From: Candidatus Bathyarchaeota archaeon | GTDB lineage: Archaea; Thermoproteota; Bathyarchaeia; Bathyarchaeales; Bathycorpusculaceae | DNA: 64,000 nt | Direction of reading: 5' to 3' | Assembly (NCBI GenBank): GCA_963775465.1 | Contig: CAVZIW010000003.1 | Coordinates: forward strand, 160,001-224,000 | Shown: piece by piece, positions 1 through 64,000 of the stretch | Numbering within the stretch: position 1 is the first letter of the stretch | Layout of the letters: each line of letters starts with the position of its first letter | Made by a program: the position numbers and the translations under genes | The notes under the pieces: model-generated | What the model was told of the DNA's origin: nothing | The model's input: only the letters and a program-made list of their open reading frames with translations | The model's database searches: none

Positions 1-353
1 TTAGCTAAAAGGTAAACTCCCATGAAAAAGAGCCAGTCCACAATCGCGGTTAAAACTTTAACCAAGAAAATAAACTGCCCTATATTGATCGCGCCTGTCA
101 CGGAAATAAACATTGCCAACACAATTTCATATAGCGGAGGGGTCCAACCCAAATTCGCCAAAGAAATTTTGCCCGTGTTAAGGAAAATCTGTGCTTTTTC
201 AAGGTGAACTGCGGGGTCGTTACCCAAAACCACACCATTCATCGATATTAACACGTAAAAAATCGCAAGTACGAGCACGGAAAAAATCGTGATAAACGCT
301 ATTTCAATTCTTTTCTCATCTGGTCTCGCGCTTTTCAAAGCGAAAGTGCTCAC
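1..353 (-). CDS. Membrane glycosyltransferase-like (GT-C fold) protein, 5' part only; runs off the left edge
   Basis: Manual translation from GTG at 353 gives MSTFALKSARPDEKRIEIAFITIFSVLVLAIFYVLISMNGVVLGNDPAVHLEKA...WTPPLYEIVLAM. This is a TM helix followed by GxDxxxH, like the adjacent gene. It starts 4 nt after that gene's stop and is not in the ORF track. Confidence 0.65.
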   Translation of the reverse strand, partial: MSTFALKSARPDEKRIEIAFITIFSVLVLAIFYVLISMNGVVLGNDPAVHLEKAQIFLNTGKISLANLGWTPPLYEIVLAMFISVTGAINIGQFIFLVKVLTAIVDWLFFMGVYLLA

Positions 354-357
354 CTAC

Positions 358-2709
358 CTAACCTAGATTGAGGTTGCTATTGATTTTAAAGATGGCAACT
401 TCGTTATTAATAAATACAAGGTTAAATGAGGGATCTTTGAGGAATTTCGGGAACATTTCAGGATTGCGACAGGCAATGTATGAGACCTCGTAGTTTTGTA
501 TTTCTACTTGATAGTTGAAGATTTGTACCCAGTCTTTTGTATTATCTGGAGTTTGTTTCGAATTCAAGTTATCTGTCATTTGTTTTCCTAAAAAAGTGTT
601 TTTAGTACTGGCATTATTGTAAATGTTTAGGTCATCACTGACCGAGTATGCACTTGCAAAAATCTGAATTTCAGAATTTGGTTTTCCATTCAAGTTATAA
701 TCTAGGTGTATGCGATGTTGTGTTCCATTTTCCAAAATTATTGGAGTTGCTGGCTGGTTTAAGTTAAAAATTAACTGTGCGAAAACCTTCATAGGTTCAT
801 CAAACAAGCCAATAGTTCTATCGTTGTCATAAGGTATTGTTTGGTTCACCTTACTTTGCACGTCTATAATCACTCTATCCATAGAAACATCTGGAACTAC
901 ACTGTCTATAGATGTAGTGAAGTTAACAAGACGTAGTCCTTTATAGACTGTTGTTTGCTGAGTGTAATTGAAGTAGTCGTTACCTCTAGTAACAGTGATA
1001 CTTACGTGCTGTGTGGCATTTTTCATTGACATATCTTTTACTTTAAGCGTATCCAAAGATACTGAACGAGCATCTCCATCAACTGAGTAGTAAATTTTTG
1101 TTTCGTTACTGGAAAAAACGAAGAATGAAATCGGAAAATATGTCCAATTAAGTTTAGCCACTATCTCAGGATTATGCCTAGCAATGTATCCGCCATCCTC
1201 TCGAACCTGAATTAAGCCATTATCAATTAAATAATCGGTATCAAGAAGGCTCTTAGCAAAAAGGCTTTTTTTATATTCACTATTGATTGTAAGATACTGG
1301 GGGTCAACAGCACTATATGTTCGTCTCTGGGCAAATCCACCGAGCCACCATCCGTACAATGCATCGGAAACAAACACTGAGTTTGTGGAGGTGTCGGTTT
1401 TTGCCCATTGAATCGCGTCCCAAAGTTGGTTGTCCATGAGTTGGTAGAAACTTTGGATTGTTTGGCCACCATTGTAGTATATTGGGCTCATAAAGATTGG
1501 AATTACAGTAAATGAAAACATCAGAAGAAACATTATAAATCCTGCATATATACTCCCGCGAGTTTGAGTAGCTGAAAGCTTGGCTATTCTTTTGTTAAAA
1601 CCCTTCTTGGTTTTTTGTGCTTGGTTGGCAAAACTTCGATATGTAGTTATAAGGTTGGCAAAAAAGCTGGAACCATGCTCAATAAGAACTGCGATGAAAA
1701 TTATAAAGGGCAAGATCAGAAAGTAAAGAAAACGGTTGTAATCGATAGGAAACCCAACTAAATAAGTCTGTGACAATACCAATGGCACAAAAGTCCATAC
1801 TGAAAGAAGGAACGTTGGCAAAGCAAGAAACCGTCCAGCATATTTTTTCGAAAAAATAAGAAATCCTGCAAGGACACCAAACAATGGCAGAACTAAACTG
1901 AGCGGAAGCTGTTGAGTCGCGATCGTTGCGACCTTTATTGCCATCGAACTTGTGGAGTCAGAAGATAGAGAAGAATTGTTGCTTAGGTATTCTGGGATCG
2001 CCTGCATCATAAATGGGAAAAAAAGCAAAGCTCCAAGAATAATCGGCAAAAACCAGTAGAGACCGGTTTTACGCGTTGTACCGAATATTTTTGGTTTGAC
2101 AAGAACAAATAACGCAACAACAGAAGTGATGGCTATAAACATTGCAGCGCTTAGTGAATGCGTTAAAAATATTGATCCAGCTAAAATGGAAGTTGACACA
2201 AGAAATGGCATTGTTGAAATTCTGTCCTTCTGTAAATACAAATAAAACGTTAATGGAATTAGCAGCAAAGTTATTACGTTTGGATAGCCACCCCACATCA
2301 ACATTTCTATATCGAAGCGTGAGATCGCCGCTAAAAAAGCCACTATTAATGCTGCGGATTCGGACCACACACGCTTAGTTATCAAATAACCAATCAAGAC
2401 AACAAGCGATGAAAACAAAGAGACGATTGCTGAATGTGCGACATAATCTGGCAATCCTGTCATTAACATTATACTTGAAGCAAAAATGTGGTATCCTGGA
2501 AAAGTAAGCGAAACACCTCCTCCCATATGGAAAGCATTATAGAAAAAATTTACGTTTCCTGACCCTGTAATCGAGTAGATAACACTGTTGTGTAAACCAA
2601 TATCCGCTCCTGGGGGGAATCCCTCCCAAAGCATCAATAGCAAACGGTAAACAAAAGAGAAAACAAAAACTGACAACAACACGAAGTATGTTCTGTTTGC
2701 TTTGAGCAT
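358..2709 (-). CDS. Polytopic membrane protein, GT-C/PMT/STT3-like glycosyltransferase with a C-terminal extracellular domain
   Basis: 783 aa. N-terminal TM then PPGADIGLH, many TM helices, WGGYPN, DYNRFLYF, AIQWAK...SDALYGWW and a soluble C-terminal domain. Confidence 0.65.
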   Translation of the reverse strand: MLKANRTYFVLLSVFVFSFVYRLLLMLWEGFPPGADIGLHNSVIYSITGSGNVNFFYNAFHMGGGVSLTFPGYHIFASSIMLMTGLPDYVAHSAIVSLFSSLVVLIGYLITKRVWSESAALIVAFLAAISRFDIEMLMWGGYPNVITLLLIPLTFYLYLQKDRISTMPFLVSTSILAGSIFLTHSLSAAMFIAITSVVALFVLVKPKIFGTTRKTGLYWFLPIILGALLFFPFMMQAIPEYLSNNSSLSSDSTSSMAIKVATIATQQLPLSLVLPLFGVLAGFLIFSKKYAGRFLALPTFLLSVWTFVPLVLSQTYLVGFPIDYNRFLYFLILPFIIFIAVLIEHGSSFFANLITTYRSFANQAQKTKKGFNKRIAKLSATQTRGSIYAGFIMFLLMFSFTVIPIFMSPIYYNGGQTIQSFYQLMDNQLWDAIQWAKTDTSTNSVFVSDALYGWWLGGFAQRRTYSAVDPQYLTINSEYKKSLFAKSLLDTDYLIDNGLIQVREDGGYIARHNPEIVAKLNWTYFPISFFVFSSNETKIYYSVDGDARSVSLDTLKVKDMSMKNATQHVSITVTRGNDYFNYTQQTTVYKGLRLVNFTTSIDSVVPDVSMDRVIIDVQSKVNQTIPYDNDRTIGLFDEPMKVFAQLIFNLNQPATPIILENGTQHRIHLDYNLNGKPNSEIQIFASAYSVSDDLNIYNNASTKNTFLGKQMTDNLNSKQTPDNTKDWVQIFNYQVEIQNYEVSYIACRNPEMFPKFLKDPSFNLVFINNEVAIFKINSNLNLG

Positions 2710-2816
2710 TAACTTTCCCGCTTAATATAGTTAAATTGGAATTGTTGGTAAAAGGTTAAATATGGATTTCGAGTATAAAAAGCCCAGAGTATTAAAAAGG
2801 AAAAAAAGGTGTTTAA

Positions 2817-3242
2817 ATGTCTTGGCTTAAATCTATGATGGAAAAAGAACCACCAGAACCAGAAAATCCATTAGGTATAGTAGTTATCGGCAACATCGAA
2901 CCAGACATGCACGATACAGCAAAAGAAGCTGTCAGGCGCTCCCTGAAACGTGCAGGCTTCAAAACAATTGACGTCGGAAAAAGCGTTGCTCCCCAAGTAT
3001 TCATCGACAAAGTCAAAGAAAACAATGCAAACATAATCGCTATATCCGTAAACACAGTACCTGCAAAGAATAATCTCGCCAAACTCGATGAACTGCTCAA
3101 ATCATCAGGACTAAAAGAAAAAATAGGCATAATAATGGGCGGCGCAGCTGTCAAAAAAGAAGACGCAGACGCACTCGGCGCACTCTTCGGCAAAAACAAA
3201 GAAGAAGCCCCAGAACTTGCAAAGAAAGCATTGAAGAAATAA
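2817..3242 (+). CDS. Stand-alone cobalamin-binding (corrinoid) protein, MtaC/MtgC-like Rossmann domain
   Basis: GNIEPDMHDTAK (DxHxxG variant), GFKTIDVG, IIAIS and IIMGGAAV. It lies 19 nt upstream of mtrH. Confidence 0.85.
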   Translation: MSWLKSMMEKEPPEPENPLGIVVIGNIEPDMHDTAKEAVRRSLKRAGFKTIDVGKSVAPQVFIDKVKENNANIIAISVNTVPAKNNLAKLDELLKSSGLKEKIGIIMGGAAVKKEDADALGALFGKNKEEAPELAKKALKK

Positions 3243-3261
3243 ATCCCTCAGATGTGGAAAA

Positions 3262-4173
3262 ATGTCCTTTCAATTCAAAACACAACAGAAAGTATACGAG
3301 CTTGGTAAGGTTAAAGTAGGCGGTCAACCGGGCGAATTACCCACTTTTCTGATCGGCTCTATCTTTTGGCTAGGCCAAAAAATGGTTACTGATGCAAACA
3401 AAGGAGTTTTTGATGCAAAAGTTGCCGAACAGATAATAAATACATGCCAAACCCAAAGCGACAAAACTGGTGTCCCCTTCGCTCTTGATATAGTCGGTAC
3501 GACTGAAGCAGCGTTCGAAAAATACATTGACTTCGTACCAAAACACACGGATGCACCTATGATGCTCGATGCAATGAGCCCAAGAACTCGCATGGCAGCA
3601 GCAACCTTAGCAAAGAAAATGGGTCTTGCAGACAATTGCCTCTACAACTCTGTCTACAAAGGAGTCACAGACGCTGAACTCGCAAACCTAAAAGACAGTG
3701 GCATCAAAATGTCCATAGTTCTCGCAGACGATCCAAAAGACACCACCCTTGAAGGCAAAATGAATGTAATAGTCGAAGCACTTGCATTAGCCGATAAAGG
3801 CGGTATCACAAAACCACTCATTGACACAGCTATCCCTGCATTCGAACCAGACATGGGAACAGCCGTCAGAACTATACCAATCATGAAAGAAAAGTATGGT
3901 CACCCAGTCGGCTTAGGAAGCGGAAACGTTGTCACAACCATGGGTTGGGTCAAAGCAAACGTTGCTAAAGAGTTCCGTTATGGATGCAGAACTTCAACAA
4001 ACTCAATTATGCAAGTGGCAGGCGCTAACTGGCTTATGATTGGACCAGCTGAACAAGCGGAATATGTATTCCCCGCTGTCGCAGTAACTGACTCGTACAT
4101 TGGATCTGCTGCAGGCGATCTAGGAACAAGACCCCTGGAAGAATCGCATCCAATCTTTAAGATGTTTGCATAA
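3262..4173 (+). CDS. mtrH: Methyl-H4MPT/H4folate:corrinoid methyltransferase, MtrH/MtgA family
   Basis: F.F..QQKVYELGKVKVGGQPGELPTFLIGSIF start, YNS, PLIDTA and GANWLMIGP...VFPAVA...HPIFKMF end, all typical of the MtrH family. Confidence 0.88.
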   Translation: MSFQFKTQQKVYELGKVKVGGQPGELPTFLIGSIFWLGQKMVTDANKGVFDAKVAEQIINTCQTQSDKTGVPFALDIVGTTEAAFEKYIDFVPKHTDAPMMLDAMSPRTRMAAATLAKKMGLADNCLYNSVYKGVTDAELANLKDSGIKMSIVLADDPKDTTLEGKMNVIVEALALADKGGITKPLIDTAIPAFEPDMGTAVRTIPIMKEKYGHPVGLGSGNVVTTMGWVKANVAKEFRYGCRTSTNSIMQVAGANWLMIGPAEQAEYVFPAVAVTDSYIGSAAGDLGTRPLEESHPIFKMFA

Positions 4174-4212
4174 CATCTTCCTTATTTTTTATATAAACTT
4201 GAAGGTATTATC

Positions 4213-4623
4213 CTGAAACCGCTTAGATGGTTTGAAATAATCGTCTCCTTCACATTTTTAACGATAATAATAACTTATTTTAGTCCAAGTAGCGAAACTT
4301 TTTCTTTTATTCTAGTTCCTCGCTATATTCTAAGTTTCATTTTTATTTCATTCTTGCCTGGATATTGTTTAGTTAAAGTCCTGTTTTTAGGTAAGAACAA
4401 GATTGACATAATCGAAGAACTCGTGTTATCTGTTGCCTTAAGCTTTGGCTTAGCCGGTCTAGTAGGGTTATTCTTGGGCTTATCCCCTATAGGAATAAAC
4501 TTCGGATCCATAACTATCTCATTGAGCGCTATAGTTATGATGTTTGCTGCAATAGCCTTCATCCGAAAAACACGGGAACTCTCAGTGCCTAAAATGCAAG
4601 TACCGAAGCAAATAAGCCCCTGA
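4213..4623 (+). CDS. Small membrane protein, DUF1616-like; probable CTG start upstream of the called TTG at 4354
   Basis: FLPGY..VKVLF...IDIIEELVLSVALS motif. The frame is open back to the mtrH stop. CTG at 4213 follows GAAGGT and adds two more hydrophobic segments. Confidence 0.6.
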   Translation: MKPLRWFEIIVSFTFLTIIITYFSPSSETFSFILVPRYILSFIFISFLPGYCLVKVLFLGKNKIDIIEELVLSVALSFGLAGLVGLFLGLSPIGINFGSITISLSAIVMMFAAIAFIRKTRELSVPKMQVPKQISP

Positions 4624-5961
4624 AGTTTTCACAGCAGCCATTCCATAAACTCCTCCTCTACCCATCATTTTTAATACATAACGGGGTCTGAGATAGAAAT
4701 CTTGGTAGGCTTTAGCCCGTAGCTCAGCAAGTTTTTCCATACTCAACTGGGGGGTCTCAAAGGTTGGACCAGCAGTATCGTATTTGTCAAAATCAGTAAC
4801 CCGTAGCCAGCCGTTTTTAATTACTTGCTCATACATGGGAGTTCCAGGATAAGGAGTCGCTATGTAGAAGCCCACATCATCGGGATTTAGCTCTTTTACT
4901 AAACGAATGGTTTCAAGAGCTGTTTGCTCGGTTTCTCCTGGGAAACCCAAAACTACGTTGGCAATAGTCATTAAACCTATCTGGTGCGCTGTTTTGTATG
5001 CTTTTTTAGTTTGCTCTATCTTTATTTTCTTGTTCATGGCACCTAAGATAAGTTCTGAACCTGACTCGACGCCTAACCAAACTGCAAAGCAGCCAGCATC
5101 ATGCATAGTTTTGAGAAGTTCGTGGTCCACCATATCCACTCGAGTTCCACAATCCCACTTCAAATGCAGCTTCCTTGCATGTAACTCTTCGCAAATTTTG
5201 ACCACTCGGTTACGATCAACGCTAAATGCATCATCGTAGAAGGTTACTTGGTCAACTCCGTATTTGTCGTAGATAAGCTGCATTTCGTCAACGACGTTCT
5301 TGGGGCTACGCATGCGATAACCTCTTCCGAACATCCTTACTGTGCTACAGAAGTCACACCAATAGACACATCCCCGGCTACTGACAAGGGGGAAGATGAT
5401 TTTGCCGTTGTGTTTTAGGTTCTCCAGCGGCAACAGGTGATGCGCTGGGAAAGGTAAACTGTCAAGATCTTCAATGAAAGGTCGATCTGGGTTCCGAACT
5501 ATTTGGAGGTCGCTTCGGTACGTGATGCCCAAAACACCTTTAAGGCTAATAGAACCTTCTATTTTTTCGACAAGTTCCATGAAAGTCAATTCGCCTTCTC
5601 TTCTAACTACGATATCTAAAGCGGGGTACTCTTTGAGAGCGTTCTCGTCCCAGAAAGTGCCATGTGAACCGCCAAGAACTGTAGCTGCTTGGGGATGAAC
5701 TTCTTTGATGATGGATACAAGCTTCATGGCTGACTTGTAAAGTAGTGTGGTCGCGGTTACGCCAACTATGTCGGTGCTTATTTGGGCGATGCGCCTGCGG
5801 AAAGCCTCTGGGTTGAGTTTTTCAGCTTGGCAGTCTATTATAGTGATTTGGTGTCCTGCTTTTTCGGCGACTGCACCAAGATAAGCTAAGCCGAGCGGGA
5901 TGAAGGCTGGATGGGAATGAACACTTGGTGGATAAGGTGGATTAACCAGCGTTATTTTCAT
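4582..5961 (-). CDS. Cobalamin-dependent (class B) radical SAM protein #1
   Basis: LVNPP, PLGLAYL, GGSH, SRGCVYWCDFC, FYDDAF, GVESG, GFPGET and TPYPGT motifs. Confidence 0.92.
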   Translation of the reverse strand: MKITLVNPPYPPSVHSHPAFIPLGLAYLGAVAEKAGHQITIIDCQAEKLNPEAFRRRIAQISTDIVGVTATTLLYKSAMKLVSIIKEVHPQAATVLGGSHGTFWDENALKEYPALDIVVRREGELTFMELVEKIEGSISLKGVLGITYRSDLQIVRNPDRPFIEDLDSLPFPAHHLLPLENLKHNGKIIFPLVSSRGCVYWCDFCSTVRMFGRGYRMRSPKNVVDEMQLIYDKYGVDQVTFYDDAFSVDRNRVVKICEELHARKLHLKWDCGTRVDMVDHELLKTMHDAGCFAVWLGVESGSELILGAMNKKIKIEQTKKAYKTAHQIGLMTIANVVLGFPGETEQTALETIRLVKELNPDDVGFYIATPYPGTPMYEQVIKNGWLRVTDFDKYDTAGPTFETPQLSMEKLAELRAKAYQDFYLRPRYVLKMMGRGGVYGMAAVKTSGAYLLRYLHFRH

Positions 5962-6354
5962 TTCAGTCTGCCTTTCTCTGGATGTCTTTGGTTGGATGGG
6001 ATATATTGCTTTCTTATTAACGCGCCTTTCTTTTTTAAAATGGTTTCTTCTGATTTTAGGTAAATTTGATTAATTTATTCTGAAAGGATTGCAAACGTAA
6101 TCAGCAATATTTACTGGAGATTTAGCGAGTATAACCTTGGAAGTTATCGAAATAGAATTCTAAAACCTACCATAAAAAACGAGGCTGTAAACATGCACTT
6201 CGCATCTAAAGAATTTGTTGTTGCTGTTGCTACAACCATTATTTGTACGCCTGTTGCAACAGTCACAGGCAAAGAAGATTGGCAAAACATACTTCAGCAA
6301 AGTTAACAAACAGCAAAGATTTCATTGCCAACTGAAAAGAATTATACATAAAGT

Positions 6355-7737
6355 TTAGGAGAGTTTAATATGCATGGCTCTTAGAGCGTATGCAGCTGAT
6401 GTTTTCAATCCTGATCTGCCGTATGTTCCGCCTTTGAGCATCATTTTAAGAACATAGCGTGGTCGTAGGTAGAATTTTTGGTGCGCTTTGTACTTGATTT
6501 CTCGGAGTCTGTCCATGCTTAAGTACGGTGTTTCGAATGTTGGAGTGGCTGTATCGTATTTGTTGAAATCGGTCACCCGTAGCCAGTTGTTCTTTATTAC
6601 TTCCTCATACATGGGTGTTCCTGGGTACGGTGTTGCGATATAACAACCGATATCATCGGGGTTTAAGGAATTGATGAAGTTGATGGTTTCCCATGCAGTC
6701 TCTTCGGTTTCTTCCGGAAAGCCAATAACTGCACTAGCAATTGTCATCATGCCGGCTTTCTGAGCCATCTTAAACGCTTCACGGACCTGTTCACGGTTGA
6801 TTTTTTTGTGCATCTTATCCAAAATCTTCTCACTGCCCGATTCGACACCAAACCATATAGTTATGCAACCAGCGTCACGCATCTTCTCCAATAGTTCTCT
6901 GTCGACAGCATCGACCCGGGTTTCGCAGTCCCATTCCACGTCGAGTTTACGTGCCTTAATATCTGCACACATCTCCAACGTGTGATTACGATTAATCGTG
7001 AATGCATCATCATAAAAAGTGAATTGACTCTCTCCGTACTTACTATGTAGCATCTCCATATCATCTACTACTTTTTTGGGACTCCGTACCCGGTATCCTC
7101 TCCCGAACATGCGCACAGTGCTGCAAAAGTCACACCACTGGACACATCCGCGACTAGTAACGATGGGGAAAATGGTTTTACCCATGCGATGATAAGAATC
7201 AAGAGGTAACAGGTGATATGCTGGCGAAGGCAGTGAATCCAAATCATGCAAGAACGGTCTATCTTCGTTACGTTGAATACCATTTTTCGTTCGAACGGTT
7301 GTGCCTAAAACGTCTTCAAACCCCTTATTGGCTTGGATTCGATCAAGCAACTCAAGGAAAGTGAGTTCGCCTTCTTTGCGGACGATTAGATCGAAGGCTT
7401 TGGTTTCGTTAAGTGCGTTTTCATCCCAGAAGCTTACATGGCTTCCTCCGATCATATTGACGGCTTTTGGGTGAACTTCCCTTGCGACCTCCATGATGGT
7501 TTTTGCCGAGTTGTAAAGAAGAGTAGTTGAAGTTACGCCGACAACGTCTGAGGGAACCCCTGCGATTCGCTGGCGGAAGCTTTCGTAGTTGAGTCTTTCA
7601 CCTTGGCAATCGATGACTGTGACTAAATGACCAGCCTGTTCTGCTACTGCACCTAAATAAGCTAAACCTAATGGTATGAAAGGTGGATGGCTGTGGGCAT
7701 TTGGAGGATAAGGTGGATTAACCAGAGTAATTTTCAA
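6355..7737 (-). CDS. Cobalamin-dependent (class B) radical SAM protein #2, tandem paralog of #1
   Basis: Same motifs (SRGCVQWCDFCSTVRMFGRGYR). Aligns by eye with #1 along the full length. Confidence 0.92.
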   Translation of the reverse strand: MKITLVNPPYPPNAHSHPPFIPLGLAYLGAVAEQAGHLVTVIDCQGERLNYESFRQRIAGVPSDVVGVTSTTLLYNSAKTIMEVAREVHPKAVNMIGGSHVSFWDENALNETKAFDLIVRKEGELTFLELLDRIQANKGFEDVLGTTVRTKNGIQRNEDRPFLHDLDSLPSPAYHLLPLDSYHRMGKTIFPIVTSRGCVQWCDFCSTVRMFGRGYRVRSPKKVVDDMEMLHSKYGESQFTFYDDAFTINRNHTLEMCADIKARKLDVEWDCETRVDAVDRELLEKMRDAGCITIWFGVESGSEKILDKMHKKINREQVREAFKMAQKAGMMTIASAVIGFPEETEETAWETINFINSLNPDDIGCYIATPYPGTPMYEEVIKNNWLRVTDFNKYDTATPTFETPYLSMDRLREIKYKAHQKFYLRPRYVLKMMLKGGTYGRSGLKTSAAYALRAMHIKLS

Positions 7738-7867
7738 GGTGATGCGCCTTTGGTGAAGGGTTACACGTTAAAAACCAATATATTGTTTTTGTAAATAAAC
7801 TCAAAAAATCTAAAAGCACAAAAGTTGAAAAAAAAATGAAAATTTTTTGGTTAACAAAATTGGGGAA

Positions 7868-8770
7868 TTATTTGTAGAGTTTTTCCCAATCGCTGAACAG
7901 TTCTAGGACGTCGTCTCCTCCGTGGTCTTTGAGGAATTCGCGTGTTTCTTTGTCTGCTGCTGCTTCTTTCTGGAATTTTTGGATGTATTCAGCTTTTTCA
8001 GCTAGGAAGATGATGCCGTCGACGCCTTGACGTGCAACACGAGTTGCAACTGTCATGATTTGCTTGGTTGTTGCAACAGTATCCCATGTTTCGTTTGGGC
8101 CGCGGACATAGAAGTTAACGAACATTGGCTTCTTTAGTTGGTTCTTAAATCCACGGGCTATTGTTTCCCAGTACCATGGAGTTGGGTATGATTTACTAAA
8201 CATTGGGATAACGAAATAATCGGCGTATTGTGCCATGGCGTCAAAGTCGTAGCCAAAACGTTCCTTTCCCATCAATGGGTCAGGTAGAATGTTTACGTAG
8301 AGTGGTTTGCCGCTGACGATTTCTTTAACTTCTGCAAGGAAATCTGTTACTGTTTTTGCTCTCCAGTCAACCCATTTTAATCCACTTTTACGTTGTTGTT
8401 CAATACATCTCGGACAAGTGCAGAAGTGTTGGTCTGCAAAGTGTTGGCTGCTAATGCTAATTCCTGGGGTAAGTTTGGTAGATTCTGCGATAATCTTTAG
8501 GTTGTATTCACGCGCTTCTGGGTTAGTCATGCAAACGACGTCCCAGCGAAGGTTAAATCGTTTGTTTGTTCGAAGCGCTGGACCAAAAGAGCTTACTGAG
8601 ATCCAGTCGGGACGTTTTGCCGCCATATTGTTGTCGCCAAAAACTGCGATGTTAGTGTACATTTTTGGGTTGGCTTTGCCCACGATTCCTGACTCAGATT
8701 TTTGACGATAAAAGTTGATATCGACGCCTTCAACAGGCTCAGGTTGATATAGGAATACGCCAGATTTCAA
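7868..8770 (-). CDS. GHL10-like TIM-barrel hypothetical protein with CxCxxC
   Basis: RPDW, VCMTNPEAREY, FCTCPRC, WRAKTVTDF and RFGYDFDAMAQYADYFVIPMF segments. Paralog of 10175..11059. Confidence 0.55.
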   Translation of the reverse strand: MKSGVFLYQPEPVEGVDINFYRQKSESGIVGKANPKMYTNIAVFGDNNMAAKRPDWISVSSFGPALRTNKRFNLRWDVVCMTNPEAREYNLKIIAESTKLTPGISISSQHFADQHFCTCPRCIEQQRKSGLKWVDWRAKTVTDFLAEVKEIVSGKPLYVNILPDPLMGKERFGYDFDAMAQYADYFVIPMFSKSYPTPWYWETIARGFKNQLKKPMFVNFYVRGPNETWDTVATTKQIMTVATRVARQGVDGIIFLAEKAEYIQKFQKEAAADKETREFLKDHGGDDVLELFSDWEKLYK

Positions 8771-8824
8771 GTTATATGCACCATTTTTACGGTTGTTTTA
8801 TTACGGAATAAAAGTGCAGGTTAT

Positions 8825-9877
8825 TTAAGTCTTTTCAGGTAATCCCTGTTTATGTTTTTCTTGAATAATACCGATTAAAACGTGTTTTACAAATGGCGGC
8901 AAATTTATCTTTTCGTAATTTGGCAGTTTAGAGTCATCTTTTTTTGATGCAGTAGAGTTGCCAAAACCTTTGATTGCTTCGTTCCAGTTCGCGAAGTTGG
9001 TGGGAAGCAAGTTTTTCTTATAGTCATCATCCATCTTTGCAGCCGCCATAAGATACGCGTTAAAGACTGGTTTATTCGCAAGAATATCCGCTAAAGTTGT
9101 AGTGTCCACTGTTAAGCTTTCAACTTTGGATAGTTCAGTTGCCAATTTATCAAGAGGCAAATGTCTTTCCTTGAGCCTGTCCTCCACACTTCGGCATTCC
9201 CAAAACGGTTCCTGTTTAAGTAAGGCTTCAGTAACTGCGCGCCTTGTACAATACCCGATTGCTTTGCCTAATTTCGAAGCCGGACCAGCCAATGAGATTC
9301 TCTTACCTTTGTCTAATGAAACTAGCGTAACGCTATCAGTAATAGAGCCCGTTGCTGGCTCGCCGTTGTAGAAGCTTCTAACATCAAGATCTCGAAGTGC
9401 GGCTGATTTAGCTTCGGTTGTGGTGATAAGTGCAGCTACCATGCAACTGTCTGATGGCTTTGCATCGATAATGACAATTATGTTTATAGTACCGCCGATT
9501 TCTTGAACATCCATTTGTTCTCCTGCGGATTCGCCATGTTTGCAGCCTGCAGTTGCAATAACGCTTACAGAGAAATCGTCAAGTTTTTGGCTTACAAGGC
9601 TGAAATTTTGGATTTTTGCTGCTGTAACCATGGCCAAATAATCTTTTGTGACGCCTAATTTGGCTGCAGATGATGTTATTAGTTTCAGCGGGTCTAGGTG
9701 CAAGGAGAGGTCATTGTATCCTTCCGGCACCCCTACATTGAGGACAGTTTTTACCTGTTTGTGCCCGCCACAATAAAACGCTGAACTTAGAGTCTTTAAA
9801 GCATTATCACAAGATACGGCTAGTACATTTTCTTTAACTATGAGTTTAATTCCCTCTGCAAGGCTAAAATCCCGCAA
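8825..9877 (-). CDS. cbiZ: Adenosylcobinamide amidohydrolase CbiZ with a C-terminal degenerate CobZ-like region
   Basis: LSSA, MVTAA, ATAG, GTINII, TEAKSAAL, ATGSITDS and AGPASKLG motifs. Confidence 0.85.
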   Translation of the reverse strand: MRDFSLAEGIKLIVKENVLAVSCDNALKTLSSAFYCGGHKQVKTVLNVGVPEGYNDLSLHLDPLKLITSSAAKLGVTKDYLAMVTAAKIQNFSLVSQKLDDFSVSVIATAGCKHGESAGEQMDVQEIGGTINIIVIIDAKPSDSCMVAALITTTEAKSAALRDLDVRSFYNGEPATGSITDSVTLVSLDKGKRISLAGPASKLGKAIGYCTRRAVTEALLKQEPFWECRSVEDRLKERHLPLDKLATELSKVESLTVDTTTLADILANKPVFNAYLMAAAKMDDDYKKNLLPTNFANWNEAIKGFGNSTASKKDDSKLPNYEKINLPPFVKHVLIGIIQEKHKQGLPEKT

Positions 9878-9897
9878 ACCGCCAGGCTTCCTTTATG

Positions 9898-10116
9898 CTA
9901 TTTTTGGGCTCTACTCGGATTTAAAGTGATGGCTTTGGATGGGCACAGGTTGACGCATATCCCACAGCTTGTGCATTCTATTACGTCAATCACTTGAGGT
10001 TTTCGATTTTTTCCTTCTTCTAAGACTCCTTGTGGACAAACGCCGATACAGATTTGTCCTGTGCAAGGTGGGCATTTGGATAGATCAATTATTATTGAGG
10101 TTTTGGGTTTGCCCAT
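9898..10116 (-). CDS. 2x[4Fe-4S] ferredoxin
   Basis: CPPCTGQICIGVCP and CTSCGICVNLCP. ATG at 10116 preferred over the called TTG at 10128. Confidence 0.85.
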   Translation of the reverse strand: MGKPKTSIIIDLSKCPPCTGQICIGVCPQGVLEEGKNRKPQVIDVIECTSCGICVNLCPSKAITLNPSRAQK

Positions 10117-10174
10117 TTGAATCAACAATTAAATAAGCGCCAACAATATATCTGTTGCGAGCAAGGTAAAAGTC

Positions 10175-11059
10175 ATGAAAATAGGCTTAGTCACATACAA
10201 ACCCGAATTTGTTGAGGGTTTTGACCTACATGTTTACTATTCTAAATGGGTAGACGGACAAGTTTTTCCTGCGGCAAAGGGTATGCAGAATGATGTGTCA
10301 GTCCTTTGTGACGCTAAAGCAATTCGTGAAGACCCCAGTATTGTCGCTCTCTCAAAAAACGGTCCAGCGCTACGCCGCAATAAAAGAAGTCATTTTGTTT
10401 TTGACTATGTTTGTCCGACAAATCCAAGTTATAGAAGTAGAGTTATGGATTACATCGAAGGCTTAAGTAAAGAAGAAATTCTTGGAGTAACGCTTAACCT
10501 CTATCATTTTCCAGATCAAGAATTTTGTATTTGTCCACGGTGCATTGAGAAATGGAAGCTGAGCGGCTTAAACTGGATACAATGGCGAGCACAAACTATC
10601 ACTGAGTTACTAAGAGAAGCTAAATCGAAAGTAAAAGGCACGTTTGCCGTAGAAATTTACCCTGACCCCGTCTTAGCTAAAGAGCGGTTTGGAATAGACC
10701 TTGAAGCTGTCGGTAAATTAGTGGACTACTTCCATGTACCTCTATCATCACGCGACTATTTGACTAGCTACTGGGTAGATATAATAACCCGAGATTTCAT
10801 TGCAACGCTAAAAAAGCCGGTTGTGGTTGAATTAAGTGGTGAAATACCAACCGACGAAAAACTCGACGCTCTTCTAAGAACGATAGCTTACATTTCTCGT
10901 CACAACTTGGATGCTGTCCTTCTTTTGGTGCATGATTCAGAAAACGCCCGACAAGTCGCAAAATTTGCTGTCCAAAACAATGATTTACGAGAGTGGTTTG
11001 CAAAGTATGAGTTTGAAGAAATGAGCAGAATCGTTGACAGGTGGGCTAAACTTTACTGA
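10175..11059 (+). CDS. GHL10-like TIM-barrel hypothetical protein with CxCxxC, paralog of 7868..8770
   Basis: VCPTNPSYR, FCICPRC, WRAQTITE, YPDP..KERFG and YFHVPL segments. Both paralogs end in W.KLY. Confidence 0.55.
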   Translation: MKIGLVTYKPEFVEGFDLHVYYSKWVDGQVFPAAKGMQNDVSVLCDAKAIREDPSIVALSKNGPALRRNKRSHFVFDYVCPTNPSYRSRVMDYIEGLSKEEILGVTLNLYHFPDQEFCICPRCIEKWKLSGLNWIQWRAQTITELLREAKSKVKGTFAVEIYPDPVLAKERFGIDLEAVGKLVDYFHVPLSSRDYLTSYWVDIITRDFIATLKKPVVVELSGEIPTDEKLDALLRTIAYISRHNLDAVLLLVHDSENARQVAKFAVQNNDLREWFAKYEFEEMSRIVDRWAKLY

Positions 11060-11840
11060 GTTGTGCTCGGTAGTCTCTTAGTATTTTCATGTCTAGATCC
11101 GCATTCAAGATAGAGTCTTTCGGTGAGTCGGTGACCTCTCCAAGGATTCCCCATGGTGCAATGATAGCGCTTCGACCTCCCCGCATGTTTGAACATACAT
11201 TGCCAACTTTAAGGATGTAGAAACCGAAGTTTCGAGCAATTCCAACTGTAAGCGGATGGCCTTGAACTGTTGGGTGTGTTCCCATGGCCGCCACGGGTAA
11301 AGAGACAATTTCTGCGCCTAAATCGGCAACAGCATTGACGACTTCAGGGTTAAAAGTGTCTGCGCATACAATCATACCGAGCTTGCCAAATTCTGTGTCT
11401 ATGACAGTTGGTATAGACCCTTTGGAGACACCTGCCTCAAGTTCAGCTTTTATAGGACTGATTTTCTTGTATTTTGTTATTAGTTTGCCGTTTCTCCAAA
11501 GTGTACTAGTGTTGTAATATTTGTTGTCCTCTTTCTCCAAGATTGTTCCGCCCAGCAAGTATATGCAGCCAATGGCTTTGGAGATTTCTTCCAGGAAAGC
11601 AATGGTTTTGGAAGCGGTTTGCTTGCTGATTTTTGGGGCGTCGGTAAAGTCTGCCATGCAGTTGGGGACAGTGAAGTATTCTGGTAAAGTAATGATGGCT
11701 GGGTTTTGTTTTGCTGCTTTTAAGACGGCGGTTTTTGCTGCGGCGATGTTGTCTTTTAGGGTTTGGCGGATTTCCATATGTAAGATGCTAACTTTCAAAG
11801 AGGTGGCCTCTGGCAATTCTATTGGTTTGTTTTTGTACAT
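11046..11840 (-). CDS. Carbon-nitrogen hydrolase (nitrilase/amidase family)
   Basis: Glu-Lys-Cys triad (LPEY, KYKK, IVCAD), plus YNTS and GRSAIIAPWG. Confidence 0.88.
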   Translation of the reverse strand: MYKNKPIELPEATSLKVSILHMEIRQTLKDNIAAAKTAVLKAAKQNPAIITLPEYFTVPNCMADFTDAPKISKQTASKTIAFLEEISKAIGCIYLLGGTILEKEDNKYYNTSTLWRNGKLITKYKKISPIKAELEAGVSKGSIPTVIDTEFGKLGMIVCADTFNPEVVNAVADLGAEIVSLPVAAMGTHPTVQGHPLTVGIARNFGFYILKVGNVCSNMRGGRSAIIAPWGILGEVTDSPKDSILNADLDMKILRDYRAQLSKV

Positions 11841-11980
11841 TTAAACATAGTTCTTTGACGCATAAATGTGTAACAAAGCTCCTTTGTAAGCATTTGTCAA
11901 ATTATTGTGTTTATTTATGCACAAATGTCGGGTAATTAACACCTTTTATATGCATACGGATAAACTTATATAGAAGACGA

Positions 11981-12994
11981 GTGACAAACAGTGTAATGCG
12001 AGGGACAGAAATGACGTTTAATGAATCAGAAGTTAACAAACTCTTGCCTGACGTTAAGACGTTAGTCAATAAAGTCGTTAAGAAAAACATGGCTGATGGC
12101 TTTCTATTTTCAGCGGGAACAGACACCCAAATTATAGCATACGAAGCGGTAAAGTACAATCCAGACATACCTTGCCTTACCTTAGCTTTTAAACATGGCC
12201 AACCAAAAGACACTGAATACGTTAAAAAAATGGTTGAGCTTCTGCACTTAAAGCATGAGACTTACCAATTTGGCAAAGAGGACGTAATGAAATTTTTCCC
12301 CAAAGTTGTGGAAGCACTAAAAAAATATGATCCTATGGAGATCCGAAACAGCCTGCCCGTCTACATTGGTTTAACATTGTTGAAACCAAAGGGTATAAAG
12401 ACTGTTTTTACAGGTGATGCATTAGACGAGCTTTTCGGTTATCCGTGGCAATTTCATTTGTCAGAAGAACAATTTGCAGTAAAGCAGCAGGAAATGTGGG
12501 CCGAAATGGGTTTTTCCTCCTTCCCAATGGCAGAATCTCTTGGAATGCAAATAAAAGCACCATATAGGGACCCAGAATTTATGGATTGGGCAATGAAGCT
12601 ACCAATCAAATATAAGATTAACATGTACAACGGTGTAAAATACAGCAAATGGATTCTGCGTAAGGCCTACGAGGATGTAATACCCAAAGATATCATATGG
12701 AGGCCAAAAGCACCACTCGAAGCAGGTACAGGAACAGAAACCTTGCGTACCTATTTTAACGATATGATCACCGATAAAGAGTTCAGCGAGAAAAAAGAAG
12801 CTATTAAGGTATCAGACGATGTAGAAATCCAAGACAAAGAGCAATTGCTCTACTACGAGGTATTCCGCCAAAAGTTCGGCAAGCCCAAAGATGTTTTCCC
12901 AAAAATTGAAGGTGCAGTGCAATGTCCAAAATGCCATAGCTACATCAAAACTAAAATACAGTTCTGCAAGACTTGCGGAGCCTACCCAATCTAA
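11981..12994 (+). CDS. Asparagine synthetase C-terminal (ATP-pyrophosphatase) domain protein with a C-terminal zinc ribbon; no glutaminase domain
   Basis: FSAGTDT PP-loop variant, TGDALDELFGY, KWILRKA, IIWRPKAP and CPKC...CKTCG. The start may be ATG 12011. Confidence 0.8.
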   Translation: MTNSVMRGTEMTFNESEVNKLLPDVKTLVNKVVKKNMADGFLFSAGTDTQIIAYEAVKYNPDIPCLTLAFKHGQPKDTEYVKKMVELLHLKHETYQFGKEDVMKFFPKVVEALKKYDPMEIRNSLPVYIGLTLLKPKGIKTVFTGDALDELFGYPWQFHLSEEQFAVKQQEMWAEMGFSSFPMAESLGMQIKAPYRDPEFMDWAMKLPIKYKINMYNGVKYSKWILRKAYEDVIPKDIIWRPKAPLEAGTGTETLRTYFNDMITDKEFSEKKEAIKVSDDVEIQDKEQLLYYEVFRQKFGKPKDVFPKIEGAVQCPKCHSYIKTKIQFCKTCGAYPI

Positions 12995-13055
12995 TTTTTC
13001 TTTTCTTTATTTTCGAGATTTTTTTGCATTTTTGGGAAAGACTTAATTCTTTAAT

Positions 13056-14138
13056 TTGTTTAATGTTGAAAAACAACGCAAGGTATCATGTTTGGCTAGT
13101 CTTTCCCAACTCAAGTTTGCAATGGCAACCTCCATTTTTCTATCTGCCTTCATTTTTGGCCTATTTGTGTTTGCCATTGTTTTCTTTTTGCAGTTGGATG
13201 TTTTTACTGGGTTACTTGTTGCTGTAGGGGGATCGGCGCTCTTTATTCTATTCCAGTACGCGATTGGTCCAGTCATTGTTGCAACAACTACAAAATTGCA
13301 GTACCTAAAGGCAGGAGATAACCCGTGGCTTGAGGCAACTGTCAAAAATCTTGCTGATAAAAGTGGATTACCTATGCCGAAACTCGCAATCGTGCCAAAT
13401 AACACACCTAATGCTTTCACTTTTGGTAGAACTACTAGTAGCGCTACTTTAGCTGTACATGAAGGACTTTTAAGGCAACTAACCGAAGCTGAAGTTGAAG
13501 GTGTAATTGCTCACGAACTAGGTCACATCAAGCATAAAGACTACATTGTCATGACTGTACTTTCTGCTTTACCTTTGATTGCATACATTATTGCCCAAGT
13601 TACTCTGCGCGCCGGAGTGTTTAGTAGCGGATCCCGAAGGAACAACAAAGACAACTCCGGTGTTGTCCTACTTGTTATCGGGGCTATTTCATTTGCCATT
13701 TACATAATCACTTTCTTAATCGTAATGAGGCTTAGTCGTCTCCGCGAACATTATGCTGATGCTTTTTCTGCATATGCGACGAGTTCACCGAGAGAACTGG
13801 AGAGTGCTCTGGCAAAAATTACCTATGGCCTATCGATATCGCCTAAACCACCTGAAGGCGTACGAGCATTCTACATTGAAGACCCTGGTATGGCAAAACA
13901 GGAGATTCAACGCATAATGGAAAACAAAAACCAGTATGATTTGGATCACGATGGTGTTTTAGACCAGCGTGAGTTAGAGATGGCAATGGAAAAAGAATCT
14001 AAATCTACATGGGTTCAAATGAACAGCCTCTTTGCTACTCACCCACCTACGTTCAAACGAATCTTACTTTTAAAGGAAATCGAGCAAGAAATGGACACAG
14101 GTCGATATAGTATCGACAAAATGTACACACATGTTTAA
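13056..14138 (+). CDS. htpX: M48 family zinc metalloprotease, HtpX-like, with an EF-hand-like insert
   Basis: PNAFTFG, HELGH, SRLREHYAD, LFATHPP and TM helices. The true start may be slightly downstream (TTG, about 13092). Confidence 0.85.
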   Translation: MFNVEKQRKVSCLASLSQLKFAMATSIFLSAFIFGLFVFAIVFFLQLDVFTGLLVAVGGSALFILFQYAIGPVIVATTTKLQYLKAGDNPWLEATVKNLADKSGLPMPKLAIVPNNTPNAFTFGRTTSSATLAVHEGLLRQLTEAEVEGVIAHELGHIKHKDYIVMTVLSALPLIAYIIAQVTLRAGVFSSGSRRNNKDNSGVVLLVIGAISFAIYIITFLIVMRLSRLREHYADAFSAYATSSPRELESALAKITYGLSISPKPPEGVRAFYIEDPGMAKQEIQRIMENKNQYDLDHDGVLDQRELEMAMEKESKSTWVQMNSLFATHPPTFKRILLLKEIEQEMDTGRYSIDKMYTHV

Positions 14139-14231
14139 AACAACTTTCTGGGTCAAAATCATCGAAATTAATGCGAAAATTAATATCTCCCAAGAATCGA
14201 TTTACTATAAAAAACTAAAAAGGAACCGAAA

Positions 14232-14438
14232 ATGGTAAATTACTGTCCCGAATGCGGCGGAGAAATACATTACATTTCATTAACCAAGCACTATGTTTGC
14301 AAAAGTTGCGGATTATCCTGCACAGGACAGGAACTTAACGACCTCCATGACAAGAACAGACCAGCCGAAGAAACTGAGGAAGAAGTGCGAGCGAACCGCC
14401 GAAAAGAATACCTCAAATGGTACCTGAGCAAAAAGTAA
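14232..14438 (+). CDS. Small zinc-ribbon protein
   Basis: CPECGG...CKSCG. AGGAA lies upstream and a TATA-like TATAAA is near 14206. Confidence 0.75.
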   Translation: MVNYCPECGGEIHYISLTKHYVCKSCGLSCTGQELNDLHDKNRPAEETEEEVRANRRKEYLKWYLSKK

Positions 14439-14700
14439 GGTTGCCTTTAGAGAGTAGTTTGTCTTTTTGTTAGCCTTGACTTTGTTAGTTTTGCTCTCGG
14501 TTTGGGCTTGATTTTTTTTTAGCTGAATCGATGTGAACGCTGTAATGGTATATTTGTCTCTGACTTGTGCAACTCTTGTCTTGTGACTTTGACAAAACGC
14601 AGGAATGCGCGACTCAGAAATTTGCAATTTAAAACTGCTTTTCTGCAATGAAAGCAAAACTGGACAAGGAATATAAAGAAAATAAATTGAAAAAGGGAAA

Positions 14701-15879
14701 TTATGCTTGTTTAACTTTTTCAAGCTCTTTCTTGAGAATTTCAGCTTTGTCTGTTTTTTCCCATGGAAAGTCTCCGTCTTCTCTTCCAAAATGTCCAAAG
14801 ACGGCCGTTTTCTTGTAGATAGGTCTTAGAAGATCAAGTTGTTCGATTATTGCTTTGGGTCGCATGTCAAAGTGTTTCTTGACGAGTTCAAGGATTTGTT
14901 CGTCTGCTATTTTGCCTGTCTCGTTAGTGCAAATCAGAACTGAAATTGGTTGGGAAACACCAATGGCATAGCTTATTTGGATTTCGCATTGATCTGCTAA
15001 GCCTGAAGCCACAACGTTCTTGGCGATGTATCTTGCCATGTAGCAGCCTGAGCGGTCTACTTTTGATGGGTCTTTGCCGCTGAAGCAGCCACCACCATGG
15101 CTTCCGACTCCTCCGTAGGTGTCTACGATAATTTTCCTGCCTGTTAAACCTGAGTCAGCTAAGGTTCCGCCTATTACGAATCTTCCTGTGCCGTTAATGA
15201 CGTAGTTAACGTCTGGAGACAGTAGGTTGGCTGGGATGACATATTTGATTACTTTTTCCACGATTTCCTTCTTTAGGGTGTCATCGTTAACCGTTCCGTT
15301 GTTTTGCGCAGCAATAACAACAGTTTTAACGTATTTTGGTTTGCCGTCCTCGTATTCGATTGTGACCTGCGATTTACAGTCAGGTCTTAGGCAGGGTATG
15401 ATTTTTGTTTTTCTGCATTCAGCTAGACGTTTGACAAGTTTTTGTGCTAGCATTATTGGCAGGGGCATAAGTTCTTTGGTTTCGTTTGAAGCGTAACCGA
15501 AAACCATCCCTTGGTCTCCAGCACCTTGCTCGTGACCTTCGCATTCATTTACTCCCCTGGCAATGTCTGGAGACTGCTCCGTTAATGAAACTAGTATGCC
15601 GCAGGTTTCCCAGTCTAATCCGTCTTTAGCGTTGTCAAACCCGATTTCTTTGAGGGTTTGGCGAACAATCTTGGGAATATTAATGTAGGTACTTGTTGTG
15701 ATTTGACCTGTGACAACGACTGTTCCTTGCATGACTAGGGTTTCGCAGTCAACTCGAGCTTTTGTGTCCTTGCAAAATATTGCATCCAAAACGCTGTCTG
15801 AGATTTGGTCTGCAACTTTGTCTGGGTGACCTTCTCCGACTGACTCAGATGTGAACAAATATTTTCCGTTTGTTTTCAT
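14701..15879 (-). CDS. metK: S-adenosylmethionine synthetase, bacterial/eukaryotic type
   Basis: LFTSESVGEGHPDK, GAGDQG, GLTGRKIIVDTYGG, GGGCFSGKDPSKVDRS and FGHFGR. Start placed at ATG 15879 (MKTNGKYLF). Confidence 0.96.
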   Translation of the reverse strand: MKTNGKYLFTSESVGEGHPDKVADQISDSVLDAIFCKDTKARVDCETLVMQGTVVVTGQITTSTYINIPKIVRQTLKEIGFDNAKDGLDWETCGILVSLTEQSPDIARGVNECEGHEQGAGDQGMVFGYASNETKELMPLPIMLAQKLVKRLAECRKTKIIPCLRPDCKSQVTIEYEDGKPKYVKTVVIAAQNNGTVNDDTLKKEIVEKVIKYVIPANLLSPDVNYVINGTGRFVIGGTLADSGLTGRKIIVDTYGGVGSHGGGCFSGKDPSKVDRSGCYMARYIAKNVVASGLADQCEIQISYAIGVSQPISVLICTNETGKIADEQILELVKKHFDMRPKAIIEQLDLLRPIYKKTAVFGHFGREDGDFPWEKTDKAEILKKELEKVKQA

Positions 15880-16107
15880 AAGAATCTTTCCGATTTTGCC
15901 GTGTGATAGCATAGGTAACTCAGAGTTTTTCTTAAAAGGCTTTCTACAATGCAAGACGGATTGAATCAATTAATTGCGATGATGCAATAACAAGAACTGT
16001 CTTAACGATTACACTGCTCTCTAGTAAAGACGAAAAATTAAAAAAAAATCGTAGCTCTGAATGCATTTAGACCAATAGGAACATATTTACGCTATTCAAG
16101 TAGTCTT

Positions 16108-16178
16108 TTCTCAAAGCAGCAGATGTTTTAATCGAAATTTCTGTGGGTTCACAGAAACTGGATGGTTTGTTTTGAGAA
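16108..16178. repeat. Nested inverted repeat in the divergent metK / wHTH intergenic region
   Basis: Perfect TTTCTGTG-GGTT-CACAGAAA at 16138-16157. It is enclosed by 16108-16119 pairing with 16167-16178 (includes G-T pairs) and abuts TTATAAAA at 16180. Confidence 0.55.
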
Positions 16179-16222
16179 GTTATAAAAGTCCCTGTAGCCG
16201 CTTATTTATGTAAGGGCAAAAC

Positions 16223-16849
16223 ATGCCAGTGTCCATAAAGAAATTCATCCACCAAATCGCTGGGAAAAAAGCTCCTGGACCATCCACAACGTTTACTGTA
16301 TTTCATATGTTCTATGCTTTGGAGCTCATTGCACAGAAGCCATTGGGGAGAAACAAGTTGGCAGAAAAACTCGCGGTTGGCGATGGTGCGGTGCGTACCA
16401 TAATAAGCAGACTCAAAGAGGCGGATTTGATTGAAACATCCAAGCATGGATGTTACTTAACTAAGAAAGGGTTAGATGTTTGGAAACAATTTGAAGAAAT
16501 CTTTCCTAAACAAATGGCGCTTCCGAAATCTGATTTGAGTTCTTCAGAATTTAATTATGCTTTTTTGGTCAAGAATTGCGGGCAGAAAATTAAATCAGGG
16601 ATTAACCAGCGTGATGCAGCCATTTTTGCAGGTGCTCGAAACGCGTTAGTTATTGTTTACCGAAATGGGCATCTGTGCATAGAATCCGTTAGCAGTCATA
16701 TTGAAGAGGATTATCCTATTATTGCTGGTCAAATAATAGATGAGTTGGCACCCAAAGAGAACGATGTCATTATTGTTGCAGGTGCAGATTCATTGTTGAG
16801 GGCTAAACGGGGAGCTTTTGCTGCGAGCTGGTCACTTGTCAGCTTTTAG
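16223..16849 (+). CDS. Winged-helix protein, DUF4443-like
   Basis: PLGRNKLAEKLAVGDGAVRTIISRL HTH, G..LT.KG wing and C-terminal GINQRDAAI..GA. Confidence 0.75.
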   Translation: MPVSIKKFIHQIAGKKAPGPSTTFTVFHMFYALELIAQKPLGRNKLAEKLAVGDGAVRTIISRLKEADLIETSKHGCYLTKKGLDVWKQFEEIFPKQMALPKSDLSSSEFNYAFLVKNCGQKIKSGINQRDAAIFAGARNALVIVYRNGHLCIESVSSHIEEDYPIIAGQIIDELAPKENDVIIVAGADSLLRAKRGAFAASWSLVSF

Positions 16850-17607
16850 GTTGTGTATTTTTCTCCTTCGTTGAGTATGCGTTCGAGTAGCGTGTTAATG
16901 TTTACCATGCCTTCGTTTGATTTGGAGGAAACGGGCATTAAGTGGAACTGCAGGTCTAGTTTGCTGATTGCTTGCATCATGTTGCGGCTGAATAATCGTT
17001 TTGTGCCTTCTAGTTTCTCTTCAATTGCGTCTTCTAAGGCTTTGGAGCTTGCTGACCAATTTGCGATTGCTTGGACATCCTTTTTTGGAATTAGATCGCT
17101 CTTTGAAAGTAAATGTACTTGTGGTTGGAAGAACCTGTTATAAACCGCTGCTGCCAAGAACATGTTCGAGACGTAGTTGAGAGGATTTATTGAGAATACA
17201 GCGTCGAAGAGGTAGATTAACGCTTTAGGTTCTCTGGTGAGTTCATTAACGATGTATGGTCCGCTTGCTCGGAAGGCAAACAATTCCATTTGCCCCGGAG
17301 TATCCACCAAGATGATGTCAGCATGGGCTTCTTCGATGTCTCGAGTTAAGTTTTCAATTTCGTCAGCGATTAGATCAGCCGCCATGATGAGTGCGCCGTT
17401 AGGTCCCAAGTTATATTTTTCCATTAAATCGCCTACATCGACATAGTTGCGAACATCAACGTCTGGTTGATAGGGCAACTTTAAGACGCCAGGATCCAAA
17501 TTGACCACTGCTACGTCTTGTTTGCTCATTTTTAGCCATTCGGCAAAAGCTGCTGTGAATAGGGATTTACCTGATCCAGCTGTTCCAATGATAAACGCTA
17601 GAGGCAT
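16846..17607 (-). CDS. GPN-loop GTPase
   Basis: GTAGSGKS, VNLDPG, LGPNGA, DTPGQME and SKSD. Confidence 0.93.
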   Translation of the reverse strand: MPLAFIIGTAGSGKSLFTAAFAEWLKMSKQDVAVVNLDPGVLKLPYQPDVDVRNYVDVGDLMEKYNLGPNGALIMAADLIADEIENLTRDIEEAHADIILVDTPGQMELFAFRASGPYIVNELTREPKALIYLFDAVFSINPLNYVSNMFLAAAVYNRFFQPQVHLLSKSDLIPKKDVQAIANWSASSKALEDAIEEKLEGTKRLFSRNMMQAISKLDLQFHLMPVSSKSNEGMVNINTLLERILNEGEKYTT

Positions 17608-17957
17608 AATGTTCTCCGTTCTACGTGAGAACTATGATGCAGATAATAACCTTTCTGAAAAACAAAAGGACATGTCTTTTAGTCCAAACATTGATCGTTG
17701 ACGCTAAGGCAGCTTTAAATTTTTTTAATGTCGATTTTGTGCCATCAACCATTTCAACAAATATCATAGGGCTGTGCAAAATTTGTTGTATAATTATTTC
17801 CCATTTATCTGTTTGTCTGCTAGAACAACCACACCTAAAAAATTCTTGTTGTTGTTATTCCGACCTTACAAGTTCGCCCAGAATTTTAATTTTCTATGAA
17901 ATAATGCTCTGATTGCTCCACGTAAATATCAAAGTAGGTGAGAAAGGAAAGGTTGCT

Positions 17958-19061
17958 TTATTGTTTCCCCATTGGGTTTGCCCGCAGTTTTTCAAGATAT
18001 TTCGGGTCTTCTTGTAGAACTTTGGGTATGTAGTTGCATGCTGGATCTGACTCAAACAGGTCTCCTGTGTAGTATTCTGCGCGTGTTCTGCATCCGCCGC
18101 AGATTTCCCGATATTCGCAGACTCCGCATCTTCCTTTGAGGTTGTTTTTATCACGTAGTTTGAGATGGAACTCGCTTTTTTGCAAGTCTTCCCAAGCAGT
18201 GCGTAGTTTTGTATCTTTGACGTTGCCGATGCGATAGCCTTCGTGGAAGCCGCAGCTTCGGTAGTCGCCGTTTTCAGTTATTCCGATGTAGTTGCCGCCG
18301 ATGGTGCATCTGCCAAGGTAGCCTTCATTATACCAGTCCCAGAAGTCTACGGAGTTCTTTTGTCGGACAATGCGTGCGTAGAAGGGGGCGTAAACGTTGA
18401 CTTTGACTTTGCCGTAAAGTCTGCGCTGTATTTCGTATATTTCGTTGAATGCTACTTCATACTGATCAGCGGTTGGAGCTAGATCTTCCATATGTTCGCC
18501 TGCTCGACCTACTGGAACAAGGTTGTGGTATACGACTGAGCGGGCTTTGTAGTCTTCCGCTAACTTTGCGGTATGAGCCATCTGATGAATGTTATATTTA
18601 GTCATAGTTGTGACAAGACAGTCAAGTAATCCAACGCTGCTAAGTTTCTGCATTGCATTCATGGCTTTATCGTAGCCGCCTTTGCGTCTTATCTTATCAT
18701 TTGTGTCTCTTTCGCCATCAATGCTGATGGCTGTTTTAACGTTGTATTTTGTTAGTTTATTGAAGCGTTCTTCATCCCAAGCATAGCCGCTTGTGATTAA
18801 ACTAACATTAAGACCGTGCTCTTTTTCTGCATACTCAATAATCTCCCAGATGTCTGGACGAACCAGAGGCTCTCCGCCGCTGATTCCGAACCATTGTGAG
18901 CCGAAATCTGCCATTTCATCAACCATGTGTTTGGCTTGTTCAGTGGTTAATTCTTGGTCTTTAGCGTAATCTTTTATGTAACTGCAATAAGTGCAAGTGC
19001 CAACACAGTTACGTGTACACCGCCAAACAACCATAAACAACGGCGTTGTGGTTGGATTCAT
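17958..19061 (-). CDS. Radical SAM/SPASM protein, AhbC/AhbD/NirJ-like
   Basis: CVGTCTYC, SGGEPL, ISIDG and VPVGRA. SPASM cysteines in CTIGG...RSC...CGVC...CGGCR...DPAC. Confidence 0.85.
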   Translation of the reverse strand: MNPTTTPLFMVVWRCTRNCVGTCTYCSYIKDYAKDQELTTEQAKHMVDEMADFGSQWFGISGGEPLVRPDIWEIIEYAEKEHGLNVSLITSGYAWDEERFNKLTKYNVKTAISIDGERDTNDKIRRKGGYDKAMNAMQKLSSVGLLDCLVTTMTKYNIHQMAHTAKLAEDYKARSVVYHNLVPVGRAGEHMEDLAPTADQYEVAFNEIYEIQRRLYGKVKVNVYAPFYARIVRQKNSVDFWDWYNEGYLGRCTIGGNYIGITENGDYRSCGFHEGYRIGNVKDTKLRTAWEDLQKSEFHLKLRDKNNLKGRCGVCEYREICGGCRTRAEYYTGDLFESDPACNYIPKVLQEDPKYLEKLRANPMGKQ

Positions 19062-19187
19062 TTAATTCACAGGTGAGAATAGATTTGCCGTTGTGATATA
19101 AAACTTACTCTAAAAAAATAGATTTCCACTTTTTGGCAAAATCCGCAGAAAGAATGCCGGATGTACTCAAAAACCACTGTTATCAAA

Positions 19188-19643
19188 CTATTCCGTTTTT
19201 AGATTGCTTATCCGTTTACGCTGCAATAATCCTTCAACAGTGAAAACCGTCAGCGCCAAACTAGTGATAAGAGCCAAAAGCAGGAAAAAAATCTTGAACT
19301 CATAGGTTTCAATCGAAAAATGAACAAGTAAAATTGCAAGTTCAACAATTAAGATCGCTAAAAAAATCAACGAATAAAGCCACATCTTAGGCATCAAACG
19401 TTTTCCCAGCCAAATATGTCCTCTGATTCGGGCTTTCATTGCAACAATATACTCGCCGTACTCGTTTTTCTTTAAATATCCTGCGTCTTCGAGTTTTTGC
19501 AAGTGACGATATGCGACGCTGGGGCTGCTGAGGTTAACACTTTTCATGGCGTCTCGAGGCCCCACTGGGCTGTCCTTTTTTGAGGCGTACAAGTAAACGT
19601 TTAGTGTGATTCCTTGCAGTTCCTCTTTTTTGTCTCCAGTCAA
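19188..19643 (-). CDS. Membrane-anchored winged-helix transcriptional regulator (wHTH + 2 TM)
   Basis: VYLY...PVGPRD...LSSPSVAYRHLQKL..GY..KNEYGEY, then two hydrophobic helices. Divergent from the rnfD fusion. Confidence 0.78.
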   Translation of the reverse strand: MTGDKKEELQGITLNVYLYASKKDSPVGPRDAMKSVNLSSPSVAYRHLQKLEDAGYLKKNEYGEYIVAMKARIRGHIWLGKRLMPKMWLYSLIFLAILIVELAILLVHFSIETYEFKIFFLLLALITSLALTVFTVEGLLQRKRISNLKTE

Positions 19644-19883
19644 ACTAACTTTAACCTCTAGACAGAAGAATAGTTTTGCTTTTAGTCGTATTAATTTTGC
19701 CCAAGATTTCTATCTTTTTGGTTAAGCATTATGAAAGTAGCATCTGTAAATACATTCAGGTAATCACCGAGTAAACCACGCCCGTTTTCGATGTTGATAT
19801 TTAAACCTTCACTACGTTTTAGGAAAGTCTTATAAAACCTATCAGCGCTAAATTCAAACAGAAATTAAGGAGATCAATAAAAA

Positions 19884-22055
19884 ATGTCTAAACCCCAAGA
19901 ATATTCATTGATGACTAAAGATAAACTAATGATTTACACTTTTGCTGCATTGGCGATCATCGCCGCAGTAACCACCATTCTATGGTGGGACGTTTATGCA
20001 GTAGACGCAGCAACCGGTAACCAAATTGGCTGGAATTACGGTTTAACTGTTCTATTAAACAGCCTTATTGCAGTAGGACTCGCAGTCGGTATCGACGTTT
20101 TGCTGGCAAAGACAGCCTCAGACAGCCCACTCAACCTATGGTCAGCAGCAGTTTTTGGCATGATTGTTTCATTATGCTACACTATCGGCGAACCCCAGAT
20201 GCGTGCAGGTGATGTACTTCCTTTGCTTGGCCCTGACTCATTCCTATACATAACACTGATTACTATAATCGGCATGGTTGTTTTTAAGAAACTCGCAGGA
20301 CTTAAAGGCAGAAAATACCTCAACCCCGCCGCAACAGCCAAACTTGTCGTTCTAAGCATTGTTGGATTGTTCACAGTTCTAATTCCAAAAGACCATTTAA
20401 ATTCAGGCTTACTGCAGGTACCTTCACTGGCTGGACCAATCAGCTATAACGTCGTAAACGGCAACGGTGCAGCAGGCTTTGGCTTTTATCTTGCTGGATG
20501 CTTCGGAAGTCCGAACATGCCAATTCCAACGACACCTACGCAAAGCGACATATTCAATTTACTGATTCTTGATAAATTCCACGGTTGGGCAGGCGGAGCT
20601 TCAAGCATCGCTGTCATAATCGTGGGTATTGCACTGTTTGCTTTAGCTCGCAGATATATCAAATGGAGAATTACCACTGTTTACTTTGTCACTGTTGCCC
20701 TAATGTCAGTTGTCCTCAACTTTGCATATCCAGGCGGCGACTTATTACTACGACTCGGCTTTGAAATCTTCATGGGCAGTTCAATATTCCTTGCGTTCTT
20801 TATGGCAACCGATCCAGCCACTACACCTATCACGCATATGGGCCAAATAATATTCGGAGCTGGCTTAGCCGTGCTTACGGTTTTAATTCAAACATACACG
20901 GGATTCTTCGGTGGTTCAATTCTAGCGTTAGTTATAATGAACTTAACCTGTCCAATCCTTGACAAGGTCGGCAAACAAAAACCCATAGAAGGCGGAAAAG
21001 AACCAAAACTACCCAAAGGCAAAGTCTTTCCAAAAGTCAAAACAACAGCTTGTATACGATGCGGCGCTTGCATGACAATTTGCTGCAACAAACTAAGTCC
21101 GATCCTAATCAAACAAGCCCGTGACAAAAACGACTTCACAGAGCTAATGAAACTTGACGCTGACTTCTGTGCTGGATGTATGGACTGCAATTACGTTTGT
21201 CCTGCAAGAATCGACCTTAGAAGCAATATTATAAATGTTCCACTTGGCGATGAAGAAATACAATCAATTGAGCAGTCATTCCTTAGTGGTGCAGCAGATG
21301 AAAACATAGGAATTTACCAAGACATGTTCTCGGCAAAAAGCAAGTATAGTGGCCAAGACGGTGGTGTCGTAACCGCATTACTGGTTTCAGGCATGGAAAA
21401 AGGCATGTTCGACTCTGCTATAGTGGTTAGACGTAGCAAAGGTTACCTTGCAGAAGCATTTGTAGCTAAAAGCGTTGATGACATAATAAAAGCAAGCGGA
21501 ACAAAATACATGCGTGTTAGAATAATGGCACAACTAGGCGAATTAATATCGAAAGGCAAACGCAAAATTGCAATCGTGGGTATGCCTTGTGTTATACGTG
21601 CAGCAAGAAGAGTTCAACAGCAAATGTTTACTGATTGCCCAGACCTAGAACTAACTATGATTGGTCTATTCTGCTATGAAGACTTCTACTATCGAATCCT
21701 CAAATCAGAAATACAAAGACTGCTAAACATTGACTTAGATCAAGCTGAGAAGACGCAAATTAACAAAGGCAAATTCATCGTGACCATTAACGGGCAAGAG
21801 AGCTCGGTGCCAGTCAAAGATTTGAATGCAGCAGTGGAAAAAGGTTGCTTACGTTGTCCTGACTTTGCAGCGATGTATGCAGATATTTCTGTCGGTTCAG
21901 TAGGAAGCGAACAAGGCAAATCAACAGTAATTGTGCGCTCAGATGTCGGTGCAAAACTAGCACAAGGTCTTGATTTGAGTAAAGGCGCTGTCAAGAAAGA
22001 AGAAATCGTTAAATTAGCAATAAACAAGAAGAAACGTGCTCAAGAACACCAGTAA
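19884..22055 (+). CDS. Fusion of an RnfD/NqrB-like membrane domain, an RnfC-type 2x[4Fe-4S] domain and an FrhB/FpoF F420-binding domain
   Basis: RnfD-like: LNPAA, FFMATDPATTP. Fe-S: CIRCGACMTICC, CAGCMDCNYVCP. FrhB-like: QDGGVVTALL, SGTKY, VGMPC, GLFC, CLRCPDF, ADISVGSVG. AAGGAG RBS upstream. Confidence 0.85.
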   Translation: MSKPQEYSLMTKDKLMIYTFAALAIIAAVTTILWWDVYAVDAATGNQIGWNYGLTVLLNSLIAVGLAVGIDVLLAKTASDSPLNLWSAAVFGMIVSLCYTIGEPQMRAGDVLPLLGPDSFLYITLITIIGMVVFKKLAGLKGRKYLNPAATAKLVVLSIVGLFTVLIPKDHLNSGLLQVPSLAGPISYNVVNGNGAAGFGFYLAGCFGSPNMPIPTTPTQSDIFNLLILDKFHGWAGGASSIAVIIVGIALFALARRYIKWRITTVYFVTVALMSVVLNFAYPGGDLLLRLGFEIFMGSSIFLAFFMATDPATTPITHMGQIIFGAGLAVLTVLIQTYTGFFGGSILALVIMNLTCPILDKVGKQKPIEGGKEPKLPKGKVFPKVKTTACIRCGACMTICCNKLSPILIKQARDKNDFTELMKLDADFCAGCMDCNYVCPARIDLRSNIINVPLGDEEIQSIEQSFLSGAADENIGIYQDMFSAKSKYSGQDGGVVTALLVSGMEKGMFDSAIVVRRSKGYLAEAFVAKSVDDIIKASGTKYMRVRIMAQLGELISKGKRKIAIVGMPCVIRAARRVQQQMFTDCPDLELTMIGLFCYEDFYYRILKSEIQRLLNIDLDQAEKTQINKGKFIVTINGQESSVPVKDLNAAVEKGCLRCPDFAAMYADISVGSVGSEQGKSTVIVRSDVGAKLAQGLDLSKGAVKKEEIVKLAINKKKRAQEHQ

Positions 22056-22228
22056 ACACAAGAAAATTTCCCTTTTCCTTTTCTTTGTTTTTTATATTTC
22101 TTATAGAATCATCCATTTTTGCTATCCTGGTTTTGCCATGGGTCTTGGAAAATAGACTCTTTGCAGAGCGCTTGTAAGCATTAAGCTTATTAACACGCCC
22201 CAACGTAAAATAGTCCAAAGGGATAAAA

Positions 22229-22885
22229 ATGGAACAGGAAAAATTCAGAATAGTTGACATACTCTATGGCATTGTCATACCAATAATTCTAGTGCTCTTG
22301 ATTTATGTTCTCGCTGTCTATGTGAACCCAAGTGGACAAAACCATGTTCTCGGCGTTGCAGGTACAACCGGAACGATCGCTGTTATCCTATCGCAAGGCT
22401 TTGCTCAAATGATTATTCTAGGTGTTCCCTTAGTTCTTGGTTTGCTTTGGAACAAGTGGGCGGGTGGAGCAGCAGGCTTCATCATGGGCGGTCTTTATTA
22501 TGTTGCTCAGGCAGGACTCTACACAGGATACTTTGCAGGTTCAAATCCACCATACAACTACTTTGGCGATGTTAGCTTGCTTTTCTGGCTTGTAAACGGT
22601 GTCATCATCGGTTATATGGCGGGAGCACTCACTAACGGATCAACAAACTTCAAACGTATGCTAGGTGCAGGCTTAACCGCTGCAATATCAACTGCTCTTA
22701 TTCAGGCGTACATGAACTATACTGTCTCGCTTGACCCTTCGCGTGGAATGGCTCAGGGCTTATGGGCAACTGATCTAGGACAGGCTATATTGATTAATTT
22801 CGTTCCGAGCATTGCGTTAGGTGTGATTGTACCAATACTTGCAAAAGTAATGACTTGGTATGGTCTTCAACCGACAAGGCACTAA
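22229..22885 (+). CDS. ECF S-component-like membrane protein, copy 1
   Basis: About 6 TM helices in 218 aa. LGLLWNKWAGGAAGFIMG resembles S-component helices 2-3. Confidence 0.55.
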   Translation: MEQEKFRIVDILYGIVIPIILVLLIYVLAVYVNPSGQNHVLGVAGTTGTIAVILSQGFAQMIILGVPLVLGLLWNKWAGGAAGFIMGGLYYVAQAGLYTGYFAGSNPPYNYFGDVSLLFWLVNGVIIGYMAGALTNGSTNFKRMLGAGLTAAISTALIQAYMNYTVSLDPSRGMAQGLWATDLGQAILINFVPSIALGVIVPILAKVMTWYGLQPTRH

Positions 22886-24039
22886 TCTACATCTTCTTTC
22901 TTTTTTTGAGTAGGAATTATTTAAAAATTCTTATAGACTTTGGTTTTTCAAGATTAGCCTTTTAAGTAAAAAAGACATTGTTGTTCCTATTACTCCAAGT
23001 TTCTCCAACTATTGATTAATGTTTTTAACTTCCTTTGATGTATGTTTGCTGCTGGTTGTGTTTTTGCATGTTTCAAATCCTATTATTTCATTGATCGCAT
23101 GCCTTGTAAATTATCTCTTGTTTAAAAGTTCTTAATTGCTTGCTTGGATATTTTTTATCCTCGAAGGTGGTGTAAAATTATCGATTCTGCTTAAGCCATA
23201 ATTCTGTATTTCATTTAACCTACGCCTATAGTCGCCATTTCTTTTTTCCCACGCTTCCTCTATTCTTTTGATATACGGGTAAGAATCCTTTCGAAATTCA
23301 GTTGATTTATACAACATACTTAAACAGTAACGGTTAAGCTTATTACCGACTTGTGCAGAAAATAATCTTAAAGGGATAAAGAATGGAACCAGAAAGATTC
23401 AAATTAATAGACATATTATACGGCATAGTAATACCGTTCCTTCTCGCATTCTTGATTTATGTTCTCGCTGTCTATGTGAACCCAAGTGGACAAAACCATG
23501 TTCTCGGCGTTGCAGGTACAACCGGAACGATCGCTGTTATCCTATCGCAAGGCTTTGCTCAAATGATTATTCTAGGTGTTCCCTTAGTTCTTGGTTTGCT
23601 TTGGAACAAGTGGGCGGGTGGAGCAGCAGGCTTCATCATGGGCGGTCTTTATTATGTTGCTCAGGCAGGACTCTACACAGGATACTTTGCAGGTTCAAAT
23701 CCACCATACAACTACTTTGGCGATGTTAGCTTGCTTTTCTGGCTTGTAAACGGTGTCATCATCGGTTATATGGCGGGAGCACTCACTAACGGATCAACAA
23801 ACTTCAAACGTATGCTAATGGCAGGTTTAACAGCCGCAATAATAACAGCTATCATCCAGGCGTACATGAACTATACTGTCTCGCTTGACCCTTCGCGTGG
23901 AATGGCTCAGGGCTTATGGGCAACTGATCTAGGACAGGCTATATTGATTAATTTCGTTCCGAGCATTGCGTTAGGTGTGATTGTACCAATACTTGCAAAA
24001 GTAATGACTTGGTATGGTCTTCAACCGACAAGGCACTAA
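22296..24039 (+). repeat. Direct repeat with offset 1154: 22296-22663 = 23450-23817 and 22703-22885 = 23857-24039
   Basis: Nucleotide-identical tracts by direct comparison, separated by a 39-nt divergent patch. Confidence 0.92.
23383..24039 (+). CDS. ECF S-component-like membrane protein, copy 2
   Basis: Identical to copy 1 except the first ~23 codons and a 13-codon internal patch. Same AAAGGGATAAA leader. Confidence 0.55.
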   Translation: MEPERFKLIDILYGIVIPFLLAFLIYVLAVYVNPSGQNHVLGVAGTTGTIAVILSQGFAQMIILGVPLVLGLLWNKWAGGAAGFIMGGLYYVAQAGLYTGYFAGSNPPYNYFGDVSLLFWLVNGVIIGYMAGALTNGSTNFKRMLMAGLTAAIITAIIQAYMNYTVSLDPSRGMAQGLWATDLGQAILINFVPSIALGVIVPILAKVMTWYGLQPTRH

Positions 24040-24132
24040 AATATCTCTCAACCTCTTTTCTTTTTATATTTTATAATCTAAAACTGGAAATTTTTTATAT
24101 TGATCTATTAAAATTCTTGTTAAAATAAAAAA

Positions 24133-25431
24133 TTAAGTTTTAGCTTGGTTAGGAGCAAACTCCCAAGCGATATTTCCCTTCCATAGCTCACCGTTCTTAG
24201 TTAAGCGAACTTCGTTATCATCAATTTCTATTAGTCCTTGGTCCTTTAGTTTTTGCAACTGTTTCGGAAAGACCTTTTCGGGAGTGGTTTGGAATTTTTC
24301 CATAAACTCTTTTTTGCTTACTGGTAACCGCAAATATAGTCGTGTCATGGATCGGCGCATCATGTCTTCAGTTGAGGATTCAGAGAGTCTGCAAATTGGT
24401 AATTTGCCCTCTTTTACCGTTGCCATGTAATCATTGATGTTTTCTAGGTTTGAGTAAGAGAATTTTTGCAAGTAACCCATGAAGCATCCTGCGCCTGTGG
24501 TTAGGATGCCTCCCCATGGCCAACCGTTAAGGCAGTTTTCACGCATATGCCACTCCACTCTGCTGTAACGGTCGTGACCGACAGCTTTGTAACCTGCTTC
24601 TGTGAGCATCTTGTGCGCTGTTAGGAACATTTGTTTCTCGAACTCCGCGTTACCCTGTGGAGGAGACTGGCCATTTTTTATCATCTTTTCAAGAATAGTT
24701 CCTGGATCAACATGTAGCGAGTAAGCATCAACTTCTGCATCTAACTCAATTGTTTTCGTTAGTGTGTCTATCCAGCTTTCCATGGTTTGTCCGGGTAGGT
24801 TATACATAAGGTCGACACATACGACCATTCCTAGTTTTCGTGCATGTTTGATAGCTGCCTCAACGTCAGCTGCGCTATCGGGGAGGCATAGGGCTTTGCG
24901 TAATTTGTCGTCAAAAGTTTGGGCACCCATGTCCATTTGGTAGACACCATAGTCTGCTAATTTGTCGATTTTTTTAAGTGCAAGCGTCTTTGAGGATCCG
25001 GTTACTTTGATAAAGTATTCTTTACTTGTGTTAAAGTTGGCTTTGCAGAAATCGATTAAGTCGATAATCTGCTCAGCGCTTAATACGCTTGGGGTTCCAC
25101 CTCCCAAAACGATTTCGTCAAAATAGCTGGTTTTGACGTATTTGGTTTTAGCGTACATTGAAAGCTCTTTTTTAAGAAGGTCAAGGTAAGGTTCAAGTTG
25201 TACTTTACTTGAGGCTGTAGTTGGAAAATAACAGAAAGCACATCGGCTATCGCAAACAGAAATCCAGGGCTGCAACTCCATTAGTCTGCCTGAGGTGTTC
25301 TCAGTCTCCAAAAAATTCAAGAATGCATCGTATGTTTCAGGCTTTATGCCTGGGTAATCCCTGTAGGTGTACGGAGGCCAGTTTTCTCTGGATTCATATG
25401 CTTCTGCTTTTGATTGGGAAGCTATTGTCAA
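24133..25431 (-). CDS. HemN-like (class C type) radical SAM protein
   Basis: CDSRCAFCYF, GGGTPS, MGAQTFDD, DLMYNLPGQT, GAG and a HemN C-terminal VRLTKNG. Confidence 0.85.
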   Translation of the reverse strand: MTIASQSKAEAYESRENWPPYTYRDYPGIKPETYDAFLNFLETENTSGRLMELQPWISVCDSRCAFCYFPTTASSKVQLEPYLDLLKKELSMYAKTKYVKTSYFDEIVLGGGTPSVLSAEQIIDLIDFCKANFNTSKEYFIKVTGSSKTLALKKIDKLADYGVYQMDMGAQTFDDKLRKALCLPDSAADVEAAIKHARKLGMVVCVDLMYNLPGQTMESWIDTLTKTIELDAEVDAYSLHVDPGTILEKMIKNGQSPPQGNAEFEKQMFLTAHKMLTEAGYKAVGHDRYSRVEWHMRENCLNGWPWGGILTTGAGCFMGYLQKFSYSNLENINDYMATVKEGKLPICRLSESSTEDMMRRSMTRLYLRLPVSKKEFMEKFQTTPEKVFPKQLQKLKDQGLIEIDDNEVRLTKNGELWKGNIAWEFAPNQAKT

Positions 25432-25544
25432 TTACGTTTCCTCTGTGATTGTGGTTCTAAACCGTTCGTTGACATAATAAAGTTTCCGCAAAAAATCTAT
25501 CAAGCCCAATAATGGCTTTATTTAATCAAGATTCAAAAAAATTG

Positions 25545-26948
25545 TTAGACACGAGCTTTTGCTCGCCAAAGCATATAGTTCGCGGCGGTTCGCGTCATTA
25601 TCTTGCTATATAAGTTGCCTTTGATGTAACCTTTTACTGCTTGACGCATTACGTAACGTGGTGAGTAAAATTTGTTGTAGAATGTTCTTCTCATTGCCGC
25701 TATTTCTTTGGCTGGGAGAGCTGGATCTTCGAAGATGGGGTTCATAGTATTGTACAGTTCCCAATTATCTGACATCTTCCATCCATAGCTCTTAACTAAA
25801 TCACGAAGATAGGTGCCTGGATATGGCGTTGCATGGCAAAGCCAAACGTCGTCGGGTTCTAGTTTGCGAGCAAAATCTAGTGTTTCTTGCAATGATTCTT
25901 TGGTTTCACCGGGATATCCTAAAATGACTGAGACGGTTACGAACATGCCTGCTTCTTTAGCCCATTTAATTGCGTTCCAACACTGCTCGTTCGTGACTCC
26001 TTTTTTCAGGACAGCCCGCATTCGTTGGCAACCAGATTCGATTCCGAACATAGTCTCATTGCAGTGGGCTTTCGCCATTTTTGCTAGGACTTCTTTTGTT
26101 ACCACGTCTGCACGGGTTCCGCAACCCCAAGGCAAATTGATTTTTCTTTCAATTATGCCATCACATATTTCAGTGGCACGTCTCTTGTCGAAAGTTAAAG
26201 TGTCATCTTGGAAAGCTATCCCTTCAGCTCCATATTCATCTCTTAGCCACTCAAGCTCGTCCAGAACGTTTTTTGAGCTTCTCATTCGGAATCTCTGGCC
26301 AAACATTTGTGAGGCGACACAGAAGGAACATTGAAAAGGGCAACCTCTGCTCGTTATAATTGGTAGAAGAGTCTTACCTGTGATTCTGTATTTTTCCATG
26401 GGAACGTATTTGTAAGCTGGACGTGGAAGAGAATCAAGGTCTTGAATAAAGGGCCTATTGACTGTTTGAATTATTTGGTTTTCTTTTCGAAAACTTATAC
26501 CTTTGACGTCACCTAGTTTTTGCATGTTTGGCGCTTGTTTGGCGAGTTCAACGATTGTTTCTTCCCCTTCTCCTCTAACGATTATGTCGACTGCTTTTTC
26601 GTCAATAAGAATTTCTCTATCTGCAAAAGTCGCGTGAGGTCCTCCCATTAAGACTTTGGCGTCTGGGCAGACTTCCTTGGCTACCTGCGCCGATTTAAGA
26701 GCTGAAACAATGGTGGGTGTCATAGATCCTATGCCTACTATAGTAGGATCATAAGCTGCAAGTTCAGCTTTGAGTTTTTCATGGTCTATTTGGCACACTG
26801 GGCAATCGATTATTTTGACTTCAAAATCATTCTGCTCTAAAACAGCCCCCATGTAAGCTAAGCCGAGAGGTGGAAAAAGCGGGTGATGAGCAACATTCTC
26901 TAAGAGTGGTGTAGTTACCAAAGCAACTTTGGTTTTTTTAGTGCTCAT
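25545..26948 (-). CDS. Cobalamin-dependent (class B) radical SAM protein #3
   Basis: PPLGLAYM, GGPHATF, GEGE, SRGCPFQCSFC, GIESG and GYPGET. Confidence 0.92.
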   Translation of the reverse strand: MSTKKTKVALVTTPLLENVAHHPLFPPLGLAYMGAVLEQNDFEVKIIDCPVCQIDHEKLKAELAAYDPTIVGIGSMTPTIVSALKSAQVAKEVCPDAKVLMGGPHATFADREILIDEKAVDIIVRGEGEETIVELAKQAPNMQKLGDVKGISFRKENQIIQTVNRPFIQDLDSLPRPAYKYVPMEKYRITGKTLLPIITSRGCPFQCSFCVASQMFGQRFRMRSSKNVLDELEWLRDEYGAEGIAFQDDTLTFDKRRATEICDGIIERKINLPWGCGTRADVVTKEVLAKMAKAHCNETMFGIESGCQRMRAVLKKGVTNEQCWNAIKWAKEAGMFVTVSVILGYPGETKESLQETLDFARKLEPDDVWLCHATPYPGTYLRDLVKSYGWKMSDNWELYNTMNPIFEDPALPAKEIAAMRRTFYNKFYSPRYVMRQAVKGYIKGNLYSKIMTRTAANYMLWRAKARV

Positions 26949-26964
26949 CCCTTTTTACCTTTAC

Positions 26965-28056
26965 TCACTCTTTCCGTAGGCTCTTGGGAATGTAAATGCA
27001 TGCGGGGTCTGATTCAGTTATGTCGCCTGTGTAGGCGTAAGCACGGTTTCTGCATCCACCGCAAATTTCTCGGTATTCGCAAACTCCGCATTTACCTTTG
27101 AGGACGCTGCGGTCTTGGAATTTGTTGTAGTATTTTGAAGCTTTGATTTCTTCCCAAGCAGTACTTAGGGTTTTGTTCCGTATGTTTCCCAGCATCATGG
27201 GTTCAGAAGGTTGTAAATCCGTATAAAAGCAAGGAATTAGATCACCGTTTTCGGTTACACTTAGATATCCGCCAAACGCGAAATAGGTGCATTTACCGTG
27301 GAATTCTTTTTCGTACCATTCCTTGAATTCTTCTTCCGGCAGTCTTTGACATACAACCCGTGCGAAATGGGGGCAATGTACATGAACCTCAAATTTACCC
27401 TTATACTTTGTTGTTATATCCCAGATGTGATTTAGAGTCCACTCATACTGTTCGGGCGTTGGAGTTAGTTCCATAGTTTCTTTGGCTCGTCCACTTGGAA
27501 CCAGATGATTGTACCAGACAAAATTTGCATGGTACTTGTCAGCTAACTCCGCGACGTGGTCAAGGTACTTGTAATTAATAGTTGTTATCGCACAGGCTAA
27601 ACCGTTTAAGATTTTGCCAGCAGATAGTTTTTCGATGGCAGCAAGGGCTTTCTTGTAGGACCCTACTCCACGGAGTTGATCGTTTATTTCTTCTGGTCCA
27701 TCGATGCTGACTGAAGTCCAGACTTGGTTCTTAACCAAGTTATCGTAGATTGATCCATCAACAAAAACGCCGTTGGTCAAGAGACAGACATTTAATCCTT
27801 TGCTTTTGGCATAAGTGACGATTTCGAAAATGTCTGGGCGCGTTAAGGGTTCGCCGCCTTTAATGCCAAACCATCTGACACCAAACTTTTTAACTTCATC
27901 CACCAGATGAAAGGCTTCTTGGGTGGTCATTTCTCTTTCAGCGTGTTTGCCTGTAGCATCTACGTTACAGTATTTGCATCTGGCGTTGCACGCGCCTGTG
28001 GCCCTCCACGAGGTCATAAGTAATGGACCTTTATGTTCTGTCAAAACAAAATACAC
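26965..28056 (-). CDS. Radical SAM/SPASM protein, AhbC/AhbD/NirJ-like, paralog of 17958..19061
   Basis: CNARCKYC, GGEPL, SIDG, YNHLVPSGRA and CGVCEYREICGGCR...ESDPAC. Confidence 0.85.
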   Translation of the reverse strand: MYFVLTEHKGPLLMTSWRATGACNARCKYCNVDATGKHAEREMTTQEAFHLVDEVKKFGVRWFGIKGGEPLTRPDIFEIVTYAKSKGLNVCLLTNGVFVDGSIYDNLVKNQVWTSVSIDGPEEINDQLRGVGSYKKALAAIEKLSAGKILNGLACAITTINYKYLDHVAELADKYHANFVWYNHLVPSGRAKETMELTPTPEQYEWTLNHIWDITTKYKGKFEVHVHCPHFARVVCQRLPEEEFKEWYEKEFHGKCTYFAFGGYLSVTENGDLIPCFYTDLQPSEPMMLGNIRNKTLSTAWEEIKASKYYNKFQDRSVLKGKCGVCEYREICGGCRNRAYAYTGDITESDPACIYIPKSLRKE

Positions 28057-28262
28057 CTGTGAGCATTTTTCATGTTTACTTTAAGGGCACTTTTCGTACT
28101 AAAAAAGATTGTGCGCTAATGGTGCTTTTTGGATTTTCACTGTTTTCTGCTGGTTATTGCCCTTTTTGGGTTATACTAAATCAATGTATCTGTTTTTAGC
28201 GTGCTTTCCGTAAGGTTTATAGTGAAACACAACCTAGACATTCAATCTCGGGGCAAGATCCA

Positions 28263-30797
28263 ATGGAAACGAAAATACATGTCACAATTATTCTGGTACT
28301 CCTTCTTGTTTCTTCAGTTTCAGCAGGTCTTGCTGTACAATCAAATCAAACCATTGTGGATGCACAGACAAGCTCTAATAGCAATTTGCTGCAGTATGAA
28401 TGGCCTCAATTTATGGGAGACTCCTCTTTTACAAGATTCAACCCTGGTCCTGCCCCAGACAAACCCGATATTCTATGGAAAGCCAATGTCACTGGCATAC
28501 AAACTTACCTTTCAGCCTTTGGCGGTATGATATTTGTTGGGACAAACACTTCTGTGGCGGCTTTAGACGGCGAAACGGGAAGTATAGTTTGGGAAACGAC
28601 TATTCCGATGCCTCGTTCTTGGCCAATCGCCTACAAAATTGATGGCTCACACTTGGTTGTAGAGAATAGTTGTCTGGACCCAAAAACAGGCAAAATACTT
28701 TGGACTAGTTCCGCTTTTAACGAGGATACAGGTATTTTCAGCGCCAATGTTTACAGCCCAGAAGAACGAATGTTTTTCATTAAAGTTGACTCATTCATTC
28801 AAGGTTGGAGTTTTGCTGATCCGTCCAATCCTCCTGTTATGGTTTGGCAGACTTATGTTCCAGGCGGTGGCAAAACTGGAATCGGAACAACTTATGGTGA
28901 AGGATTAGTTTTCGTAGGTTCTTTTATGAACCAGCAGATGGCACTTGATGCTAAAACAGGTGCAGTGGTCTGGACAACTTTAACTAAGGGTCCGATGATT
29001 TTTGAAGGCGCCTATTCTGATGGCAGATTCATAAGAGGTGGAACAGACGATAACACCCTTTACTGTTTTAATGCAACTGATGGAAGAATTCTATGGACTT
29101 ACTCTCCCGGAACATCGGACGGATATTTTACAACGGGACCGGCAATTGCATACGGGATGGTTTATGAACTCAATAAAGACGGTAATCTCTACGCAGTAGA
29201 CTTAGCAACGGGTAAATTGGTGTGGACGTATCAGGGTCCAGGTACACTTCTTTGGCCCGGGTATCCCACGATTGCAGATGGGAAAGTATACGCCACAACA
29301 GGTGAGATTGCCCAGTATGGTGGTCAGGTTGGCACTTCCGAGTTTGTGTGCTTAAACGCTTACACTGGAGCAGTAAAATGGAAGTTACCCATCGAAGCGT
29401 TGGCACCTAGAGAATCCGTTGCTGTTGCTTACGGTCATCTCTATCTTATTCCAGGAACTGTCACTGATGCTGTTGACTCCATTTCAGGAAATGAATACGC
29501 CAATTTCGACCAAGTTTGGGCAATAGGAGAACCAGAAATTGTAACCAGCAACTGGCCTATGTGGCGTTCTGATCCTTCTCATTCTTCAACTGCACAAGTT
29601 GGTCCTTCCAACTTGTCTTTGTCATGGAATTTCACTACCCACGGCTCCGTTATATCTTCGCCCAGCGTAGTAAACAATATAGTTTACGTTGGTTCTCAAG
29701 ACAAAAACATCTATGCTCTAAGTGCTTTTAGCGGAAACCTAATCTGGAAATTTGCAACACAAGATGCCCAAGTTTCTTCTCCCGCGATCAGCAATGCCAG
29801 ACTCTACACCGGAGGTGATGATGGCTACGTTTACTGCCTTGACGCCTATACTGGTACCCTATATTGGAGAACTTTTGTTGACGGTAACTTACCCTACACT
29901 TACGGGTCATTTGTCCTCAAATCTTCTCCAGCAGTCTTTGAAGGCAGGGTATATGTTGGTTCATTGGACGGCAATATGTATGCACTTGACGCGAACACAG
30001 GCCAGATTGACTGGAAATATGAAACAGGTGGACACATTCTATCTTCACCAGCAATTGATGATGGAGGCGTCTATTTTACTTCAGAAGAGCCCAATACAGG
30101 GGTCCTCTACAAATTAGACGCCATCAGTGGGGCTTTAAGTTGGAAGCAAGATTTGCCCTTTGAATATCAATTTACGGGCGGAACTGAGATGATTGGTTCG
30201 CCTTCTGTTGCTGCTGGTATGGTGTTTGCATCTGCGGACTTGAGAACCTACTTTGGTATAGATGCGAACACTGGCGACATCATCTGGACTTTCCGAGACC
30301 CTGACGCAATGGAATTCATTGTTTCCTCCCCAATCTACGTTAATGGTCAACTCTACGTAATCGACAAGTTCAGCATAACTTCTCTTAACGCAAAAACCGG
30401 ACAGAGCAATTGGAGCTTTTTCACTGGTGATGAACTCTATGCTTCTCCTTCGTATGCGGATGGCAAAATTTACATGATGACCAGTCAGCGTCATATCTTC
30501 GTTCTTGATGCTAAAAACAACGGATCAAAGCTTGATAGCTATGAGATGCCTTCGGGCAGCTGGTCTTCACCCACTATCGCTAACGAAAGATTATACATCG
30601 GCAACCACGACTGGAATGTCTATTGTTTTGCGAATGAAATATCAGTAACTGAAAACTCCCAGCCGACAGATAGTATGCCGTATCAACCTTCACTTGCTGT
30701 AGTTGCCGTGTTGATCATCGCAATTGTATTATTGGCTGCAATAAGCGGTACCTACTTTTTCCGAAAAATAAAAGCCCAAAAAAACCAACAATCATAA
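28263..30797 (+). CDS. Secreted, C-terminally anchored PQQ-like/BamB-like beta-propeller repeat protein (two modules)
   Basis: Signal peptide and repeated YA/CLDA.TG...W blades. Two modules start with WPQFMGD and WPMWRSD. C-terminal TM plus basic tail. Confidence 0.85.
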   Translation: METKIHVTIILVLLLVSSVSAGLAVQSNQTIVDAQTSSNSNLLQYEWPQFMGDSSFTRFNPGPAPDKPDILWKANVTGIQTYLSAFGGMIFVGTNTSVAALDGETGSIVWETTIPMPRSWPIAYKIDGSHLVVENSCLDPKTGKILWTSSAFNEDTGIFSANVYSPEERMFFIKVDSFIQGWSFADPSNPPVMVWQTYVPGGGKTGIGTTYGEGLVFVGSFMNQQMALDAKTGAVVWTTLTKGPMIFEGAYSDGRFIRGGTDDNTLYCFNATDGRILWTYSPGTSDGYFTTGPAIAYGMVYELNKDGNLYAVDLATGKLVWTYQGPGTLLWPGYPTIADGKVYATTGEIAQYGGQVGTSEFVCLNAYTGAVKWKLPIEALAPRESVAVAYGHLYLIPGTVTDAVDSISGNEYANFDQVWAIGEPEIVTSNWPMWRSDPSHSSTAQVGPSNLSLSWNFTTHGSVISSPSVVNNIVYVGSQDKNIYALSAFSGNLIWKFATQDAQVSSPAISNARLYTGGDDGYVYCLDAYTGTLYWRTFVDGNLPYTYGSFVLKSSPAVFEGRVYVGSLDGNMYALDANTGQIDWKYETGGHILSSPAIDDGGVYFTSEEPNTGVLYKLDAISGALSWKQDLPFEYQFTGGTEMIGSPSVAAGMVFASADLRTYFGIDANTGDIIWTFRDPDAMEFIVSSPIYVNGQLYVIDKFSITSLNAKTGQSNWSFFTGDELYASPSYADGKIYMMTSQRHIFVLDAKNNGSKLDSYEMPSGSWSSPTIANERLYIGNHDWNVYCFANEISVTENSQPTDSMPYQPSLAVVAVLIIAIVLLAAISGTYFFRKIKAQKNQQS

Positions 30798-31511
30798 TTT
30801 CTTTTCGAAAAAAACAATAATTGTCGGTGTTTGTGCTGAACCCGTCGCAGCTAACCTCTCCACCTTTTTTAAAATAAAATTGGGGCCCAACAATTTTACT
30901 AATTTTTCAACAGTGTAGAAGTTCATGTGGGAATCGTAGTTTAATCCGGCTATGCCTTCGGGAGTTTCTATTATCAAGTAACCTTCCGACTTTAGAGTTC
31001 TATAAGCTTCTGATATGAAGTTCTCAGGTGCCCAAAGATGCTCCAGAACCTCGGAAGCAATAACCAAATCAAATGTTCTATCAGTGAAGGCTAAGGTTTC
31101 TGCATCACCTGCCATAACGGAGGAAACTTTACATTTTTGTCCTGCGGTCGTCACTGTTGGTAAATCTACGGCTGCGACAAAATGTCCCTTCTTTATCAGC
31201 GGTTCGCTTATGACAGCGTCGCCACAGCCGACATCTAAAATCCGCAAGTCATCGACACCTATGCTGTCAACCATGTTGCCGAAAATTTTGAGTCTATCCA
31301 AATTTAAGGCGTTAACGTTCATAGCTTCGGGGTGCGCCCGCATCATCAAAATATGCATGTTTGCATCGTATTTTTGCCATTCGATCCATTTGCGCTTACT
31401 CTTTTTTCGTTGCCCAAAATGAATCTCTCTCTCAATTACCCATTTTAGTTGATGTGGGTGGGTTAGCAAGTATTTAATGCCCGAGACTTGTCTTGATAAT
31501 GCCTTCGACAT
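30792..31511 (-). CDS. Class I SAM-dependent methyltransferase
   Basis: ILDVGCGD, GDAETLAF, FDLVIASEVLEHL and LIIETP. Confidence 0.88.
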   Translation of the reverse strand: MSKALSRQVSGIKYLLTHPHQLKWVIEREIHFGQRKKSKRKWIEWQKYDANMHILMMRAHPEAMNVNALNLDRLKIFGNMVDSIGVDDLRILDVGCGDAVISEPLIKKGHFVAAVDLPTVTTAGQKCKVSSVMAGDAETLAFTDRTFDLVIASEVLEHLWAPENFISEAYRTLKSEGYLIIETPEGIAGLNYDSHMNFYTVEKLVKLLGPNFILKKVERLAATGSAQTPTIIVFFEKKL

Positions 31512-31526
31512 ATTGGTACCTTGCCG

Positions 31527-32999
31527 CTAATCCTGATTCTGGTTAATGGGTGCACTGTGCCCTCCAGCCTTCTTTTTTGGATGATAGAGCCTGCGAACTG
31601 CCCATTTTGCAACGCGATTATTAGACACTATATGGTTTAATGTCATGCGCGCCATGACTTGGCTGTAAAAGTCGCCTTTTAGCTTCTTTTTTAGGTAGAA
31701 ACTTGGAGAGAGGTATCTGTCGTAGAATTCTTTTTTGGTTTCTTCAAGTTTTTCCAGCGGCAAAAGTTTGTTGTTAAAAACCTGTGTTTGTTCATGATAC
31801 TGACTCCAATCAGAGGCTAATTCTAAGCCTAGACTTTTTGCATAGTCGTAGAGTTCTGTGCCTGGGTATGGAACTGCTTCACACATGTAGACGTAGTCGG
31901 GTTTAGTTTTGTAGATAAAATCTATTGTTTCCTGCAATTGTTGAGATGTCTCCCCAGGGTAACCGATAACCAGGGATATAGCAACTGAGATGCCTGCTTC
32001 TTTGGTTAATTTTATTGCTCGGGCGTTTTGTTCAACGGTTGTGCCTTTGCGCATTAGGTTAAGTATTTGTTGGTTTCCTGATTCAACTCCGAAATGAATC
32101 AGTTGGCAGCATGTATCGTGCAGTTTTGTTAAGAGTTCCTTGGAGACTTTATCAACTCGAGTTCGGCAATCCCAGGGTAAATCAAGCTTGCGTTTCTGCA
32201 TTTCATCGCAAATTGCGACTGCTCTGGGTACGTCGAAGGTGAAGGTGTCATCATAAAATGCAAAGGCGCCTGCTCCAAACTCGTCACGTAGCCATTCTAA
32301 CTCATCGACTACATTGGCTGGACTGCGAGCACGGAAGCCTCTTCCACACATTTTGTACGCTGCACAGAACGCGCAGCTAAAAGGGCAACCTCTGCTGGTG
32401 ATGATTGGGAGATAAGTTTTGTTTAAAATTTTGTATCTGCCTACGTCAAAATGATTGTGAGCTGGGCGGGGAAGAGCATCAATGTCTTGTATGAAGGGGC
32501 GGTCGGGGTTGCGGAAGACTTGACCGTTCTTTTGGAATGTTATACCTGCAACTTGGCTGAGTTTTTTTTGGTTTCCCTCGCTAATTAGTTGAGCAAGCTC
32601 TAGCATGGTCATTTCGCCTTCGCCGCGGGCAACTATATCAACATACTGACTTTCCGTAAAAGTCTCTTGATCTCTGACTGTTACATGCGGTCCGCCAATC
32701 ATGGTGACTGCGTTTGGCAGGGAAGATTTTGCGGCTTTCAAAATATCCAAGGCTGGATTGTAAGTTAATGTGGCGGATGTTACGCCGATTATGTCGGGGT
32801 TGAGGCTTCGAAATTTGTCTTCCAAATCCTTTTGGGTTGGGTGAGTAGTTTGGCAATCAACCACGTCTACGGTGTATCCATTCTTTTCCAGAACCGCTGT
32901 TAAGTAACTAATACCTAAAGGCAGAAAGATAGCTTGCGGTGCCTCAATTGGGTAAGGTGGATTTACGAGTGCTACGTGAGCTTTCACTTGGTTCCCCAA
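31527..32999 (-). CDS. Cobalamin-dependent (class B) radical SAM protein #4
   Basis: LVNPP, PLGISYL, GGPHVT, SRGCPFSCAFC, GVESG and GYPGET. Confidence 0.92.
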   Translation of the reverse strand: MGNQVKAHVALVNPPYPIEAPQAIFLPLGISYLTAVLEKNGYTVDVVDCQTTHPTQKDLEDKFRSLNPDIIGVTSATLTYNPALDILKAAKSSLPNAVTMIGGPHVTVRDQETFTESQYVDIVARGEGEMTMLELAQLISEGNQKKLSQVAGITFQKNGQVFRNPDRPFIQDIDALPRPAHNHFDVGRYKILNKTYLPIITSRGCPFSCAFCAAYKMCGRGFRARSPANVVDELEWLRDEFGAGAFAFYDDTFTFDVPRAVAICDEMQKRKLDLPWDCRTRVDKVSKELLTKLHDTCCQLIHFGVESGNQQILNLMRKGTTVEQNARAIKLTKEAGISVAISLVIGYPGETSQQLQETIDFIYKTKPDYVYMCEAVPYPGTELYDYAKSLGLELASDWSQYHEQTQVFNNKLLPLEKLEETKKEFYDRYLSPSFYLKKKLKGDFYSQVMARMTLNHIVSNNRVAKWAVRRLYHPKKKAGGHSAPINQNQD

Positions 33000-33143
33000 C
33001 TTAGTGTAGTCAAAAACGGTTGTTGATGCTATTATGTGTTTTGTAAAATCTGCAATCCCTCAGAATCTGCCAATAACGCAAGGTTTTTTATGCAAAGTCT
33101 TCAACTAACCCCCTAGTATCATTGTTACCTGGAGAAAATTGGT

Positions 33144-34679
33144 TTGTCAGCTGATTTGGTAATCTTTAACGCAAACGTAAGAACCCTGAACTCAAGCCAG
33201 CCCGAAGCTCAAGCAATAGCTATTATTGAAAACAAAATCGTGAAGGTTGGGTCAATCCAGCAGGTTCAACAATTAATCGGCGAAAAGACCAAGATCATCA
33301 ACCTTGACGGTAAAACGGTGATACCTGGGTTAATTGATACGCACATCCACGTGGCAGATTTTGGGAGATACCTAATGTGGCTCGAGTTAAAGAATGCCAA
33401 ATCTATCGTTGAACTCCAAAATATGCTAAAAGAAAAAGGTCAGAATATGCAAAGGGGGCAGTGGATTATTGGGCAAGGCTGGAATGAAAATCGTCTAAAA
33501 CGTTTGCCAACAACTGCAGACCTGGACGAGGCAGTGCCAGACAACCCAGTTATCCTCTATCGCGAAGCCGCAATGATTTGTGTCGCAAACAGCAAAGCGC
33601 AAGAACTTGCAGGTATAACGGAGCAGATTTCTGTCCCTTCAGGAGGATCAATCGATAAAGACTCAAAAACGGGGAAACCAACCGGAATTTTCCGCGACAC
33701 TGCAACCAACTTAATCTGGCAAGCTGTGCCTGAACCCAGTCAAGAGGAACTTTTGGATAATACAGCGTTGGCTTGCCAAAAAATCTCTCAAGCAGGGTTA
33801 ACCAGTGTGCATTGGCTTGTTTTGTCGGAAAATGAGTTGCCGATTATTCAAAAATTGTATGAACAGAAACGTTTGCCTTTCAGAGTTAATGTTATTGTTC
33901 CATTCGAACTTTTGAGCAAAATTGGGAATTTCGAACCTTTTGACCAACTGGAGTTACGTATTAGTGGCGTTACTGTAAATGTTGATGGGTATTTGGATTC
34001 TAAAGAAGCTGCATTGTTTGAACCTTACAGTGACGACCAGCAAAACAGCGGCAAAACGCTTTGTTCTGAGGATATGTTGTCGGATTCTGTTGGCAAAATT
34101 GTGGCGGTGGGGTTGCAGCCGTGTATTGTTGCTATGGGTGATAGAGCAGTTGATTTGGCTTTAAGGGTGATTGAGAAGTCACCTAAAGGCGCGCGTTTTC
34201 GTATTGAGCAGGCTGCAGTTTTAAACGAAGGCTTGGTTCAGCGTCTTAAGCAGCAACAGGTCGTTGTGTCAGTTCAATCTAAAGTTATCTCAACTGAATT
34301 TTCAGTTTGGTCTGCGGTTGAGCGTCTCGGTTTGAAACGTGCAAAATGGTTGCACCCACTTAAAACTCTGATAATTGCCGGTGTTAAAGTTGTTGGAGGT
34401 TCTGATTGCCCTATGGAACCCCTAAATCCATTGCTGGGGATTCAAGAAGTTGTTCTTCGGCAGGTCTTTCCTGAGCAGCGTTTAAGCGTTGAGGAGGCTC
34501 TCAAGATGTACACTTTGGATGCTGCTTTCAGTTCAGGTGAAGAAGCAATTAAGGGTTCCATCGAAGAAGGTAAACTTGCAGACTTGACAGTTCTCTCCAA
34601 TGACATAACTGAAGTTGCGCTTGATAAAATCAAGGATACAAAGGTTGAGCATGTTGTGGTTAATGGGATACTTCTATAG
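33144..34679 (+). CDS. Amidohydrolase_3 (YtcJ-like) protein with a degenerate second metal site
   Basis: PGLIDTHIH, GQGWNE, GSDCP and KGSIEEGKLADLTVL. Confidence 0.85.
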   Translation: MSADLVIFNANVRTLNSSQPEAQAIAIIENKIVKVGSIQQVQQLIGEKTKIINLDGKTVIPGLIDTHIHVADFGRYLMWLELKNAKSIVELQNMLKEKGQNMQRGQWIIGQGWNENRLKRLPTTADLDEAVPDNPVILYREAAMICVANSKAQELAGITEQISVPSGGSIDKDSKTGKPTGIFRDTATNLIWQAVPEPSQEELLDNTALACQKISQAGLTSVHWLVLSENELPIIQKLYEQKRLPFRVNVIVPFELLSKIGNFEPFDQLELRISGVTVNVDGYLDSKEAALFEPYSDDQQNSGKTLCSEDMLSDSVGKIVAVGLQPCIVAMGDRAVDLALRVIEKSPKGARFRIEQAAVLNEGLVQRLKQQQVVVSVQSKVISTEFSVWSAVERLGLKRAKWLHPLKTLIIAGVKVVGGSDCPMEPLNPLLGIQEVVLRQVFPEQRLSVEEALKMYTLDAAFSSGEEAIKGSIEEGKLADLTVLSNDITEVALDKIKDTKVEHVVVNGILL

Positions 34680-34683
34680 CTTT

Positions 34684-36139
34684 TTACTTCTTTTTTAGCA
34701 GCATCCTGGTCGTCTTCACTGGATGTTTTATTGCTCTTAAGACCTTGCTTCGAGTGAAGGTTGGATTTACCATGTTTGCTTTCATGCAAAGCTCCTGTAA
34801 ATCCTGCGCTGAAAAATCTGGGGTTTCAACCTGTGGTTCTGTAGCTGCTAACGCATAATCACAGAAGCCTTCTTTAAGAAAACCCTTTTGTTTGGCTTGC
34901 TCGTAGAATTCTGTGCCGTAAAGGGGCATAGCGATACTGAAGATAAAGGTGTCTGCACCTAAACTTCTTAGTTTGTAGGCGAAGTTAATTGTTTCTTCGA
35001 TGTCTTGTTTGGTTTCTCCGATAAGTCCGATGACAAAGAAGCAGCCGACTTTAATGCCCACTTTTTTGCTTAAGATAACAGCCTTTTCAACGGCTTTGAG
35101 ATCCTGATTTTTTTTGACAACTTCATTTACGATTCGTTGTACGCCTGATTCGGGGGCGATTCGAATTTTTTTACATCCTGCTTTTTTCATTTTACGGAGT
35201 AGTTCTTCGTCGAGGCTGTCTGCTCGGATTCCGTTTGGCGTAAACCACTCAACTTTAATTTTGCGTTCCACAATTAGATCGCAGATTTTCATCATGCGTT
35301 GTTTATCCAACGTCATGTTGTCGTCTGAAAAATCAATTTGTTTGATCCCAAAATTATTGACTACTTGCTCTACTTCTTCCACAACATTTTTTGCGCTTCG
35401 TGGACGCCACTTCTTGCCCCAGACTACGCAGCTTGAACAAAACACGCAATTGTAGGGGCACCCTCTGCCTAGTGATGATTATTGTATAGGGCTTGGTGAT
35501 TTCTCCTCGCAGGGGATTTTGTTTAACGGCTTTGGCGTAAACTTCCATGGGGAGTAAGTGCCTTGCTGGAAACGGCAGTGTGTCTAAGTCATCAATTACT
35601 GGACGTTTGCCTGTCAATATTGACTGGTTTTTTTCTCTGAAACCTAAACCATCGATTTCTTTAAAATCGCTTTTTTGCTCAAGAGTGCTCATCAATTCCG
35701 AGATGGTTTTTTCAGGCTCACCCACAACCACAAAATCTACATCAACGTTTTGTAGGCAATCAAGAGGCTTCGAAGATGGATGTAAACCGAACAATACAAC
35801 AATAATGTTTTTGTTGACTTTTTTAGTAGTGGCTGCGACTTCAAAGGCTGTTTTTGACCAGCCTGAAAAAGGAATCTCTATTACGACGGCATCGGGGTTC
35901 CAGTTGGCGATGCGTTTTGCAATGGTTTCTGCTGACAGCCCGACTCGGTATTTGGTTTCGTCTAGTTCTAGGAGGTTTTCCCAACCTTCAGTTGGGGCAT
36001 CGATGATGTTTACTGAGTGTTTTTGTTCTAAGACCGCGGCAACGGAAGCTATTACTATGGGTGGAAAAACGTTAGGTTTTCCCCATGCTTTGGGTTGAAT
36101 TCTTGGTGGGTTGATGAGGCAAACTCGCATTGATTGCAC
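34684..36139 (-). pseudogene. Cobalamin-dependent (class B) radical SAM protein #5, split by a +1 frameshift at about 35468
   Basis: Minus strand reads ATC ACT AGG CAG AGG GTG. Removing one G restores ITSRGCPYNCVFC and joins ORFs 35354..36139 and 34684..35445. Confidence 0.85.
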
Positions 36140-36384
36140 TTCTTAGTCAGAAATAGCTTTTTGGTTTGATTAAAACTTTGCACTAAATAGGCTTCTCGTT
36201 TTAGTTTTTGCAACAGGTGTAGAAATTTTGGTTGCTGCCTGAGGGTCGTAATCTGGCTTGAAAGCTTCTGGGTGTTTTTAGTTGCGGTTTAGGTTAAGTT
36301 GTTGAGGATTTGCCTTTAGAAGATGTAAATTTTGTGGCTGAAATGCACTATTTGTTAAGCTTCTAAATAGAAAAGGCAAAACTC

Positions 36385-37410
36385 CTAAATGGGCAAAAAC
36401 CAAATCCGCATAACTGCGATTAAAGCGATACATAATAATCCCCATAAAACAATCGTAATGTCCCTAATTCGTAGGGCACTTAAAATTTTCTCTCCGGTCA
36501 ATTGTTCTTGTTTGTCACCAAGGATGTATTGGTCAGGTTTTTCTAACTGAACTCTGAGTGCGCCGGCAATAGCAGCCATTGGCCAGCCATGGTTTCTGCT
36601 AGGAGTTTTTCGATGGTCTCGTTTAGCGATTTTCCAGGCATTTTTAGCATCCATGTGCAGAAGTCCTGCCGCCATAATCATAAGCAACGCCGTCAGCCTT
36701 GTGGGAATATAGTTTACGATTGTGTCAAGAGTTGCGCTGAACCATCCTGTGTTTATGTGTTCTTTGGTTTTGAAGCCAACCATGCCGTCGAGTGTGTTTA
36801 TGGCGCGGAAAGCAATTGCACCTGTAATGCCAAATAAAGCAAACGACATCATTGGTGATAGTTTAAAATCGATAAGGTTCTCCGACATTGATTCGATTAC
36901 TGCACTGCTTATCTGGGAACCGTTTAGGGTTCGGCTGTCACGTCTGGAGAAGTGGCTATATTTTTTTGCCTCTTCTAAGTCGTTTGCTTGAATTGCTTTA
37001 GCTGCGGCTTTTGCCCAATCTGTTTCAAGTTTGATGCATAGTGTCATTTTTAGGAGGATTACGGCGATGAAACTGTATACGAGGATGTTGAGGTAAAAGG
37101 GTAAGTATGTATAGATTGCCCATAATGCAAAGAAAGTTGGTAACGCAAAGGTTGCGATCGCTGTTAAACCCAGCAGAACGCCCAAGAATTTTTCAGTGTT
37201 TTGGTCTTTGTTCTTGAAGTAAGGCTCAATTTTTTGTATGAAATTGCCCATAAGCACAGTTGGATGCAGCTTGAAGGAAAGTTTATCAGGATAATTGGGC
37301 GAAGGGTCTCCAAAGATATATGCTAGCAAGACCGCAAAAACTAGAATTACAGTTGCGACTATACTGTTTAGAGCGTTTTGCGTCAGCAAAGAATCGATGA
37401 CGAGCCACAT
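36385..37410 (-). CDS. cbiB: Adenosylcobinamide-phosphate synthase
   Basis: GDP...HPTVLMG, SRRDS, IESMSEN, RAINTLDGMVG, NYIPTRLT and SRNHGWPMAAIAGAL. Confidence 0.92.
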   Translation of the reverse strand: MWLVIDSLLTQNALNSIVATVILVFAVLLAYIFGDPSPNYPDKLSFKLHPTVLMGNFIQKIEPYFKNKDQNTEKFLGVLLGLTAIATFALPTFFALWAIYTYLPFYLNILVYSFIAVILLKMTLCIKLETDWAKAAAKAIQANDLEEAKKYSHFSRRDSRTLNGSQISSAVIESMSENLIDFKLSPMMSFALFGITGAIAFRAINTLDGMVGFKTKEHINTGWFSATLDTIVNYIPTRLTALLMIMAAGLLHMDAKNAWKIAKRDHRKTPSRNHGWPMAAIAGALRVQLEKPDQYILGDKQEQLTGEKILSALRIRDITIVLWGLLCIALIAVMRIWFLPI

Positions 37411-37518
37411 TGTTTCGATACTTTCGGTAATGTGTTTATATCAATTACGGTTAGAAGCTGGAGCTCAATTCTAAGAGTTGCGTTTGCTTTTTTAGTATAA
37501 ACATCTCTATAGAATGCA

Positions 37519-37959
37519 GTGCTTACCTTGGAGCCAGAAGAAGAACTAAACGCTACGACCTTTCAAACTTACCTCTACCTGGTCAAGGTTGGTAAACCCG
37601 TCGGACCTAGAGATTTGATGCGTGGTGCCAACCTCAGCAGTCCCAGCGTTGCTTATCGAAACCTCCAAAAACTGATGGATTTAGGTTTAGTTGTCAAAGA
37701 TAACTATGGTGACTATGTCATAAAAGAGAAATTGAGCATGAAAGGTTACGTTTGGTTTGGAAAAAATCTTATTCCCACCTTTGCAATTTTTGGATTCATT
37801 TTTGTTGGTTTTCTAATCGCAGAGATTGCAGTTTTGATTCCCCATTTGATTGTGAGTGCACCTGTTGAGGAGTCTTTTTGGTTCCTAACTGCGATGACTA
37901 TTGCTTGTGCACTTATTTTCTTAATAGAAGGTTTGCGATTTAGAAAAAAAGCTCGTTGA
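37519..37959 (+). CDS. Membrane-anchored winged-helix regulator (wHTH + 2 TM), paralog of 19188..19643
   Basis: PVGPRD...LSSPSVAYRNLQKL...YGDY followed by two TM helices. Confidence 0.78.
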   Translation: MLTLEPEEELNATTFQTYLYLVKVGKPVGPRDLMRGANLSSPSVAYRNLQKLMDLGLVVKDNYGDYVIKEKLSMKGYVWFGKNLIPTFAIFGFIFVGFLIAEIAVLIPHLIVSAPVEESFWFLTAMTIACALIFLIEGLRFRKKAR

Positions 37960-37962
37960 AGG

Positions 37963-39357
37963 CTATTTCCTTCTCAGCTTAAGTTTAATGTTTGCAATGA
38001 AGTGCATGCCAACAATAATGGCAGTTGAAAGCTTGAATCGTCTACTTTTCTCAAGGAAGTATGCTCTCCGTAGATAGTAATGGTGGAATGCACCTTCACG
38101 TAGCTTACCCAGCTCCTTCATGCTTAGATGTGGGGTCTCAAAAATTGGTCTGGTAGTGTCGTAGAGATCAAAGTCGGTTACTCGGAGCCAACCATTCTCT
38201 TTAACTATGTCATACATAGGTGTGCCTGGGAACGGTGTGGCCACATTGTAGAAGCCGACAGCGTCGGGAGCAACTTTCTCAACGAATTTAATGGTGCTCC
38301 AAGCGCTTTCTTTAGTTTCACCTGGAAAGCCAAGAATAACGTTTGGCACAGGTTTCATACCGACTTCTCTTACCCAGCTAAGTACCTTCTCAGTCAAATC
38401 CGGGGTAATACCTTTTTTCATAGCATCTAAAACTTGCTGCGTTCCAGATTCAAGACCGCACCAGAACGAGACACACCCCGCTTCTTTCATTTTCGCTAGC
38501 AACTCTTTGGTAACCATGTCAACGCGGCTTCCGCAATTCCATTCAATCTTTAACCCGCGCTTGAGAATTTCATTGCATAATACTTCGGTTCTTTCTTGGT
38601 CCACAGTGAAAGCATCATCACAGAACGTAAATTTTCTGATACCATACGTTTTATACAAAAACTCTAGCTCGTCAACGACGTTATGTGGGCTTCGCATTCG
38701 ATATTTTCGCCCATGCATCCGCACTGTTGTACAGAACTCACACCAATAAACGCACCCTCTGCTGGCTGCTAAGTAGAGTATGTCTTCAAGTTCACGGAAT
38801 CGTTCCATTGGCCAAAGGTGTCTTGCAGGAAATGGCAAACTATCTAAGTCCTCAATGTAGGGGCGGTCTGGATTCCGCAAGATTTTGCCGTTTGCTCGAA
38901 CTGTTGTACCTATAACATTTAGGTAACTTTTACCGGCTTCAATTCGTTGAACTAGCTCTAAAAGAGTATTTTCTCCTTCTCTCCTCACGACCACGTCAAG
39001 TTCAGGGCATTCTTCAAGTGCATGATCATCCCAAAAAGTAACATGTGGACCACCCGCAACTATTACAGCGTTAGGTAAAGCTTCTTTTGCGATTTTTATA
39101 AGCTTTAAACCGGTTTGATAAGTCAACGTCGACGAAGTGACCCCAACAATGTCTGGTTTGCGCTTGCTTATTTCAGTGCGAAAATCCTCAAATGACAGTT
39201 TCAGTATCTGGCAGTCGATAACGTCAACTTGATAACCGTTTTTCTCTAAGACCGCTGCCAAGTATCCTAAACCAAGAAGTGCAAATGGCATATGCATGGC
39301 GGCGCCAATTGGCGCAGCAGGGTTAACTAGAGTTACGTGAGGTTTCATTGAGTTCAC
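37963..39357 (-). CDS. Cobalamin-dependent (class B) radical SAM protein #6, same subfamily as #1 and #2
   Basis: GGPHVTFWD, SRGCVYWCEFCTTVRM, GLESG and GWLRVTDF..YDT. Confidence 0.92.
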   Translation of the reverse strand: MNSMKPHVTLVNPAAPIGAAMHMPFALLGLGYLAAVLEKNGYQVDVIDCQILKLSFEDFRTEISKRKPDIVGVTSSTLTYQTGLKLIKIAKEALPNAVIVAGGPHVTFWDDHALEECPELDVVVRREGENTLLELVQRIEAGKSYLNVIGTTVRANGKILRNPDRPYIEDLDSLPFPARHLWPMERFRELEDILYLAASRGCVYWCEFCTTVRMHGRKYRMRSPHNVVDELEFLYKTYGIRKFTFCDDAFTVDQERTEVLCNEILKRGLKIEWNCGSRVDMVTKELLAKMKEAGCVSFWCGLESGTQQVLDAMKKGITPDLTEKVLSWVREVGMKPVPNVILGFPGETKESAWSTIKFVEKVAPDAVGFYNVATPFPGTPMYDIVKENGWLRVTDFDLYDTTRPIFETPHLSMKELGKLREGAFHHYYLRRAYFLEKSRRFKLSTAIIVGMHFIANIKLKLRRK

Positions 39358-39565
39358 TGTTAATCTTCACAATGAATATATTTTATGCTTAAACATTTCG
39401 CCTTTAAACCAAAGAAAAAAAGTTTTAAAAAAACGACTTTTTTTAATTCAATAAATTGGATTGTTTATTTTCCGTTAATTTAAAGCGAGCAATTCTTCAA
39501 ATTATATATTAATTCGAAGTCGCAACTTACTGACGAAGCTAAAACCGATCAAGAGGCAAAAAAAC

Positions 39566-40378
39566 TTGCTCCAAGACCAAACACTAAAAGAACAAATCCA
39601 CCAAGCCAACATCGAAGTCCATCGGTCTGAAGCAAAATATTATGAGGCATTACATCCAGAAGTTTACAGCAAAAAAGAACAAAAAAGAATATGGGAAACC
39701 CTTGGTGCCATAGACAAACAAATCACAGGCACCAAGAAAAATGCCTTGGATATTGGGGCAGGAACAGGTAACCTAACTAGCAAGCTTCTGTCGCTAAGGT
39801 ATAAGGTAACAGCAACTGACATTTCACCTGAAATGTGCGAGATTCTACGGAAGAAATATCGCGCTTACATACCTAAACATTTGACGATAGTTAATTCCCC
39901 TATTGAAGAATTAGCTTTTGACGAGGATAAATTCGATTTAATAACTTCCTATTCTGTTCTTCATCATCTTCCTAATTATATTTCGGCTTTAACAACTCTA
40001 GTAGGTTACCTGAAAGACGGAGGAATAATTTACATTGACCATGAAGCTTCCCCCTCGTATTGGAAAGGGGAACCCAGCAGTCTTGCCAGCTTTGTAAAAG
40101 CCATCTATTTCCACTCTAACCCAACAATCAACGCTCTGTACTTCCAAATTATCGGCTTGAAAGTACCCGTAATCGATTACACATTATCAGATTACTGGCA
40201 CAAGAAAGAACACGCTCTAAACCACCAAGAAATTGAACAGGTATTCAAAGAAGCACGGTTCACCTCCTACAAAAGAATGGACCATTACCTCCATGCAACA
40301 TGGCTTCCCAACCCACTTTCAATTGTTTATAGACTTTTATGCAGTCCTGAAATGAGTTACTGGATAGCAAAGAAATAA
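39566..40378 (+). CDS. Class I SAM-dependent methyltransferase
   Basis: ALDIGAGTGN, DISPEM and FDLITSYSVLHHL. Confidence 0.88.
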   Translation: MLQDQTLKEQIHQANIEVHRSEAKYYEALHPEVYSKKEQKRIWETLGAIDKQITGTKKNALDIGAGTGNLTSKLLSLRYKVTATDISPEMCEILRKKYRAYIPKHLTIVNSPIEELAFDEDKFDLITSYSVLHHLPNYISALTTLVGYLKDGGIIYIDHEASPSYWKGEPSSLASFVKAIYFHSNPTINALYFQIIGLKVPVIDYTLSDYWHKKEHALNHQEIEQVFKEARFTSYKRMDHYLHATWLPNPLSIVYRLLCSPEMSYWIAKK

Positions 40379-40612
40379 CTCCTCAAAATCAAAATAGAAG
40401 ATCAGATCATGGAGGGTAAACGTTCAAACAAGGCAAGCCGCCTCTAGCTAAACGTGAGATATTGCAAAAAAACGTTGTGACTTGGATCGCTGACTGCTTT
40501 CCGTTAAAGCTATTAACTTCGCAAAATATCAAAAAAGAACAATCACACTAGAGAGGCAAACAATGCACATCTTCGAAGACAAGATTTCTAACTTTAAGGA
40601 GCAAGATCTAAC

Positions 40613-41989
40613 ATGATTCTTTTGATGACAACTGCTCCGCCTGAAAGTGGCGCATGGTATCTCGGTAAGCGGTTGCCTCCAATCGGCTTAATGTATGTTG
40701 CCGCAGCATTGGAAAAAGCTGGTTTTGAAGTGCAAATGCTCGACAACTACCTTATGAAGAAACCTGTGGAAGAAATTAGGCAATTAATCGTTAAAACTCA
40801 ACCCCAAATTGTAGGCATAACCTGCGGATCCGCTACATATCCAAAATGTATTGAGACTGCCAAAGTCATCAAAGAAGTCAAACCAGACTGTAAAATCGTC
40901 GTCGGTGGATGGCATGCATCATACCTACCCGACAGTCTCCTCGATAACCCTGAAATAGATTATGTGGTATTGGGCGAAGGCGAACGCGCAATTATTGAAC
41001 TCGCAAACGCTATCACCAACGGAACTGAAAAAGAAGCAGAGACTATCGCTGGTGTTGCCTGCAAACGCAACGGATCAAACATCAAAAACCAACCCGTTTT
41101 TATAGAAAACATGGATGAAATCCCCTATCCAGCAAGACATTTATTGCCTCTGGAACTCTACGATAGAACCATAGAGTATCTAGACGTCAAACCAGCAGAT
41201 GTTATGAGCATTAGTCGAGGCTGTGTCTTTAACTGTGGCTTTTGCGAAACGCGAAAACTCTGGGGTAACATGTGTCGAGGCTTTAGCCCGCAGCGGATAG
41301 TTGGTGAAATTAAAGACCTGCAAAGTAGGTATGGCACAAAAGGGATCTATTTCATCAATGACAACTTTACGCTCAGAAAAAAAGAAACGACTGAACTCTG
41401 TAATTTAATGCTTAAAGATAAGTTAAATCTAGAATGGGTATGTGACACACGTGTCGACTTGGTCAACGATGAACTTTTAGCATTAATGAGCAAAGCAGGT
41501 TGCAAGACAATATGGTTTGGTGTGGAGTCAGCTTCTGAGAGCGTTCTGCAACGAATCGGCAGAAACACAAAACTAGAGCAAGTTGAAACAGCCTTTAAGT
41601 TATGCAAGAAAAATCATATAAAAACCGCTTGCAGCTTCATGCTCGGCTTGCCAGGTGAAACTCTCGCGGATATGGAAGCCTCTTTGCAATTCGCCAAAAA
41701 AATCGATCCCGACTGGTGCCAATTCAACACATTCATAGCTTATCCTGATAGTCGTCTCTACAATGAACTGCTGGAGAGCGGAAAGTACGTGAAGCTTGAC
41801 GAGTTCTTGCTCAGCGTTAAGAGTGACGAATACACTTACGAGGATTTGCAGGCTATCCAGCGACGTTTTTTTAAAGAATTCCACATGACACCGAGGCAAA
41901 TTCTCAAACGTGTTCGCCGAGAAGGTGCCTTGAATTTTGCCAAACGAAGACTTTTGGGTGGCACACGTAAGACTTCTGGAATGGCTTGA
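40613..41989 (+). CDS. Cobalamin-dependent (class B) radical SAM protein #7
   Basis: PPIGLMYV, GGWHAS, GEGE, SRGCVFNCGFC, GVES and GLPGET. AAGGAG RBS upstream. Confidence 0.92.
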   Translation: MILLMTTAPPESGAWYLGKRLPPIGLMYVAAALEKAGFEVQMLDNYLMKKPVEEIRQLIVKTQPQIVGITCGSATYPKCIETAKVIKEVKPDCKIVVGGWHASYLPDSLLDNPEIDYVVLGEGERAIIELANAITNGTEKEAETIAGVACKRNGSNIKNQPVFIENMDEIPYPARHLLPLELYDRTIEYLDVKPADVMSISRGCVFNCGFCETRKLWGNMCRGFSPQRIVGEIKDLQSRYGTKGIYFINDNFTLRKKETTELCNLMLKDKLNLEWVCDTRVDLVNDELLALMSKAGCKTIWFGVESASESVLQRIGRNTKLEQVETAFKLCKKNHIKTACSFMLGLPGETLADMEASLQFAKKIDPDWCQFNTFIAYPDSRLYNELLESGKYVKLDEFLLSVKSDEYTYEDLQAIQRRFFKEFHMTPRQILKRVRREGALNFAKRRLLGGTRKTSGMA

Positions 41990-41998
41990 GTGGTTGTT

Positions 41999-43092
41999 TT
42001 GCAGAAACGGAGGCTTGGACGAACAAACCTTGAGGCTTCGTAGGTAGGATTTGGTGGAACATGGATATCCGAACTTCCAATTTCCGGCGCAATTGCAGTA
42101 GGACGCAGGGCTTTTGATTTTGGTATTAGCTATTTTGATACCGCTAAACTCGACGGTGACAGCGAAGAAAAAATAGGTGCTTCCCTTCAAGGCGTTAGAG
42201 ATCAGTGTATTATCGCCACCAAAACAGGCTCAAGAACAAAACAAGGATCAATTGAAGACATTCAAAGCAGTTTAAGACGTCTTAAAACTAATCACTTAGA
42301 TATCATTCAACTCCACGGAATAGACGATGAGACGACTCTCGCCAAAGCCATGGGTCCAAATGGTTCACTTAAAACTTGCAAGAAAGCGCAAAAGCAGGGT
42401 TTGGTTAATTTCATTGGAATAACAGGACATAAACCGCGCATTTTAGTTAAAGCAGTCGAGAGTGGCGAGTTTGACACGGTTTTGGTTCCAATTAATGTTG
42501 TGACTCGACAAGCATTGGAAGAGTTGGTGTCTATTGCCAAGGTGAATGATGTGGGTGTAGTGTTAATGAAGCCATTTTCCGCAAAAACATCGAATTTGAT
42601 AACATGCCTTTACCAACCCTCGCTCTCTTTAATCTCTCAAGAACCCGAACTCAAAGCGCTTTTAGGTGAATCTGCCGATGAGATGGTGCGAAGCGCGTTA
42701 AGGTATGTATTATCAAACGATGTTTCGGTTGTCATTCTAGGTCTAAGCAGTTTGAATGAGGTTGAGGTTACGGCGAATTTTGGAAAAGAATATACCTCAC
42801 TTAGTGTCGAGGAAAACAGCGCTTTTCATTTGACTTGGGCAATTGCTGCCGAGGCTGTGGGCAATGTCTCCCTTGTTCACAAAATGTCAATGTTCCGGCA
42901 ATACTCCGATTTTATAACCTTGACCAAGCATAAGGGTTAAAAGTCTGGGCCAAAAAACTCTACAACGGTCTAAAAGTCAAAGCCGACAAATGTGCAGGAA
43001 ACTGTGACGAATGTGAATCAAGATGCCCTTATCAGTTATCAATTAAAAATAAGTTGCAAAAAGCGCACCAAAACATGAAAACTGAATTTTAA
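41999..43092 (+). pseudogene. Aldo/keto reductase with a C-terminal 4Fe-4S domain, inactivated
   Basis: MQKRRLGRTNLEAS*VGFGG...YFDTA...SEEKIG...ATK...IIQLHG. In-frame TAG at 42041, frameshift near 42813 and TAA at 42931. Tail reads CRGCGQCLPC...CDECESRCP. Confidence 0.9.
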
Positions 43093-43172
43093 AAAACTGG
43101 CGGTGTTTTAGAGTAGATCTGCTTTGACATAAGTTGTTTGCTAAAAAATTTTCTTTGGCGAAAATGAAAGTT

Positions 43173-44291
43173 TTACTCGTTTTCAATTAGTATCTGCTTT
43201 ATTTTTTCGACAAGTTGTTGGTTGTCTTTTTCCGAACGAATTGTGACGCGGAAGTGACTGTTATCCATTCCCATGAAAGTGCAACAATCACGGATTAGGA
43301 TATGATCTTTGGCGAGCAGTTCTTTGAGCATTGTGGAATTGGTTTTATCATTCAGAATTTTGACCAGGATGAAATTGGTTACTGATGGATAGATATATAA
43401 TCCTGGAATTTGGCCTAGTTTTTGGGCGAGGATTTGGCGGTTTTTGGCGATAGTTTGCTTGGTGTTTTCGATGAATTCAATATCATTAATAGCTGCCATG
43501 GTTACTTGGCAAGCTAAGCCGTTGATGCTCCAAGGCAGTCGCTTGTCTTCAAGTTTGGCAACTAAATCTTGTGCTGCCAAAGCGTAACCAAAACGGATAC
43601 CCGCCATACCATAGAATTTAGTAACTGAACGGATAACAAAAAGATTCTCGTAGTCTTCTACCATACCAGCCAGTGTGTCCTCCAAGCTTTTGTTGTCAAA
43701 TTCGATATAATTTTCGTCCACACTAAAGATAATGTCTTTTTTGTTGCAAAATTTAACCAAGTCGAGGAGCTCTTCTTTGCTGTAGAGCTTGCCAGATGGA
43801 CTATGAGGATTGCAGAGACACATAATTTTTGTGTCGTCGGTAACTGCCTCTTTTATTTTGTTTAAATTAAGACTAAAATCCTCTGGCAGCTGAACAAATA
43901 TTGGTACACCATTTACCCGAAGGGTTGCTTTCTCATATTCCGAAAATGAGGGAACAGGAATCACTGCTCCATGCCCACGTGGCAAAATTTCAGTTATCAT
44001 ATATATGAGTTCGATGGATCCATTACCCAGTAGCACGTTTTCTTCTCTAATGCCACAGCCAACATATTTGGCGATTTCAGTTTTGAATTCAACTGGGTTT
44101 GGGTCGGGATAGAATTTTATCAGTTTAGAATTCTGCTTTACGGCTTCTACAGCTTTAGGTGAAGGTCCGAGGAAGTTAATGGGTCCACTGAATTCGAGTA
44201 CTTCTTCAAGGGGTATTTTGTATTTTCTGCTAAATCCCCAGATGTCACCACCGTGGCTGACGAATCTTCGTTTTTTACATGTGCTCGACAA
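43173..44291 (-). CDS. cobD: L-threonine-O-3-phosphate decarboxylase (PLP-dependent, HisC-like)
   Basis: HGGD, FSGPINFLGP, YPDP, GNGSIELI, PSFSEYE, RSVTKFYGMAGIRFGY and LIRDC, in a cobamide gene context. Confidence 0.85.
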   Translation of the reverse strand: MSSTCKKRRFVSHGGDIWGFSRKYKIPLEEVLEFSGPINFLGPSPKAVEAVKQNSKLIKFYPDPNPVEFKTEIAKYVGCGIREENVLLGNGSIELIYMITEILPRGHGAVIPVPSFSEYEKATLRVNGVPIFVQLPEDFSLNLNKIKEAVTDDTKIMCLCNPHSPSGKLYSKEELLDLVKFCNKKDIIFSVDENYIEFDNKSLEDTLAGMVEDYENLFVIRSVTKFYGMAGIRFGYALAAQDLVAKLEDKRLPWSINGLACQVTMAAINDIEFIENTKQTIAKNRQILAQKLGQIPGLYIYPSVTNFILVKILNDKTNSTMLKELLAKDHILIRDCCTFMGMDNSHFRVTIRSEKDNQQLVEKIKQILIENE

Positions 44292-44293
44292 CT

Positions 44294-44827
44294 CTATGTC
44301 TCCATTAATCTTGCAATTTCTTTCTCTACCAGTAAGTGAGCTTTAAAGTGTGCGTTGTATAAGTTCACGACTTTGTATAGCCAGTAAACTGCGCCAACGC
44401 CTAGCGTAATTATTGTTATTGCAGCAAATGTTTTTATCGGTATTGTCTGAGGCATAAACATCCGTTCTGGAAACGCAACTGCGAGAAAGGCATCTTGGTC
44501 GCTTTCATGCAACAGCAAGTCTCTTGATAACCTGTAAAGAATGAAGAAAATGGGTATTACAAAAATTATGCTGGCTGCCCACGCCTCTGGGTTCATTCCC
44601 TTAACTTCTCGGCTTTTAATTGGTGCCTCTCTTCCTTTGCTTTTCAGATAAGTCACAATCTGCGTTTCTAACATAGTTTCCTTTTCGAAATGCCTGTTTC
44701 TGCTCTCAACTAAACGATAAAACATGGGAAAAAAAGCTATGCCGAAAGTTACTACTGCGCCAAGGAACCACATGGAAAACCACACCTTTCTGTCAGGACA
44801 AATTCTATTGTTCATAGCGGTTTCCAT
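44294..44827 (-). CDS. Small membrane protein, DUF4234-like
   Basis: Internally repeated TM-(N..F/H) units: VTFGIAFFPMFY...RNRHF and ITLGVGAVYWLY...YNAHF. Confidence 0.55.
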   Translation of the reverse strand: METAMNNRICPDRKVWFSMWFLGAVVTFGIAFFPMFYRLVESRNRHFEKETMLETQIVTYLKSKGREAPIKSREVKGMNPEAWAASIIFVIPIFFILYRLSRDLLLHESDQDAFLAVAFPERMFMPQTIPIKTFAAITIITLGVGAVYWLYKVVNLYNAHFKAHLLVEKEIARLMET

Positions 44828-44895
44828 GAAAGTTCAAACTTCTTAGCTTTTGTTGCTTACAAAGTTGGGGTAGCCAAACTTTATAAGGGCTTCCA

Positions 44896-45612
44896 TTGGC
44901 AATTAAGAATAAAATGAGCCGATCTTCAATGCTGCTTTCCATCATAATTCCCGTGTTTAACGAGGAATTGACAATAGGCAACATAATTGACCGCACCAAA
45001 ACATCGGCTGATCAGATTGGTGTGCAATATGAAGTTATTGTTGTGGATGACCATTCTTACGACAAGTCGCTTGAAGTTGCCAAGACACGCAATGTTCGGT
45101 TGTTGAGTTTAAAGCAGCATTTAGGGAAAGGCTGCGCTTTGAGAGCTGGGTTTGCCAAAGCTAAAGGGGACATTATTGTTACAATCGATTCTGACGCTTC
45201 CCATCGCCCCGAAGAACTCAGTGAAGTTTTGGAACCTATTCTGGAGGATGAAGCCGACTTAGTTATAGGCTCGCGTTACTTGAACCACAACAGCGTGGCA
45301 GCGAGAAAACTCAACGCATTTGGTGTTCGGATTTTCAATTATCTAATCCAGCTTTTTACAGGTGTTGGTATAACTGATTCCCAGTCCGGTTTCCGAGCAA
45401 TGAAGATTGAAGTATTGAAAAAGCAGAAATTGAAATCAGGCGAATATGAGATAGAATCTGAAATGTTAGTTAAGACTGCCAAACAAGGCTTTCGTGTAAC
45501 AGAAGTGCCGATTAGTTTTGAACAAAGGACTTATGGTAGGTCAGGTGTTGACCCAATGATAGACGGAGCCAAAATATTGCTATCCATAGTCTTTTCATAT
45601 GTGAAGGGGTAA
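44896..45612 (+). CDS. GT2 glycosyltransferase, dolichol-phosphate mannosyltransferase-like
   Basis: IIIPVFNEE, VVDDHS.D, GKGCAL, IDSDASH, IGSR and DSQSGFRA. Confidence 0.9.
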   Translation: MAIKNKMSRSSMLLSIIIPVFNEELTIGNIIDRTKTSADQIGVQYEVIVVDDHSYDKSLEVAKTRNVRLLSLKQHLGKGCALRAGFAKAKGDIIVTIDSDASHRPEELSEVLEPILEDEADLVIGSRYLNHNSVAARKLNAFGVRIFNYLIQLFTGVGITDSQSGFRAMKIEVLKKQKLKSGEYEIESEMLVKTAKQGFRVTEVPISFEQRTYGRSGVDPMIDGAKILLSIVFSYVKG

Positions 45613-45616
45613 ACAA

Positions 45617-46606
45617 ATGGCTGAAACTTCAACACCTAATGTTACAATTATTGTGGCAGCTTACAATAGCCAAGATACTATAGGGGAGTGCCTTAAATCC
45701 ATCTTGGCACAAAACTACCCCGCAAACGCATTAGAAATAATAGTTATGGACGGGGGTAGCAAAGATAACACTGTCAAAATCGCCCAACAGTTTCCAATTA
45801 AAGTGTTTTCAATTCGCCTTAACTGTCCAGCTGCTTACAACTACGCTCACAAAATCGCCAAATACTCGGTTTTAGGATTTATTGACGCTGACGCTAAAGT
45901 TGAAACAGAATGGCTTCAAAAACTTGTCTCTCATTTAAATGAGCAAAATGTGGTAGGTGTTAGCGGGAGTATTGAAACCTGGAACCAAGACAACCCATGG
46001 GCTAGAAGCATCGGATACGAACTAAAAAACCGCTACCACCGTATCGGCAAATACACAGGTCGAATTGCAACCATGAATCTGCTTATGAAAAAGGCTACGA
46101 TTGAAGAAGTAGGCGGATGGGATGAGAAGCTGCCCAGTCAATACGATACTGACCTTGGTTTTCGAATAAGTGCAAGAGGATACAAAATTGCTTATGACCC
46201 CACCGCACTCTGCTATCATTATAATCGTCCAACTTTGAAAGCATTTTATAGGCAACAGTTGCAGTATGGAAAAAACACCTTGAAACTTTATTTTAAACAT
46301 GGACGACTAGCAAGAGGCGACGAGATTACAGATGTAGGAATGAACATTCAGCCAATCCTGATTTTGGCAGCAGTGGTCTCTTTCCTATTGGGTATCCTTC
46401 CCCTGTTAAGGTTGCTCTGGGTTGCCTCTGGATTAATTTTGTTGGCGATGGTGGTTTACTTTATTTTTTCTGCAGCAAAGATCTCGCAAAAGTTTGGAGA
46501 CTGGTCGGCGATGCGTCTTTTTGTGCTTTACTTTGTTCGGTCGGGAGCATGGTTTATCGGCGCAACCATCACAACTTTGCGCTACCTAACTGGGAGTAGC
46601 AAATGA
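45617..46606 (+). CDS. GT2 glycosyltransferase with C-terminal TM helices
   Basis: AAYN, MDGGSKDNT, FIDAD, VGGWDE, DTDL and QQLQYG. Confidence 0.88.
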   Translation: MAETSTPNVTIIVAAYNSQDTIGECLKSILAQNYPANALEIIVMDGGSKDNTVKIAQQFPIKVFSIRLNCPAAYNYAHKIAKYSVLGFIDADAKVETEWLQKLVSHLNEQNVVGVSGSIETWNQDNPWARSIGYELKNRYHRIGKYTGRIATMNLLMKKATIEEVGGWDEKLPSQYDTDLGFRISARGYKIAYDPTALCYHYNRPTLKAFYRQQLQYGKNTLKLYFKHGRLARGDEITDVGMNIQPILILAAVVSFLLGILPLLRLLWVASGLILLAMVVYFIFSAAKISQKFGDWSAMRLFVLYFVRSGAWFIGATITTLRYLTGSSK

Positions 46607-47802
46607 TGTCGCATAAGGTCTGCTTTATATCTCCTGAATACTGGCCCCTAACAGGAGGTACAGGAAGCTATGTCTATTACCTCACAAACGAACTGCTCAA
46701 AAACGGCTACCGAATCTATGTGGTTACAGGATCAAATCAAACACAAGACATACAAGTCAACCCTCAACTTGATGTTTCATTTCTAAAGATTCCTAAAATG
46801 CCCATAGTTAAATCCTTCATGCTTGCAGGGAACAGCAATCGCAAACTTCAAAGTGTACAAAATACTGCTAATGTCGACATTACTCATCCACAACTTCCCC
46901 TTACACCCAACTTCGCAGTGCCACCTAATTTTGGTAAAACTCTTGTTTGCACAGTCCACTCGACATGGAAAGGCGAAGCTAAAGCAATCCAAAGTGAGCC
47001 ATATACCCGCTTAAACCCAAATGAAAAATTCTTGGTTAGTTTCAACTGGTTTTTACGTTTTTTCGAAGAGGGCATGTTGCACCGGGCGAGGAAAATTATT
47101 GCAGTTAGTCACTTTACAAAATGGGAATTGATGAATTACTACAAAATTCCCGAAAGTAAAATCAAAGTTATTCATAATGGCGTGGACATTTTTAAGTTCA
47201 CCCCATCAATTGATAAACGCAAAATCAAGACAGAGCTTGGCTTTAACCCAGACGATCTGACAATCCTCTCTGTAGGTCGGTTATACGCTAGAAAAGGTTT
47301 GTTCACCCTCATTGAAAGCATGCCAGCAATCGTAAAAAGGTTCCCAAATGCGAAATTCATCATATCTGGCAAAGGGCAAAGCGACGAAATGCACAAACTC
47401 ATCACTCATGCGGAACTTCTAGGTGTTAAAAACAATATCATATTCACAGGCTATTACCCCGACAAGAAATTGCCAAAGCTCTATCAAGCCGCCGACATAT
47501 TTGCATTCTCTACATTTTATGAGCACCATCCCTTTGCGGTTTTAGAAGCGCTTTCAACAGGTTTACCAGTTGTAACAACAACTGTGGGCGGTATCCCTGA
47601 AACAATTGAAAACGGAAAAAATGGATTTCTCGTTAAGCCCTTCAATTCAAGTCAATTCGCCGACAGAATTTTATTTCTTCTTGAGCATCCGACGGAAGCA
47701 GCTGAGATGGGCAAAAAAGCCCGGCAGACAGTTGAGCAACAATTGGATTGGCGAATAGTTGTAAAAGATGCAATAAAAGTCTACAATGAAGTTTTAAGTT
47801 AA
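46603..47802 (+). CDS. GT4 (GT-B) glycosyltransferase
   Basis: EYWPLTGG, IHNGVD, VGRL..RKG, YEHHPFAVLEA and VGGIPE. Confidence 0.9.
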   Translation: MMSHKVCFISPEYWPLTGGTGSYVYYLTNELLKNGYRIYVVTGSNQTQDIQVNPQLDVSFLKIPKMPIVKSFMLAGNSNRKLQSVQNTANVDITHPQLPLTPNFAVPPNFGKTLVCTVHSTWKGEAKAIQSEPYTRLNPNEKFLVSFNWFLRFFEEGMLHRARKIIAVSHFTKWELMNYYKIPESKIKVIHNGVDIFKFTPSIDKRKIKTELGFNPDDLTILSVGRLYARKGLFTLIESMPAIVKRFPNAKFIISGKGQSDEMHKLITHAELLGVKNNIIFTGYYPDKKLPKLYQAADIFAFSTFYEHHPFAVLEALSTGLPVVTTTVGGIPETIENGKNGFLVKPFNSSQFADRILFLLEHPTEAAEMGKKARQTVEQQLDWRIVVKDAIKVYNEVLS

Positions 47803-48761
47803 CCAACTTCGATTGATCTGCCCCGATACGCCATCGTAACTTTCTGAAAAAGTCTAACGATATCTAAAGAGCAGAAGAGAATTTTCGTTAGGTATTCATG
47901 CTGATAAACCATCATTTGAGCCTTTACTGGTAGGTCAATACGTGGAGGCTCAAAGCGGTGGGCAATTGAAGAAATGGGCAAACCTTCAACTCTGATTTTT
48001 TCTTCGAGAAAACCTGTTTTATTGGCGATGTACTGCAGATAAGTTTTTTTCCAATTAAGTTTCATGATTTTGGTAGCGATTATGTCGACTGCTAACGCAT
48101 CATCCCCAGTCAACATTAGGTTCATCTTGACTGGTTTGCCTTTTGTTGGTCCATTGCCCTCTATACCAGTTCGCGCATCCATTATCGTTAACTGTGGCTT
48201 AAATAGTGTGTAGATACGATAAAACACTTCAGGCAAGTATGGGTGGAGGTAGATGCGTTTGTTGCTGGGTACGCATCCAAACAGGTTTTTGATGGCGCCG
48301 CTGAAAACCATAAACTCGTGCGTTTTCATCAACGGCAAATCCACCACTGCATCAGCGTCAAGGATCGTTTTAGGTAGAAACAGGCGTTTAAGTGGTGTGT
48401 TACCTTGGAATTTTACTTCGACTACTTTGTCTTCGGATAGGTTTATTACGGTTCCACCTGCCTCTTTAACTGCAGCTTGTGTGCCGGTTTTGTCAAAAGC
48501 AGTCCAACAAGGGTAGTTGAATCCGTTGGATTCGCCAACAACTACTTCACTGTTACCATCTCTTAGTAACCCAACAAGTTGTTGCATGAGTTCTGGGCTG
48601 GTGACGACGCCGGGCAAGTATTCTGGATGGCTTAGGTTTGGTTTGATGAAGATTTTGCCTTTGCCTCGTAGCCCGGAATTAGCAACTGCCTTCTTCAAAA
48701 TGCTGCTTATATCATCTTTAGCGCGTAAGATTTTGACTGTTTTCTGCTGCTGCTCAAGCAT
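47799..48761 (-). CDS. DUF362 domain protein
   Basis: IKPNL, T.PEL, GES, LPLMKTH, GAIKNLFG and GIEGNGP. Confidence 0.85.
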   Translation of the reverse strand: MLEQQQKTVKILRAKDDISSILKKAVANSGLRGKGKIFIKPNLSHPEYLPGVVTSPELMQQLVGLLRDGNSEVVVGESNGFNYPCWTAFDKTGTQAAVKEAGGTVINLSEDKVVEVKFQGNTPLKRLFLPKTILDADAVVDLPLMKTHEFMVFSGAIKNLFGCVPSNKRIYLHPYLPEVFYRIYTLFKPQLTIMDARTGIEGNGPTKGKPVKMNLMLTGDDALAVDIIATKIMKLNWKKTYLQYIANKTGFLEEKIRVEGLPISSIAHRFEPPRIDLPVKAQMMVYQHEYLTKILFCSLDIVRLFQKVTMAYRGRSIEVG

Positions 48762-50178
48762 TTTTTGTTTTCACTCCCTGGAGGCAACCGGGGTCTCCAT
48801 TCAGCATGTCACCGTTATGGTATGCAGCTGATCGAGCTCGGCATCCGCCGCAGATAAACTTATAGTCGCATTTGCCACATGACCCTTTCAAATTAGCTCT
48901 GTTGCGGAACTTCTTGAAAAGGGGTGCGTTTAGCCAGATATCGTGAAACTTTTGGGATTTTAGGTTGCCGACTTTTACAGGCAGAAAAACACATGGATGC
49001 ATGTCTCCTTGTGGTGAGATCGAACAATATAGTCTGCCTGCTCCGCATCCGCCGATGAAATCACCAAGCGGCACAGCTTTCTTGGTAACTTTGACGGTTT
49101 GCATGTGTGCCATTGACATCGTGACTTCACCCGTGCCTCCTAAACCTTGACACTGCAAAGCCACTCGAGCCAGCTGCGGTGCAGTCGCAAGGATTGTTGT
49201 TTTACATCCGGCTGACATGCGGTTAAGTAAATAACGGAGAACTTCCTCTCGTTCCTTGGGTGACAAGTCTTGGTCAACATGTGCTTTGCCGCGTCCTGTC
49301 GGAATAAAATTAAAATAAGTAAATCGTTCAGCTTTGATGTTCTCTGCTAAATCGATAATAGCAGGTAACTCTGCCATGTTGTTTTTGCCAACAGTTGTCG
49401 CGATGCATACACACAAGTCGGCGTCCACACAATTTTTAAGTCCAGCTACCGCCTTTTCAAAGGTTCCGGGGACACCTCGGAAATCATCGTGTGTCTTGGC
49501 GGATGCACCATCGATGCTTACATCGATGTAGTTAACTTTTGCTGCCTTGATTTTTTGTACGTTTTCTTTGGTGAGAAGGGTGCCGTTTGAAGCGAGTGAC
49601 ACGTAGAGGCCACGATCGGAAGCATATCGTGCAACTTGGAAGAAGTCTTTGCGGGTTAAGGGTTCGCCGCCGCTAAACGCCAATGCCGTTACACCTGCAT
49701 CTGCAAGTTGGTCAACAACGGCCAACGCCTGTTCAGTCGTTAATTCCTGCTCTTGGATATCGCCGCTGTTGGAGTAACAGTGTTTGCAGACTAAGTTGCA
49801 TTTATGAGTGAAATCCCAAACAACCAGAAACGGCGCGGAAAGCGACATAGGTCTTTTAATGCCAAAATAAGCAAATGACCGAACTAAATTCAAAACGGCA
49901 GTCTGCGCATAGCGGTCAGCTAAAAGCTTCTTAACCTTTGCCCGCTTAAACCCGAGACTTCTGCGCAGAAACTCCACCCAAAAACTAATAACCTGAGAGT
50001 AGAAACCACTGCATTGCCCGCATTGTTTGTCTTTTTTGCTAGCGTAATCGTCAAGTGCTGCCTCCAGCACCGTTCTGCCGCATTTGGGGCATTTTTTTAG
50101 CGAGAGCTGGAGCATCTTTTTGGTCATAGGCAGAGAAATGACTGCATTCCAAAATATATCGTAGCTAAGGATGTTCAT
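48754..50178 (-). CDS. Radical SAM/SPASM protein with an N-terminal Cys-rich extension; candidate GMGT synthase (Gms-like)
   Basis: CPKCG..LEAAL..Y..CGQC N-domain, APFLVVWDFTHKCNLVCKHCY, GGCGAGRLYC and CGGCRAR. Start placed at ATG 50178 (track start 50268). The Gms assignment is from recalled family resemblance only. Confidence 0.6.
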   Translation of the reverse strand: MNILSYDIFWNAVISLPMTKKMLQLSLKKCPKCGRTVLEAALDDYASKKDKQCGQCSGFYSQVISFWVEFLRRSLGFKRAKVKKLLADRYAQTAVLNLVRSFAYFGIKRPMSLSAPFLVVWDFTHKCNLVCKHCYSNSGDIQEQELTTEQALAVVDQLADAGVTALAFSGGEPLTRKDFFQVARYASDRGLYVSLASNGTLLTKENVQKIKAAKVNYIDVSIDGASAKTHDDFRGVPGTFEKAVAGLKNCVDADLCVCIATTVGKNNMAELPAIIDLAENIKAERFTYFNFIPTGRGKAHVDQDLSPKEREEVLRYLLNRMSAGCKTTILATAPQLARVALQCQGLGGTGEVTMSMAHMQTVKVTKKAVPLGDFIGGCGAGRLYCSISPQGDMHPCVFLPVKVGNLKSQKFHDIWLNAPLFKKFRNRANLKGSCGKCDYKFICGGCRARSAAYHNGDMLNGDPGCLQGVKTKNA

Positions 50179-50349
50179 ACAGTTTTCTCCGTGCCGCTTT
50201 GGTAGTAAATTGAGTGTGTGGGATGTTAAATATTTCTCTAATCGCAATGCCGATTCAAAATGATGCAAAAGGCAATATAATTAAATAATCGACTAAGGTC
50301 GCAAAACGATATAAGATTGTAAATCTCGGAATATATTTCAGGGAAGAAA

Positions 50350-51667
50350 TTGAAAAGAAGTGCTCTGCTGATTGCAACTATAGGATTGATTGCAGTTATA
50401 GTGGTATCCACGTTGATAATTTACGAACACGGCGTGCTCACCCCAGAAGGCTCCAATGTTCTTTGGCAACGCAACCTTGAGAATTTTGCCACTGCTTTAG
50501 CCACTGATAATGGAAAGGTTTTTACGATGGACATTTCTGGGAACGTCAATTGTTATGACAATCAAACTGGCAAATCAATCTGGAACGGTAGCAGTGTGGG
50601 TGGCTATTTCGCTGCAGAACTCACAGTGGCGGAAGGCAGGGTTTACGGCGGTTACAGGCATGCTTCCGTTGGATGTTTAGATGAGGCAACAGGGCAGTTT
50701 CAATGGAACCTTATTTATACCGCTGGCGTTAATCAAGCACCTGATAATCTTATCGTTGAAGATGGACAGTTGTTTGTGATTGCAGAAGGCCCCGGAGCAG
50801 GAGTTACTGCCCTCAACGCTTCAAATGGGCAGATTCTATGGCAAACACCCTACCGATTTGACATATTTGGAAATATAACTGACTCCAAGACTTGGTGGGT
50901 AAGCGGTTATCCGTTGGGAGGTGACCCCTTTGACGGCAGCAACGTTTATGCGTTAGGCGGCAACGAATCTGAGGTAAATATTTTCAAGCTGGATACGAAC
51001 AACGGCAACATACTTTGGCACAGCAACCTAACATCATTCGTGGGGATTCCAAGTGTTATAACAATATATCAAGGGCAACTAATCGTAGAGAGCGGCAACC
51101 AAATCCTAAGTCTCAACGCCACGTCAGGCGACAGCCTCTGGAACATCGACGTTGGCGCCCGAATCCATTCCGCCGCCCCCCATCAAGGTTTACTTCTTTT
51201 CGGAGCCTCAGACGGCAACTTTTATGGGCTCGATTTACAGAGCGGCACTATATCTGCCACAACCAAAGTTGATAGTCAAAACTTCTTCTCCCTCGTTAAC
51301 AGCGACAATGCCCTTACAGTTTTTCCCATACAGGTTGACCCTCAAAATCAACGGATATATTGGAGCTTTGGCATCACAGAACAAAACCAATTCAAAGCTA
51401 CTATAGTCAGCCTCGACTTAGCCATACTAAAAGTTGAATGGACAAAACAAATCCAAGATAGCACCCTCTCCTTCGACAGCCAAACGGCTTCAGCTATCAA
51501 CAAGGACGCTCTGTTTTTGACCGAGAATAATGCTCTTTGGGTTTTTAACGCCGCAAACGGTAACTTGGCTGAGAAGCCAACGCTTCGACCACTACGTGTT
51601 AGCGCCAGTGGAGGCGGACGAAGAGATGTTTGTGGCATCAGACCTCCAACTAACCGCATACAATTAA
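50350..51667 (+). CDS. PQQ-like beta-propeller membrane-anchored protein with a probable +1 frameshift near 51572
   Basis: N-terminal TM and A.NA..G..LW blades. The alternative frame gives SQRFDHYVLAPVEADEEMFVASDLQLTAYN* ending at 51667, a propeller-like last blade, whereas the called tail looks random. Confidence 0.72.
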
Positions 51668-51760
51668 TCTTAAGCGCATTAAGGCTATTAATAGAAGGTA
51701 CACTGCTCTGGAGTAAGTGTTCATTTTAGAGCGAAGTGCTTAACTCTGAGAAGTTTTAAA

Positions 51761-52393
51761 TTAATCCCTAGAGAGCCTCTTTGTTCTTGTCATTATATTT
51801 TGGGCGATTTCAAGGTCTTTGGTTGTGTTGATGTTCAGGAGAAACTCTGTTTCTTCCGAGATTATTGCGCTTGTTTCAATTTTGCCTTCGCTTTGAATTT
51901 TAGTCCCGTTAATGATGTTGATTCCCGATACTGCATACCAAATTCCATTGTATTCATCGATTGAAGAAATCGATAGACCTGCGTCTTCTCTTGCTTTAAT
52001 TGGAACAAAAACCGCCAAAAAATCTTTTTTGCAGAATTCAAACTCGCTAACGATTTTGTCAAGACCTTTCCCTGTAATAGCTGGCACATCTGCTGGCAAC
52101 GTGAGCACTGGACCAGTCCAGCCCAGATTGAAAACCGCTTGCTTCAAATCATCATGGTAACCTTTGGCTTTGGTACGCAGGATTTTCCAGCCTTTGTTGC
52201 GACAGTGTTGCTCAGTTTCAGATGTATTACCGCTCGTGACAATATAGAATTCTGAAACATTTTTCGCGCTGGCAACTGCTTCGGCAACCCAGTCAATCAG
52301 AGGTTTGCCCAAAAACTGTAACATTGGTTTTTCAGACGACAAGCTCATCCTTTTTCCCATTCCGCCAGCCATTATCAAACAAGGAACCTTCAT
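51761..52393 (-). CDS. cobY: GTP:adenosylcobinamide-phosphate guanylyltransferase
   Basis: IMAGGMGKRM..EKP, GYHDDL, PADVP and LNINT..DL. Coupled to cobS. Confidence 0.88.
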   Translation of the reverse strand: MKVPCLIMAGGMGKRMSLSSEKPMLQFLGKPLIDWVAEAVASAKNVSEFYIVTSGNTSETEQHCRNKGWKILRTKAKGYHDDLKQAVFNLGWTGPVLTLPADVPAITGKGLDKIVSEFEFCKKDFLAVFVPIKAREDAGLSISSIDEYNGIWYAVSGINIINGTKIQSEGKIETSAIISEETEFLLNINTTKDLEIAQNIMTRTKRLSRD

Positions 52394-53223
52394 GCGATCA
52401 CCATGAGTGCCAAGGCAAGTAAAACTAACGTTATAGCTCGTGCAACCTCGTTTGTTGCTCCAATCATATCACCTGAAACTCCGCCAAAAACATTGTATGA
52501 GACTTTTCGCATTCCAAATGCAACGGGAATACTGACTAAAACCATTCCAACACTCGCTAATCCCAAAACTAAGTTGCCGAAAAAGCCGAAGCAGGTGAAC
52601 GCTATCAATACGGCAATTGCATAAGCGGCGACGTTGAGTTTCTTTTTGGCTTTAGCAAGAAAAATTGAGCCTAAACCTTTATGTGATGGTTTGCCTGCCC
52701 AAATAATAGTTACCATTGAAAGCTTGGCCGAAACCTCAGCTGCAATAACCGCTCCGAATGCATACCCTGGATTCACTAAAAACAAGCCAGCAAACGCTAA
52801 AAACTCCACAGCTAACGCTAAAACTGCGCCTGCGTAAGTAACGGTCCAAGCATGAGCCTTCATTTTTCGGTCATGGACGTTTCGCAAACCAATAGCGTTG
52901 CCTAAATCGATTAAACCGTCAAAGTGTTGAAGCCCAGTTAAAACAGAGAGAAAAGCAATCGTCATGGCTGCAGGAATTAGGTTCCCTAGTACTGCTGTGG
53001 GCAAAGCAACAATATTTCCTGCTAACCCGAGAATAAACGAAACTACTATGTTTGAACCAATAAAATAAAATGCTCCAAGTAAACCAATAAAGCCGCCGAT
53101 TAACGGAAAAAGCCAAACATTCTCTGCTGTTGTCAAGATGAAGTCTTCTTTTCCTCCAACCGGTATGATGGTTAGGAAAGACAGCAAATCCCTAAAAGTT
53201 TTTATAGTTTTCACAGGCGACAT
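52390..53223 (-). CDS. cobS: Cobalamin(-5'-phosphate) synthase
   Basis: SFLTIIP, FPLIG, TGLQHFDGLIDLG, GLGSIF and GGVSGDMIGATNE. Confidence 0.92.
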   Translation of the reverse strand: MSPVKTIKTFRDLLSFLTIIPVGGKEDFILTTAENVWLFPLIGGFIGLLGAFYFIGSNIVVSFILGLAGNIVALPTAVLGNLIPAAMTIAFLSVLTGLQHFDGLIDLGNAIGLRNVHDRKMKAHAWTVTYAGAVLALAVEFLAFAGLFLVNPGYAFGAVIAAEVSAKLSMVTIIWAGKPSHKGLGSIFLAKAKKKLNVAAYAIAVLIAFTCFGFFGNLVLGLASVGMVLVSIPVAFGMRKVSYNVFGGVSGDMIGATNEVARAITLVLLALALMVIA

Positions 53224-53262
53224 ATAGCTTACAACTACCTATATGAAAATATAGGCTTTGTC

Positions 53263-54207
53263 GTGACTTGGATGGCTGACCTAAAAGGAAAAAAAGTTAT
53301 GGTTACTGGCGGAGCAGGTTTTGTAGGTTATCACCTGTGTAATAAACTCCAAAATTTGACCGATGACTTAACGATTTATGATAATTTATCGAGCGGCAAG
53401 ATTGAGAATGTTAATGATGTTTCGAAAGCAAAGTTCGTGAAGGGTGACATACTTGACCTAACAGGTCTCTTTGACTTACCCAAACAGGATTTAATTTACC
53501 ATTTAGCTGCTCAGGTTGTTGTGCCGTATTCGATGGAGAATCCTATGATTGATTTTGAAACAAACGCCAAAGGCACGCTTAGCGTATTGGAGAAAGCCCG
53601 CAAAGATGATGCCAAACTGGTGTTTGCTTCTAGCGCAGCTGTCTATGGCAACCCAACCCAAATGCCAACCACGGAAGAGTACGGTTTTCATCCGGTTTCA
53701 TGTTATGGCTTATCCAAAGTTGTTGGGGAAGAATATTGCCAAATGTATAGTGAGCAATATGGTTTAGATGTTGTCATCACTCGGTTTGCTAACGTTTACG
53801 GATTGCGTTGCCATGGTGTTATCCATGATTTTCTTGACAAACTTGCTAGGAACCCCAATAAACTTGAAATCATCGGTACTGGTTTGCAGTCACGCGACCT
53901 TGTGCATATTTCTGATGTCGTTGACCTATTGATTACTGTTGGCTCGCTTCAATCAGTAAATGGAGAAACCTATAATGTGGGCTTGGGAAAAACAACCAAG
54001 ATCATAGACCTCGCAAAAATGATGCTAAAAATTCTTGGGCTTCATGACAGGACCCTGATCACAACTACCGGTGTATCCTGGCACGGCGATATTCACACTA
54101 TTTGGTTTGATAACTCAAAAGCAAAAAAAGAACTGGGCTGGAACCCAAAGGTCACCTTGGAAGATGCTATTAAAGAAGTCATCGCTGACAGGAAAATAAA
54201 GATATGA
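53263..54207 (+). CDS. NAD-dependent nucleotide-sugar epimerase/dehydratase, GalE-like
   Basis: TGGAGFVG, HLAAQ, ASSAAVYG, YGLSK and RFANVYG. Confidence 0.9.
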   Translation: MTWMADLKGKKVMVTGGAGFVGYHLCNKLQNLTDDLTIYDNLSSGKIENVNDVSKAKFVKGDILDLTGLFDLPKQDLIYHLAAQVVVPYSMENPMIDFETNAKGTLSVLEKARKDDAKLVFASSAAVYGNPTQMPTTEEYGFHPVSCYGLSKVVGEEYCQMYSEQYGLDVVITRFANVYGLRCHGVIHDFLDKLARNPNKLEIIGTGLQSRDLVHISDVVDLLITVGSLQSVNGETYNVGLGKTTKIIDLAKMMLKILGLHDRTLITTTGVSWHGDIHTIWFDNSKAKKELGWNPKVTLEDAIKEVIADRKIKI

Positions 54208-55118
54208 GTACTGTCAAGCCAGCAAGAGGCCTGATAGCGCTTCTGCGACTTCCTTACTGGCTAATGACTGGTGGATTAGCAGTTTTAACGGCGTTTGCCA
54301 TCTTAAAAGGCGACTTTTCGAGCATACAAACCAATATAGGCAATATGGCTTTCGGTTTGGTTGCATTATTAACTTTTTTTTCCATGGCATTTATAGCTTC
54401 TGCAGGTTTTGCCATAAATGACTATTTTGATCGCGAAAGCGATGCAGTCATTAAACCTAGACGTCCTATTCCTTCAGGTGCACTCTCACTCAAACAGGTT
54501 GTATTTGTTTCCGGGGCACTTTTTGCGTTAGGATTGATTCTTTCATCATTCATAAATTGGCTTAGCTTTACTATCATTGCTATTGATTCACTTTTGCTGT
54601 TGCTTTACTCGTACATGGTCAAGAAGAAGTCAGGTTTTGCAGCAAACCTATTAATGGGGATTTTAACGGGTACCGCGTTTATTTATGGGCAAGCTACCAT
54701 TTCAGATACTATAAACTTAACTTCCTTTACACTTTATCCAATTGCGTTTGGCACCATTGGCGGCAACGTACTTCGAGACATTCTTAGCCTGGAGGGTGAC
54801 TCTAAAGTTGGATATCCCACGTTGCCACAGAAAATCGGGACAATTAGTGCAGCTAAAGTCGGAGCGATATTTTTTCTCTTAACAGGATTGTTAGCGCCCC
54901 TGCCAGCTATACCCTTCTTTGCGGGTCACTTCACAGTTTATTATTTGCCGCTCATTCTACTTTGGAGTATACTTTTAATCTATGCTTCTATACGTCTAAT
55001 GACTTCAGCTTCAACTGTGCAGAACATACGCAAATACGAACGTATCGTAACCATGTCGATGATATTGCTTCCTCTTGCGTTGATCATTGAAGCAGTCCTT
55101 GGGTGGCTATTAGCATGA
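54204..55118 (+). CDS. UbiA-family prenyltransferase, digeranylgeranylglyceryl-phosphate (DGGGP) synthase
   Basis: INDYFDRESDAVIKPRRPIPSG and RDILSLEGD...TLP. ATGA overlap with tes. Confidence 0.85.
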   Translation: MSTVKPARGLIALLRLPYWLMTGGLAVLTAFAILKGDFSSIQTNIGNMAFGLVALLTFFSMAFIASAGFAINDYFDRESDAVIKPRRPIPSGALSLKQVVFVSGALFALGLILSSFINWLSFTIIAIDSLLLLLYSYMVKKKSGFAANLLMGILTGTAFIYGQATISDTINLTSFTLYPIAFGTIGGNVLRDILSLEGDSKVGYPTLPQKIGTISAAKVGAIFFLLTGLLAPLPAIPFFAGHFTVYYLPLILLWSILLIYASIRLMTSASTVQNIRKYERIVTMSMILLPLALIIEAVLGWLLA

Positions 55119-56662
55119 GTGAAACAAAAAGCATATGTCCTGAATGCCAAAAAAAAATCGATGCCCAATTAAGTCAAGCTAATGGCAAAATACAAATTAC
55201 TAAGCGATGTCCAGAACATGGAGACTTTAAAGCAACCCACTGGCAAAGTAAGCCCATATTTGAACATATGCAAAAATACGACCAATTCCAATATCTGGGC
55301 GACCTAAATGCACCCAAAAACCCTGATGGCTGCCCCTATAAGTGCGAAACCTGCACTCAACATGCTTCAGGCACGGTTATAGGCGTAATTGACGTAACCA
55401 AACGCTGCAACTTCAAATGTGCAGTTTGCTTCTCTACTTTTCCCCAACAAGACTCAGATTATGAACCAACAAGAGAAGCACTCGAAAATATGTTGATATT
55501 CGCAAGCGAAGCAAATCCTAAACCTCCAGCCATTCTCTTCTCAGGCGGTGAACCTCTTGAACGAGAAGACATGCCTGAAATAATCGCTACTGCTCATAAA
55601 CTGAAGTTCATGACTATTTTAGCAACTAACGGAACCCATTTAGTTGACACTCCTGGCTTAGCCAAGAAACTAAAAGACAGCGGTTTAAACATCGTTTATC
55701 TGTCATTTGATAGTTTTCATGAAGAATTCAACAAAAAAGTGCGGGGACTTGAGCTTGTTGACATGAAACTTAAGGCAATCGAAGTTTGCCGTAAATATGA
55801 TATGGAAATAATTCTTGTAAATACGCTCATGAAGAGCCTCAATGACAAAGAAGTTGGTGATATGATACGGTTCGCCGCCAAAAACACCGATATAATTAGA
55901 GGTTTAATCTTCCAACCCATCGCGTTTACAGGGAGAGCAACCGAAAATCCTTTCCGTGAAAACTTCCGCGAATGGAGCTTTGCCGAAGGTGTTGAAAAAC
56001 AAACTGATGGTGAAATAAAAGCTACTGATTTATATCCGATGTCGGTTATGACTTCGCCAATTAAAATTATGCGTAAATTCATGCAAAAACCTTGGCCGTT
56101 GTTCTCGTGTAGCCCACAGTGCGGTATAGTAAACTGGGTTTATGTTTCTAAAAACGGCAAAATGTTCCCAATAAACCGCTTCGTGAATTTTGACCGCTTC
56201 TTTAACAGCATTCGCAAGACCGCGGAGGCAGCTGAATCCAAAGGCAAAATGTCCTTGCTTTCGTCACTATTCATGGCATCTATGCTATCGATGGACATGT
56301 TCTTAGTTACAAAGGAAGTAGGAATGCCAACACTTGTTAAATCAATCATGCGCATGCATCTCTCACCATCGTACCAGTCGTTGGGAAAAATTCGACGCAG
56401 AATATTCCTGTTAGGCTGCATGGCCTTTATGGATTCTTTCAACTTTGACGTTAACCGCGTCCGCCGATGTGTAGTTCACTACATAACCCCTGACCTCAAA
56501 ATAATACCGTTCTGCGCCTACAACAATGTGCATCGAGTGGCTATAGAAAAAGAATACGCACAACGCCAAAGCAAAACCCAATCAAACTTACAATATACTG
56601 TTTCTAACACAAATTCTAATGAGATTACGCCAAACGCTAAACTGAAAAATACTCGCAAGTAG
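55115..56662 (+). CDS. tes: Tetraether lipid synthase (Tes / GDGT-MAS) radical SAM enzyme
   Basis: N-terminal SICPEC...KRCPEHG, GCPYKC..C.QH, DVTKRCNFKCAVCF, YLSFD, FQPIAFTGR and C-terminal MAFMDSFNFDVNRVRRCVVHYITPD..IPFCAYN. Confidence 0.88.
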   Translation: MSETKSICPECQKKIDAQLSQANGKIQITKRCPEHGDFKATHWQSKPIFEHMQKYDQFQYLGDLNAPKNPDGCPYKCETCTQHASGTVIGVIDVTKRCNFKCAVCFSTFPQQDSDYEPTREALENMLIFASEANPKPPAILFSGGEPLEREDMPEIIATAHKLKFMTILATNGTHLVDTPGLAKKLKDSGLNIVYLSFDSFHEEFNKKVRGLELVDMKLKAIEVCRKYDMEIILVNTLMKSLNDKEVGDMIRFAAKNTDIIRGLIFQPIAFTGRATENPFRENFREWSFAEGVEKQTDGEIKATDLYPMSVMTSPIKIMRKFMQKPWPLFSCSPQCGIVNWVYVSKNGKMFPINRFVNFDRFFNSIRKTAEAAESKGKMSLLSSLFMASMLSMDMFLVTKEVGMPTLVKSIMRMHLSPSYQSLGKIRRRIFLLGCMAFMDSFNFDVNRVRRCVVHYITPDLKIIPFCAYNNVHRVAIEKEYAQRQSKTQSNLQYTVSNTNSNEITPNAKLKNTRK

Positions 56663-56764
56663 TCTTGCTAAACGATATGCTCGCAAGTTTCTGTTTGTGA
56701 CCACAATTGGTATTTATATGCAGAAAAACATACTTTGGCAATGTTTTAAGGCGATGAATCAACC

Positions 56765-57433
56765 ATGACTCAGAAGTTTGCAACGACAATACTTAAGGCG
56801 CTAGAGGATACGCTGGATTTGCCCAAACTCGTAGAAACTAACGCCGATCCATTTAAAACATTAGTCGTAACGATAATTTCACAAAATACTACCGATACCA
56901 ATACCGAACGTGCCTTCACAATTCTCTCCAAAAAGTTCGAAATTACTCCTAAAATATTGGCCAGAGCCCAAACAGGTGCTATTGAAGAATGCATCAAAAT
57001 TGCGGGACTTTGCAAAAATAAAGCCAAAACAATACAAAATGCCTCAAATACAATTATGGCGAAGTTTCAAGGTTCACTTAACCCCATCTTGTCTTTGCCC
57101 ATTGACGAAGCAAGAAATATTCTTATGGACTTACCTGGTGTCGGTCCTAAAACCGCAGACGTTGTTTTATTATTTTCTGCAAATAAACCCACTATTCCAG
57201 TCGATACACATGTGAATCGGGTTTCAAAGCGGCTTGGTTTGGCGCCATCTAACAGCGGTTACGAAGAAGTGCGCGCATGTCTTCAAGCAATATTCGAACC
57301 AAAAGACTACCTATCGGTACATCTGCTGCTGATTGCGCTGGGCAGAAAATACTGCAAAGCCCGTAGACCTCTCTGTCCAAAATGCTCCGTTAACTCCGAT
57401 TGCCCCAAAAACAGTTTAGGGGTAAAGCAATGA
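56765..57433 (+). CDS. nth: Endonuclease III (HhH-GPD, 4Fe-4S)
   Basis: ISQNTTD, LPGVGPKTAD, PVDTHV and CKARRPLCPKC...C. Confidence 0.93.
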   Translation: MTQKFATTILKALEDTLDLPKLVETNADPFKTLVVTIISQNTTDTNTERAFTILSKKFEITPKILARAQTGAIEECIKIAGLCKNKAKTIQNASNTIMAKFQGSLNPILSLPIDEARNILMDLPGVGPKTADVVLLFSANKPTIPVDTHVNRVSKRLGLAPSNSGYEEVRACLQAIFEPKDYLSVHLLLIALGRKYCKARRPLCPKCSVNSDCPKNSLGVKQ

Positions 57434-59364
57434 TTAAGCTTCCAAGTGAAGCTGAAGCATACTTTCCTTACAATAGTGTACGCCCCCACCAAGATGATTT
57501 CATAAGCACAGTTTACAGCGCAGTCGATAACAAACGTTCAGTTCTAATTGAGGGCAGCAACGGGCTCGGAAAGACTATTTCTTCGTTATCAGCCTGTTTG
57601 CCTGTAGCCATTAAAAAGAATCTAAAAATCTTGTATGTTGCTAGGACCCATCGTCAGCATGACCGTGTTATTGAAGAGCTTCGGGCAGTCTACAAGCGTC
57701 ACCCTGTTTCTGGTGTTTCTATTCGGGGACGAAATGAAATGTGTCTTAACGCGTTTGCTGCTGACGGAGGATTTGATTCAAAGTCCATGATGGAGGTTTG
57801 CGAATTATTGAAAGCTAAGGGGAGGTGTCCATTCTACGTTAATGTGGACAATCGAACCTACGATTATCTCCAGCTTCAACAGCAAGTTGCCACCCACCCA
57901 TATATGGCATCTGAAATTCTGCGTTTCTGCAGAAAAAAAGAACTCTGTCCATATGAGCTCGTTAAAGGGGCTGTTTCAGACGCAAAAGTGATAGCTTTAA
58001 GCTACTTGTATGTTTTTGACCCGCAAATACGAAATGCTTTTTTAAAAAATCTAGAAACCGACTTGGGAAAAATTATACTCATAGTCGATGAAGCCCACAA
58101 TTTGCCTGAAACTGCCGTGGATATTTCAAGTAGCTCCCTTTCGTTATTCGTGATGAAACAGGCTGAGTCAGAAGCTAAGCACTTCGGCAAAAAAGATATT
58201 GAAGAGTTTGTAAGTTTTTTTAGAGATGAAGTCGAAAAAATAACTGACAAAGTCAGCAAAGAAGAAATTATTTCTCCTGACAGTTTAATTGAAATCATCC
58301 AAAAACAGGGAAACATCGCCAACCCCGAAAAATTCTTTGAACACATGCATGATGAAGGAGGAGCCATTAAGAAAACACTTTTAGCTGAAGGCAAAAATCC
58401 CCGTTCCTATGTACATGCTATGGGTGAATTTTTGCTAAAATGGCATGATACTGTAGATGATGACTCATTCATCAACGTAGCAAGCCATTATTTCACCAAA
58501 GAAAATAACAAAACTGCAAAACTAGAAATTGTCGCCCTTGACCCAGCCAAAATAACTGAGCCCATTTTCGCGTCAACCTATGCTAACGTTATCATGTCAG
58601 GTACTCTTCAGCCTTTGGAAGCTTACGCGCGAATCACTAGGCTTCCTCAAAGCACTGTAAGGTTTCTTGCACCTTCGCCATTTGCCAAAGAACATGTTTT
58701 CTCAGCAGTTAGCTGTGGCGTAACTACTTCTATGGAAAAAAGGACTCCCTTAATGTATAAAACAATGATAGAACGCATTAACGAAGTCGTGAACAGCACC
58801 CCCACCAATACAGGAGTTTTTGCAGCTTCTTTTCAAGTCCTAAACCAGTTGTTGGAGGCAGGGTTAGAGGACTCATTGCTTAAGCCCTTATTTCACGAAC
58901 ATCGCGGTATGACCTCCAAGGCAAATGAGAAGCTCGTTCAGGATTTCAAAGTCTGTGGCTGCAAAGGCGGCGCTGTGTTTCTAGGGGTTCAAGGTGGACG
59001 AACTTCAGAAGGAGTGGATTTTCCTGGTAACCAAATGGATTCGGTAATTGTTGTAGGGGTGCCTTATGCAGAGCCGACACCAAGAGTCAAAGCACAAATT
59101 GACTATTATGAGAAATGTTTTCCAGGGTTAGGCCGCGAATATGGCTACATTTTGCCAGCAATGAAAAAAGCTTCTCAAGCTGCAGGAAGACCCATAAGAA
59201 CTTTAGAAGATAAGGGAGCTATTGTGTTTTTGGACTATCGTTTTTCTACCACTTACTGCCGAAACTTCTTACCATCATGGATAACTAATTCAATGAAAGT
59301 TTTACCTGATAAAAGGGACGTTTTAGCAGTCGAAGTCAGCGATTTCTTTAGAAATCAATCTTGA
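57430..59364 (+). CDS. xpd: XPD/Rad3/DinG Fe-S DNA helicase
   Basis: FPY..RPHQ, GLGKT, Fe-S cysteines, DEAHN, MSGTL, SEGVDF and QAAGRPIR. ATG 57430 overlaps the nth stop. Confidence 0.88.
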   Translation: MIKLPSEAEAYFPYNSVRPHQDDFISTVYSAVDNKRSVLIEGSNGLGKTISSLSACLPVAIKKNLKILYVARTHRQHDRVIEELRAVYKRHPVSGVSIRGRNEMCLNAFAADGGFDSKSMMEVCELLKAKGRCPFYVNVDNRTYDYLQLQQQVATHPYMASEILRFCRKKELCPYELVKGAVSDAKVIALSYLYVFDPQIRNAFLKNLETDLGKIILIVDEAHNLPETAVDISSSSLSLFVMKQAESEAKHFGKKDIEEFVSFFRDEVEKITDKVSKEEIISPDSLIEIIQKQGNIANPEKFFEHMHDEGGAIKKTLLAEGKNPRSYVHAMGEFLLKWHDTVDDDSFINVASHYFTKENNKTAKLEIVALDPAKITEPIFASTYANVIMSGTLQPLEAYARITRLPQSTVRFLAPSPFAKEHVFSAVSCGVTTSMEKRTPLMYKTMIERINEVVNSTPTNTGVFAASFQVLNQLLEAGLEDSLLKPLFHEHRGMTSKANEKLVQDFKVCGCKGGAVFLGVQGGRTSEGVDFPGNQMDSVIVVGVPYAEPTPRVKAQIDYYEKCFPGLGREYGYILPAMKKASQAAGRPIRTLEDKGAIVFLDYRFSTTYCRNFLPSWITNSMKVLPDKRDVLAVEVSDFFRNQS

Positions 59365-59554
59365 GCTTCCTTAATATTCATATCTGCTAGAACGTTTCTA
59401 AACACAGATCCTTCGTTGGCTTCAAAATGATTTTCGTCTTTTTTCCTGATGAACCCGCACTTTGTTATTCTTCTGCGATTGTTTGCCGAGTGCTTATATT
59501 TTTCAGAAACAAGGTGAACCCAGGTAAATTTGTAAAATAAAAGTTGCCTAATTG

Positions 59555-60199
59555 CTACGAATTGTTTGTCGCAATAAGCTTCCTCCTTTTATAAACGTGC
59601 CCAGACCTGCCTGCTATACGAATGGCTGAAGAAATGTGCCTAATTTTACGGGTATGCTTTTTTTGGGGTTTGTCAGTTCCTGCTTCGTTCACCACTTCCA
59701 ACTTTACCTGGATTGGCAGAACATTATCTAGATCAATCACCAGGTCTCTGTAAATGGGCGTTCCATTTCCAATCTTAACCACAACGTGTGTATGTTCAAA
59801 GTTTACGTTTCTTGTTGCCCTAAGCGCGCTATTAGATAATTCACGAACGCTGAAATTATTACTTTCTTCAATTACTTTTCCATCAGCCAAAACAGCCAAT
59901 CCAATTGTCTCACCTGGGTCAATTCCAATAACTATTCTATCAAACATTTCTTTTCCGAGAAGAATCCTTTTGATCTCGCTAATTAAATTCTCTAACTCGT
60001 TCTCGCTTTTAAAAACAAGAATTTTTCCATAGTTTACCAGGCTCTTTTCTCTTTCGGTTGTTATTACTATCTTAACTCTGGTAAAAATTGGATTACCTGG
60101 GATTATACTGCTGAAGGCAATGTTTTGTTCTTTTAGTGCGTTAACGATTAGGAAGTATGCTTTGCCTTGGATTGTTGCAACTGCAACTTTTTCTTTCAT
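59555..60199 (-). CDS. Hypothetical protein with an RNase H-like (YqgF-type) domain
   Basis: IVIGIDPGETIGLAV, KIGNG, VNEAGT and SAIRIA. Start ATG 60199. Confidence 0.65.
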   Translation of the reverse strand: MKEKVAVATIQGKAYFLIVNALKEQNIAFSSIIPGNPIFTRVKIVITTEREKSLVNYGKILVFKSENELENLISEIKRILLGKEMFDRIVIGIDPGETIGLAVLADGKVIEESNNFSVRELSNSALRATRNVNFEHTHVVVKIGNGTPIYRDLVIDLDNVLPIQVKLEVVNEAGTDKPQKKHTRKIRHISSAIRIAGRSGHVYKRRKLIATNNS

Positions 60200-60274
60200 A
60201 AAGAAATCCTTAAAGTATACGTTTAAGTGCAAAACTCATTATTATCTTCAAGTTAATAATCCTGACGTGAAAAA

Positions 60275-60967
60275 ATGGTGGAAATCCAGACAGGCTGCAG
60301 TTGCATCGATACTAATATAGGCGGCGGAATCAAAAAAGACGTCATAACTCTAATTTATGGAGCTCCGGAAACAGGGAAGTCTACCCTCGCAATGCAGTGC
60401 TCCGTTAACTGTGCTATTCAAAACTTGAAGGTTCTTTTTGTGGACTGCGACAACACATTCTCAACAAAGCGGCTTGCCCAGATTTCTGGGGACAAATTTG
60501 ATGAGGTTGCTGAACGAATTATTTTAGTTAAGCCCAAGAATTTTTGTGAGCAAACTGCTTTTATAGACCAAATTCAAGATTACGTAAACAAAAATGTCGG
60601 GTTAATCGTATTTGACACTTTGACTTCGCTTTATGGAGCAGAAGTCTGCGAAACTTCAAGTAAAACTTTCTCTATTAACCGTGAATTAAACAGGCAATTA
60701 GCTATTTTGGCGCAGACTGTAAAAATCTGCAAAATCCCCCTGATAATCACCAGCCAAGTCCGAAGCATTTTAGGCGAGCAAGAAGATAATGTTCGACCTG
60801 TAGCGACTAGAGTTTTAAAGTTTTGGGCAGAAACCATAATTGCATTAAAACCAACTGAGCAGCCTCAAATAATAAAGGCGGTTCTTGAGAAAAAGCATGA
60901 GACTGATAATGAAGTTGTATGTTATGTACAAATAGGGGAAATGGGAATACAAGATAGCAACCCCTAA
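60275..60967 (+). CDS. radB: DNA repair protein RadB (RecA/Rad51 paralog without the N-terminal domain)
   Basis: TGCSCID..IGGG, GAPETGKS, IVFDTLTSLY and ITSQV. 230 aa. Confidence 0.85.
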   Translation: MVEIQTGCSCIDTNIGGGIKKDVITLIYGAPETGKSTLAMQCSVNCAIQNLKVLFVDCDNTFSTKRLAQISGDKFDEVAERIILVKPKNFCEQTAFIDQIQDYVNKNVGLIVFDTLTSLYGAEVCETSSKTFSINRELNRQLAILAQTVKICKIPLIITSQVRSILGEQEDNVRPVATRVLKFWAETIIALKPTEQPQIIKAVLEKKHETDNEVVCYVQIGEMGIQDSNP

Positions 60968-60974
60968 TTAATGG

Positions 60975-61511
60975 TTGAAAGTCATGGATATTGCACTGCT
61001 ACTCGTTGAAGCTTTGAAATTCATTTTTCCAGCATATTGTGCCAACGGCACACCTGTCCTTGCTGGAGGCGGAACCAAAATGGATTTTGGCAAAAACTTT
61101 ATCGACGGCAAACGCGTTTTTGGCAATAACAAAACTTTCCGCGGTTTTTTTTTCGGGTGGGCAGTTGGGTTTGCTGTTGGCTTAATGGAAGGATTTGTTT
61201 TCGGTTTTGAAAATTTTCCTGTTCTGTTTGCTTTGCTTATTCCGTTGGGAGCGCTTTTGGGAGATTTGACTGGGGCTTTTGTAAAACGTAGATTAAGCAT
61301 TGCTCCAGGAGGCTTGTTACCTATTGTGGACCAGGTTGATTTTGTAGTGGGGGCTGTTGTCTTTTCTCTTCCACTTGCATTGACTATTTGGTCAACTGGT
61401 GTTATTCCTTTTTGGCAGATAGCTGTGGTCGCATTGATTATTACTCCGCCAATTCATCTATTAACTAATTTCTGTGCGTATAAATTGAAGTTAAAGAAAA
61501 ATCCTTGGTAA
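60975..61511 (+). CDS. carS: CDP-archaeol synthase
   Basis: PAYCANGTPV, DGKRVFGNNKTFRG, GDL.GAFVKRR, DQVDF and H...N...KKNPW. Confidence 0.92.
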   Translation: MKVMDIALLLVEALKFIFPAYCANGTPVLAGGGTKMDFGKNFIDGKRVFGNNKTFRGFFFGWAVGFAVGLMEGFVFGFENFPVLFALLIPLGALLGDLTGAFVKRRLSIAPGGLLPIVDQVDFVVGAVVFSLPLALTIWSTGVIPFWQIAVVALIITPPIHLLTNFCAYKLKLKKNPW

Positions 61512-61527
61512 AAAAAGAATGAACGGT

Positions 61528-61971
61528 TTAGAAAGACTGTCCGCCCGTTGCTTTGAAACCAATAGAGCCTTCTAAGAACAGATAAGCCAAAAGTAAAAAT
61601 GTAACACCGACTACCAGCATCATGTAAGCTTGTCTTGGTTTATATGCACTCTTTGAGCTCTGGTAAACCATAAGTAATCCAACAAATCCTAAAGCATACA
61701 ATATTACCGAGATTAAAGTATCAGATATGAATTGATGACTTATATCCGGATACAGAAAAAAGAATCGCCCGTTTACATAGGCCGAGGGTTGATGAGCTGC
61801 AGCGTCTGGGCCAATCAGAGTGTACAAGCCACCGCCAAAGAGGAATATGGCATATGCGAGCCCTGTTACTGTAACTATGAATGATGAGGGTGCGTTGGTT
61901 GAGACTTTGCGGAACCACCTGCTAAGTGAAAATGATAAGTCTCCGGAAGTTTTCTTAATTTTATTAGACAT
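61528..61971 (-). CDS. OSTC/DC2 (OST3/OST6 C-terminal)-like 3-TM protein
   Basis: FLFGGGLY...P......FFFLYP..SHQFISDTL...LYALGFVGLL pattern. Start ATG 61971. Confidence 0.6.
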   Translation of the reverse strand: MSNKIKKTSGDLSFSLSRWFRKVSTNAPSSFIVTVTGLAYAIFLFGGGLYTLIGPDAAAHQPSAYVNGRFFFLYPDISHQFISDTLISVILYALGFVGLLMVYQSSKSAYKPRQAYMMLVVGVTFLLLAYLFLEGSIGFKATGGQSF

Positions 61972-62185
61972 CTTTGCGCTCTTCCTCAATTAGGTACTTT
62001 GCTACATCTTTAGCCCATTCTCCAGTTAATGAATTTTTCTGAATGCGCACTAAATATTGAGTCCAAGTAACATCAAAGGCTTTCTTCCAAACCTCAAATT
62101 TCATTAGAAGATTCCTATAAGCCTTCAAATGCAACTCGCAAAACCCCTCTTCAGAGACTTCTACATCACACACTTTACATTTCAT
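61964..62185 (-). CDS. Small Cys/His (putative Zn-binding) hypothetical protein
   Basis: MKCKVC...FCELH...TGEWAKDVA. ATGA-coupled to topA. Confidence 0.7.
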   Translation of the reverse strand: MKCKVCDVEVSEEGFCELHLKAYRNLLMKFEVWKKAFDVTWTQYLVRIQKNSLTGEWAKDVAKYLIEEERKDV

Positions 62186-64000
62186 CGCTTTGGCTCTCTT
62201 TTTGTCGGGCAATTTTGGTTAAGGCAAAATTTCCAAGGCTTTTTACCTCGACCATAAACGGCGATGGTTGGAGAACCGCAACACTTGCAGTTGTCCAGCG
62301 GTTTAATAGTGCCCTTCTGAGGGAGAGGAAACGAGTTTTTACATTTGCCTTCAAAATAATTTGTGCAGCCTACAAAACGCTTCCCAGATTTTTTAGAACG
62401 TAGAATTATGAGTTCACCGCCGGCACATTCTGGGCAAGCTCCAACGCTTCTTTCTTGCATATTTAATTGGAGGATAGCCAGACTCAATTTTGTGCCTATA
62501 GCTTCTTCTTTTTCTTTTAACGTGGCTGCTACTGTTGATAGCGTTGCAGTTGCAGTTTGGAGGACAGATTGCTTTGTTTCTTTGCCTTGTTGGATAGCCT
62601 CCATTTCTAGCTCAAGGTTTCTTGTTAATTCAGGAGAGATTATTGTCGGACAATATTTTGAGAGAACCTCTGTTACCTTAAAACCAATGTCAGTGACGGC
62701 AAAGTTAGCAGTTCCACTTAGATATTTGCGGTTAAATAATGTCTGAATAGTTGTTGCCCGGGTTGCTTTGGTTCCAATTTGTTCTTTCTCCATCTTCATT
62801 AGTAAGCTGCGAGGATTAAACCTTGCAAGCGGCTTAGTAAAATGTAAATTTAAGGCAACACGCTTAACCTTAACTTTTTCTCCCTCAGCCAATTCAGGTA
62901 CGGATATTTCCTTGAACTGAACGTATGGATTGTAAAATTTTATCCACCCTTGGAACATTGTTCTTTCTGCGCTGTAAAGAAAAATGTTTTCGTTTATGTT
63001 TACTTTTGCATTTATGCTTTGTTTGAGTGCTGGTTCAGCAAATACGGCAAAAAAACGCTTAACAACTAAATCGAAGATATTTCTGTCAACAGTACCGAGT
63101 GGTTTTTCAGAGAGATTCCCAGTTGGGTAAATAGCTGGATGCGCGGGATCGAATTTTTTGCCTTCGTTAGGCTTTAGTAAGGGTTTAGCTAAGAGTTCAG
63201 TTGCAGCTTTGGCGTAAGTTGGTGCTTTGGATAGTTTTTTCAGAATTGTTTGGTAACCTATTGAGGCTGGAAGCTTTTGGCTGCTTGTTCGAGGATAAGA
63301 AATCATTGCATTCAAGTATAAACTTTGCAAAACATTTGAAGTTCTCATAGGAGTATATCTAAAAATACGGTAGGCTTCACTTTGCAAGGTGGTGAGGTCA
63401 AAGGGTACTGGTGGATTTTTCTCAAACATACTTATGTTAACAGCTTCTATAAAGCCTTCTTTAGTCTTACAAGTAGCCTTAACCGCAGATACTTCAGATA
63501 AAGTCTCAAGCGTTTTTTCATATTCAACGTCGAGCGTAACATCGTTTGTTTCTACTTTTGCTGTTATTGTCCAGTATGGTGTGGGTACAAAAGCTTGGAT
63601 GTTTTTTTCCCGTTTTTCTACAAATTTTAAGGTTGGACCTTGAACTCTCCCCGTGCTAAAGGTTGAATAATGGCCCGAACTGCGTTGAACTGCTTGGGTC
63701 AATGCTCTTGATAAGTTTATTCCGTAGAGCCAATCCAGTTCATGCCTTGTTAAACCTGCTTCAACCAAAGCAAAATCTAAATGTGGCAGCAGGTTTGAAT
63801 AAGATTGCTGTAGCTCCTCTTTGGTAAGTGTTGAATATTTCATTCTTTTAGCTACTTGTTCTTTGCCGTTACATGCATACTTCAGAATGTTGTAACCTAT
63901 AATGCTGCCTTCTATGTCAAAGTCGCATGCATCTACAAAGATTTCAGCTTTCTTAGCTAAATCTGAGATAACTTTCAGCCAAATCCTGATTAATGATGTT
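62182..64000 (-). CDS. topA: Type IA DNA topoisomerase, 5' end beyond the window
   Basis: Frame is open to the window edge and includes Toprim DACDFDIEG. Also GRVQGPTL, catalytic ISYPRT, AHPAIYPT, IGTKATR and C-terminal zinc ribbons. Confidence 0.95.
   Translation of the reverse strand, partial: TSLIRIWLKVISDLAKKAEIFVDACDFDIEGSIIGYNILKYACNGKEQVAKRMKYSTLTKEELQQSYSNLLPHLDFALVEAGLTRHELDWLYGINLSRALTQAVQRSSGHYSTFSTGRVQGPTLKFVEKREKNIQAFVPTPYWTITAKVETNDVTLDVEYEKTLETLSEVSAVKATCKTKEGFIEAVNISMFEKNPPVPFDLTTLQSEAYRIFRYTPMRTSNVLQSLYLNAMISYPRTSSQKLPASIGYQTILKKLSKAPTYAKAATELLAKPLLKPNEGKKFDPAHPAIYPTGNLSEKPLGTVDRNIFDLVVKRFFAVFAEPALKQSINAKVNINENIFLYSAERTMFQGWIKFYNPYVQFKEISVPELAEGEKVKVKRVALNLHFTKPLARFNPRSLLMKMEKEQIGTKATRATTIQTLFNRKYLSGTANFAVTDIGFKVTEVLSKYCPTIISPELTRNLELEMEAIQQGKETKQSVLQTATATLSTVAATLKEKEEAIGTKLSLAILQLNMQERSVGACPECAGGELIILRSKKSGKRFVGCTNYFEGKCKNSFPLPQKGTIKPLDNCKCCGSPTIAVYGRGKKPWKFCLNQNCPTKREPKR

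Follow-up and report, generated by a model that had tools for sequence, protein, structure and literature searches.

Why should radical SAM genes crowd together with cobamide, lipid and glycosyl genes in one short stretch of an archaeal genome? The window, by which we mean the whole stretch of 64,000 nucleotides analysed here by Pfam and NCBIfam scans, represents 2.6% of the DNA in the 2,417,524-base genome of an uncultured Bathyarchaeia archaeon; of the 44 radical SAM (PF04055) matches that a profile scan gives for this genome, 12 lie within the window, against about 1.2 expected (binomial P = 1.1e-9), as do 7 of 12 class B (B12-binding) loci (binomial P = 6.4e-9, with the reservation that the neighbours B1 and B2 share 64% identity and do not count as fully independent copies). 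This clustering reflects a conserved island rather than chance. The scans confirm the 12 radical SAM genes counted in an earlier note on this DNA (seven class B, three SPASM, one HemN-like and one Tes-family), except that B5 among the seven is frameshifted, and they also recover its cbiZ, cbiB, cobD, cobY, cobS, metK, corrinoid protein and MtrH pair, two class I methyltransferases, carS, GT2/GT2/GT4 glycosyltransferases and SDR epimerase. The housekeeping genes htpX, metK and a GPN GTPase are scattered among the island genes. We give a probability of about 0.5 to the reading in which the interval 358-56662, an accessory island that Bathy-6-type and related Bathyarchaeia have conserved, makes and tailors a special membrane-spanning isoprenoid (glyco)lipid pool while carrying its own cobamide assembly genes.

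A comparison with G115, a closed genome from a different family, delimits the island: 33 of the 49 window ORFs at 358-56662 are best matches of a single G115 stretch (C1:422-486 kb), compared to only 6 of 68 flank ORFs (1/31 upstream and 5/37 downstream), and G115 has 8 class B genes, 6 of which fall in one 17-kb part of that stretch. The linkage of the cluster to the Tes-type gene and the cob genes, for which the earlier note had proposed a synteny check across Bathyarchaeia, is conserved across the two families. G221, G183 and G189 carry these blocks too, and so do the named records Bathy6-F90 cMAG, palsa_986, Ca. Bathycorpusculum soli and Ca. Bathyarchaeum sp. bin115. Both metK and carS, each single-copy in the genome, are missing from the G115 island; together with DNA-repair genes they lie outside the conserved island. 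Among 201 sampled Bathyarchaeia genomes, i) the TesL type (at least 45% identity) is found in 25 genomes of six genera; ii) the B1/B2/B6 type (at least 49% identity) in 26 genomes of the same six genera; and iii) a high-scoring island CobS in 24 genomes, plus one contig-end fragment, again of those six genera, so that island-type CobS is confined to TesL-bearing genera. The modules adjoin in genera g1, g17 and g27; in g14 the TesL operon and the class B genes are either separated by more than 70 kb or located on different contigs. In an order-level sample, 3 genomes have Tes without a class B match and 3 have class B without a Tes match.

At the level of protein families, three enzymes support the link to lipids: one of the Tes family, a UbiA resembling DGGGPS and one of Gms type. 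Three successively overlapping plus-strand genes, encoding an SDR epimerase (53263-54207), a UbiA prenyltransferase resembling DGGGPS (54204-55118) and the Tes paralogue TesL (55103-56662), form an operon that begins 39 bases from the start of the divergent cobS and is kept in all 7 relatives examined. TesL scores 463.8 bits on NF045702 (cut-off 450) and aligns over its whole length with the GDGT-MAS structure 7TOL (E 1.8e-112), Cys motifs retained. The earlier note's Tes is thus a genuine family member above cut-off, but the canonical Tes (672.7 bits) is on contig 13 amid ribosomal protein and other housekeeping genes, and TesL is, judging from sequence, a divergent paralogue of it. What had been called DGGGP synthase is likewise a real UbiA gene whose best solved relative is DGGGP synthase 6M31 (E 1.6e-29), but it is the second, lower-scoring copy in the genome and falls below the NCBIfam DGGGPS cut-offs. 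Of the clustering claimed for carS and the lipid genes, the SDR-UbiA-TesL part holds, while carS drops out in G115. Three plus-strand glycosyltransferase genes, GT2a-GT2b-GT4, face the minus-strand pair unk177-CobD in a block (43173-47802) kept in five genomes (G189, G115, G221, G183 and G000) and found too in named Bathyarchaeia loci; GT2a resembles AglJ and dolichyl-phosphate-hexose synthases. At the island edge, unk783 (358-2709, minus) encodes a 783-residue membrane protein with about 10 hydrophobic segments, no match in Pfam or NCBIfam, and a 27% identical counterpart at the matching end of the G115 island; a link in the atlas to PMT_2/STT3-like clusters, to be taken as a lead only (score 0.93), makes a GT-C-type glycosyltransferase possible.

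Three AhbD-like SPASM/twitch radical SAM genes lie on the minus strand. SPASM1 (17958-19061; AhbD/NirJ-like) and SPASM2 (26965-28056) have no N-terminal extension; SPASM1 aligns over positions 1-339 of 339 of TIGR04545 at 210 bits (cut-off 500) and has a 55% identical counterpart in G115. Pfam calls the SPASM domain at E<=1e-5 in two of the three, and the alignment of the remaining one to the AhbD model is full-length. SPASM3 (48754-50268), which overlaps a DUF362 gene (47799-48761, minus), combines an AhbD-like core (residues 148-496; TIGR04545 308.5 bits, cut-off 500) with an N-terminal extension, the arrangement by which Garcia et al. define the GMGT synthase Gms. On its own, this extension gives matches to 41 of 80 Gms-like loci, including genes of Archaeoglobi, Methanobacteriaceae and Methanosuratincola (E 1e-8 to 1e-17), and SPASM3 is the sole gene of its type in the genome; in another Bathyarchaeia locus a Gms-like gene adjoins canonical Tes. 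SPASM3 as a putative Gms-type enzyme is new support for a lipid role of the island. A HemN/ChuW-like radical SAM gene (24133-25431, minus) closes a minus-strand run of SPASM2, B3 and itself, with gaps of 16 and 113 bases.

The class B genes represent at least three old subfamilies, 30-41% identical to one another and each matched by a separate counterpart in another family: group I with B1 (4582-5961, minus), B2 (6355-7737, minus; both PF02310 plus PF04055) and B6 (37963-39357, minus); group II with B3 (25545-26948, minus) and B4 (31527-32999, minus); and group III with B7 (40613-41989, plus). B5 (34684-36139, minus) consists of two overlapping ORFs, with one frameshift just upstream of the CX3CX2C motif. 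Class I methyltransferase genes lie between B6 and B7 (MTase270, 39566-40378, plus) and 15 bases from B4 (MTase239, 30792-31511, minus); counterparts in G115 are 61%, 48% and 54% identical for B6, MTase270 and B7. None of the window's class B proteins reaches an NCBIfam equivalog cut-off in the profile scan, and the top named match below cut-off is BchE for 5 of the 6 intact genes. In nine loci outside Bathyarchaeia a class B gene adjoins a Gms-like gene, and the window protein closest to it is B1, B3 or B6. The identity of 36-42% barely exceeds the 30-41% among the genome's own class B groups, and the tree gives the island proteins no firm placement relative to this Gms-adjacent (Gmm-like) clade. 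The class B enzymes are candidate lipid modifiers. The earlier note's description of the kit as largely undescribed holds only in part, in that Garcia et al. had already found Bathyarchaeota genomes to carry multiple Gmm2-clade copies each, some sharing one scaffold.

All five island cob genes are, by profile score, second copies, with better-scoring copies elsewhere in the genome. CbiZ (8825-9877, minus; PF01955 159.4 bits) compares with 191.5 bits for a CbiZ beside BtuFCD-like genes on contig 8; CbiB (36385-37410, minus; NF002281 280.9 bits, cut-off 273) with 321.2 bits, also on contig 8; and CobS (52390-53223, minus; TIGR00317 101.5 bits, cut-off 110) with 151 bits at C3:255 kb; CobD, 2 bases from unk177, scores 269.7 bits on TIGR01140 (cut-off 290.55), and CobY lies at 51761-52393 (minus). 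The island's supposed own cofactor supply is real as regards linked cob genes, but these are second copies and metK lies outside the G115 island. Single-strand runs in the ORF coordinates (CbiZ-unk300-B2-B1, CbiB-B5 and unk177-CobD) hint at co-transcription, as does the 39-base spacer between the divergent cobS and epimerase genes.

Every enzymatic step of the proposed working is drawn from family membership. The SDR-UbiA-TesL operon would supply or condense an isoprenoid ether lipid, with TesL performing a Tes-type tail-to-tail C-C coupling; sugars would be added by GT2a, of the polyprenyl-phosphate hexose synthase type, together with GT2b, GT4 and perhaps unk783; SPASM3 would cross-link chains; class B groups I-III and the frameshifted B5 would use cobamide for methylation, desaturation or ring formation at unactivated carbons of the chains or backbone; the HemN-like and two extension-less AhbD-like enzymes would carry out further radical steps; the five second cob copies, some presumably sharing transcription units with class B genes, would make cobamide from salvaged cobinamide for these radical enzymes; and the membrane RnfD-ferredoxin(-FrhB) protein may donate electrons. 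What is observed is which genes are present, which are paralogues, a synteny specific to the island in two families, and the co-occurrence of the parts across genera. Against the lipid reading count the failure of any class B protein to reach a curated family cut-off, the canonical Tes outside the island, the separation in g14, and the 3 + 3 genomes in which Tes and class B do not go together. The island yields concrete candidate genes for as yet unexplained archaeal lipid modifications.

We wish to stress that several modules could instead be joined by a shared need for cobamide rather than by one product, a rather unlikely but serious alternative. SDR-UbiA-TesL, the Gms-type enzyme and the glycosyltransferases would then form a lipid/glycan unit, and the class B, SPASM, HemN-like and MtgC/MtgA proteins would act on other substrates, perhaps the lignin-derived aromatics or methoxy compounds proposed for Bathy-6. 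The g14 arrangement, a separate cob paralogue in each sub-block, the corrinoid and MtrH pair and the PQQ-type surface propeller genes inside the island here and in G115 all suit this reading, as do the 7-20 B12-type radical SAM genes per Bathy-6 MAG counted in PMC11697101, which suggests a role in lignin metabolism; that proposal is based there solely on annotation abundance, however, no aromatic-catabolism genes are recognised among the island ORFs, the modules adjoin in three genera, and across 201 genomes group I class B genes are present or absent together with TesL and island CobS. Still less probable, and much less so, is that the density merely reflects tandem duplication of one family in a variable region. 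The adjacent B1 and B2, the 94% identical unk218a/unk218b and the interspersed htpX, metK and GPN GTPase genes fit duplication, but the synteny control, with its excess of kept ORFs over the flanks, disfavours it, as do the old class B subfamilies with their separate counterparts and the common distribution of unrelated gene families.

Tailoring of a corrinoid, its lower ligand or another tetrapyrrole, with the second cob set assembling a special cofactor, fits equally well because of the five consecutive cobamide-pathway paralogues, an additional CobQ/CbiA-like amidotransferase gene in the G115 island, and best named matches to AhbD/NirJ (three genes), ChuW/HutW (one) and BchE. UbiA, which matches chlorophyll synthase structures (E 5e-11), could attach a prenyl tail in the manner of heme O and chlorophyll synthases; chlorophyll reductases are among the members of the FrhB-type domain family, and cbiZ is first in the strand run containing B2 and B1. 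We nevertheless regard this as doubtful: those named matches are all far below curated cut-offs, the SPASM3 extension is specific to Gms rather than AhbD, UbiA matches DGGGP synthase far better, TesL retains the full Tes architecture, and cobamide synthesis has no use for three glycosyltransferases. SPASM and class B C-methyltransferases are also typical of RiPP pathways, and ApyD/RiPP-methylase models give 120-240 bits; together with the propeller genes in both families, the AglJ-like GT2a and the STT3/PMT-like lead for unk783, this might suggest maturation of a ribosomal peptide or modification of propeller proteins, with the glycosyltransferases acting in protein glycosylation. Such a role is improbable, since the RiPP-type matches are below cut-offs, the Pfam and NCBIfam scans revealed neither a precursor-peptide gene nor a protease or exporter set, and TesL, UbiA and the Gms-type extension are left unexplained.

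Several further ORFs share the island. The corrinoid protein (2817-3242, plus; PF02310 49 bits) and the MtrH/MtgA-like methyltransferase (3262-4173, plus; PF02007 258.6 bits), kept beside the G115 island at 60% and 51% identity, match the MtgC/MtgA methyl-transfer pair described for Bathy-6 in PMC11697101, rather than a methyl supply for the class B enzymes. The order of unk300 (7868-8770, minus; a GHL10/DUF4015-like lead), CbiZ, unk294 (10175-11059, plus) and a CN-hydrolase gene (11046-11840, minus) is preserved in G115. Small unk151 (19188-19643, minus), with 2 TM segments and weak winged-helix/HTH/TrmB matches (E 0.001-0.03), and its 43-44% identical paralogue unk146 (37519-37959, plus) are candidate island regulators. 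The separate ferredoxin gene reported earlier was not found in the window; the sole ferredoxin-type Pfam match is inside the RnfD-ferredoxin-FrhB fusion (19884-22055, plus; PF03116, PF12837, PF04422, PF04432), which is followed by the tandem pair unk218a and unk218b (22229-22885 and 23383-24039, plus; 4-5 TM), and the RnfD part and unk218 are retained in G115, G221, G183 and G189. The Amidohydro_3 hydrolase gene (33144-34679, plus; PF07969 304 bits) is single copy, with a 49% identical counterpart in the G115 island, and a truncated aldo-keto reductase (42350-42940, plus) covers only positions 122-274 of PF00248; its 278-residue G115 counterpart carries a 4Fe-4S dicluster domain.

An earlier note on this DNA, made from the sequence alone, listed 12 radical SAM genes among many others, and an ORF listing together with Pfam and NCBIfam scans bears out nearly every gene on that list. 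Specifically, the 12 comprise i) seven class B genes, which combine B12-binding and radical SAM domains: B1 (4582-5961), B2 (6355-7737), B3 (25545-26948), B4 (31527-32999), B5 (34684-36139, with one frameshift just ahead of the CX3CX2C motif), B6 (37963-39357), and B7 (40613-41989); ii) three AhbD/NirJ-like genes, SPASM1 (17958-19061), SPASM2 (26965-28056), and the Gms-type SPASM3 (48754-50268); iii) a HemN/ChuW-like enzyme (24133-25431); and iv) the Tes-family gene TesL (55103-56662). The scans likewise recover the five cobamide genes (cbiZ, cbiB, cobD, cobY, and cobS), metK and carS, the pair of corrinoid protein and MtrH, a UbiA prenyltransferase, an SDR epimerase, two methyltransferases, and three glycosyltransferases. 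A separate ferredoxin gene, also listed, could not be found in the window, where the sole ferredoxin-type Pfam match is a domain within an RnfD-FrhB fusion. One short ORF with 8 Cys (unk95, 17625-17912) was tried as a ferredoxin and rejected, its translation being of low complexity and without a Pfam match; it is probably not a real gene.

The fusion itself (19884-22055, 723 aa) joins an RnfD/NqrB-type membrane domain, a 4Fe-4S ferredoxin domain, and an FrhB/FpoF-type domain; its counterparts in two other Bathyarchaeia genomes, G115 (438 aa) and G189, are without the FrhB part. After it come two tandem genes (22229-22885 and 23383-24039) whose 218-aa products are 94% identical and have 4-5 TM segments; G115 has a single counterpart after RnfD.

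The island (358-56662) is real and conserved. Synteny across Bathyarchaeia had been set as a check on the earlier note, and island linkage is indeed kept in another family: 64 kb of the closed genome G115 of genus g27 (C1:422-486 kb) hold counterparts of 33 of the 49 island ORFs in broadly similar order, namely unk783 (unk marks an ORF of the given aa length that is without family assignment), corrinoid protein, MtrH, unk300, CbiZ, unk294, and CN-hydrolase; then surface propeller, SPASM1, HemN-like, AKR, MTase239, B3, CbiB, amidohydrolase, and SPASM2; then B7, B6, RnfD, unk218, B1, MTase270, and SPASM3; and finally GT4, GT2b, GT2a, unk177, CobD, CobY, CobS, TesL, UbiA, and SDR. General genome collinearity is ruled out as the cause by a flank control, in which only one of the 31 ORFs lying within 40 kb upstream of the window's island, and 5 of the 37 within 40 kb downstream, had a match in the same G115 region. 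Absent from the G115 island are the housekeeping genes interspersed in the window's island (the asparagine-synthase-like gene, htpX, metK, DUF4443, and the GPN GTPase), and likewise the downstream Nth-XPD-RadB-CarS-TopA block; six of the eight G115 class B genes fall in a 17-kb stretch of its island. Island blocks appear again in the Bathyarchaeia genomes G221, G183, and G189, and, among named records, in the Bathy6-F90 cMAG (TesL 85% identical), palsa_986, Ca. Bathycorpusculum soli, and Ca. Bathyarchaeum sp. bin115. Two PQQ-like surface propeller genes lie inside the island (28263-30797 and 50350-51729), the first with counterparts 47% identical in the G115 island and 50% identical in Ca. Bathyarchaeum.

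TesL-type genes (at least 45% identity) occur in 25 of 201 Bathyarchaeia genomes, all in six genera: g1, g14, g17, g18, and g19 of the window's family, and g27. The same six genera account for group I class B genes (at least 49% identity to B6; 26/201 genomes) and for high-scoring island-type CobS (at least 138 bits; 24/201 genomes plus one contig-end fragment); in G174 (90% complete) the only such match is a group I fragment, and seven genomes from the six island-free genera of the window's family have no CobS match whatever. Since these genomes are kin, the co-occurrence perhaps reflects two or three gains or losses rather than 25 independent events. Within the window's genus, TesL and several class B genes share one contig, within about 86 kb, in 9 of 18 genomes and fall on separate contigs in 8 of 18, while G011 has no TesL-type match. 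In an order-level sample, three genomes carry Tes without class B matches and three class B without Tes, which limits the lipid reading given below.

The window makes up 2.6% of its genome (2.42 Mb, 15 contigs, 92% complete) and holds 12 of the genome's 44 radical SAM domain matches (binomial P = 1.1e-9) and 7 of its 12 class B loci (binomial P = 6.4e-9). In a class B tree that took in groups I to III, without B5, group I consists of B1, B2, and B6 (49-64% identical), group II of B3 and B4 (44%), and group III of B7. These groups are old, only 30-41% identical to each other and each with its own counterpart in another family; the class B copies are not a recent burst. All seven genes (B5 in two pieces) have PF02310 followed by PF04055, and the proteins measure 458-490 aa; the same architecture is expected of Gmm/Gmm2 (B12-binding then radical SAM domain, about 460-500 aa). 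None passes any curated NCBIfam cut-off, the best scores of the six intact proteins being 216-250 bits against 481-750; the named families tried were BchE, HpnJ, HpnR, ApyD, PhpK, BzaD (124-154 bits against 450), Mmp10-type, RiPP C-methyltransferases, and TIGR04190. This last model, the Ta0216 family, a possible representative of the GDGT ring synthases, was dropped as a Grs stand-in when a control search gave no over-cut-off match in Sulfolobus acidocaldarius.

Elsewhere in the genome, the most divergent class B gene (contig 13, 155669-157093; locus L006:9670-11094), 22-30% identical to the others, lies in a glycosyltransferase-rich stretch 8 kb upstream of canonical Tes and may be another lipid or glycan enzyme; on contig 6 (L005:16983-18810), phage-type tail sheath and tail tube genes about 6.5 kb from a 606-aa class B gene may represent a contractile injection system or a prophage remnant.

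TesL is a divergent paralogue. The genome's canonical Tes (672.7 bits with NF045702) sits on contig 13 amid ribosomal protein and other housekeeping genes, and TesL is 39% identical to it; yet TesL passes the same family cut-off (463.8 against 450 bits), aligns over residues 7-486 to GDGT-MAS (MJ0619, PDB 7TOL; E 1.8e-112), shares its PF23545 Zn-ribbon and PF04055 radical SAM core, and in that alignment keeps the CPxC...CPEHG, GCPYxCxxCxxH, RCNxxCxxCF, and IPFCxYN motifs, C-terminal Cys motifs included. What sets it apart from Tes/GDGT-MAS, besides this low identity, is its restriction to six genera and the SDR and UbiA genes that always precede it in the relatives examined. Outside the six genera, the listed matches in the 201 genomes are of canonical type only (34-43% identical to TesL); nine Tes loci from other families are 41-73% identical to the canonical copy and have none of the window's neighbours. 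We therefore rejected TesL as the lineage's principal, vertically inherited tetraether synthase, given its identity to the canonical copy and its presence in six genera only. The TesL ORF is 519 aa in the window and about 488-495 aa in most relatives; several genomes of the same genus have a stop codon within the TesL match, their matches ending near residue 494, so the window's TesL is longer at its C terminus by about 25 aa. The best PDB match of the neighbouring UbiA is DGGGP synthase 6M31 (E 1.6e-29), but both it and the contig 15 copy fall below the NF009521 cut-off of 296 (151.6 and 178.3 bits) and score 160.4 and 224.9 bits with NF009523, the contig 15 copy again below cut-off.

SPASM3 is the genome's only Gms-type gene. 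Its core (residues 148-496; PF13186 SPASM; TIGR04545 308.5 bits, cut-off 500) is AhbD-like but not AhbD, and it is preceded by an N-terminal extension of about 115-145 aa, the lower figure reflecting relatives that start some 30 residues later. When residues 1-150 are compared by themselves, they match 41 of 80 Gms-like loci, among them those of Archaeoglobi, Methanobacteriaceae, and Methanosuratincola; SPASM3 thus carries the homologous extension of about 100 aa that serves as the Gms criterion (labelled COG4001 in the papers). The available text of Garcia et al. (PMC11214058) defines the GMGT synthase Gms as an AhbD-like radical SAM core plus an N-terminal extension, finds gms and the B12-radical SAM methylase gmm often clustered (also 10.1101/2023.10.20.563219), and reports for Bathyarchaeota many Gms homologues and multiple Gmm2-clade copies per genome, some on one scaffold. 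A word-indexed search with the extension gave 441 matches, of which the 120 listed are all close Bathyarchaeia relatives; the named Gms-like matches are MAGs and Methanobrevibacter acididurans only, and 10 distant Gms-like clusters yielded no characterised Gms and one organism name, Methanofastidiosum sp. At nine loci outside Bathyarchaeia a class B gene adjoins the Gms-like gene, with B1, B3, or B6 as best window match at 36-42% identity, little higher than the values found when the genome's own class B groups are compared with each other. Tree-building without characterised Gmm shows that these Gms-adjacent genes form their own clade (SH-aLRT 87) and island groups I and II a separate one (SH-aLRT 100), the branching between clades not being settled. 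No class B gene directly adjoins SPASM3 in the window; the nearest, B7, ends 6.8 kb away, in the same island but a separate operon.

The earlier note had the island carrying its own cofactor supply, a claim that the cobamide genes support in that five consecutive steps are duplicated together, although the set consists of paralogous second copies; metK, carS, and mtrH are single copy in the genome. The copy outside the island scores higher in 4/4 comparable cases: CbiZ (Pfam, 191.5 bits on contig 8, beside BtuFCD-like transport genes, against 159.4 in the window), CbiB (321.2 against 280.9), CobY (155.6 against 119.9), and CobS (151, above the cut-off of 110, against 101.5, below it). By curated cut-offs, window CbiB passes (280.9 vs 273), CbiZ passes Pfam only, and CobD (269.7 vs 290.55), CobS, and CobY (99.1 vs 250) fall below. 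CobD is intact in the window, while the contig 8 copy (125854-126916; L044:9798-10929) is broken into two ORFs (196 and 193 aa) that overlap; provided that this split is no assembly error, island cobD is the genome's only intact copy. Rather than forming one operon, the paralogues are interleaved with client genes: cbiZ-unk300-B2-B1 form a same-strand run, B5 has cbiB upstream of it, a gap of 2 bases separates unk177 from cobD, and cobS-cobY faces the SDR-UbiA-TesL operon across a 39-base spacer, a head-to-head pairing kept in 4/4 examined relatives of family f1 and more loosely, within 2-3 kb, in g27. Most simply read, five consecutive duplicated steps would constitute a second working cobamide assembly line. 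Organohalide-respiring bacteria also have extra cbiZ, cbiB, cobD, and cobS copies beside cobamide-dependent enzymes; the likeness lies in extra cob copies next to the enzymes that consume the cofactor, whereas here the domain of life and the clients are different and the copies are interleaved gene by gene. A whole second late-cobamide set interleaved with cofactor users is an unusual arrangement, and bears on how anaerobes fit the supply, and perhaps the type, of cobamide to B12-dependent radical chemistry.

We favor, with a probability of about 0.5, a lipid-tailoring function served by a dedicated cobamide supply; the lipid evidence is drawn from the alignment of TesL to 7TOL, the match of UbiA to 6M31, the Gms-type extension of SPASM3, and the class B genes adjacent to Gms-like genes elsewhere. 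In genus g14, however, the class B genes are separated from TesL by over 70 kb or placed on different contigs, which we count as a limit on the lipid reading; the island might instead be a mosaic centred on B12, although we consider this rather unlikely. The five duplicated cobamide steps could also serve the tailoring of corrinoids themselves, and a CobQ/CbiA-like gene in the G115 island would fit; even so, we regard corrinoid tailoring as distinctly unlikely.

The most far-reaching scenario, and in our judgment quite an improbable one, is that the island encodes an entire parallel pathway for membrane-spanning lipids of a chemically distinct class, with recruited cob enzymes. The island's own prenyltransferase and tetraether synthase would then lead to backbone-methylated butanetriol/pentanetriol tetraethers, or to multiply methylated, cross-linked glyco-tetraethers; and the duplicated CobY, CobS, CbiB, and CobD would either make a dedicated non-standard cobamide for island enzymes or build a nucleotide-activated, phosphodiester-linked head group, the latter suggested by the chemical logic of CobY as a CarS-like activation and CobS as an alcohol phosphotransfer. 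The conserved head-to-head pairing of cobS-cobY with SDR-UbiA-TesL keeps this scenario alive.

The island is only partly anticipated in print, as far as the sources consulted extend: a literature search of titles and abstracts found no published description of it and no butanetriol-tetraether synthase. With the gms-gmm(-grs) neighbourhoods of Thermococcus guaymasensis and others, as presented in the available text (PMC11214058), it shares a Gms-type gene linked to B12-binding radical SAMs. It differs in having six to seven class B genes of at least three subfamilies, none directly beside the Gms-type gene, and in its additional genes: the Tes and DGGGPS-like paralogues, three glycosyltransferases, a HemN-like enzyme, two AhbD-like enzymes that lack the extension, and the five-gene second cobamide set. 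According to the accessible part of a second report by Garcia et al. (10.1101/2025.10.20.683597), Ted of Ca. Bathyarchaeota B1_G15, a B12-radical SAM and distant Gmm homologue, acts on GDGT, so that Gmm-type paralogues can do non-methylase lipid chemistry; in the ted-hgs-grs arrangement, ted is clustered with other lipid genes and overlaps an AttH-like gene, and homologues were sought at 500 aa or more. The island class B proteins are shorter than this, and no AttH-type Pfam match was found in the window or in three other scanned loci of its genome. Finally, the available text on Bathy-6 (ISME Commun 2024, ycae156, PMC11697101) describes 7-20 B12-type radical SAM genes per MAG, which it reads as lignin-metabolism candidates, and B12 genes at three loci, with BtuFCD plus CbiZ salvage and MtgA/MtgC. 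Those genomes belong to the window's lineage, and the Bathy6-F90 cMAG has the island block; an island with Tes, Gms-type, and duplicated cob genes is not described in that text or its one text supplement, although the supplementary figures may show part of it.

A short, defined, and conserved list of candidates is thereby at hand. It names one Gms-type and one HemN-like enzyme, three to four class B subfamilies, and a second Tes that comes with a prenyltransferase of its own, all suited to the heterologous hosts in which Tes, Gms, Gmm, and Ted were expressed. Bathyarchaeia rank with the most abundant uncultured archaea of sediments, peat, and wetlands, and are suspected sources of several tetraether biomarkers of palaeoclimate work, cross-linked, methylated, and butanetriol-backbone forms among them; to our knowledge, Ted is the only lipid radical SAM from the group tested so far.

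Several further features of the window deserve mention. Its metK (14701-15969, minus strand) belongs to the bacterial MetK type, with 548.5 bits on TIGR01034 and three S-AdoMet_synt Pfam domains, and is the genome's only SAM synthetase gene, tblastn having found no second copy; at another Bathyarchaeia locus (L101), a metK 74% identical is found close to SPASM1-like genes. The public sequencing runs listed for 48754-56662 include no RNA data set. Two small paralogues (19188-19643 and 37519-37959; 43-44% identical), with weak winged-helix matches and a pair of TM segments at the C terminus, are possible island regulators tethered to the membrane. The XPD-RadB-CarS...TopA block (57400-63843) is also present in Ca. 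Methanosuratincola genomes (L071, L082, L089), where a Gms-like gene lies between carS and topA; linkage of carS to lipid-tailoring genes may be old.

What the first reader, a model, noticed from the sequence alone, without database searches (positions are those of the whole stretch)
19884..22055. Single-chain RnfD-[4Fe-4S]2-FrhB fusion: possible minimal F420-linked membrane oxidoreductase
One uninterrupted 723-aa ORF joins an RnfD/NqrB-type membrane domain, the RnfC-type two-cluster segment and an F420-binding FrhB/FpoF domain. It effectively replaces RnfC's NADH module with an F420 module. The [S/T]GAT covalent-FMN motif of RnfD is not present, and no rnfA/B/E/G genes are in the window. It could be an undescribed ion-translocating or electron-delivering module, possibly supplying reductant for radical SAM or corrinoid activation. 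The function is inference.
Basis: partly seen in the sequence, partly recalled or inferred. Interest (0 to 1): 0.75.

Follow-up and report, generated by a model that had tools for sequence, protein, structure and literature searches.

The report
Membrane RnfD fused to F420 module
A sediment archaeon (Bathyarchaeia) encodes one protein that joins a membrane part of the Rnf respiratory complex, an iron-sulfur wire and an F420-reading head, a real and widespread but undescribed electron-transfer enzyme that usually sits beside radical SAM genes.

Summary
The 723-aa ORF at 19884-22055 (+) is real and has the stated architecture: RnfD/NqrB-like membrane domain, RnfC-type 2x[4Fe-4S] segment and FrhB-type head. 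It is not a chimera. All 120 listed relatives share the architecture, and DNA contigs of three runs plus RNA-library contigs bridge the junctions.

The genome (92% complete) shows no RnfA/E, RnfG-type FMN domain or ApbE, and no RnfB or RnfC over cut-off. The FMN-bearing [S/T]GA[T/S] motif is absent, but the two riboflavin-ligand residues of A. woodii RnfD are conserved.

Relatives carry, at the same locus, RnfD plus a true RnfC, RnfD-Fer4 alone, or the FrhB fusion; another relative is fused to a molybdopterin oxidoreductase. The head is therefore interchangeable.

Of 34 loci with 3 kb on both flanks, 32 have radical SAM genes within 4 kb, and 48 of 66 have a 6-helix membrane protein downstream.

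Best reading: a non-pumping, membrane-anchored F420-linked electron-transfer module of Rnf descent. Its acceptor is unknown but probably tied to the radical SAM/B12 genes. An earlier follow-up in this scan (e1-3993436) found the RnfD-Fer4 cluster on another genome.

The parts
19884..22055 (+). Fusion gene, 723 aa (P0001): RnfD-like membrane domain + RnfC-type 2x[4Fe-4S] + FrhB-type head
20010..20987 (+). RnfD/NqrB-like membrane domain (residues 43-368). The covalent-FMN Thr motif is absent. N147 and D310 correspond to the riboflavin ligands N123 and D249 of A. woodii RnfD.
   Evidence: Foldseek 9eri_D TM(target) 0.78
21030..21227 (+). Two-[4Fe-4S] segment of RnfC type (residues 383-448), preceded by a Lys-rich linker
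   Evidence: (rnfC model positions 358-423)
21288..22013 (+). FrhB/FpoF-type flavin + [4Fe-4S] domain (residues about 469-710), presumed F420-reactive
22229..22885 (+). c2: 218-aa predicted six-helix membrane protein, no Cys, no Pfam or NCBIfam family; conserved downstream neighbour
23383..24039 (+). Second copy of c2 (94% identical tandem duplicate)
19188..19643 (-). c8: 151-aa protein with a hydrophobic C-terminal half, no family; divergent upstream neighbour in part of the loci
17958..19061 (-). c1: radical SAM/SPASM enzyme; best models AhbD/NirJ, all below cut-off; divergent upstream neighbour
24133..25431 (-). c3: HemN-like radical SAM enzyme; best model ChuW/HutW, below cut-off
25545..26948 (-). 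c4: B12-binding radical SAM enzyme; best models BchE/HpnJ, below cut-off
26965..28056 (-). Second radical SAM/SPASM enzyme (c1 paralogue)

Best explanation
The gene encodes a single-chain, membrane-anchored electron-transfer enzyme descended from the RnfD-RnfC pair of the Rnf complex. The proposed path is as follows. The cytoplasmic FrhB head exchanges a hydride with coenzyme F420 at a flavin. Single electrons then pass through the FrhB [4Fe-4S] cluster and the two RnfC-type [4Fe-4S] clusters. They reach a non-covalently bound flavin (riboflavin-type) in the cytoplasm-facing pocket of the RnfD-like membrane domain. The outward-facing covalent FMN of true RnfD is missing, and so are RnfA/E/G, so the protein is a conduit and not an ion pump. 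The membrane core with its dicluster segment is the constant part. The head is exchangeable: RnfC for NADH, FrhB for F420, a molybdopterin enzyme, or none. The acceptor (or donor) at the membrane end is not identified. The most likely one belongs to the neighbouring gene set of radical SAM enzymes and the six-helix protein c2. The module would then supply or remove electrons for radical SAM/B12 chemistry at the membrane. Shown: the architecture, the cofactor-ligand residues, the absence of other Rnf parts, the head swapping, the neighbourhood, and RNA-library contigs that cover the gene. Inferred: F420 as substrate, a flavin in the membrane domain, the direction of flow, and the acceptor.
For: Architecture and cofactor ligands. 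The AlphaFold2 model is compact and confident (pLDDT 91.2, pTM 0.88). The head matches F420 enzymes best. By sequence: Fsr 7np8_A 2.7e-38, 8riu_B 3.7e-35, FrhB 3.5e-33, against HCAR 2.3e-5. By fold: FrhB TM(target) 0.81-0.82. F420 handling in the genome: cofD, cofE and Fno (npdG) lie over curated cut-offs and three full-length luciferase-like (LLM) genes (plus a fourth short match with an internal stop) are present. cofE is found in 15 of 15 genomes of this group. The RnfD domain aligns to solved RnfD chains (9eri_D 9.7e-32 with a family profile). The invariant N147 and D310 fall on N123 and D249 of A. woodii RnfD, the riboflavin ligands whose mutation abolishes activity (passages of PMC11889175). 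Both termini of RnfD face RnfC in that structure, which fits a C-terminal fusion to RnfC's clusters. The dicluster segment is of RnfC type. Head swapping at one conserved locus. Molybdopterin-fused relative P0238. Neighbourhood (93 RnfD-like genes in 97 loci): a radical SAM gene within 4 kb in 32 of 34 loci with at least 3 kb on both flanks; c2 downstream on the same strand in 48 of 66; c1 divergent upstream in 38 of 63. RNA-library contigs cover the gene and c2.
Against: No acceptor is identified. One subclade of fusions (L093, L095, L097, L098, L112-L114, L117, L119; several are near-identical contigs) has none of the cluster genes nearby. Its neighbours are a 2-oxoacid:ferredoxin oxidoreductase or unrelated genes, so the enzyme can stand without the radical SAM set. 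F420H2 and NADH are not reducing enough on their own to reduce radical SAM clusters (established potentials, recalled). All NCBIfam matches of the head and of the RnfD domain are below the curated cut-offs, so F420 specificity is inferred from nearest relatives. cofG was not found, and cofD was not found in 5 of the 15 genomes searched, including the fusion-bearing G294. The many RnfD-Fer4 forms without any head show that F420 is not essential to the core's function. Gene neighbourhood among related genomes is partly inherited and is not independent evidence.
Confidence: 0.5

Rival explanations
1. It is the same machine, but its physiological job is the reverse: to make F420H2. Electrons would enter from reduced ferredoxin (directly at the exposed clusters) or from a membrane donor and reduce F420 at the FrhB head. 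This would supply F420H2 to F420-dependent enzymes in an organism that has no Frh hydrogenase.
For: This FrhB-family domain is the only one found in the genome. Passages read in PMC7886697 state that many Bathyarchaeia have FrhB without hydrogenase subunits and that the source of F420H2 is unclear. In one lineage (L095, L097, L098) the fusion follows, on the same strand, a complete four-subunit 2-oxoacid:ferredoxin oxidoreductase. FrhB-type modules are reversible (established for Frh against Fpo; recalled).
Against: The genome has Fno (npdG, 177.5 bits over a cut-off of 149.8), which can already reduce F420 with NADPH. A ferredoxin:F420 reaction needs no membrane domain. The oxidoreductase neighbourhood is seen in a single lineage of near-identical contigs only.
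Confidence: 0.2
2. It is a stand-alone respiratory-type dehydrogenase: an F420H2:quinone (or other lipophilic carrier) oxidoreductase that copies the last steps of Na+-NQR (riboflavin in NqrB to quinone). The radical SAM genes would be neighbours that make or modify the carrier, or would be unrelated.
For: The riboflavin-ligand residues are conserved while the outward FMN site is lost. In NQR the quinone is reduced on the cytosolic side (PMC11334425 passages), at NqrB (recalled). Interchangeable dehydrogenase heads on one membrane anchor are typical of respiratory input enzymes. Some fusions stand without the cluster. A HemN-like (class C) radical SAM methyltransferase is a known type of quinone methylase (recalled, not tested).
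Against: No MqnA/MqnD family gene was found. PMC9534799 (passages) reports only a partial ubiquinone pathway in Bathyarchaeota MAGs. The genome's complex-I-like operon has a NuoCD fusion with a NiFe-hydrogenase match and may be a hydrogenase rather than a quinone enzyme. The classical men and ubi genes were not searched here.
Confidence: 0.2
3. This is the first reader's boldest version: a minimal ion-translocating F420-driven pump in one polypeptide.
For: It descends from an ion-pumping complex. Earlier NQR work proposed an ion path in NqrB, as cited in PMC11889175. The fold is distantly like urea and ammonium channels (Foldseek E 5e-3 and weaker).
Against: RnfA/E, which hold the Na+ sites and the [2Fe-2S] cluster in the A. 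woodii structure, are not found, nor is RnfG. That study found no ion path in RnfD and no phenotype for the proposed NqrB-type residues. Without the outward FMN there is no transmembrane electron path to couple to.
Confidence: 0.05
4. It is an assembly chimera, or an ordinary RnfD subunit of a canonical Rnf complex encoded elsewhere.
For: None was found. The genome is only 92% complete.
Against:: the same architecture appears in 120 of 120 listed relatives, in 44 of the 93 RnfD-like genes classed, and in contigs of independent DNA and RNA runs; no other rnf genes. PF03116 occurs in 14 of 151 genomes of the class, always as this kind of gene.
Confidence: 0.02

Closest known systems
RnfD-RnfC pair of the Rnf complex (A. 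woodii 9eri, C. tetanomorphum 7zc6, A. vinelandii 8ahx)
   Same: It has the same membrane fold (Foldseek TM(target) 0.67-0.78; profile E 1e-25 to 1e-32). The riboflavin-ligand residues are conserved. The dicluster segment is of RnfC type and sits where RnfC meets RnfD.
   Different: It is one chain. The covalent-FMN threonine motif is absent. RnfA, B, E and G and ApbE are absent. RnfC's NADH/FMN module is replaced by FrhB. It scores below the curated rnfD cut-off (84.5 against 207).
Nqr/Rnf-like two-subunit complexes of bacteria (PMC11334425, passages read; an earlier eLife paper, PMC8238504, seen in a listing only)
   Same: It has an NqrB/RnfD-like membrane domain that lacks the flavinylation threonine and is fused to a cytosolic electron-input domain. 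It is a reduced Rnf/Nqr derivative proposed to be a one-way conduit.
   Different: The bacterial systems carry an NAD-binding domain (PF00175) and an NqrC/RnfG-like flavinylated partner that needs ApbE. Here the head is 2x[4Fe-4S] + FrhB, no FMN_bind domain or ApbE is found in the genome, the partner candidate is an unrelated six-helix protein, and the host is an archaeon.
FpoF/FqoF and other ferredoxin-plus-FrhB input modules (Fsr N-terminal half 7np8, F420-reducing CODH and Fwd components 8riu_B and 8rja_E)
   Same: A ferredoxin-type dicluster domain is followed by an FrhB flavin/[4Fe-4S] domain that links F420 to an iron-sulfur chain. These are the best sequence and fold matches of residues about 385-720.
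   Different: The dicluster segment here is of RnfC descent, not of the FpoF type. The module is covalently tied to an RnfD membrane domain rather than docking on a complex-I-like or soluble enzyme. It scores below the FpoF and FrhB equivalog cut-offs.

Membership tests
RnfD subunit of a canonical Rnf complex | NQR2_RnfD_RnfE sequence family and ten-helix fold | tested here: met
   PF03116 122 bits; profile against 9eri_D 9.7e-32; Foldseek 9eri_D TM(target) 0.78
RnfD subunit of a canonical Rnf complex | Score over the curated rnfD model cut-off (TIGR01946) | tested here: not met
   84.5 bits against a cut-off of 207.05
RnfD subunit of a canonical Rnf complex | Threonine for covalent FMN in an [S/T]GA[T/S] motif, plus the flavin transferase ApbE | tested here: not met
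   The motif is absent from P0001. It is present in 1 of 102 family RnfD-domain rows and in 1 of 120 proteins. In the alignments the solved chains show TTAT, TGAT or SGAT where the family has an unconserved loop. ApbE was not found.
RnfD subunit of a canonical Rnf complex | Riboflavin-pocket residues (N123 and D249 in A. woodii numbering) | tested here: met
   They align to N147 and D310, invariant in alignment A1. NP[AV]A is present in 102 of 102 rows and M[AS]TDP in 97 of 102 rows.
RnfD subunit of a canonical Rnf complex | Co-occurrence with rnfA, B, C, E and G | tested here: not met
   PF02508: none. FMN_bind: none. rnfB best 44.1 against a cut-off of 68.7. rnfC best match is the fusion itself, 44.1 against 246. 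The genome is 92% complete.
FrhB/FpoF-type F420-reactive module | FrhB_FdhB_N and FrhB_FdhB_C domains with the four cluster cysteines | tested here: met
   PF04422 54.6 bits and PF04432 119.5 bits. C569, C597, C655 and C658 are nearly invariant and align to the Cys of Fsr and FrhB.
FrhB/FpoF-type F420-reactive module | Score over the curated FrhB or FpoF equivalog cut-offs | tested here: not met
   PRK09325 183.6 against 269; FpoF 150.8 against 475; frhB 148.1 against 331.5
FrhB/FpoF-type F420-reactive module | The organism has F420 | tested here: inconclusive
   cofD, cofE and Fno lie over their cut-offs. cofG is not found over its cut-off. cofH and cofC were not searched.
FrhB/FpoF-type F420-reactive module | F420H2 oxidation or F420 reduction activity | not testable with these tools
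   Needs an enzyme assay
Nqr/Rnf-like two-subunit complex (PMC11334425) | NqrB/RnfD-like membrane domain without the flavinylation threonine, fused to a cytosolic input domain | tested here: met
Nqr/Rnf-like two-subunit complex (PMC11334425) | The cytosolic domain is the NAD-binding PF00175 | tested here: not met
   No PF00175 match; the head is Fer4 + FrhB
Nqr/Rnf-like two-subunit complex (PMC11334425) | NqrC/RnfG-like flavinylated extracytosolic partner | tested here: not met
   No FMN_bind domain and no ApbE in the genome. The downstream partner candidate c2 has no known family.

The most novel reading that the evidence does not exclude
Bathyarchaeia carry a previously unrecognised class of Rnf-derived, flavinylation-free membrane redox modules. 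An RnfD core with RnfC's two clusters accepts plug-in heads for F420, NADH or a molybdopterin substrate. Together with a family-less six-helix protein, it forms the dedicated electron supply of a membrane-associated radical SAM/B12 pathway, for example one that modifies lipids or another membrane-bound molecule. That would be the first dedicated membrane reductase system for radical SAM enzymes in archaea.
Probability: 0.25. Interest if true: 0.8.

Novelty: new variant of a known kind. Interest (0 to 1): 0.62.

Why it matters
Bathyarchaeia are among the most abundant archaea of anoxic sediments, wetlands and soils, and none is in pure culture (recalled). Genome surveys repeatedly note 'partial Rnf' (only RnfB/C/D hits) and orphan FrhB genes and leave them unexplained (passages of PMC9534799 and PMC7886697).

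This work shows that these hits are not fragments of an Rnf pump. They are a family of their own: a membrane core with exchangeable heads, kept next to radical SAM and B12-dependent enzymes. This changes how energy-metabolism maps of these genomes should be read, because they contain no Rnf.

It also gives a concrete candidate for how F420, NADH or ferredoxin pools connect to the membrane. And it offers a natural dissection of Rnf: an RnfD-RnfC unit that works without the ion-pumping half, which is useful for testing current models of Rnf and NQR.

Tried and rejected
- **Complex prediction of the RnfD domain with c2.** Score 0.00, verdict 'no answer'. It counts neither for nor against binding.
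- **Structure of c2.** The model is poor (pLDDT 62.7). Foldseek against PDB gave no match at E <= 0.001. ECF S-components appear only among noise-level rows (E about 0.7-1.1). The Atlas feature search gave an ECF S-component cluster at 0.86, below the level the tool treats as more than a lead. No fold assignment is made.
- **Relation of c2 to neighbours in the cluster-free subclade.** hhalign of the c2 family against the 184-aa and 180-aa neighbours gave probabilities of 0.05 and 0.24, so no relation.
- **Does F420 biosynthesis track the fused form?** It does not discriminate. cofE is in 15 of 15 genomes. cofD is found in 10 of the 15 and is missing from three RnfD-Fer4 genomes of one genus, from G162 and from the fusion-bearing G294.
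- **Menaquinone by the futalosine route.** PF02621 was not found. The men and ubi genes were not searched.
- **RNA-library depth.** Depth is zero upstream of 19822 and between the fusion gene and c2. Because these are contigs, this is not used as evidence for transcript ends.
- **Assembly chimera and canonical Rnf subunit.** Both are rejected (see rivals).
- **Fer4-FrhB taken over as a unit from an FpoF-like paralogue.** Rejected for the dicluster part on pairwise scores. It is not excluded for the FrhB part, whose nearest outgroup is the Fer2-Fer4-FrhB paralogue P0126.
Full report
**1. The observation**

The window has a single open frame at 19884-22055 on the + strand, 723 aa with an ATG start.

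- Pfam places an NQR2_RnfD_RnfE domain at residues 43-368 (E 3.3e-35). It places 4Fe-4S dicluster families at about 385-447, FrhB_FdhB_N at 483-549 and FrhB_FdhB_C at 560-701.
- NCBIfam gives the same picture, but every match is below its curated cut-off: FrhB PRK09325 183.6 against 269, FpoF 150.8 against 475, rnfD 84.5 against 207.
- Residues 383-448 match positions 358-423 of the rnfC model.
- The protein has two CxxCxxCxxxC motifs and the four cysteines of the FrhB cluster. Eleven of these twelve Cys are listed as nearly invariant in an 80-row alignment.

**2. Not an artefact**

- The search for homologous proteins returned 968 proteins at E <= 0.001 among 8000 scored candidates. All 120 listed carry PF03116, PF04422 and PF04432, and 116 of them are 692-759 aa. 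The few with names are Bathyarchaeota MAGs, plus one 'Hodarchaeota' MAG.
- In the library clustered at 50% identity, only one full-length representative appears among the best 150 (P0028, 716 aa). The three-part form is therefore one fairly tight family.
- Contigs from three DNA runs of different studies and from one metatranscriptome library bridge both domain junctions.
- Runs that hold the stretch are wetland, soil, salt-marsh and sediment metagenomes.

**3. What is missing**

The window's genome has 2.42 Mb in 15 contigs and is 92% complete. Its searches gave these results:

- no other PF03116 gene
- no RnfA/E family gene
- no ApbE
- no FMN_bind domain of the RnfG/NqrC type
- no rnfB over cut-off; 23 weak ferredoxin-type matches, best 44.1 against 68.7
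- no rnfC; the best match to the rnfC model in the whole genome is the fusion's own dicluster segment (and tblastn)

A canonical Rnf complex is therefore not present as far as a 92% complete genome can show.

**4. The membrane domain**

A profile of the family's RnfD domains finds the solved RnfD chains: 9eri_D at 9.7e-32, 7zc6_D at 6.2e-29, 8ahx_D at 5.2e-25 and NqrB at 9.2e-16.

In those alignments the solved chains show TTAT, TGAT or SGAT at the flavin-bearing threonine. The family has an unconserved loop there, and the register differs between the alignments. A direct motif search settles the point. [S/T]GA[T/S] is absent from this protein. It occurs in 1 of 102 RnfD-domain rows and in 1 of 120 proteins.

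By contrast, N147 and D310 are invariant in alignment A1. They fall on N123 and D249 of A. woodii RnfD (counted). The passages read in PMC11889175 say three relevant things:

- These two residues hydrogen-bond the riboflavin in the pocket open to the cytoplasm, and their mutation abolishes activity.
- Both termini of RnfD reach into RnfC.

So the inward flavin pocket appears kept and the outward covalent-FMN site lost.

**5. The dicluster segment and the head**

The 80 residues around the two clusters are 43-49% identical (56-67 bits) to the C-termini of three RnfC proteins of sister genomes. They are only 27-36% identical (30-35 bits) to the ferredoxin domains of the Fer4-FrhB paralogues compared.

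The head is closest to F420 enzymes:

- By sequence: Fsr 2.7e-38, the F420-reducing CODH component 8riu_B 3.7e-35, and FrhB 3.5e-33. The chlorophyll enzyme HCAR is far weaker at 2.3e-5.
- By fold: FrhB chains score TM(target) 0.81-0.82.

The whole protein folds confidently as one body (pLDDT 91.2, pTM 0.88).

The genome can handle F420. cofE and cofD lie over their cut-offs, as does Fno/npdG, and it has three full-length luciferase-like genes plus a fourth short match with an internal stop. cofG was not found. F420 as the substrate remains an inference.

**6. Relatives at the same locus**

A search of 301 genomes of the phylum and fetched flanks show three forms of the gene.

- An RnfD-only gene overlapped by a true RnfC, in four genomes of the window's own genus. 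The RnfC scores 411 bits on TIGR01945 against a cut-off of 246 and has RnfC_N, the Nuo51 FMN domain and two clusters.
- RnfD plus the dicluster segment (about 440-470 aa), in eight genomes and L010.
- The FrhB fusion.

Further points:

- One genome (G077) has the fusion, an RnfD-Fer4 gene and an RnfD-only gene at three places.
- A more distant relative, P0238 (1131 aa), is RnfD + Fer4 + a molybdopterin oxidoreductase.
- Within the class, PF03116 was found in 14 of 151 sampled genomes, in 5 of 79 genera and in two families.

**7. Evolution of the head**

On a FastTree of 102 RnfD domains, the fused and the Fer4-only forms are interleaved. The well-supported (starred) branches force at least 12 changes of state for the fused label.

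The 45 fused FrhB domains form one clade (SH-like support 99) apart from 17 other FrhB proteins. The inner topology of that clade disagrees with the RnfD tree; for example, L073 groups differently in the two trees.

The simplest reading is one old fusion followed by many losses and some exchange by recombination. These are quick trees without bootstraps, and no AU test was run.

**8. Neighbourhood**

Around the gene lie:

- divergently, a radical SAM/SPASM gene (c1; best models AhbD/NirJ)
- downstream, a 218-aa membrane protein with no Cys and no family (c2; duplicated in the window)
- a HemN-like radical SAM gene (c3; best model ChuW/HutW)
- a B12-binding radical SAM gene (c4; best models BchE/HpnJ)
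- a second SPASM gene

All these model matches are below the curated cut-offs.

Over 93 RnfD-like genes in 97 loci (17 from genomes, 80 from metagenomes):

- A radical SAM gene lies within 4 kb in 32 of the 34 loci that have at least 3 kb on both sides.
- c2 follows on the same strand in 48 of 66.
- c1 lies divergently upstream in 38 of 63.
- c3 lies within 3 kb in 30 of 51.

In the more distant fusion clade (below 59% identity), c1 is never adjacent (0 of 18), but B12 radical SAM genes flank the gene and c2 follows in 10 of 15.

One subclade has none of these genes. In L095, L097 and L098 the fusion follows a complete 2-oxoacid:ferredoxin oxidoreductase on the same strand.

Many loci are close relatives, so the counts overstate independence.

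In the window's genome a c2 paralogue lies elsewhere. It sits after a Cys-rich SAM methyltransferase and beside another B12 radical SAM gene. This ties c2 to methylating enzymes rather than to RnfD as such.

**9. How it most likely works**

Taken together, the protein is an RnfD-RnfC unit cut loose from the pumping half of Rnf.

- Proposed path: F420 at the FrhB flavin, then the FrhB cluster, then the two RnfC-type clusters, then a non-covalent flavin in the inward pocket of the membrane domain.
- Shown: the parts and the ligand residues.
- Inferred: the cofactors themselves, the direction of flow and the acceptor.
- Ion pumping is unlikely, because the parts that do it in Rnf are absent.

The acceptor is open. 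The neighbourhood points to the radical SAM/B12 enzymes or their membrane-bound substrate, with c2 as a possible partner. The cluster-free subclade and the ferredoxin oxidoreductase neighbourhood keep two rivals alive: a stand-alone dehydrogenase and a ferredoxin- or membrane-driven F420 reductase.

**10. Comparison with what is known**

The closest described concept is the bacterial 'Nqr/Rnf-like' two-subunit complex. It has an NqrB/RnfD-like domain without the threonine, a cytosolic NAD-binding domain, and a flavinylated RnfG-like partner (PMC11334425, passages). The present protein shares the first feature and fails the other two.

What the literature checks gave:

- PMC9534799 (passages) reports only RnfB, RnfC and RnfD hits in Bathyarchaeota MAGs and leaves them unexplained.
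- PMC7886697 (passages) reports orphan FrhB genes, no Rnf, and an unclear source of F420H2.
- The search for 'RnfD', 'FrhB' and 'fusion' found 0 papers.
- 'RnfD-like' found 3 papers, which the search listed as one work, the bacterial study.
- Searches found no description of this fusion.

These searches cover only open-access papers and bioRxiv.

An earlier follow-up of this scan (e1-3993436) described the RnfD-Fer4 form of the cluster on another genome as conserved and of unknown function. I had found the cluster independently, and I took from that note the lead to the bacterial Nqr/Rnf-like complexes.

**11. Verdict**

The finding is real and widespread in an abundant uncultured group, and it is undescribed as far as the searches reach. 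It is a new variant of a known kind: a reduced Rnf/Nqr derivative joined to an FpoF-like F420 module. The ion-pump idea is not supported. The link to radical SAM and corrinoid enzymes rests on gene neighbourhood alone.

Noticed in passing
window 4606-5958, 6382-7734, 25548-26948, 31626-32984, 34714-36070, 38065-39357, 40673-41914; also 26968-28026 and 48784-49830: The window is a radical SAM island. It holds seven or eight paralogues of the B12-binding radical SAM gene and three SPASM-type ones by tblastn. A second copy of the 151-aa c8 gene lies at 37522-37950, next to one of them.
   Followed up: partly
window 22229-22885 and 23383-24039: The family-less six-helix membrane protein c2 is tandemly duplicated (94% identity). 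The close relative L008 has the same duplication.
   Followed up: partly
G000:C12:71163-72880 (L148:2163-3880): A c2 paralogue (200 aa) directly follows a Cys-rich Methyltransf_31 methyltransferase (ArsM-like by recall only) and an AbrB/MazE-like 83-aa gene. A B12 radical SAM gene and a pyridine-nucleotide disulfide oxidoreductase lie on the other strand.
   Followed up: partly
P0238 (protein from the representative library, 1131 aa): An RnfD-like domain and a dicluster segment are fused to a molybdopterin oxidoreductase (Molybdop_Fe4S4, Molybdopterin, Molydop_binding). It is a fourth kind of head on the same core. Its genome context was not seen.
   Followed up: no
L053:6959-10892, L054, L055 (sister genomes): A Fer2-Fer4-FrhB protein (about 477 aa, 48-51% identical to the fusion's C-terminal half) lies next to NuoF-like (647 aa) and NuoE-like (178 aa) genes. 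This may be an NAD(P)H-F420 or bifurcating complex. It is absent from the window's genome.
   Followed up: no
G000:C1:86806-96748 (L149): An eleven-gene complex-I-like operon has NuoB, a NuoCD fusion with a NiFe-hydrogenase match, and NuoH, I, J, L, M and N. It has no FpoF or NuoEFG. It resembles the 'Hfo' hydrogenase proposed for Bathyarchaeia in PMC7886697.
   Followed up: partly
G000:C3:128432-134786 (about 45 kb upstream of the fusion, outside the window): An F420 islet holds cofE, a luciferase-like oxidoreductase and Fno/npdG within 7 kb. In three sister genomes a stand-alone FrhB gene lies within about 3 kb of cofE (coordinates).
   Followed up: no
L139:7-2333 and L140:412-3073: Two metagenome contigs carry an RnfD-only copy in tandem just before the RnfD-Fer4 gene.
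   Followed up: no
L097:4116-10085 (also L095, L098): In one lineage the fusion follows, on the same strand, a four-subunit 2-oxoacid:ferredoxin oxidoreductase (gamma, delta, alpha, beta) and a 180-aa protein of no family.
   Followed up: partly
window 14701-15969 (-) and 28263-30797 (+): A bacterial-type S-adenosylmethionine synthetase (MetK, three Pfam domains) lies 4 kb from the cluster and is syntenic in relatives. An 844-aa secreted PQQ-like beta-propeller protein with a C-terminal membrane anchor lies between radical SAM genes.
   Followed up: no
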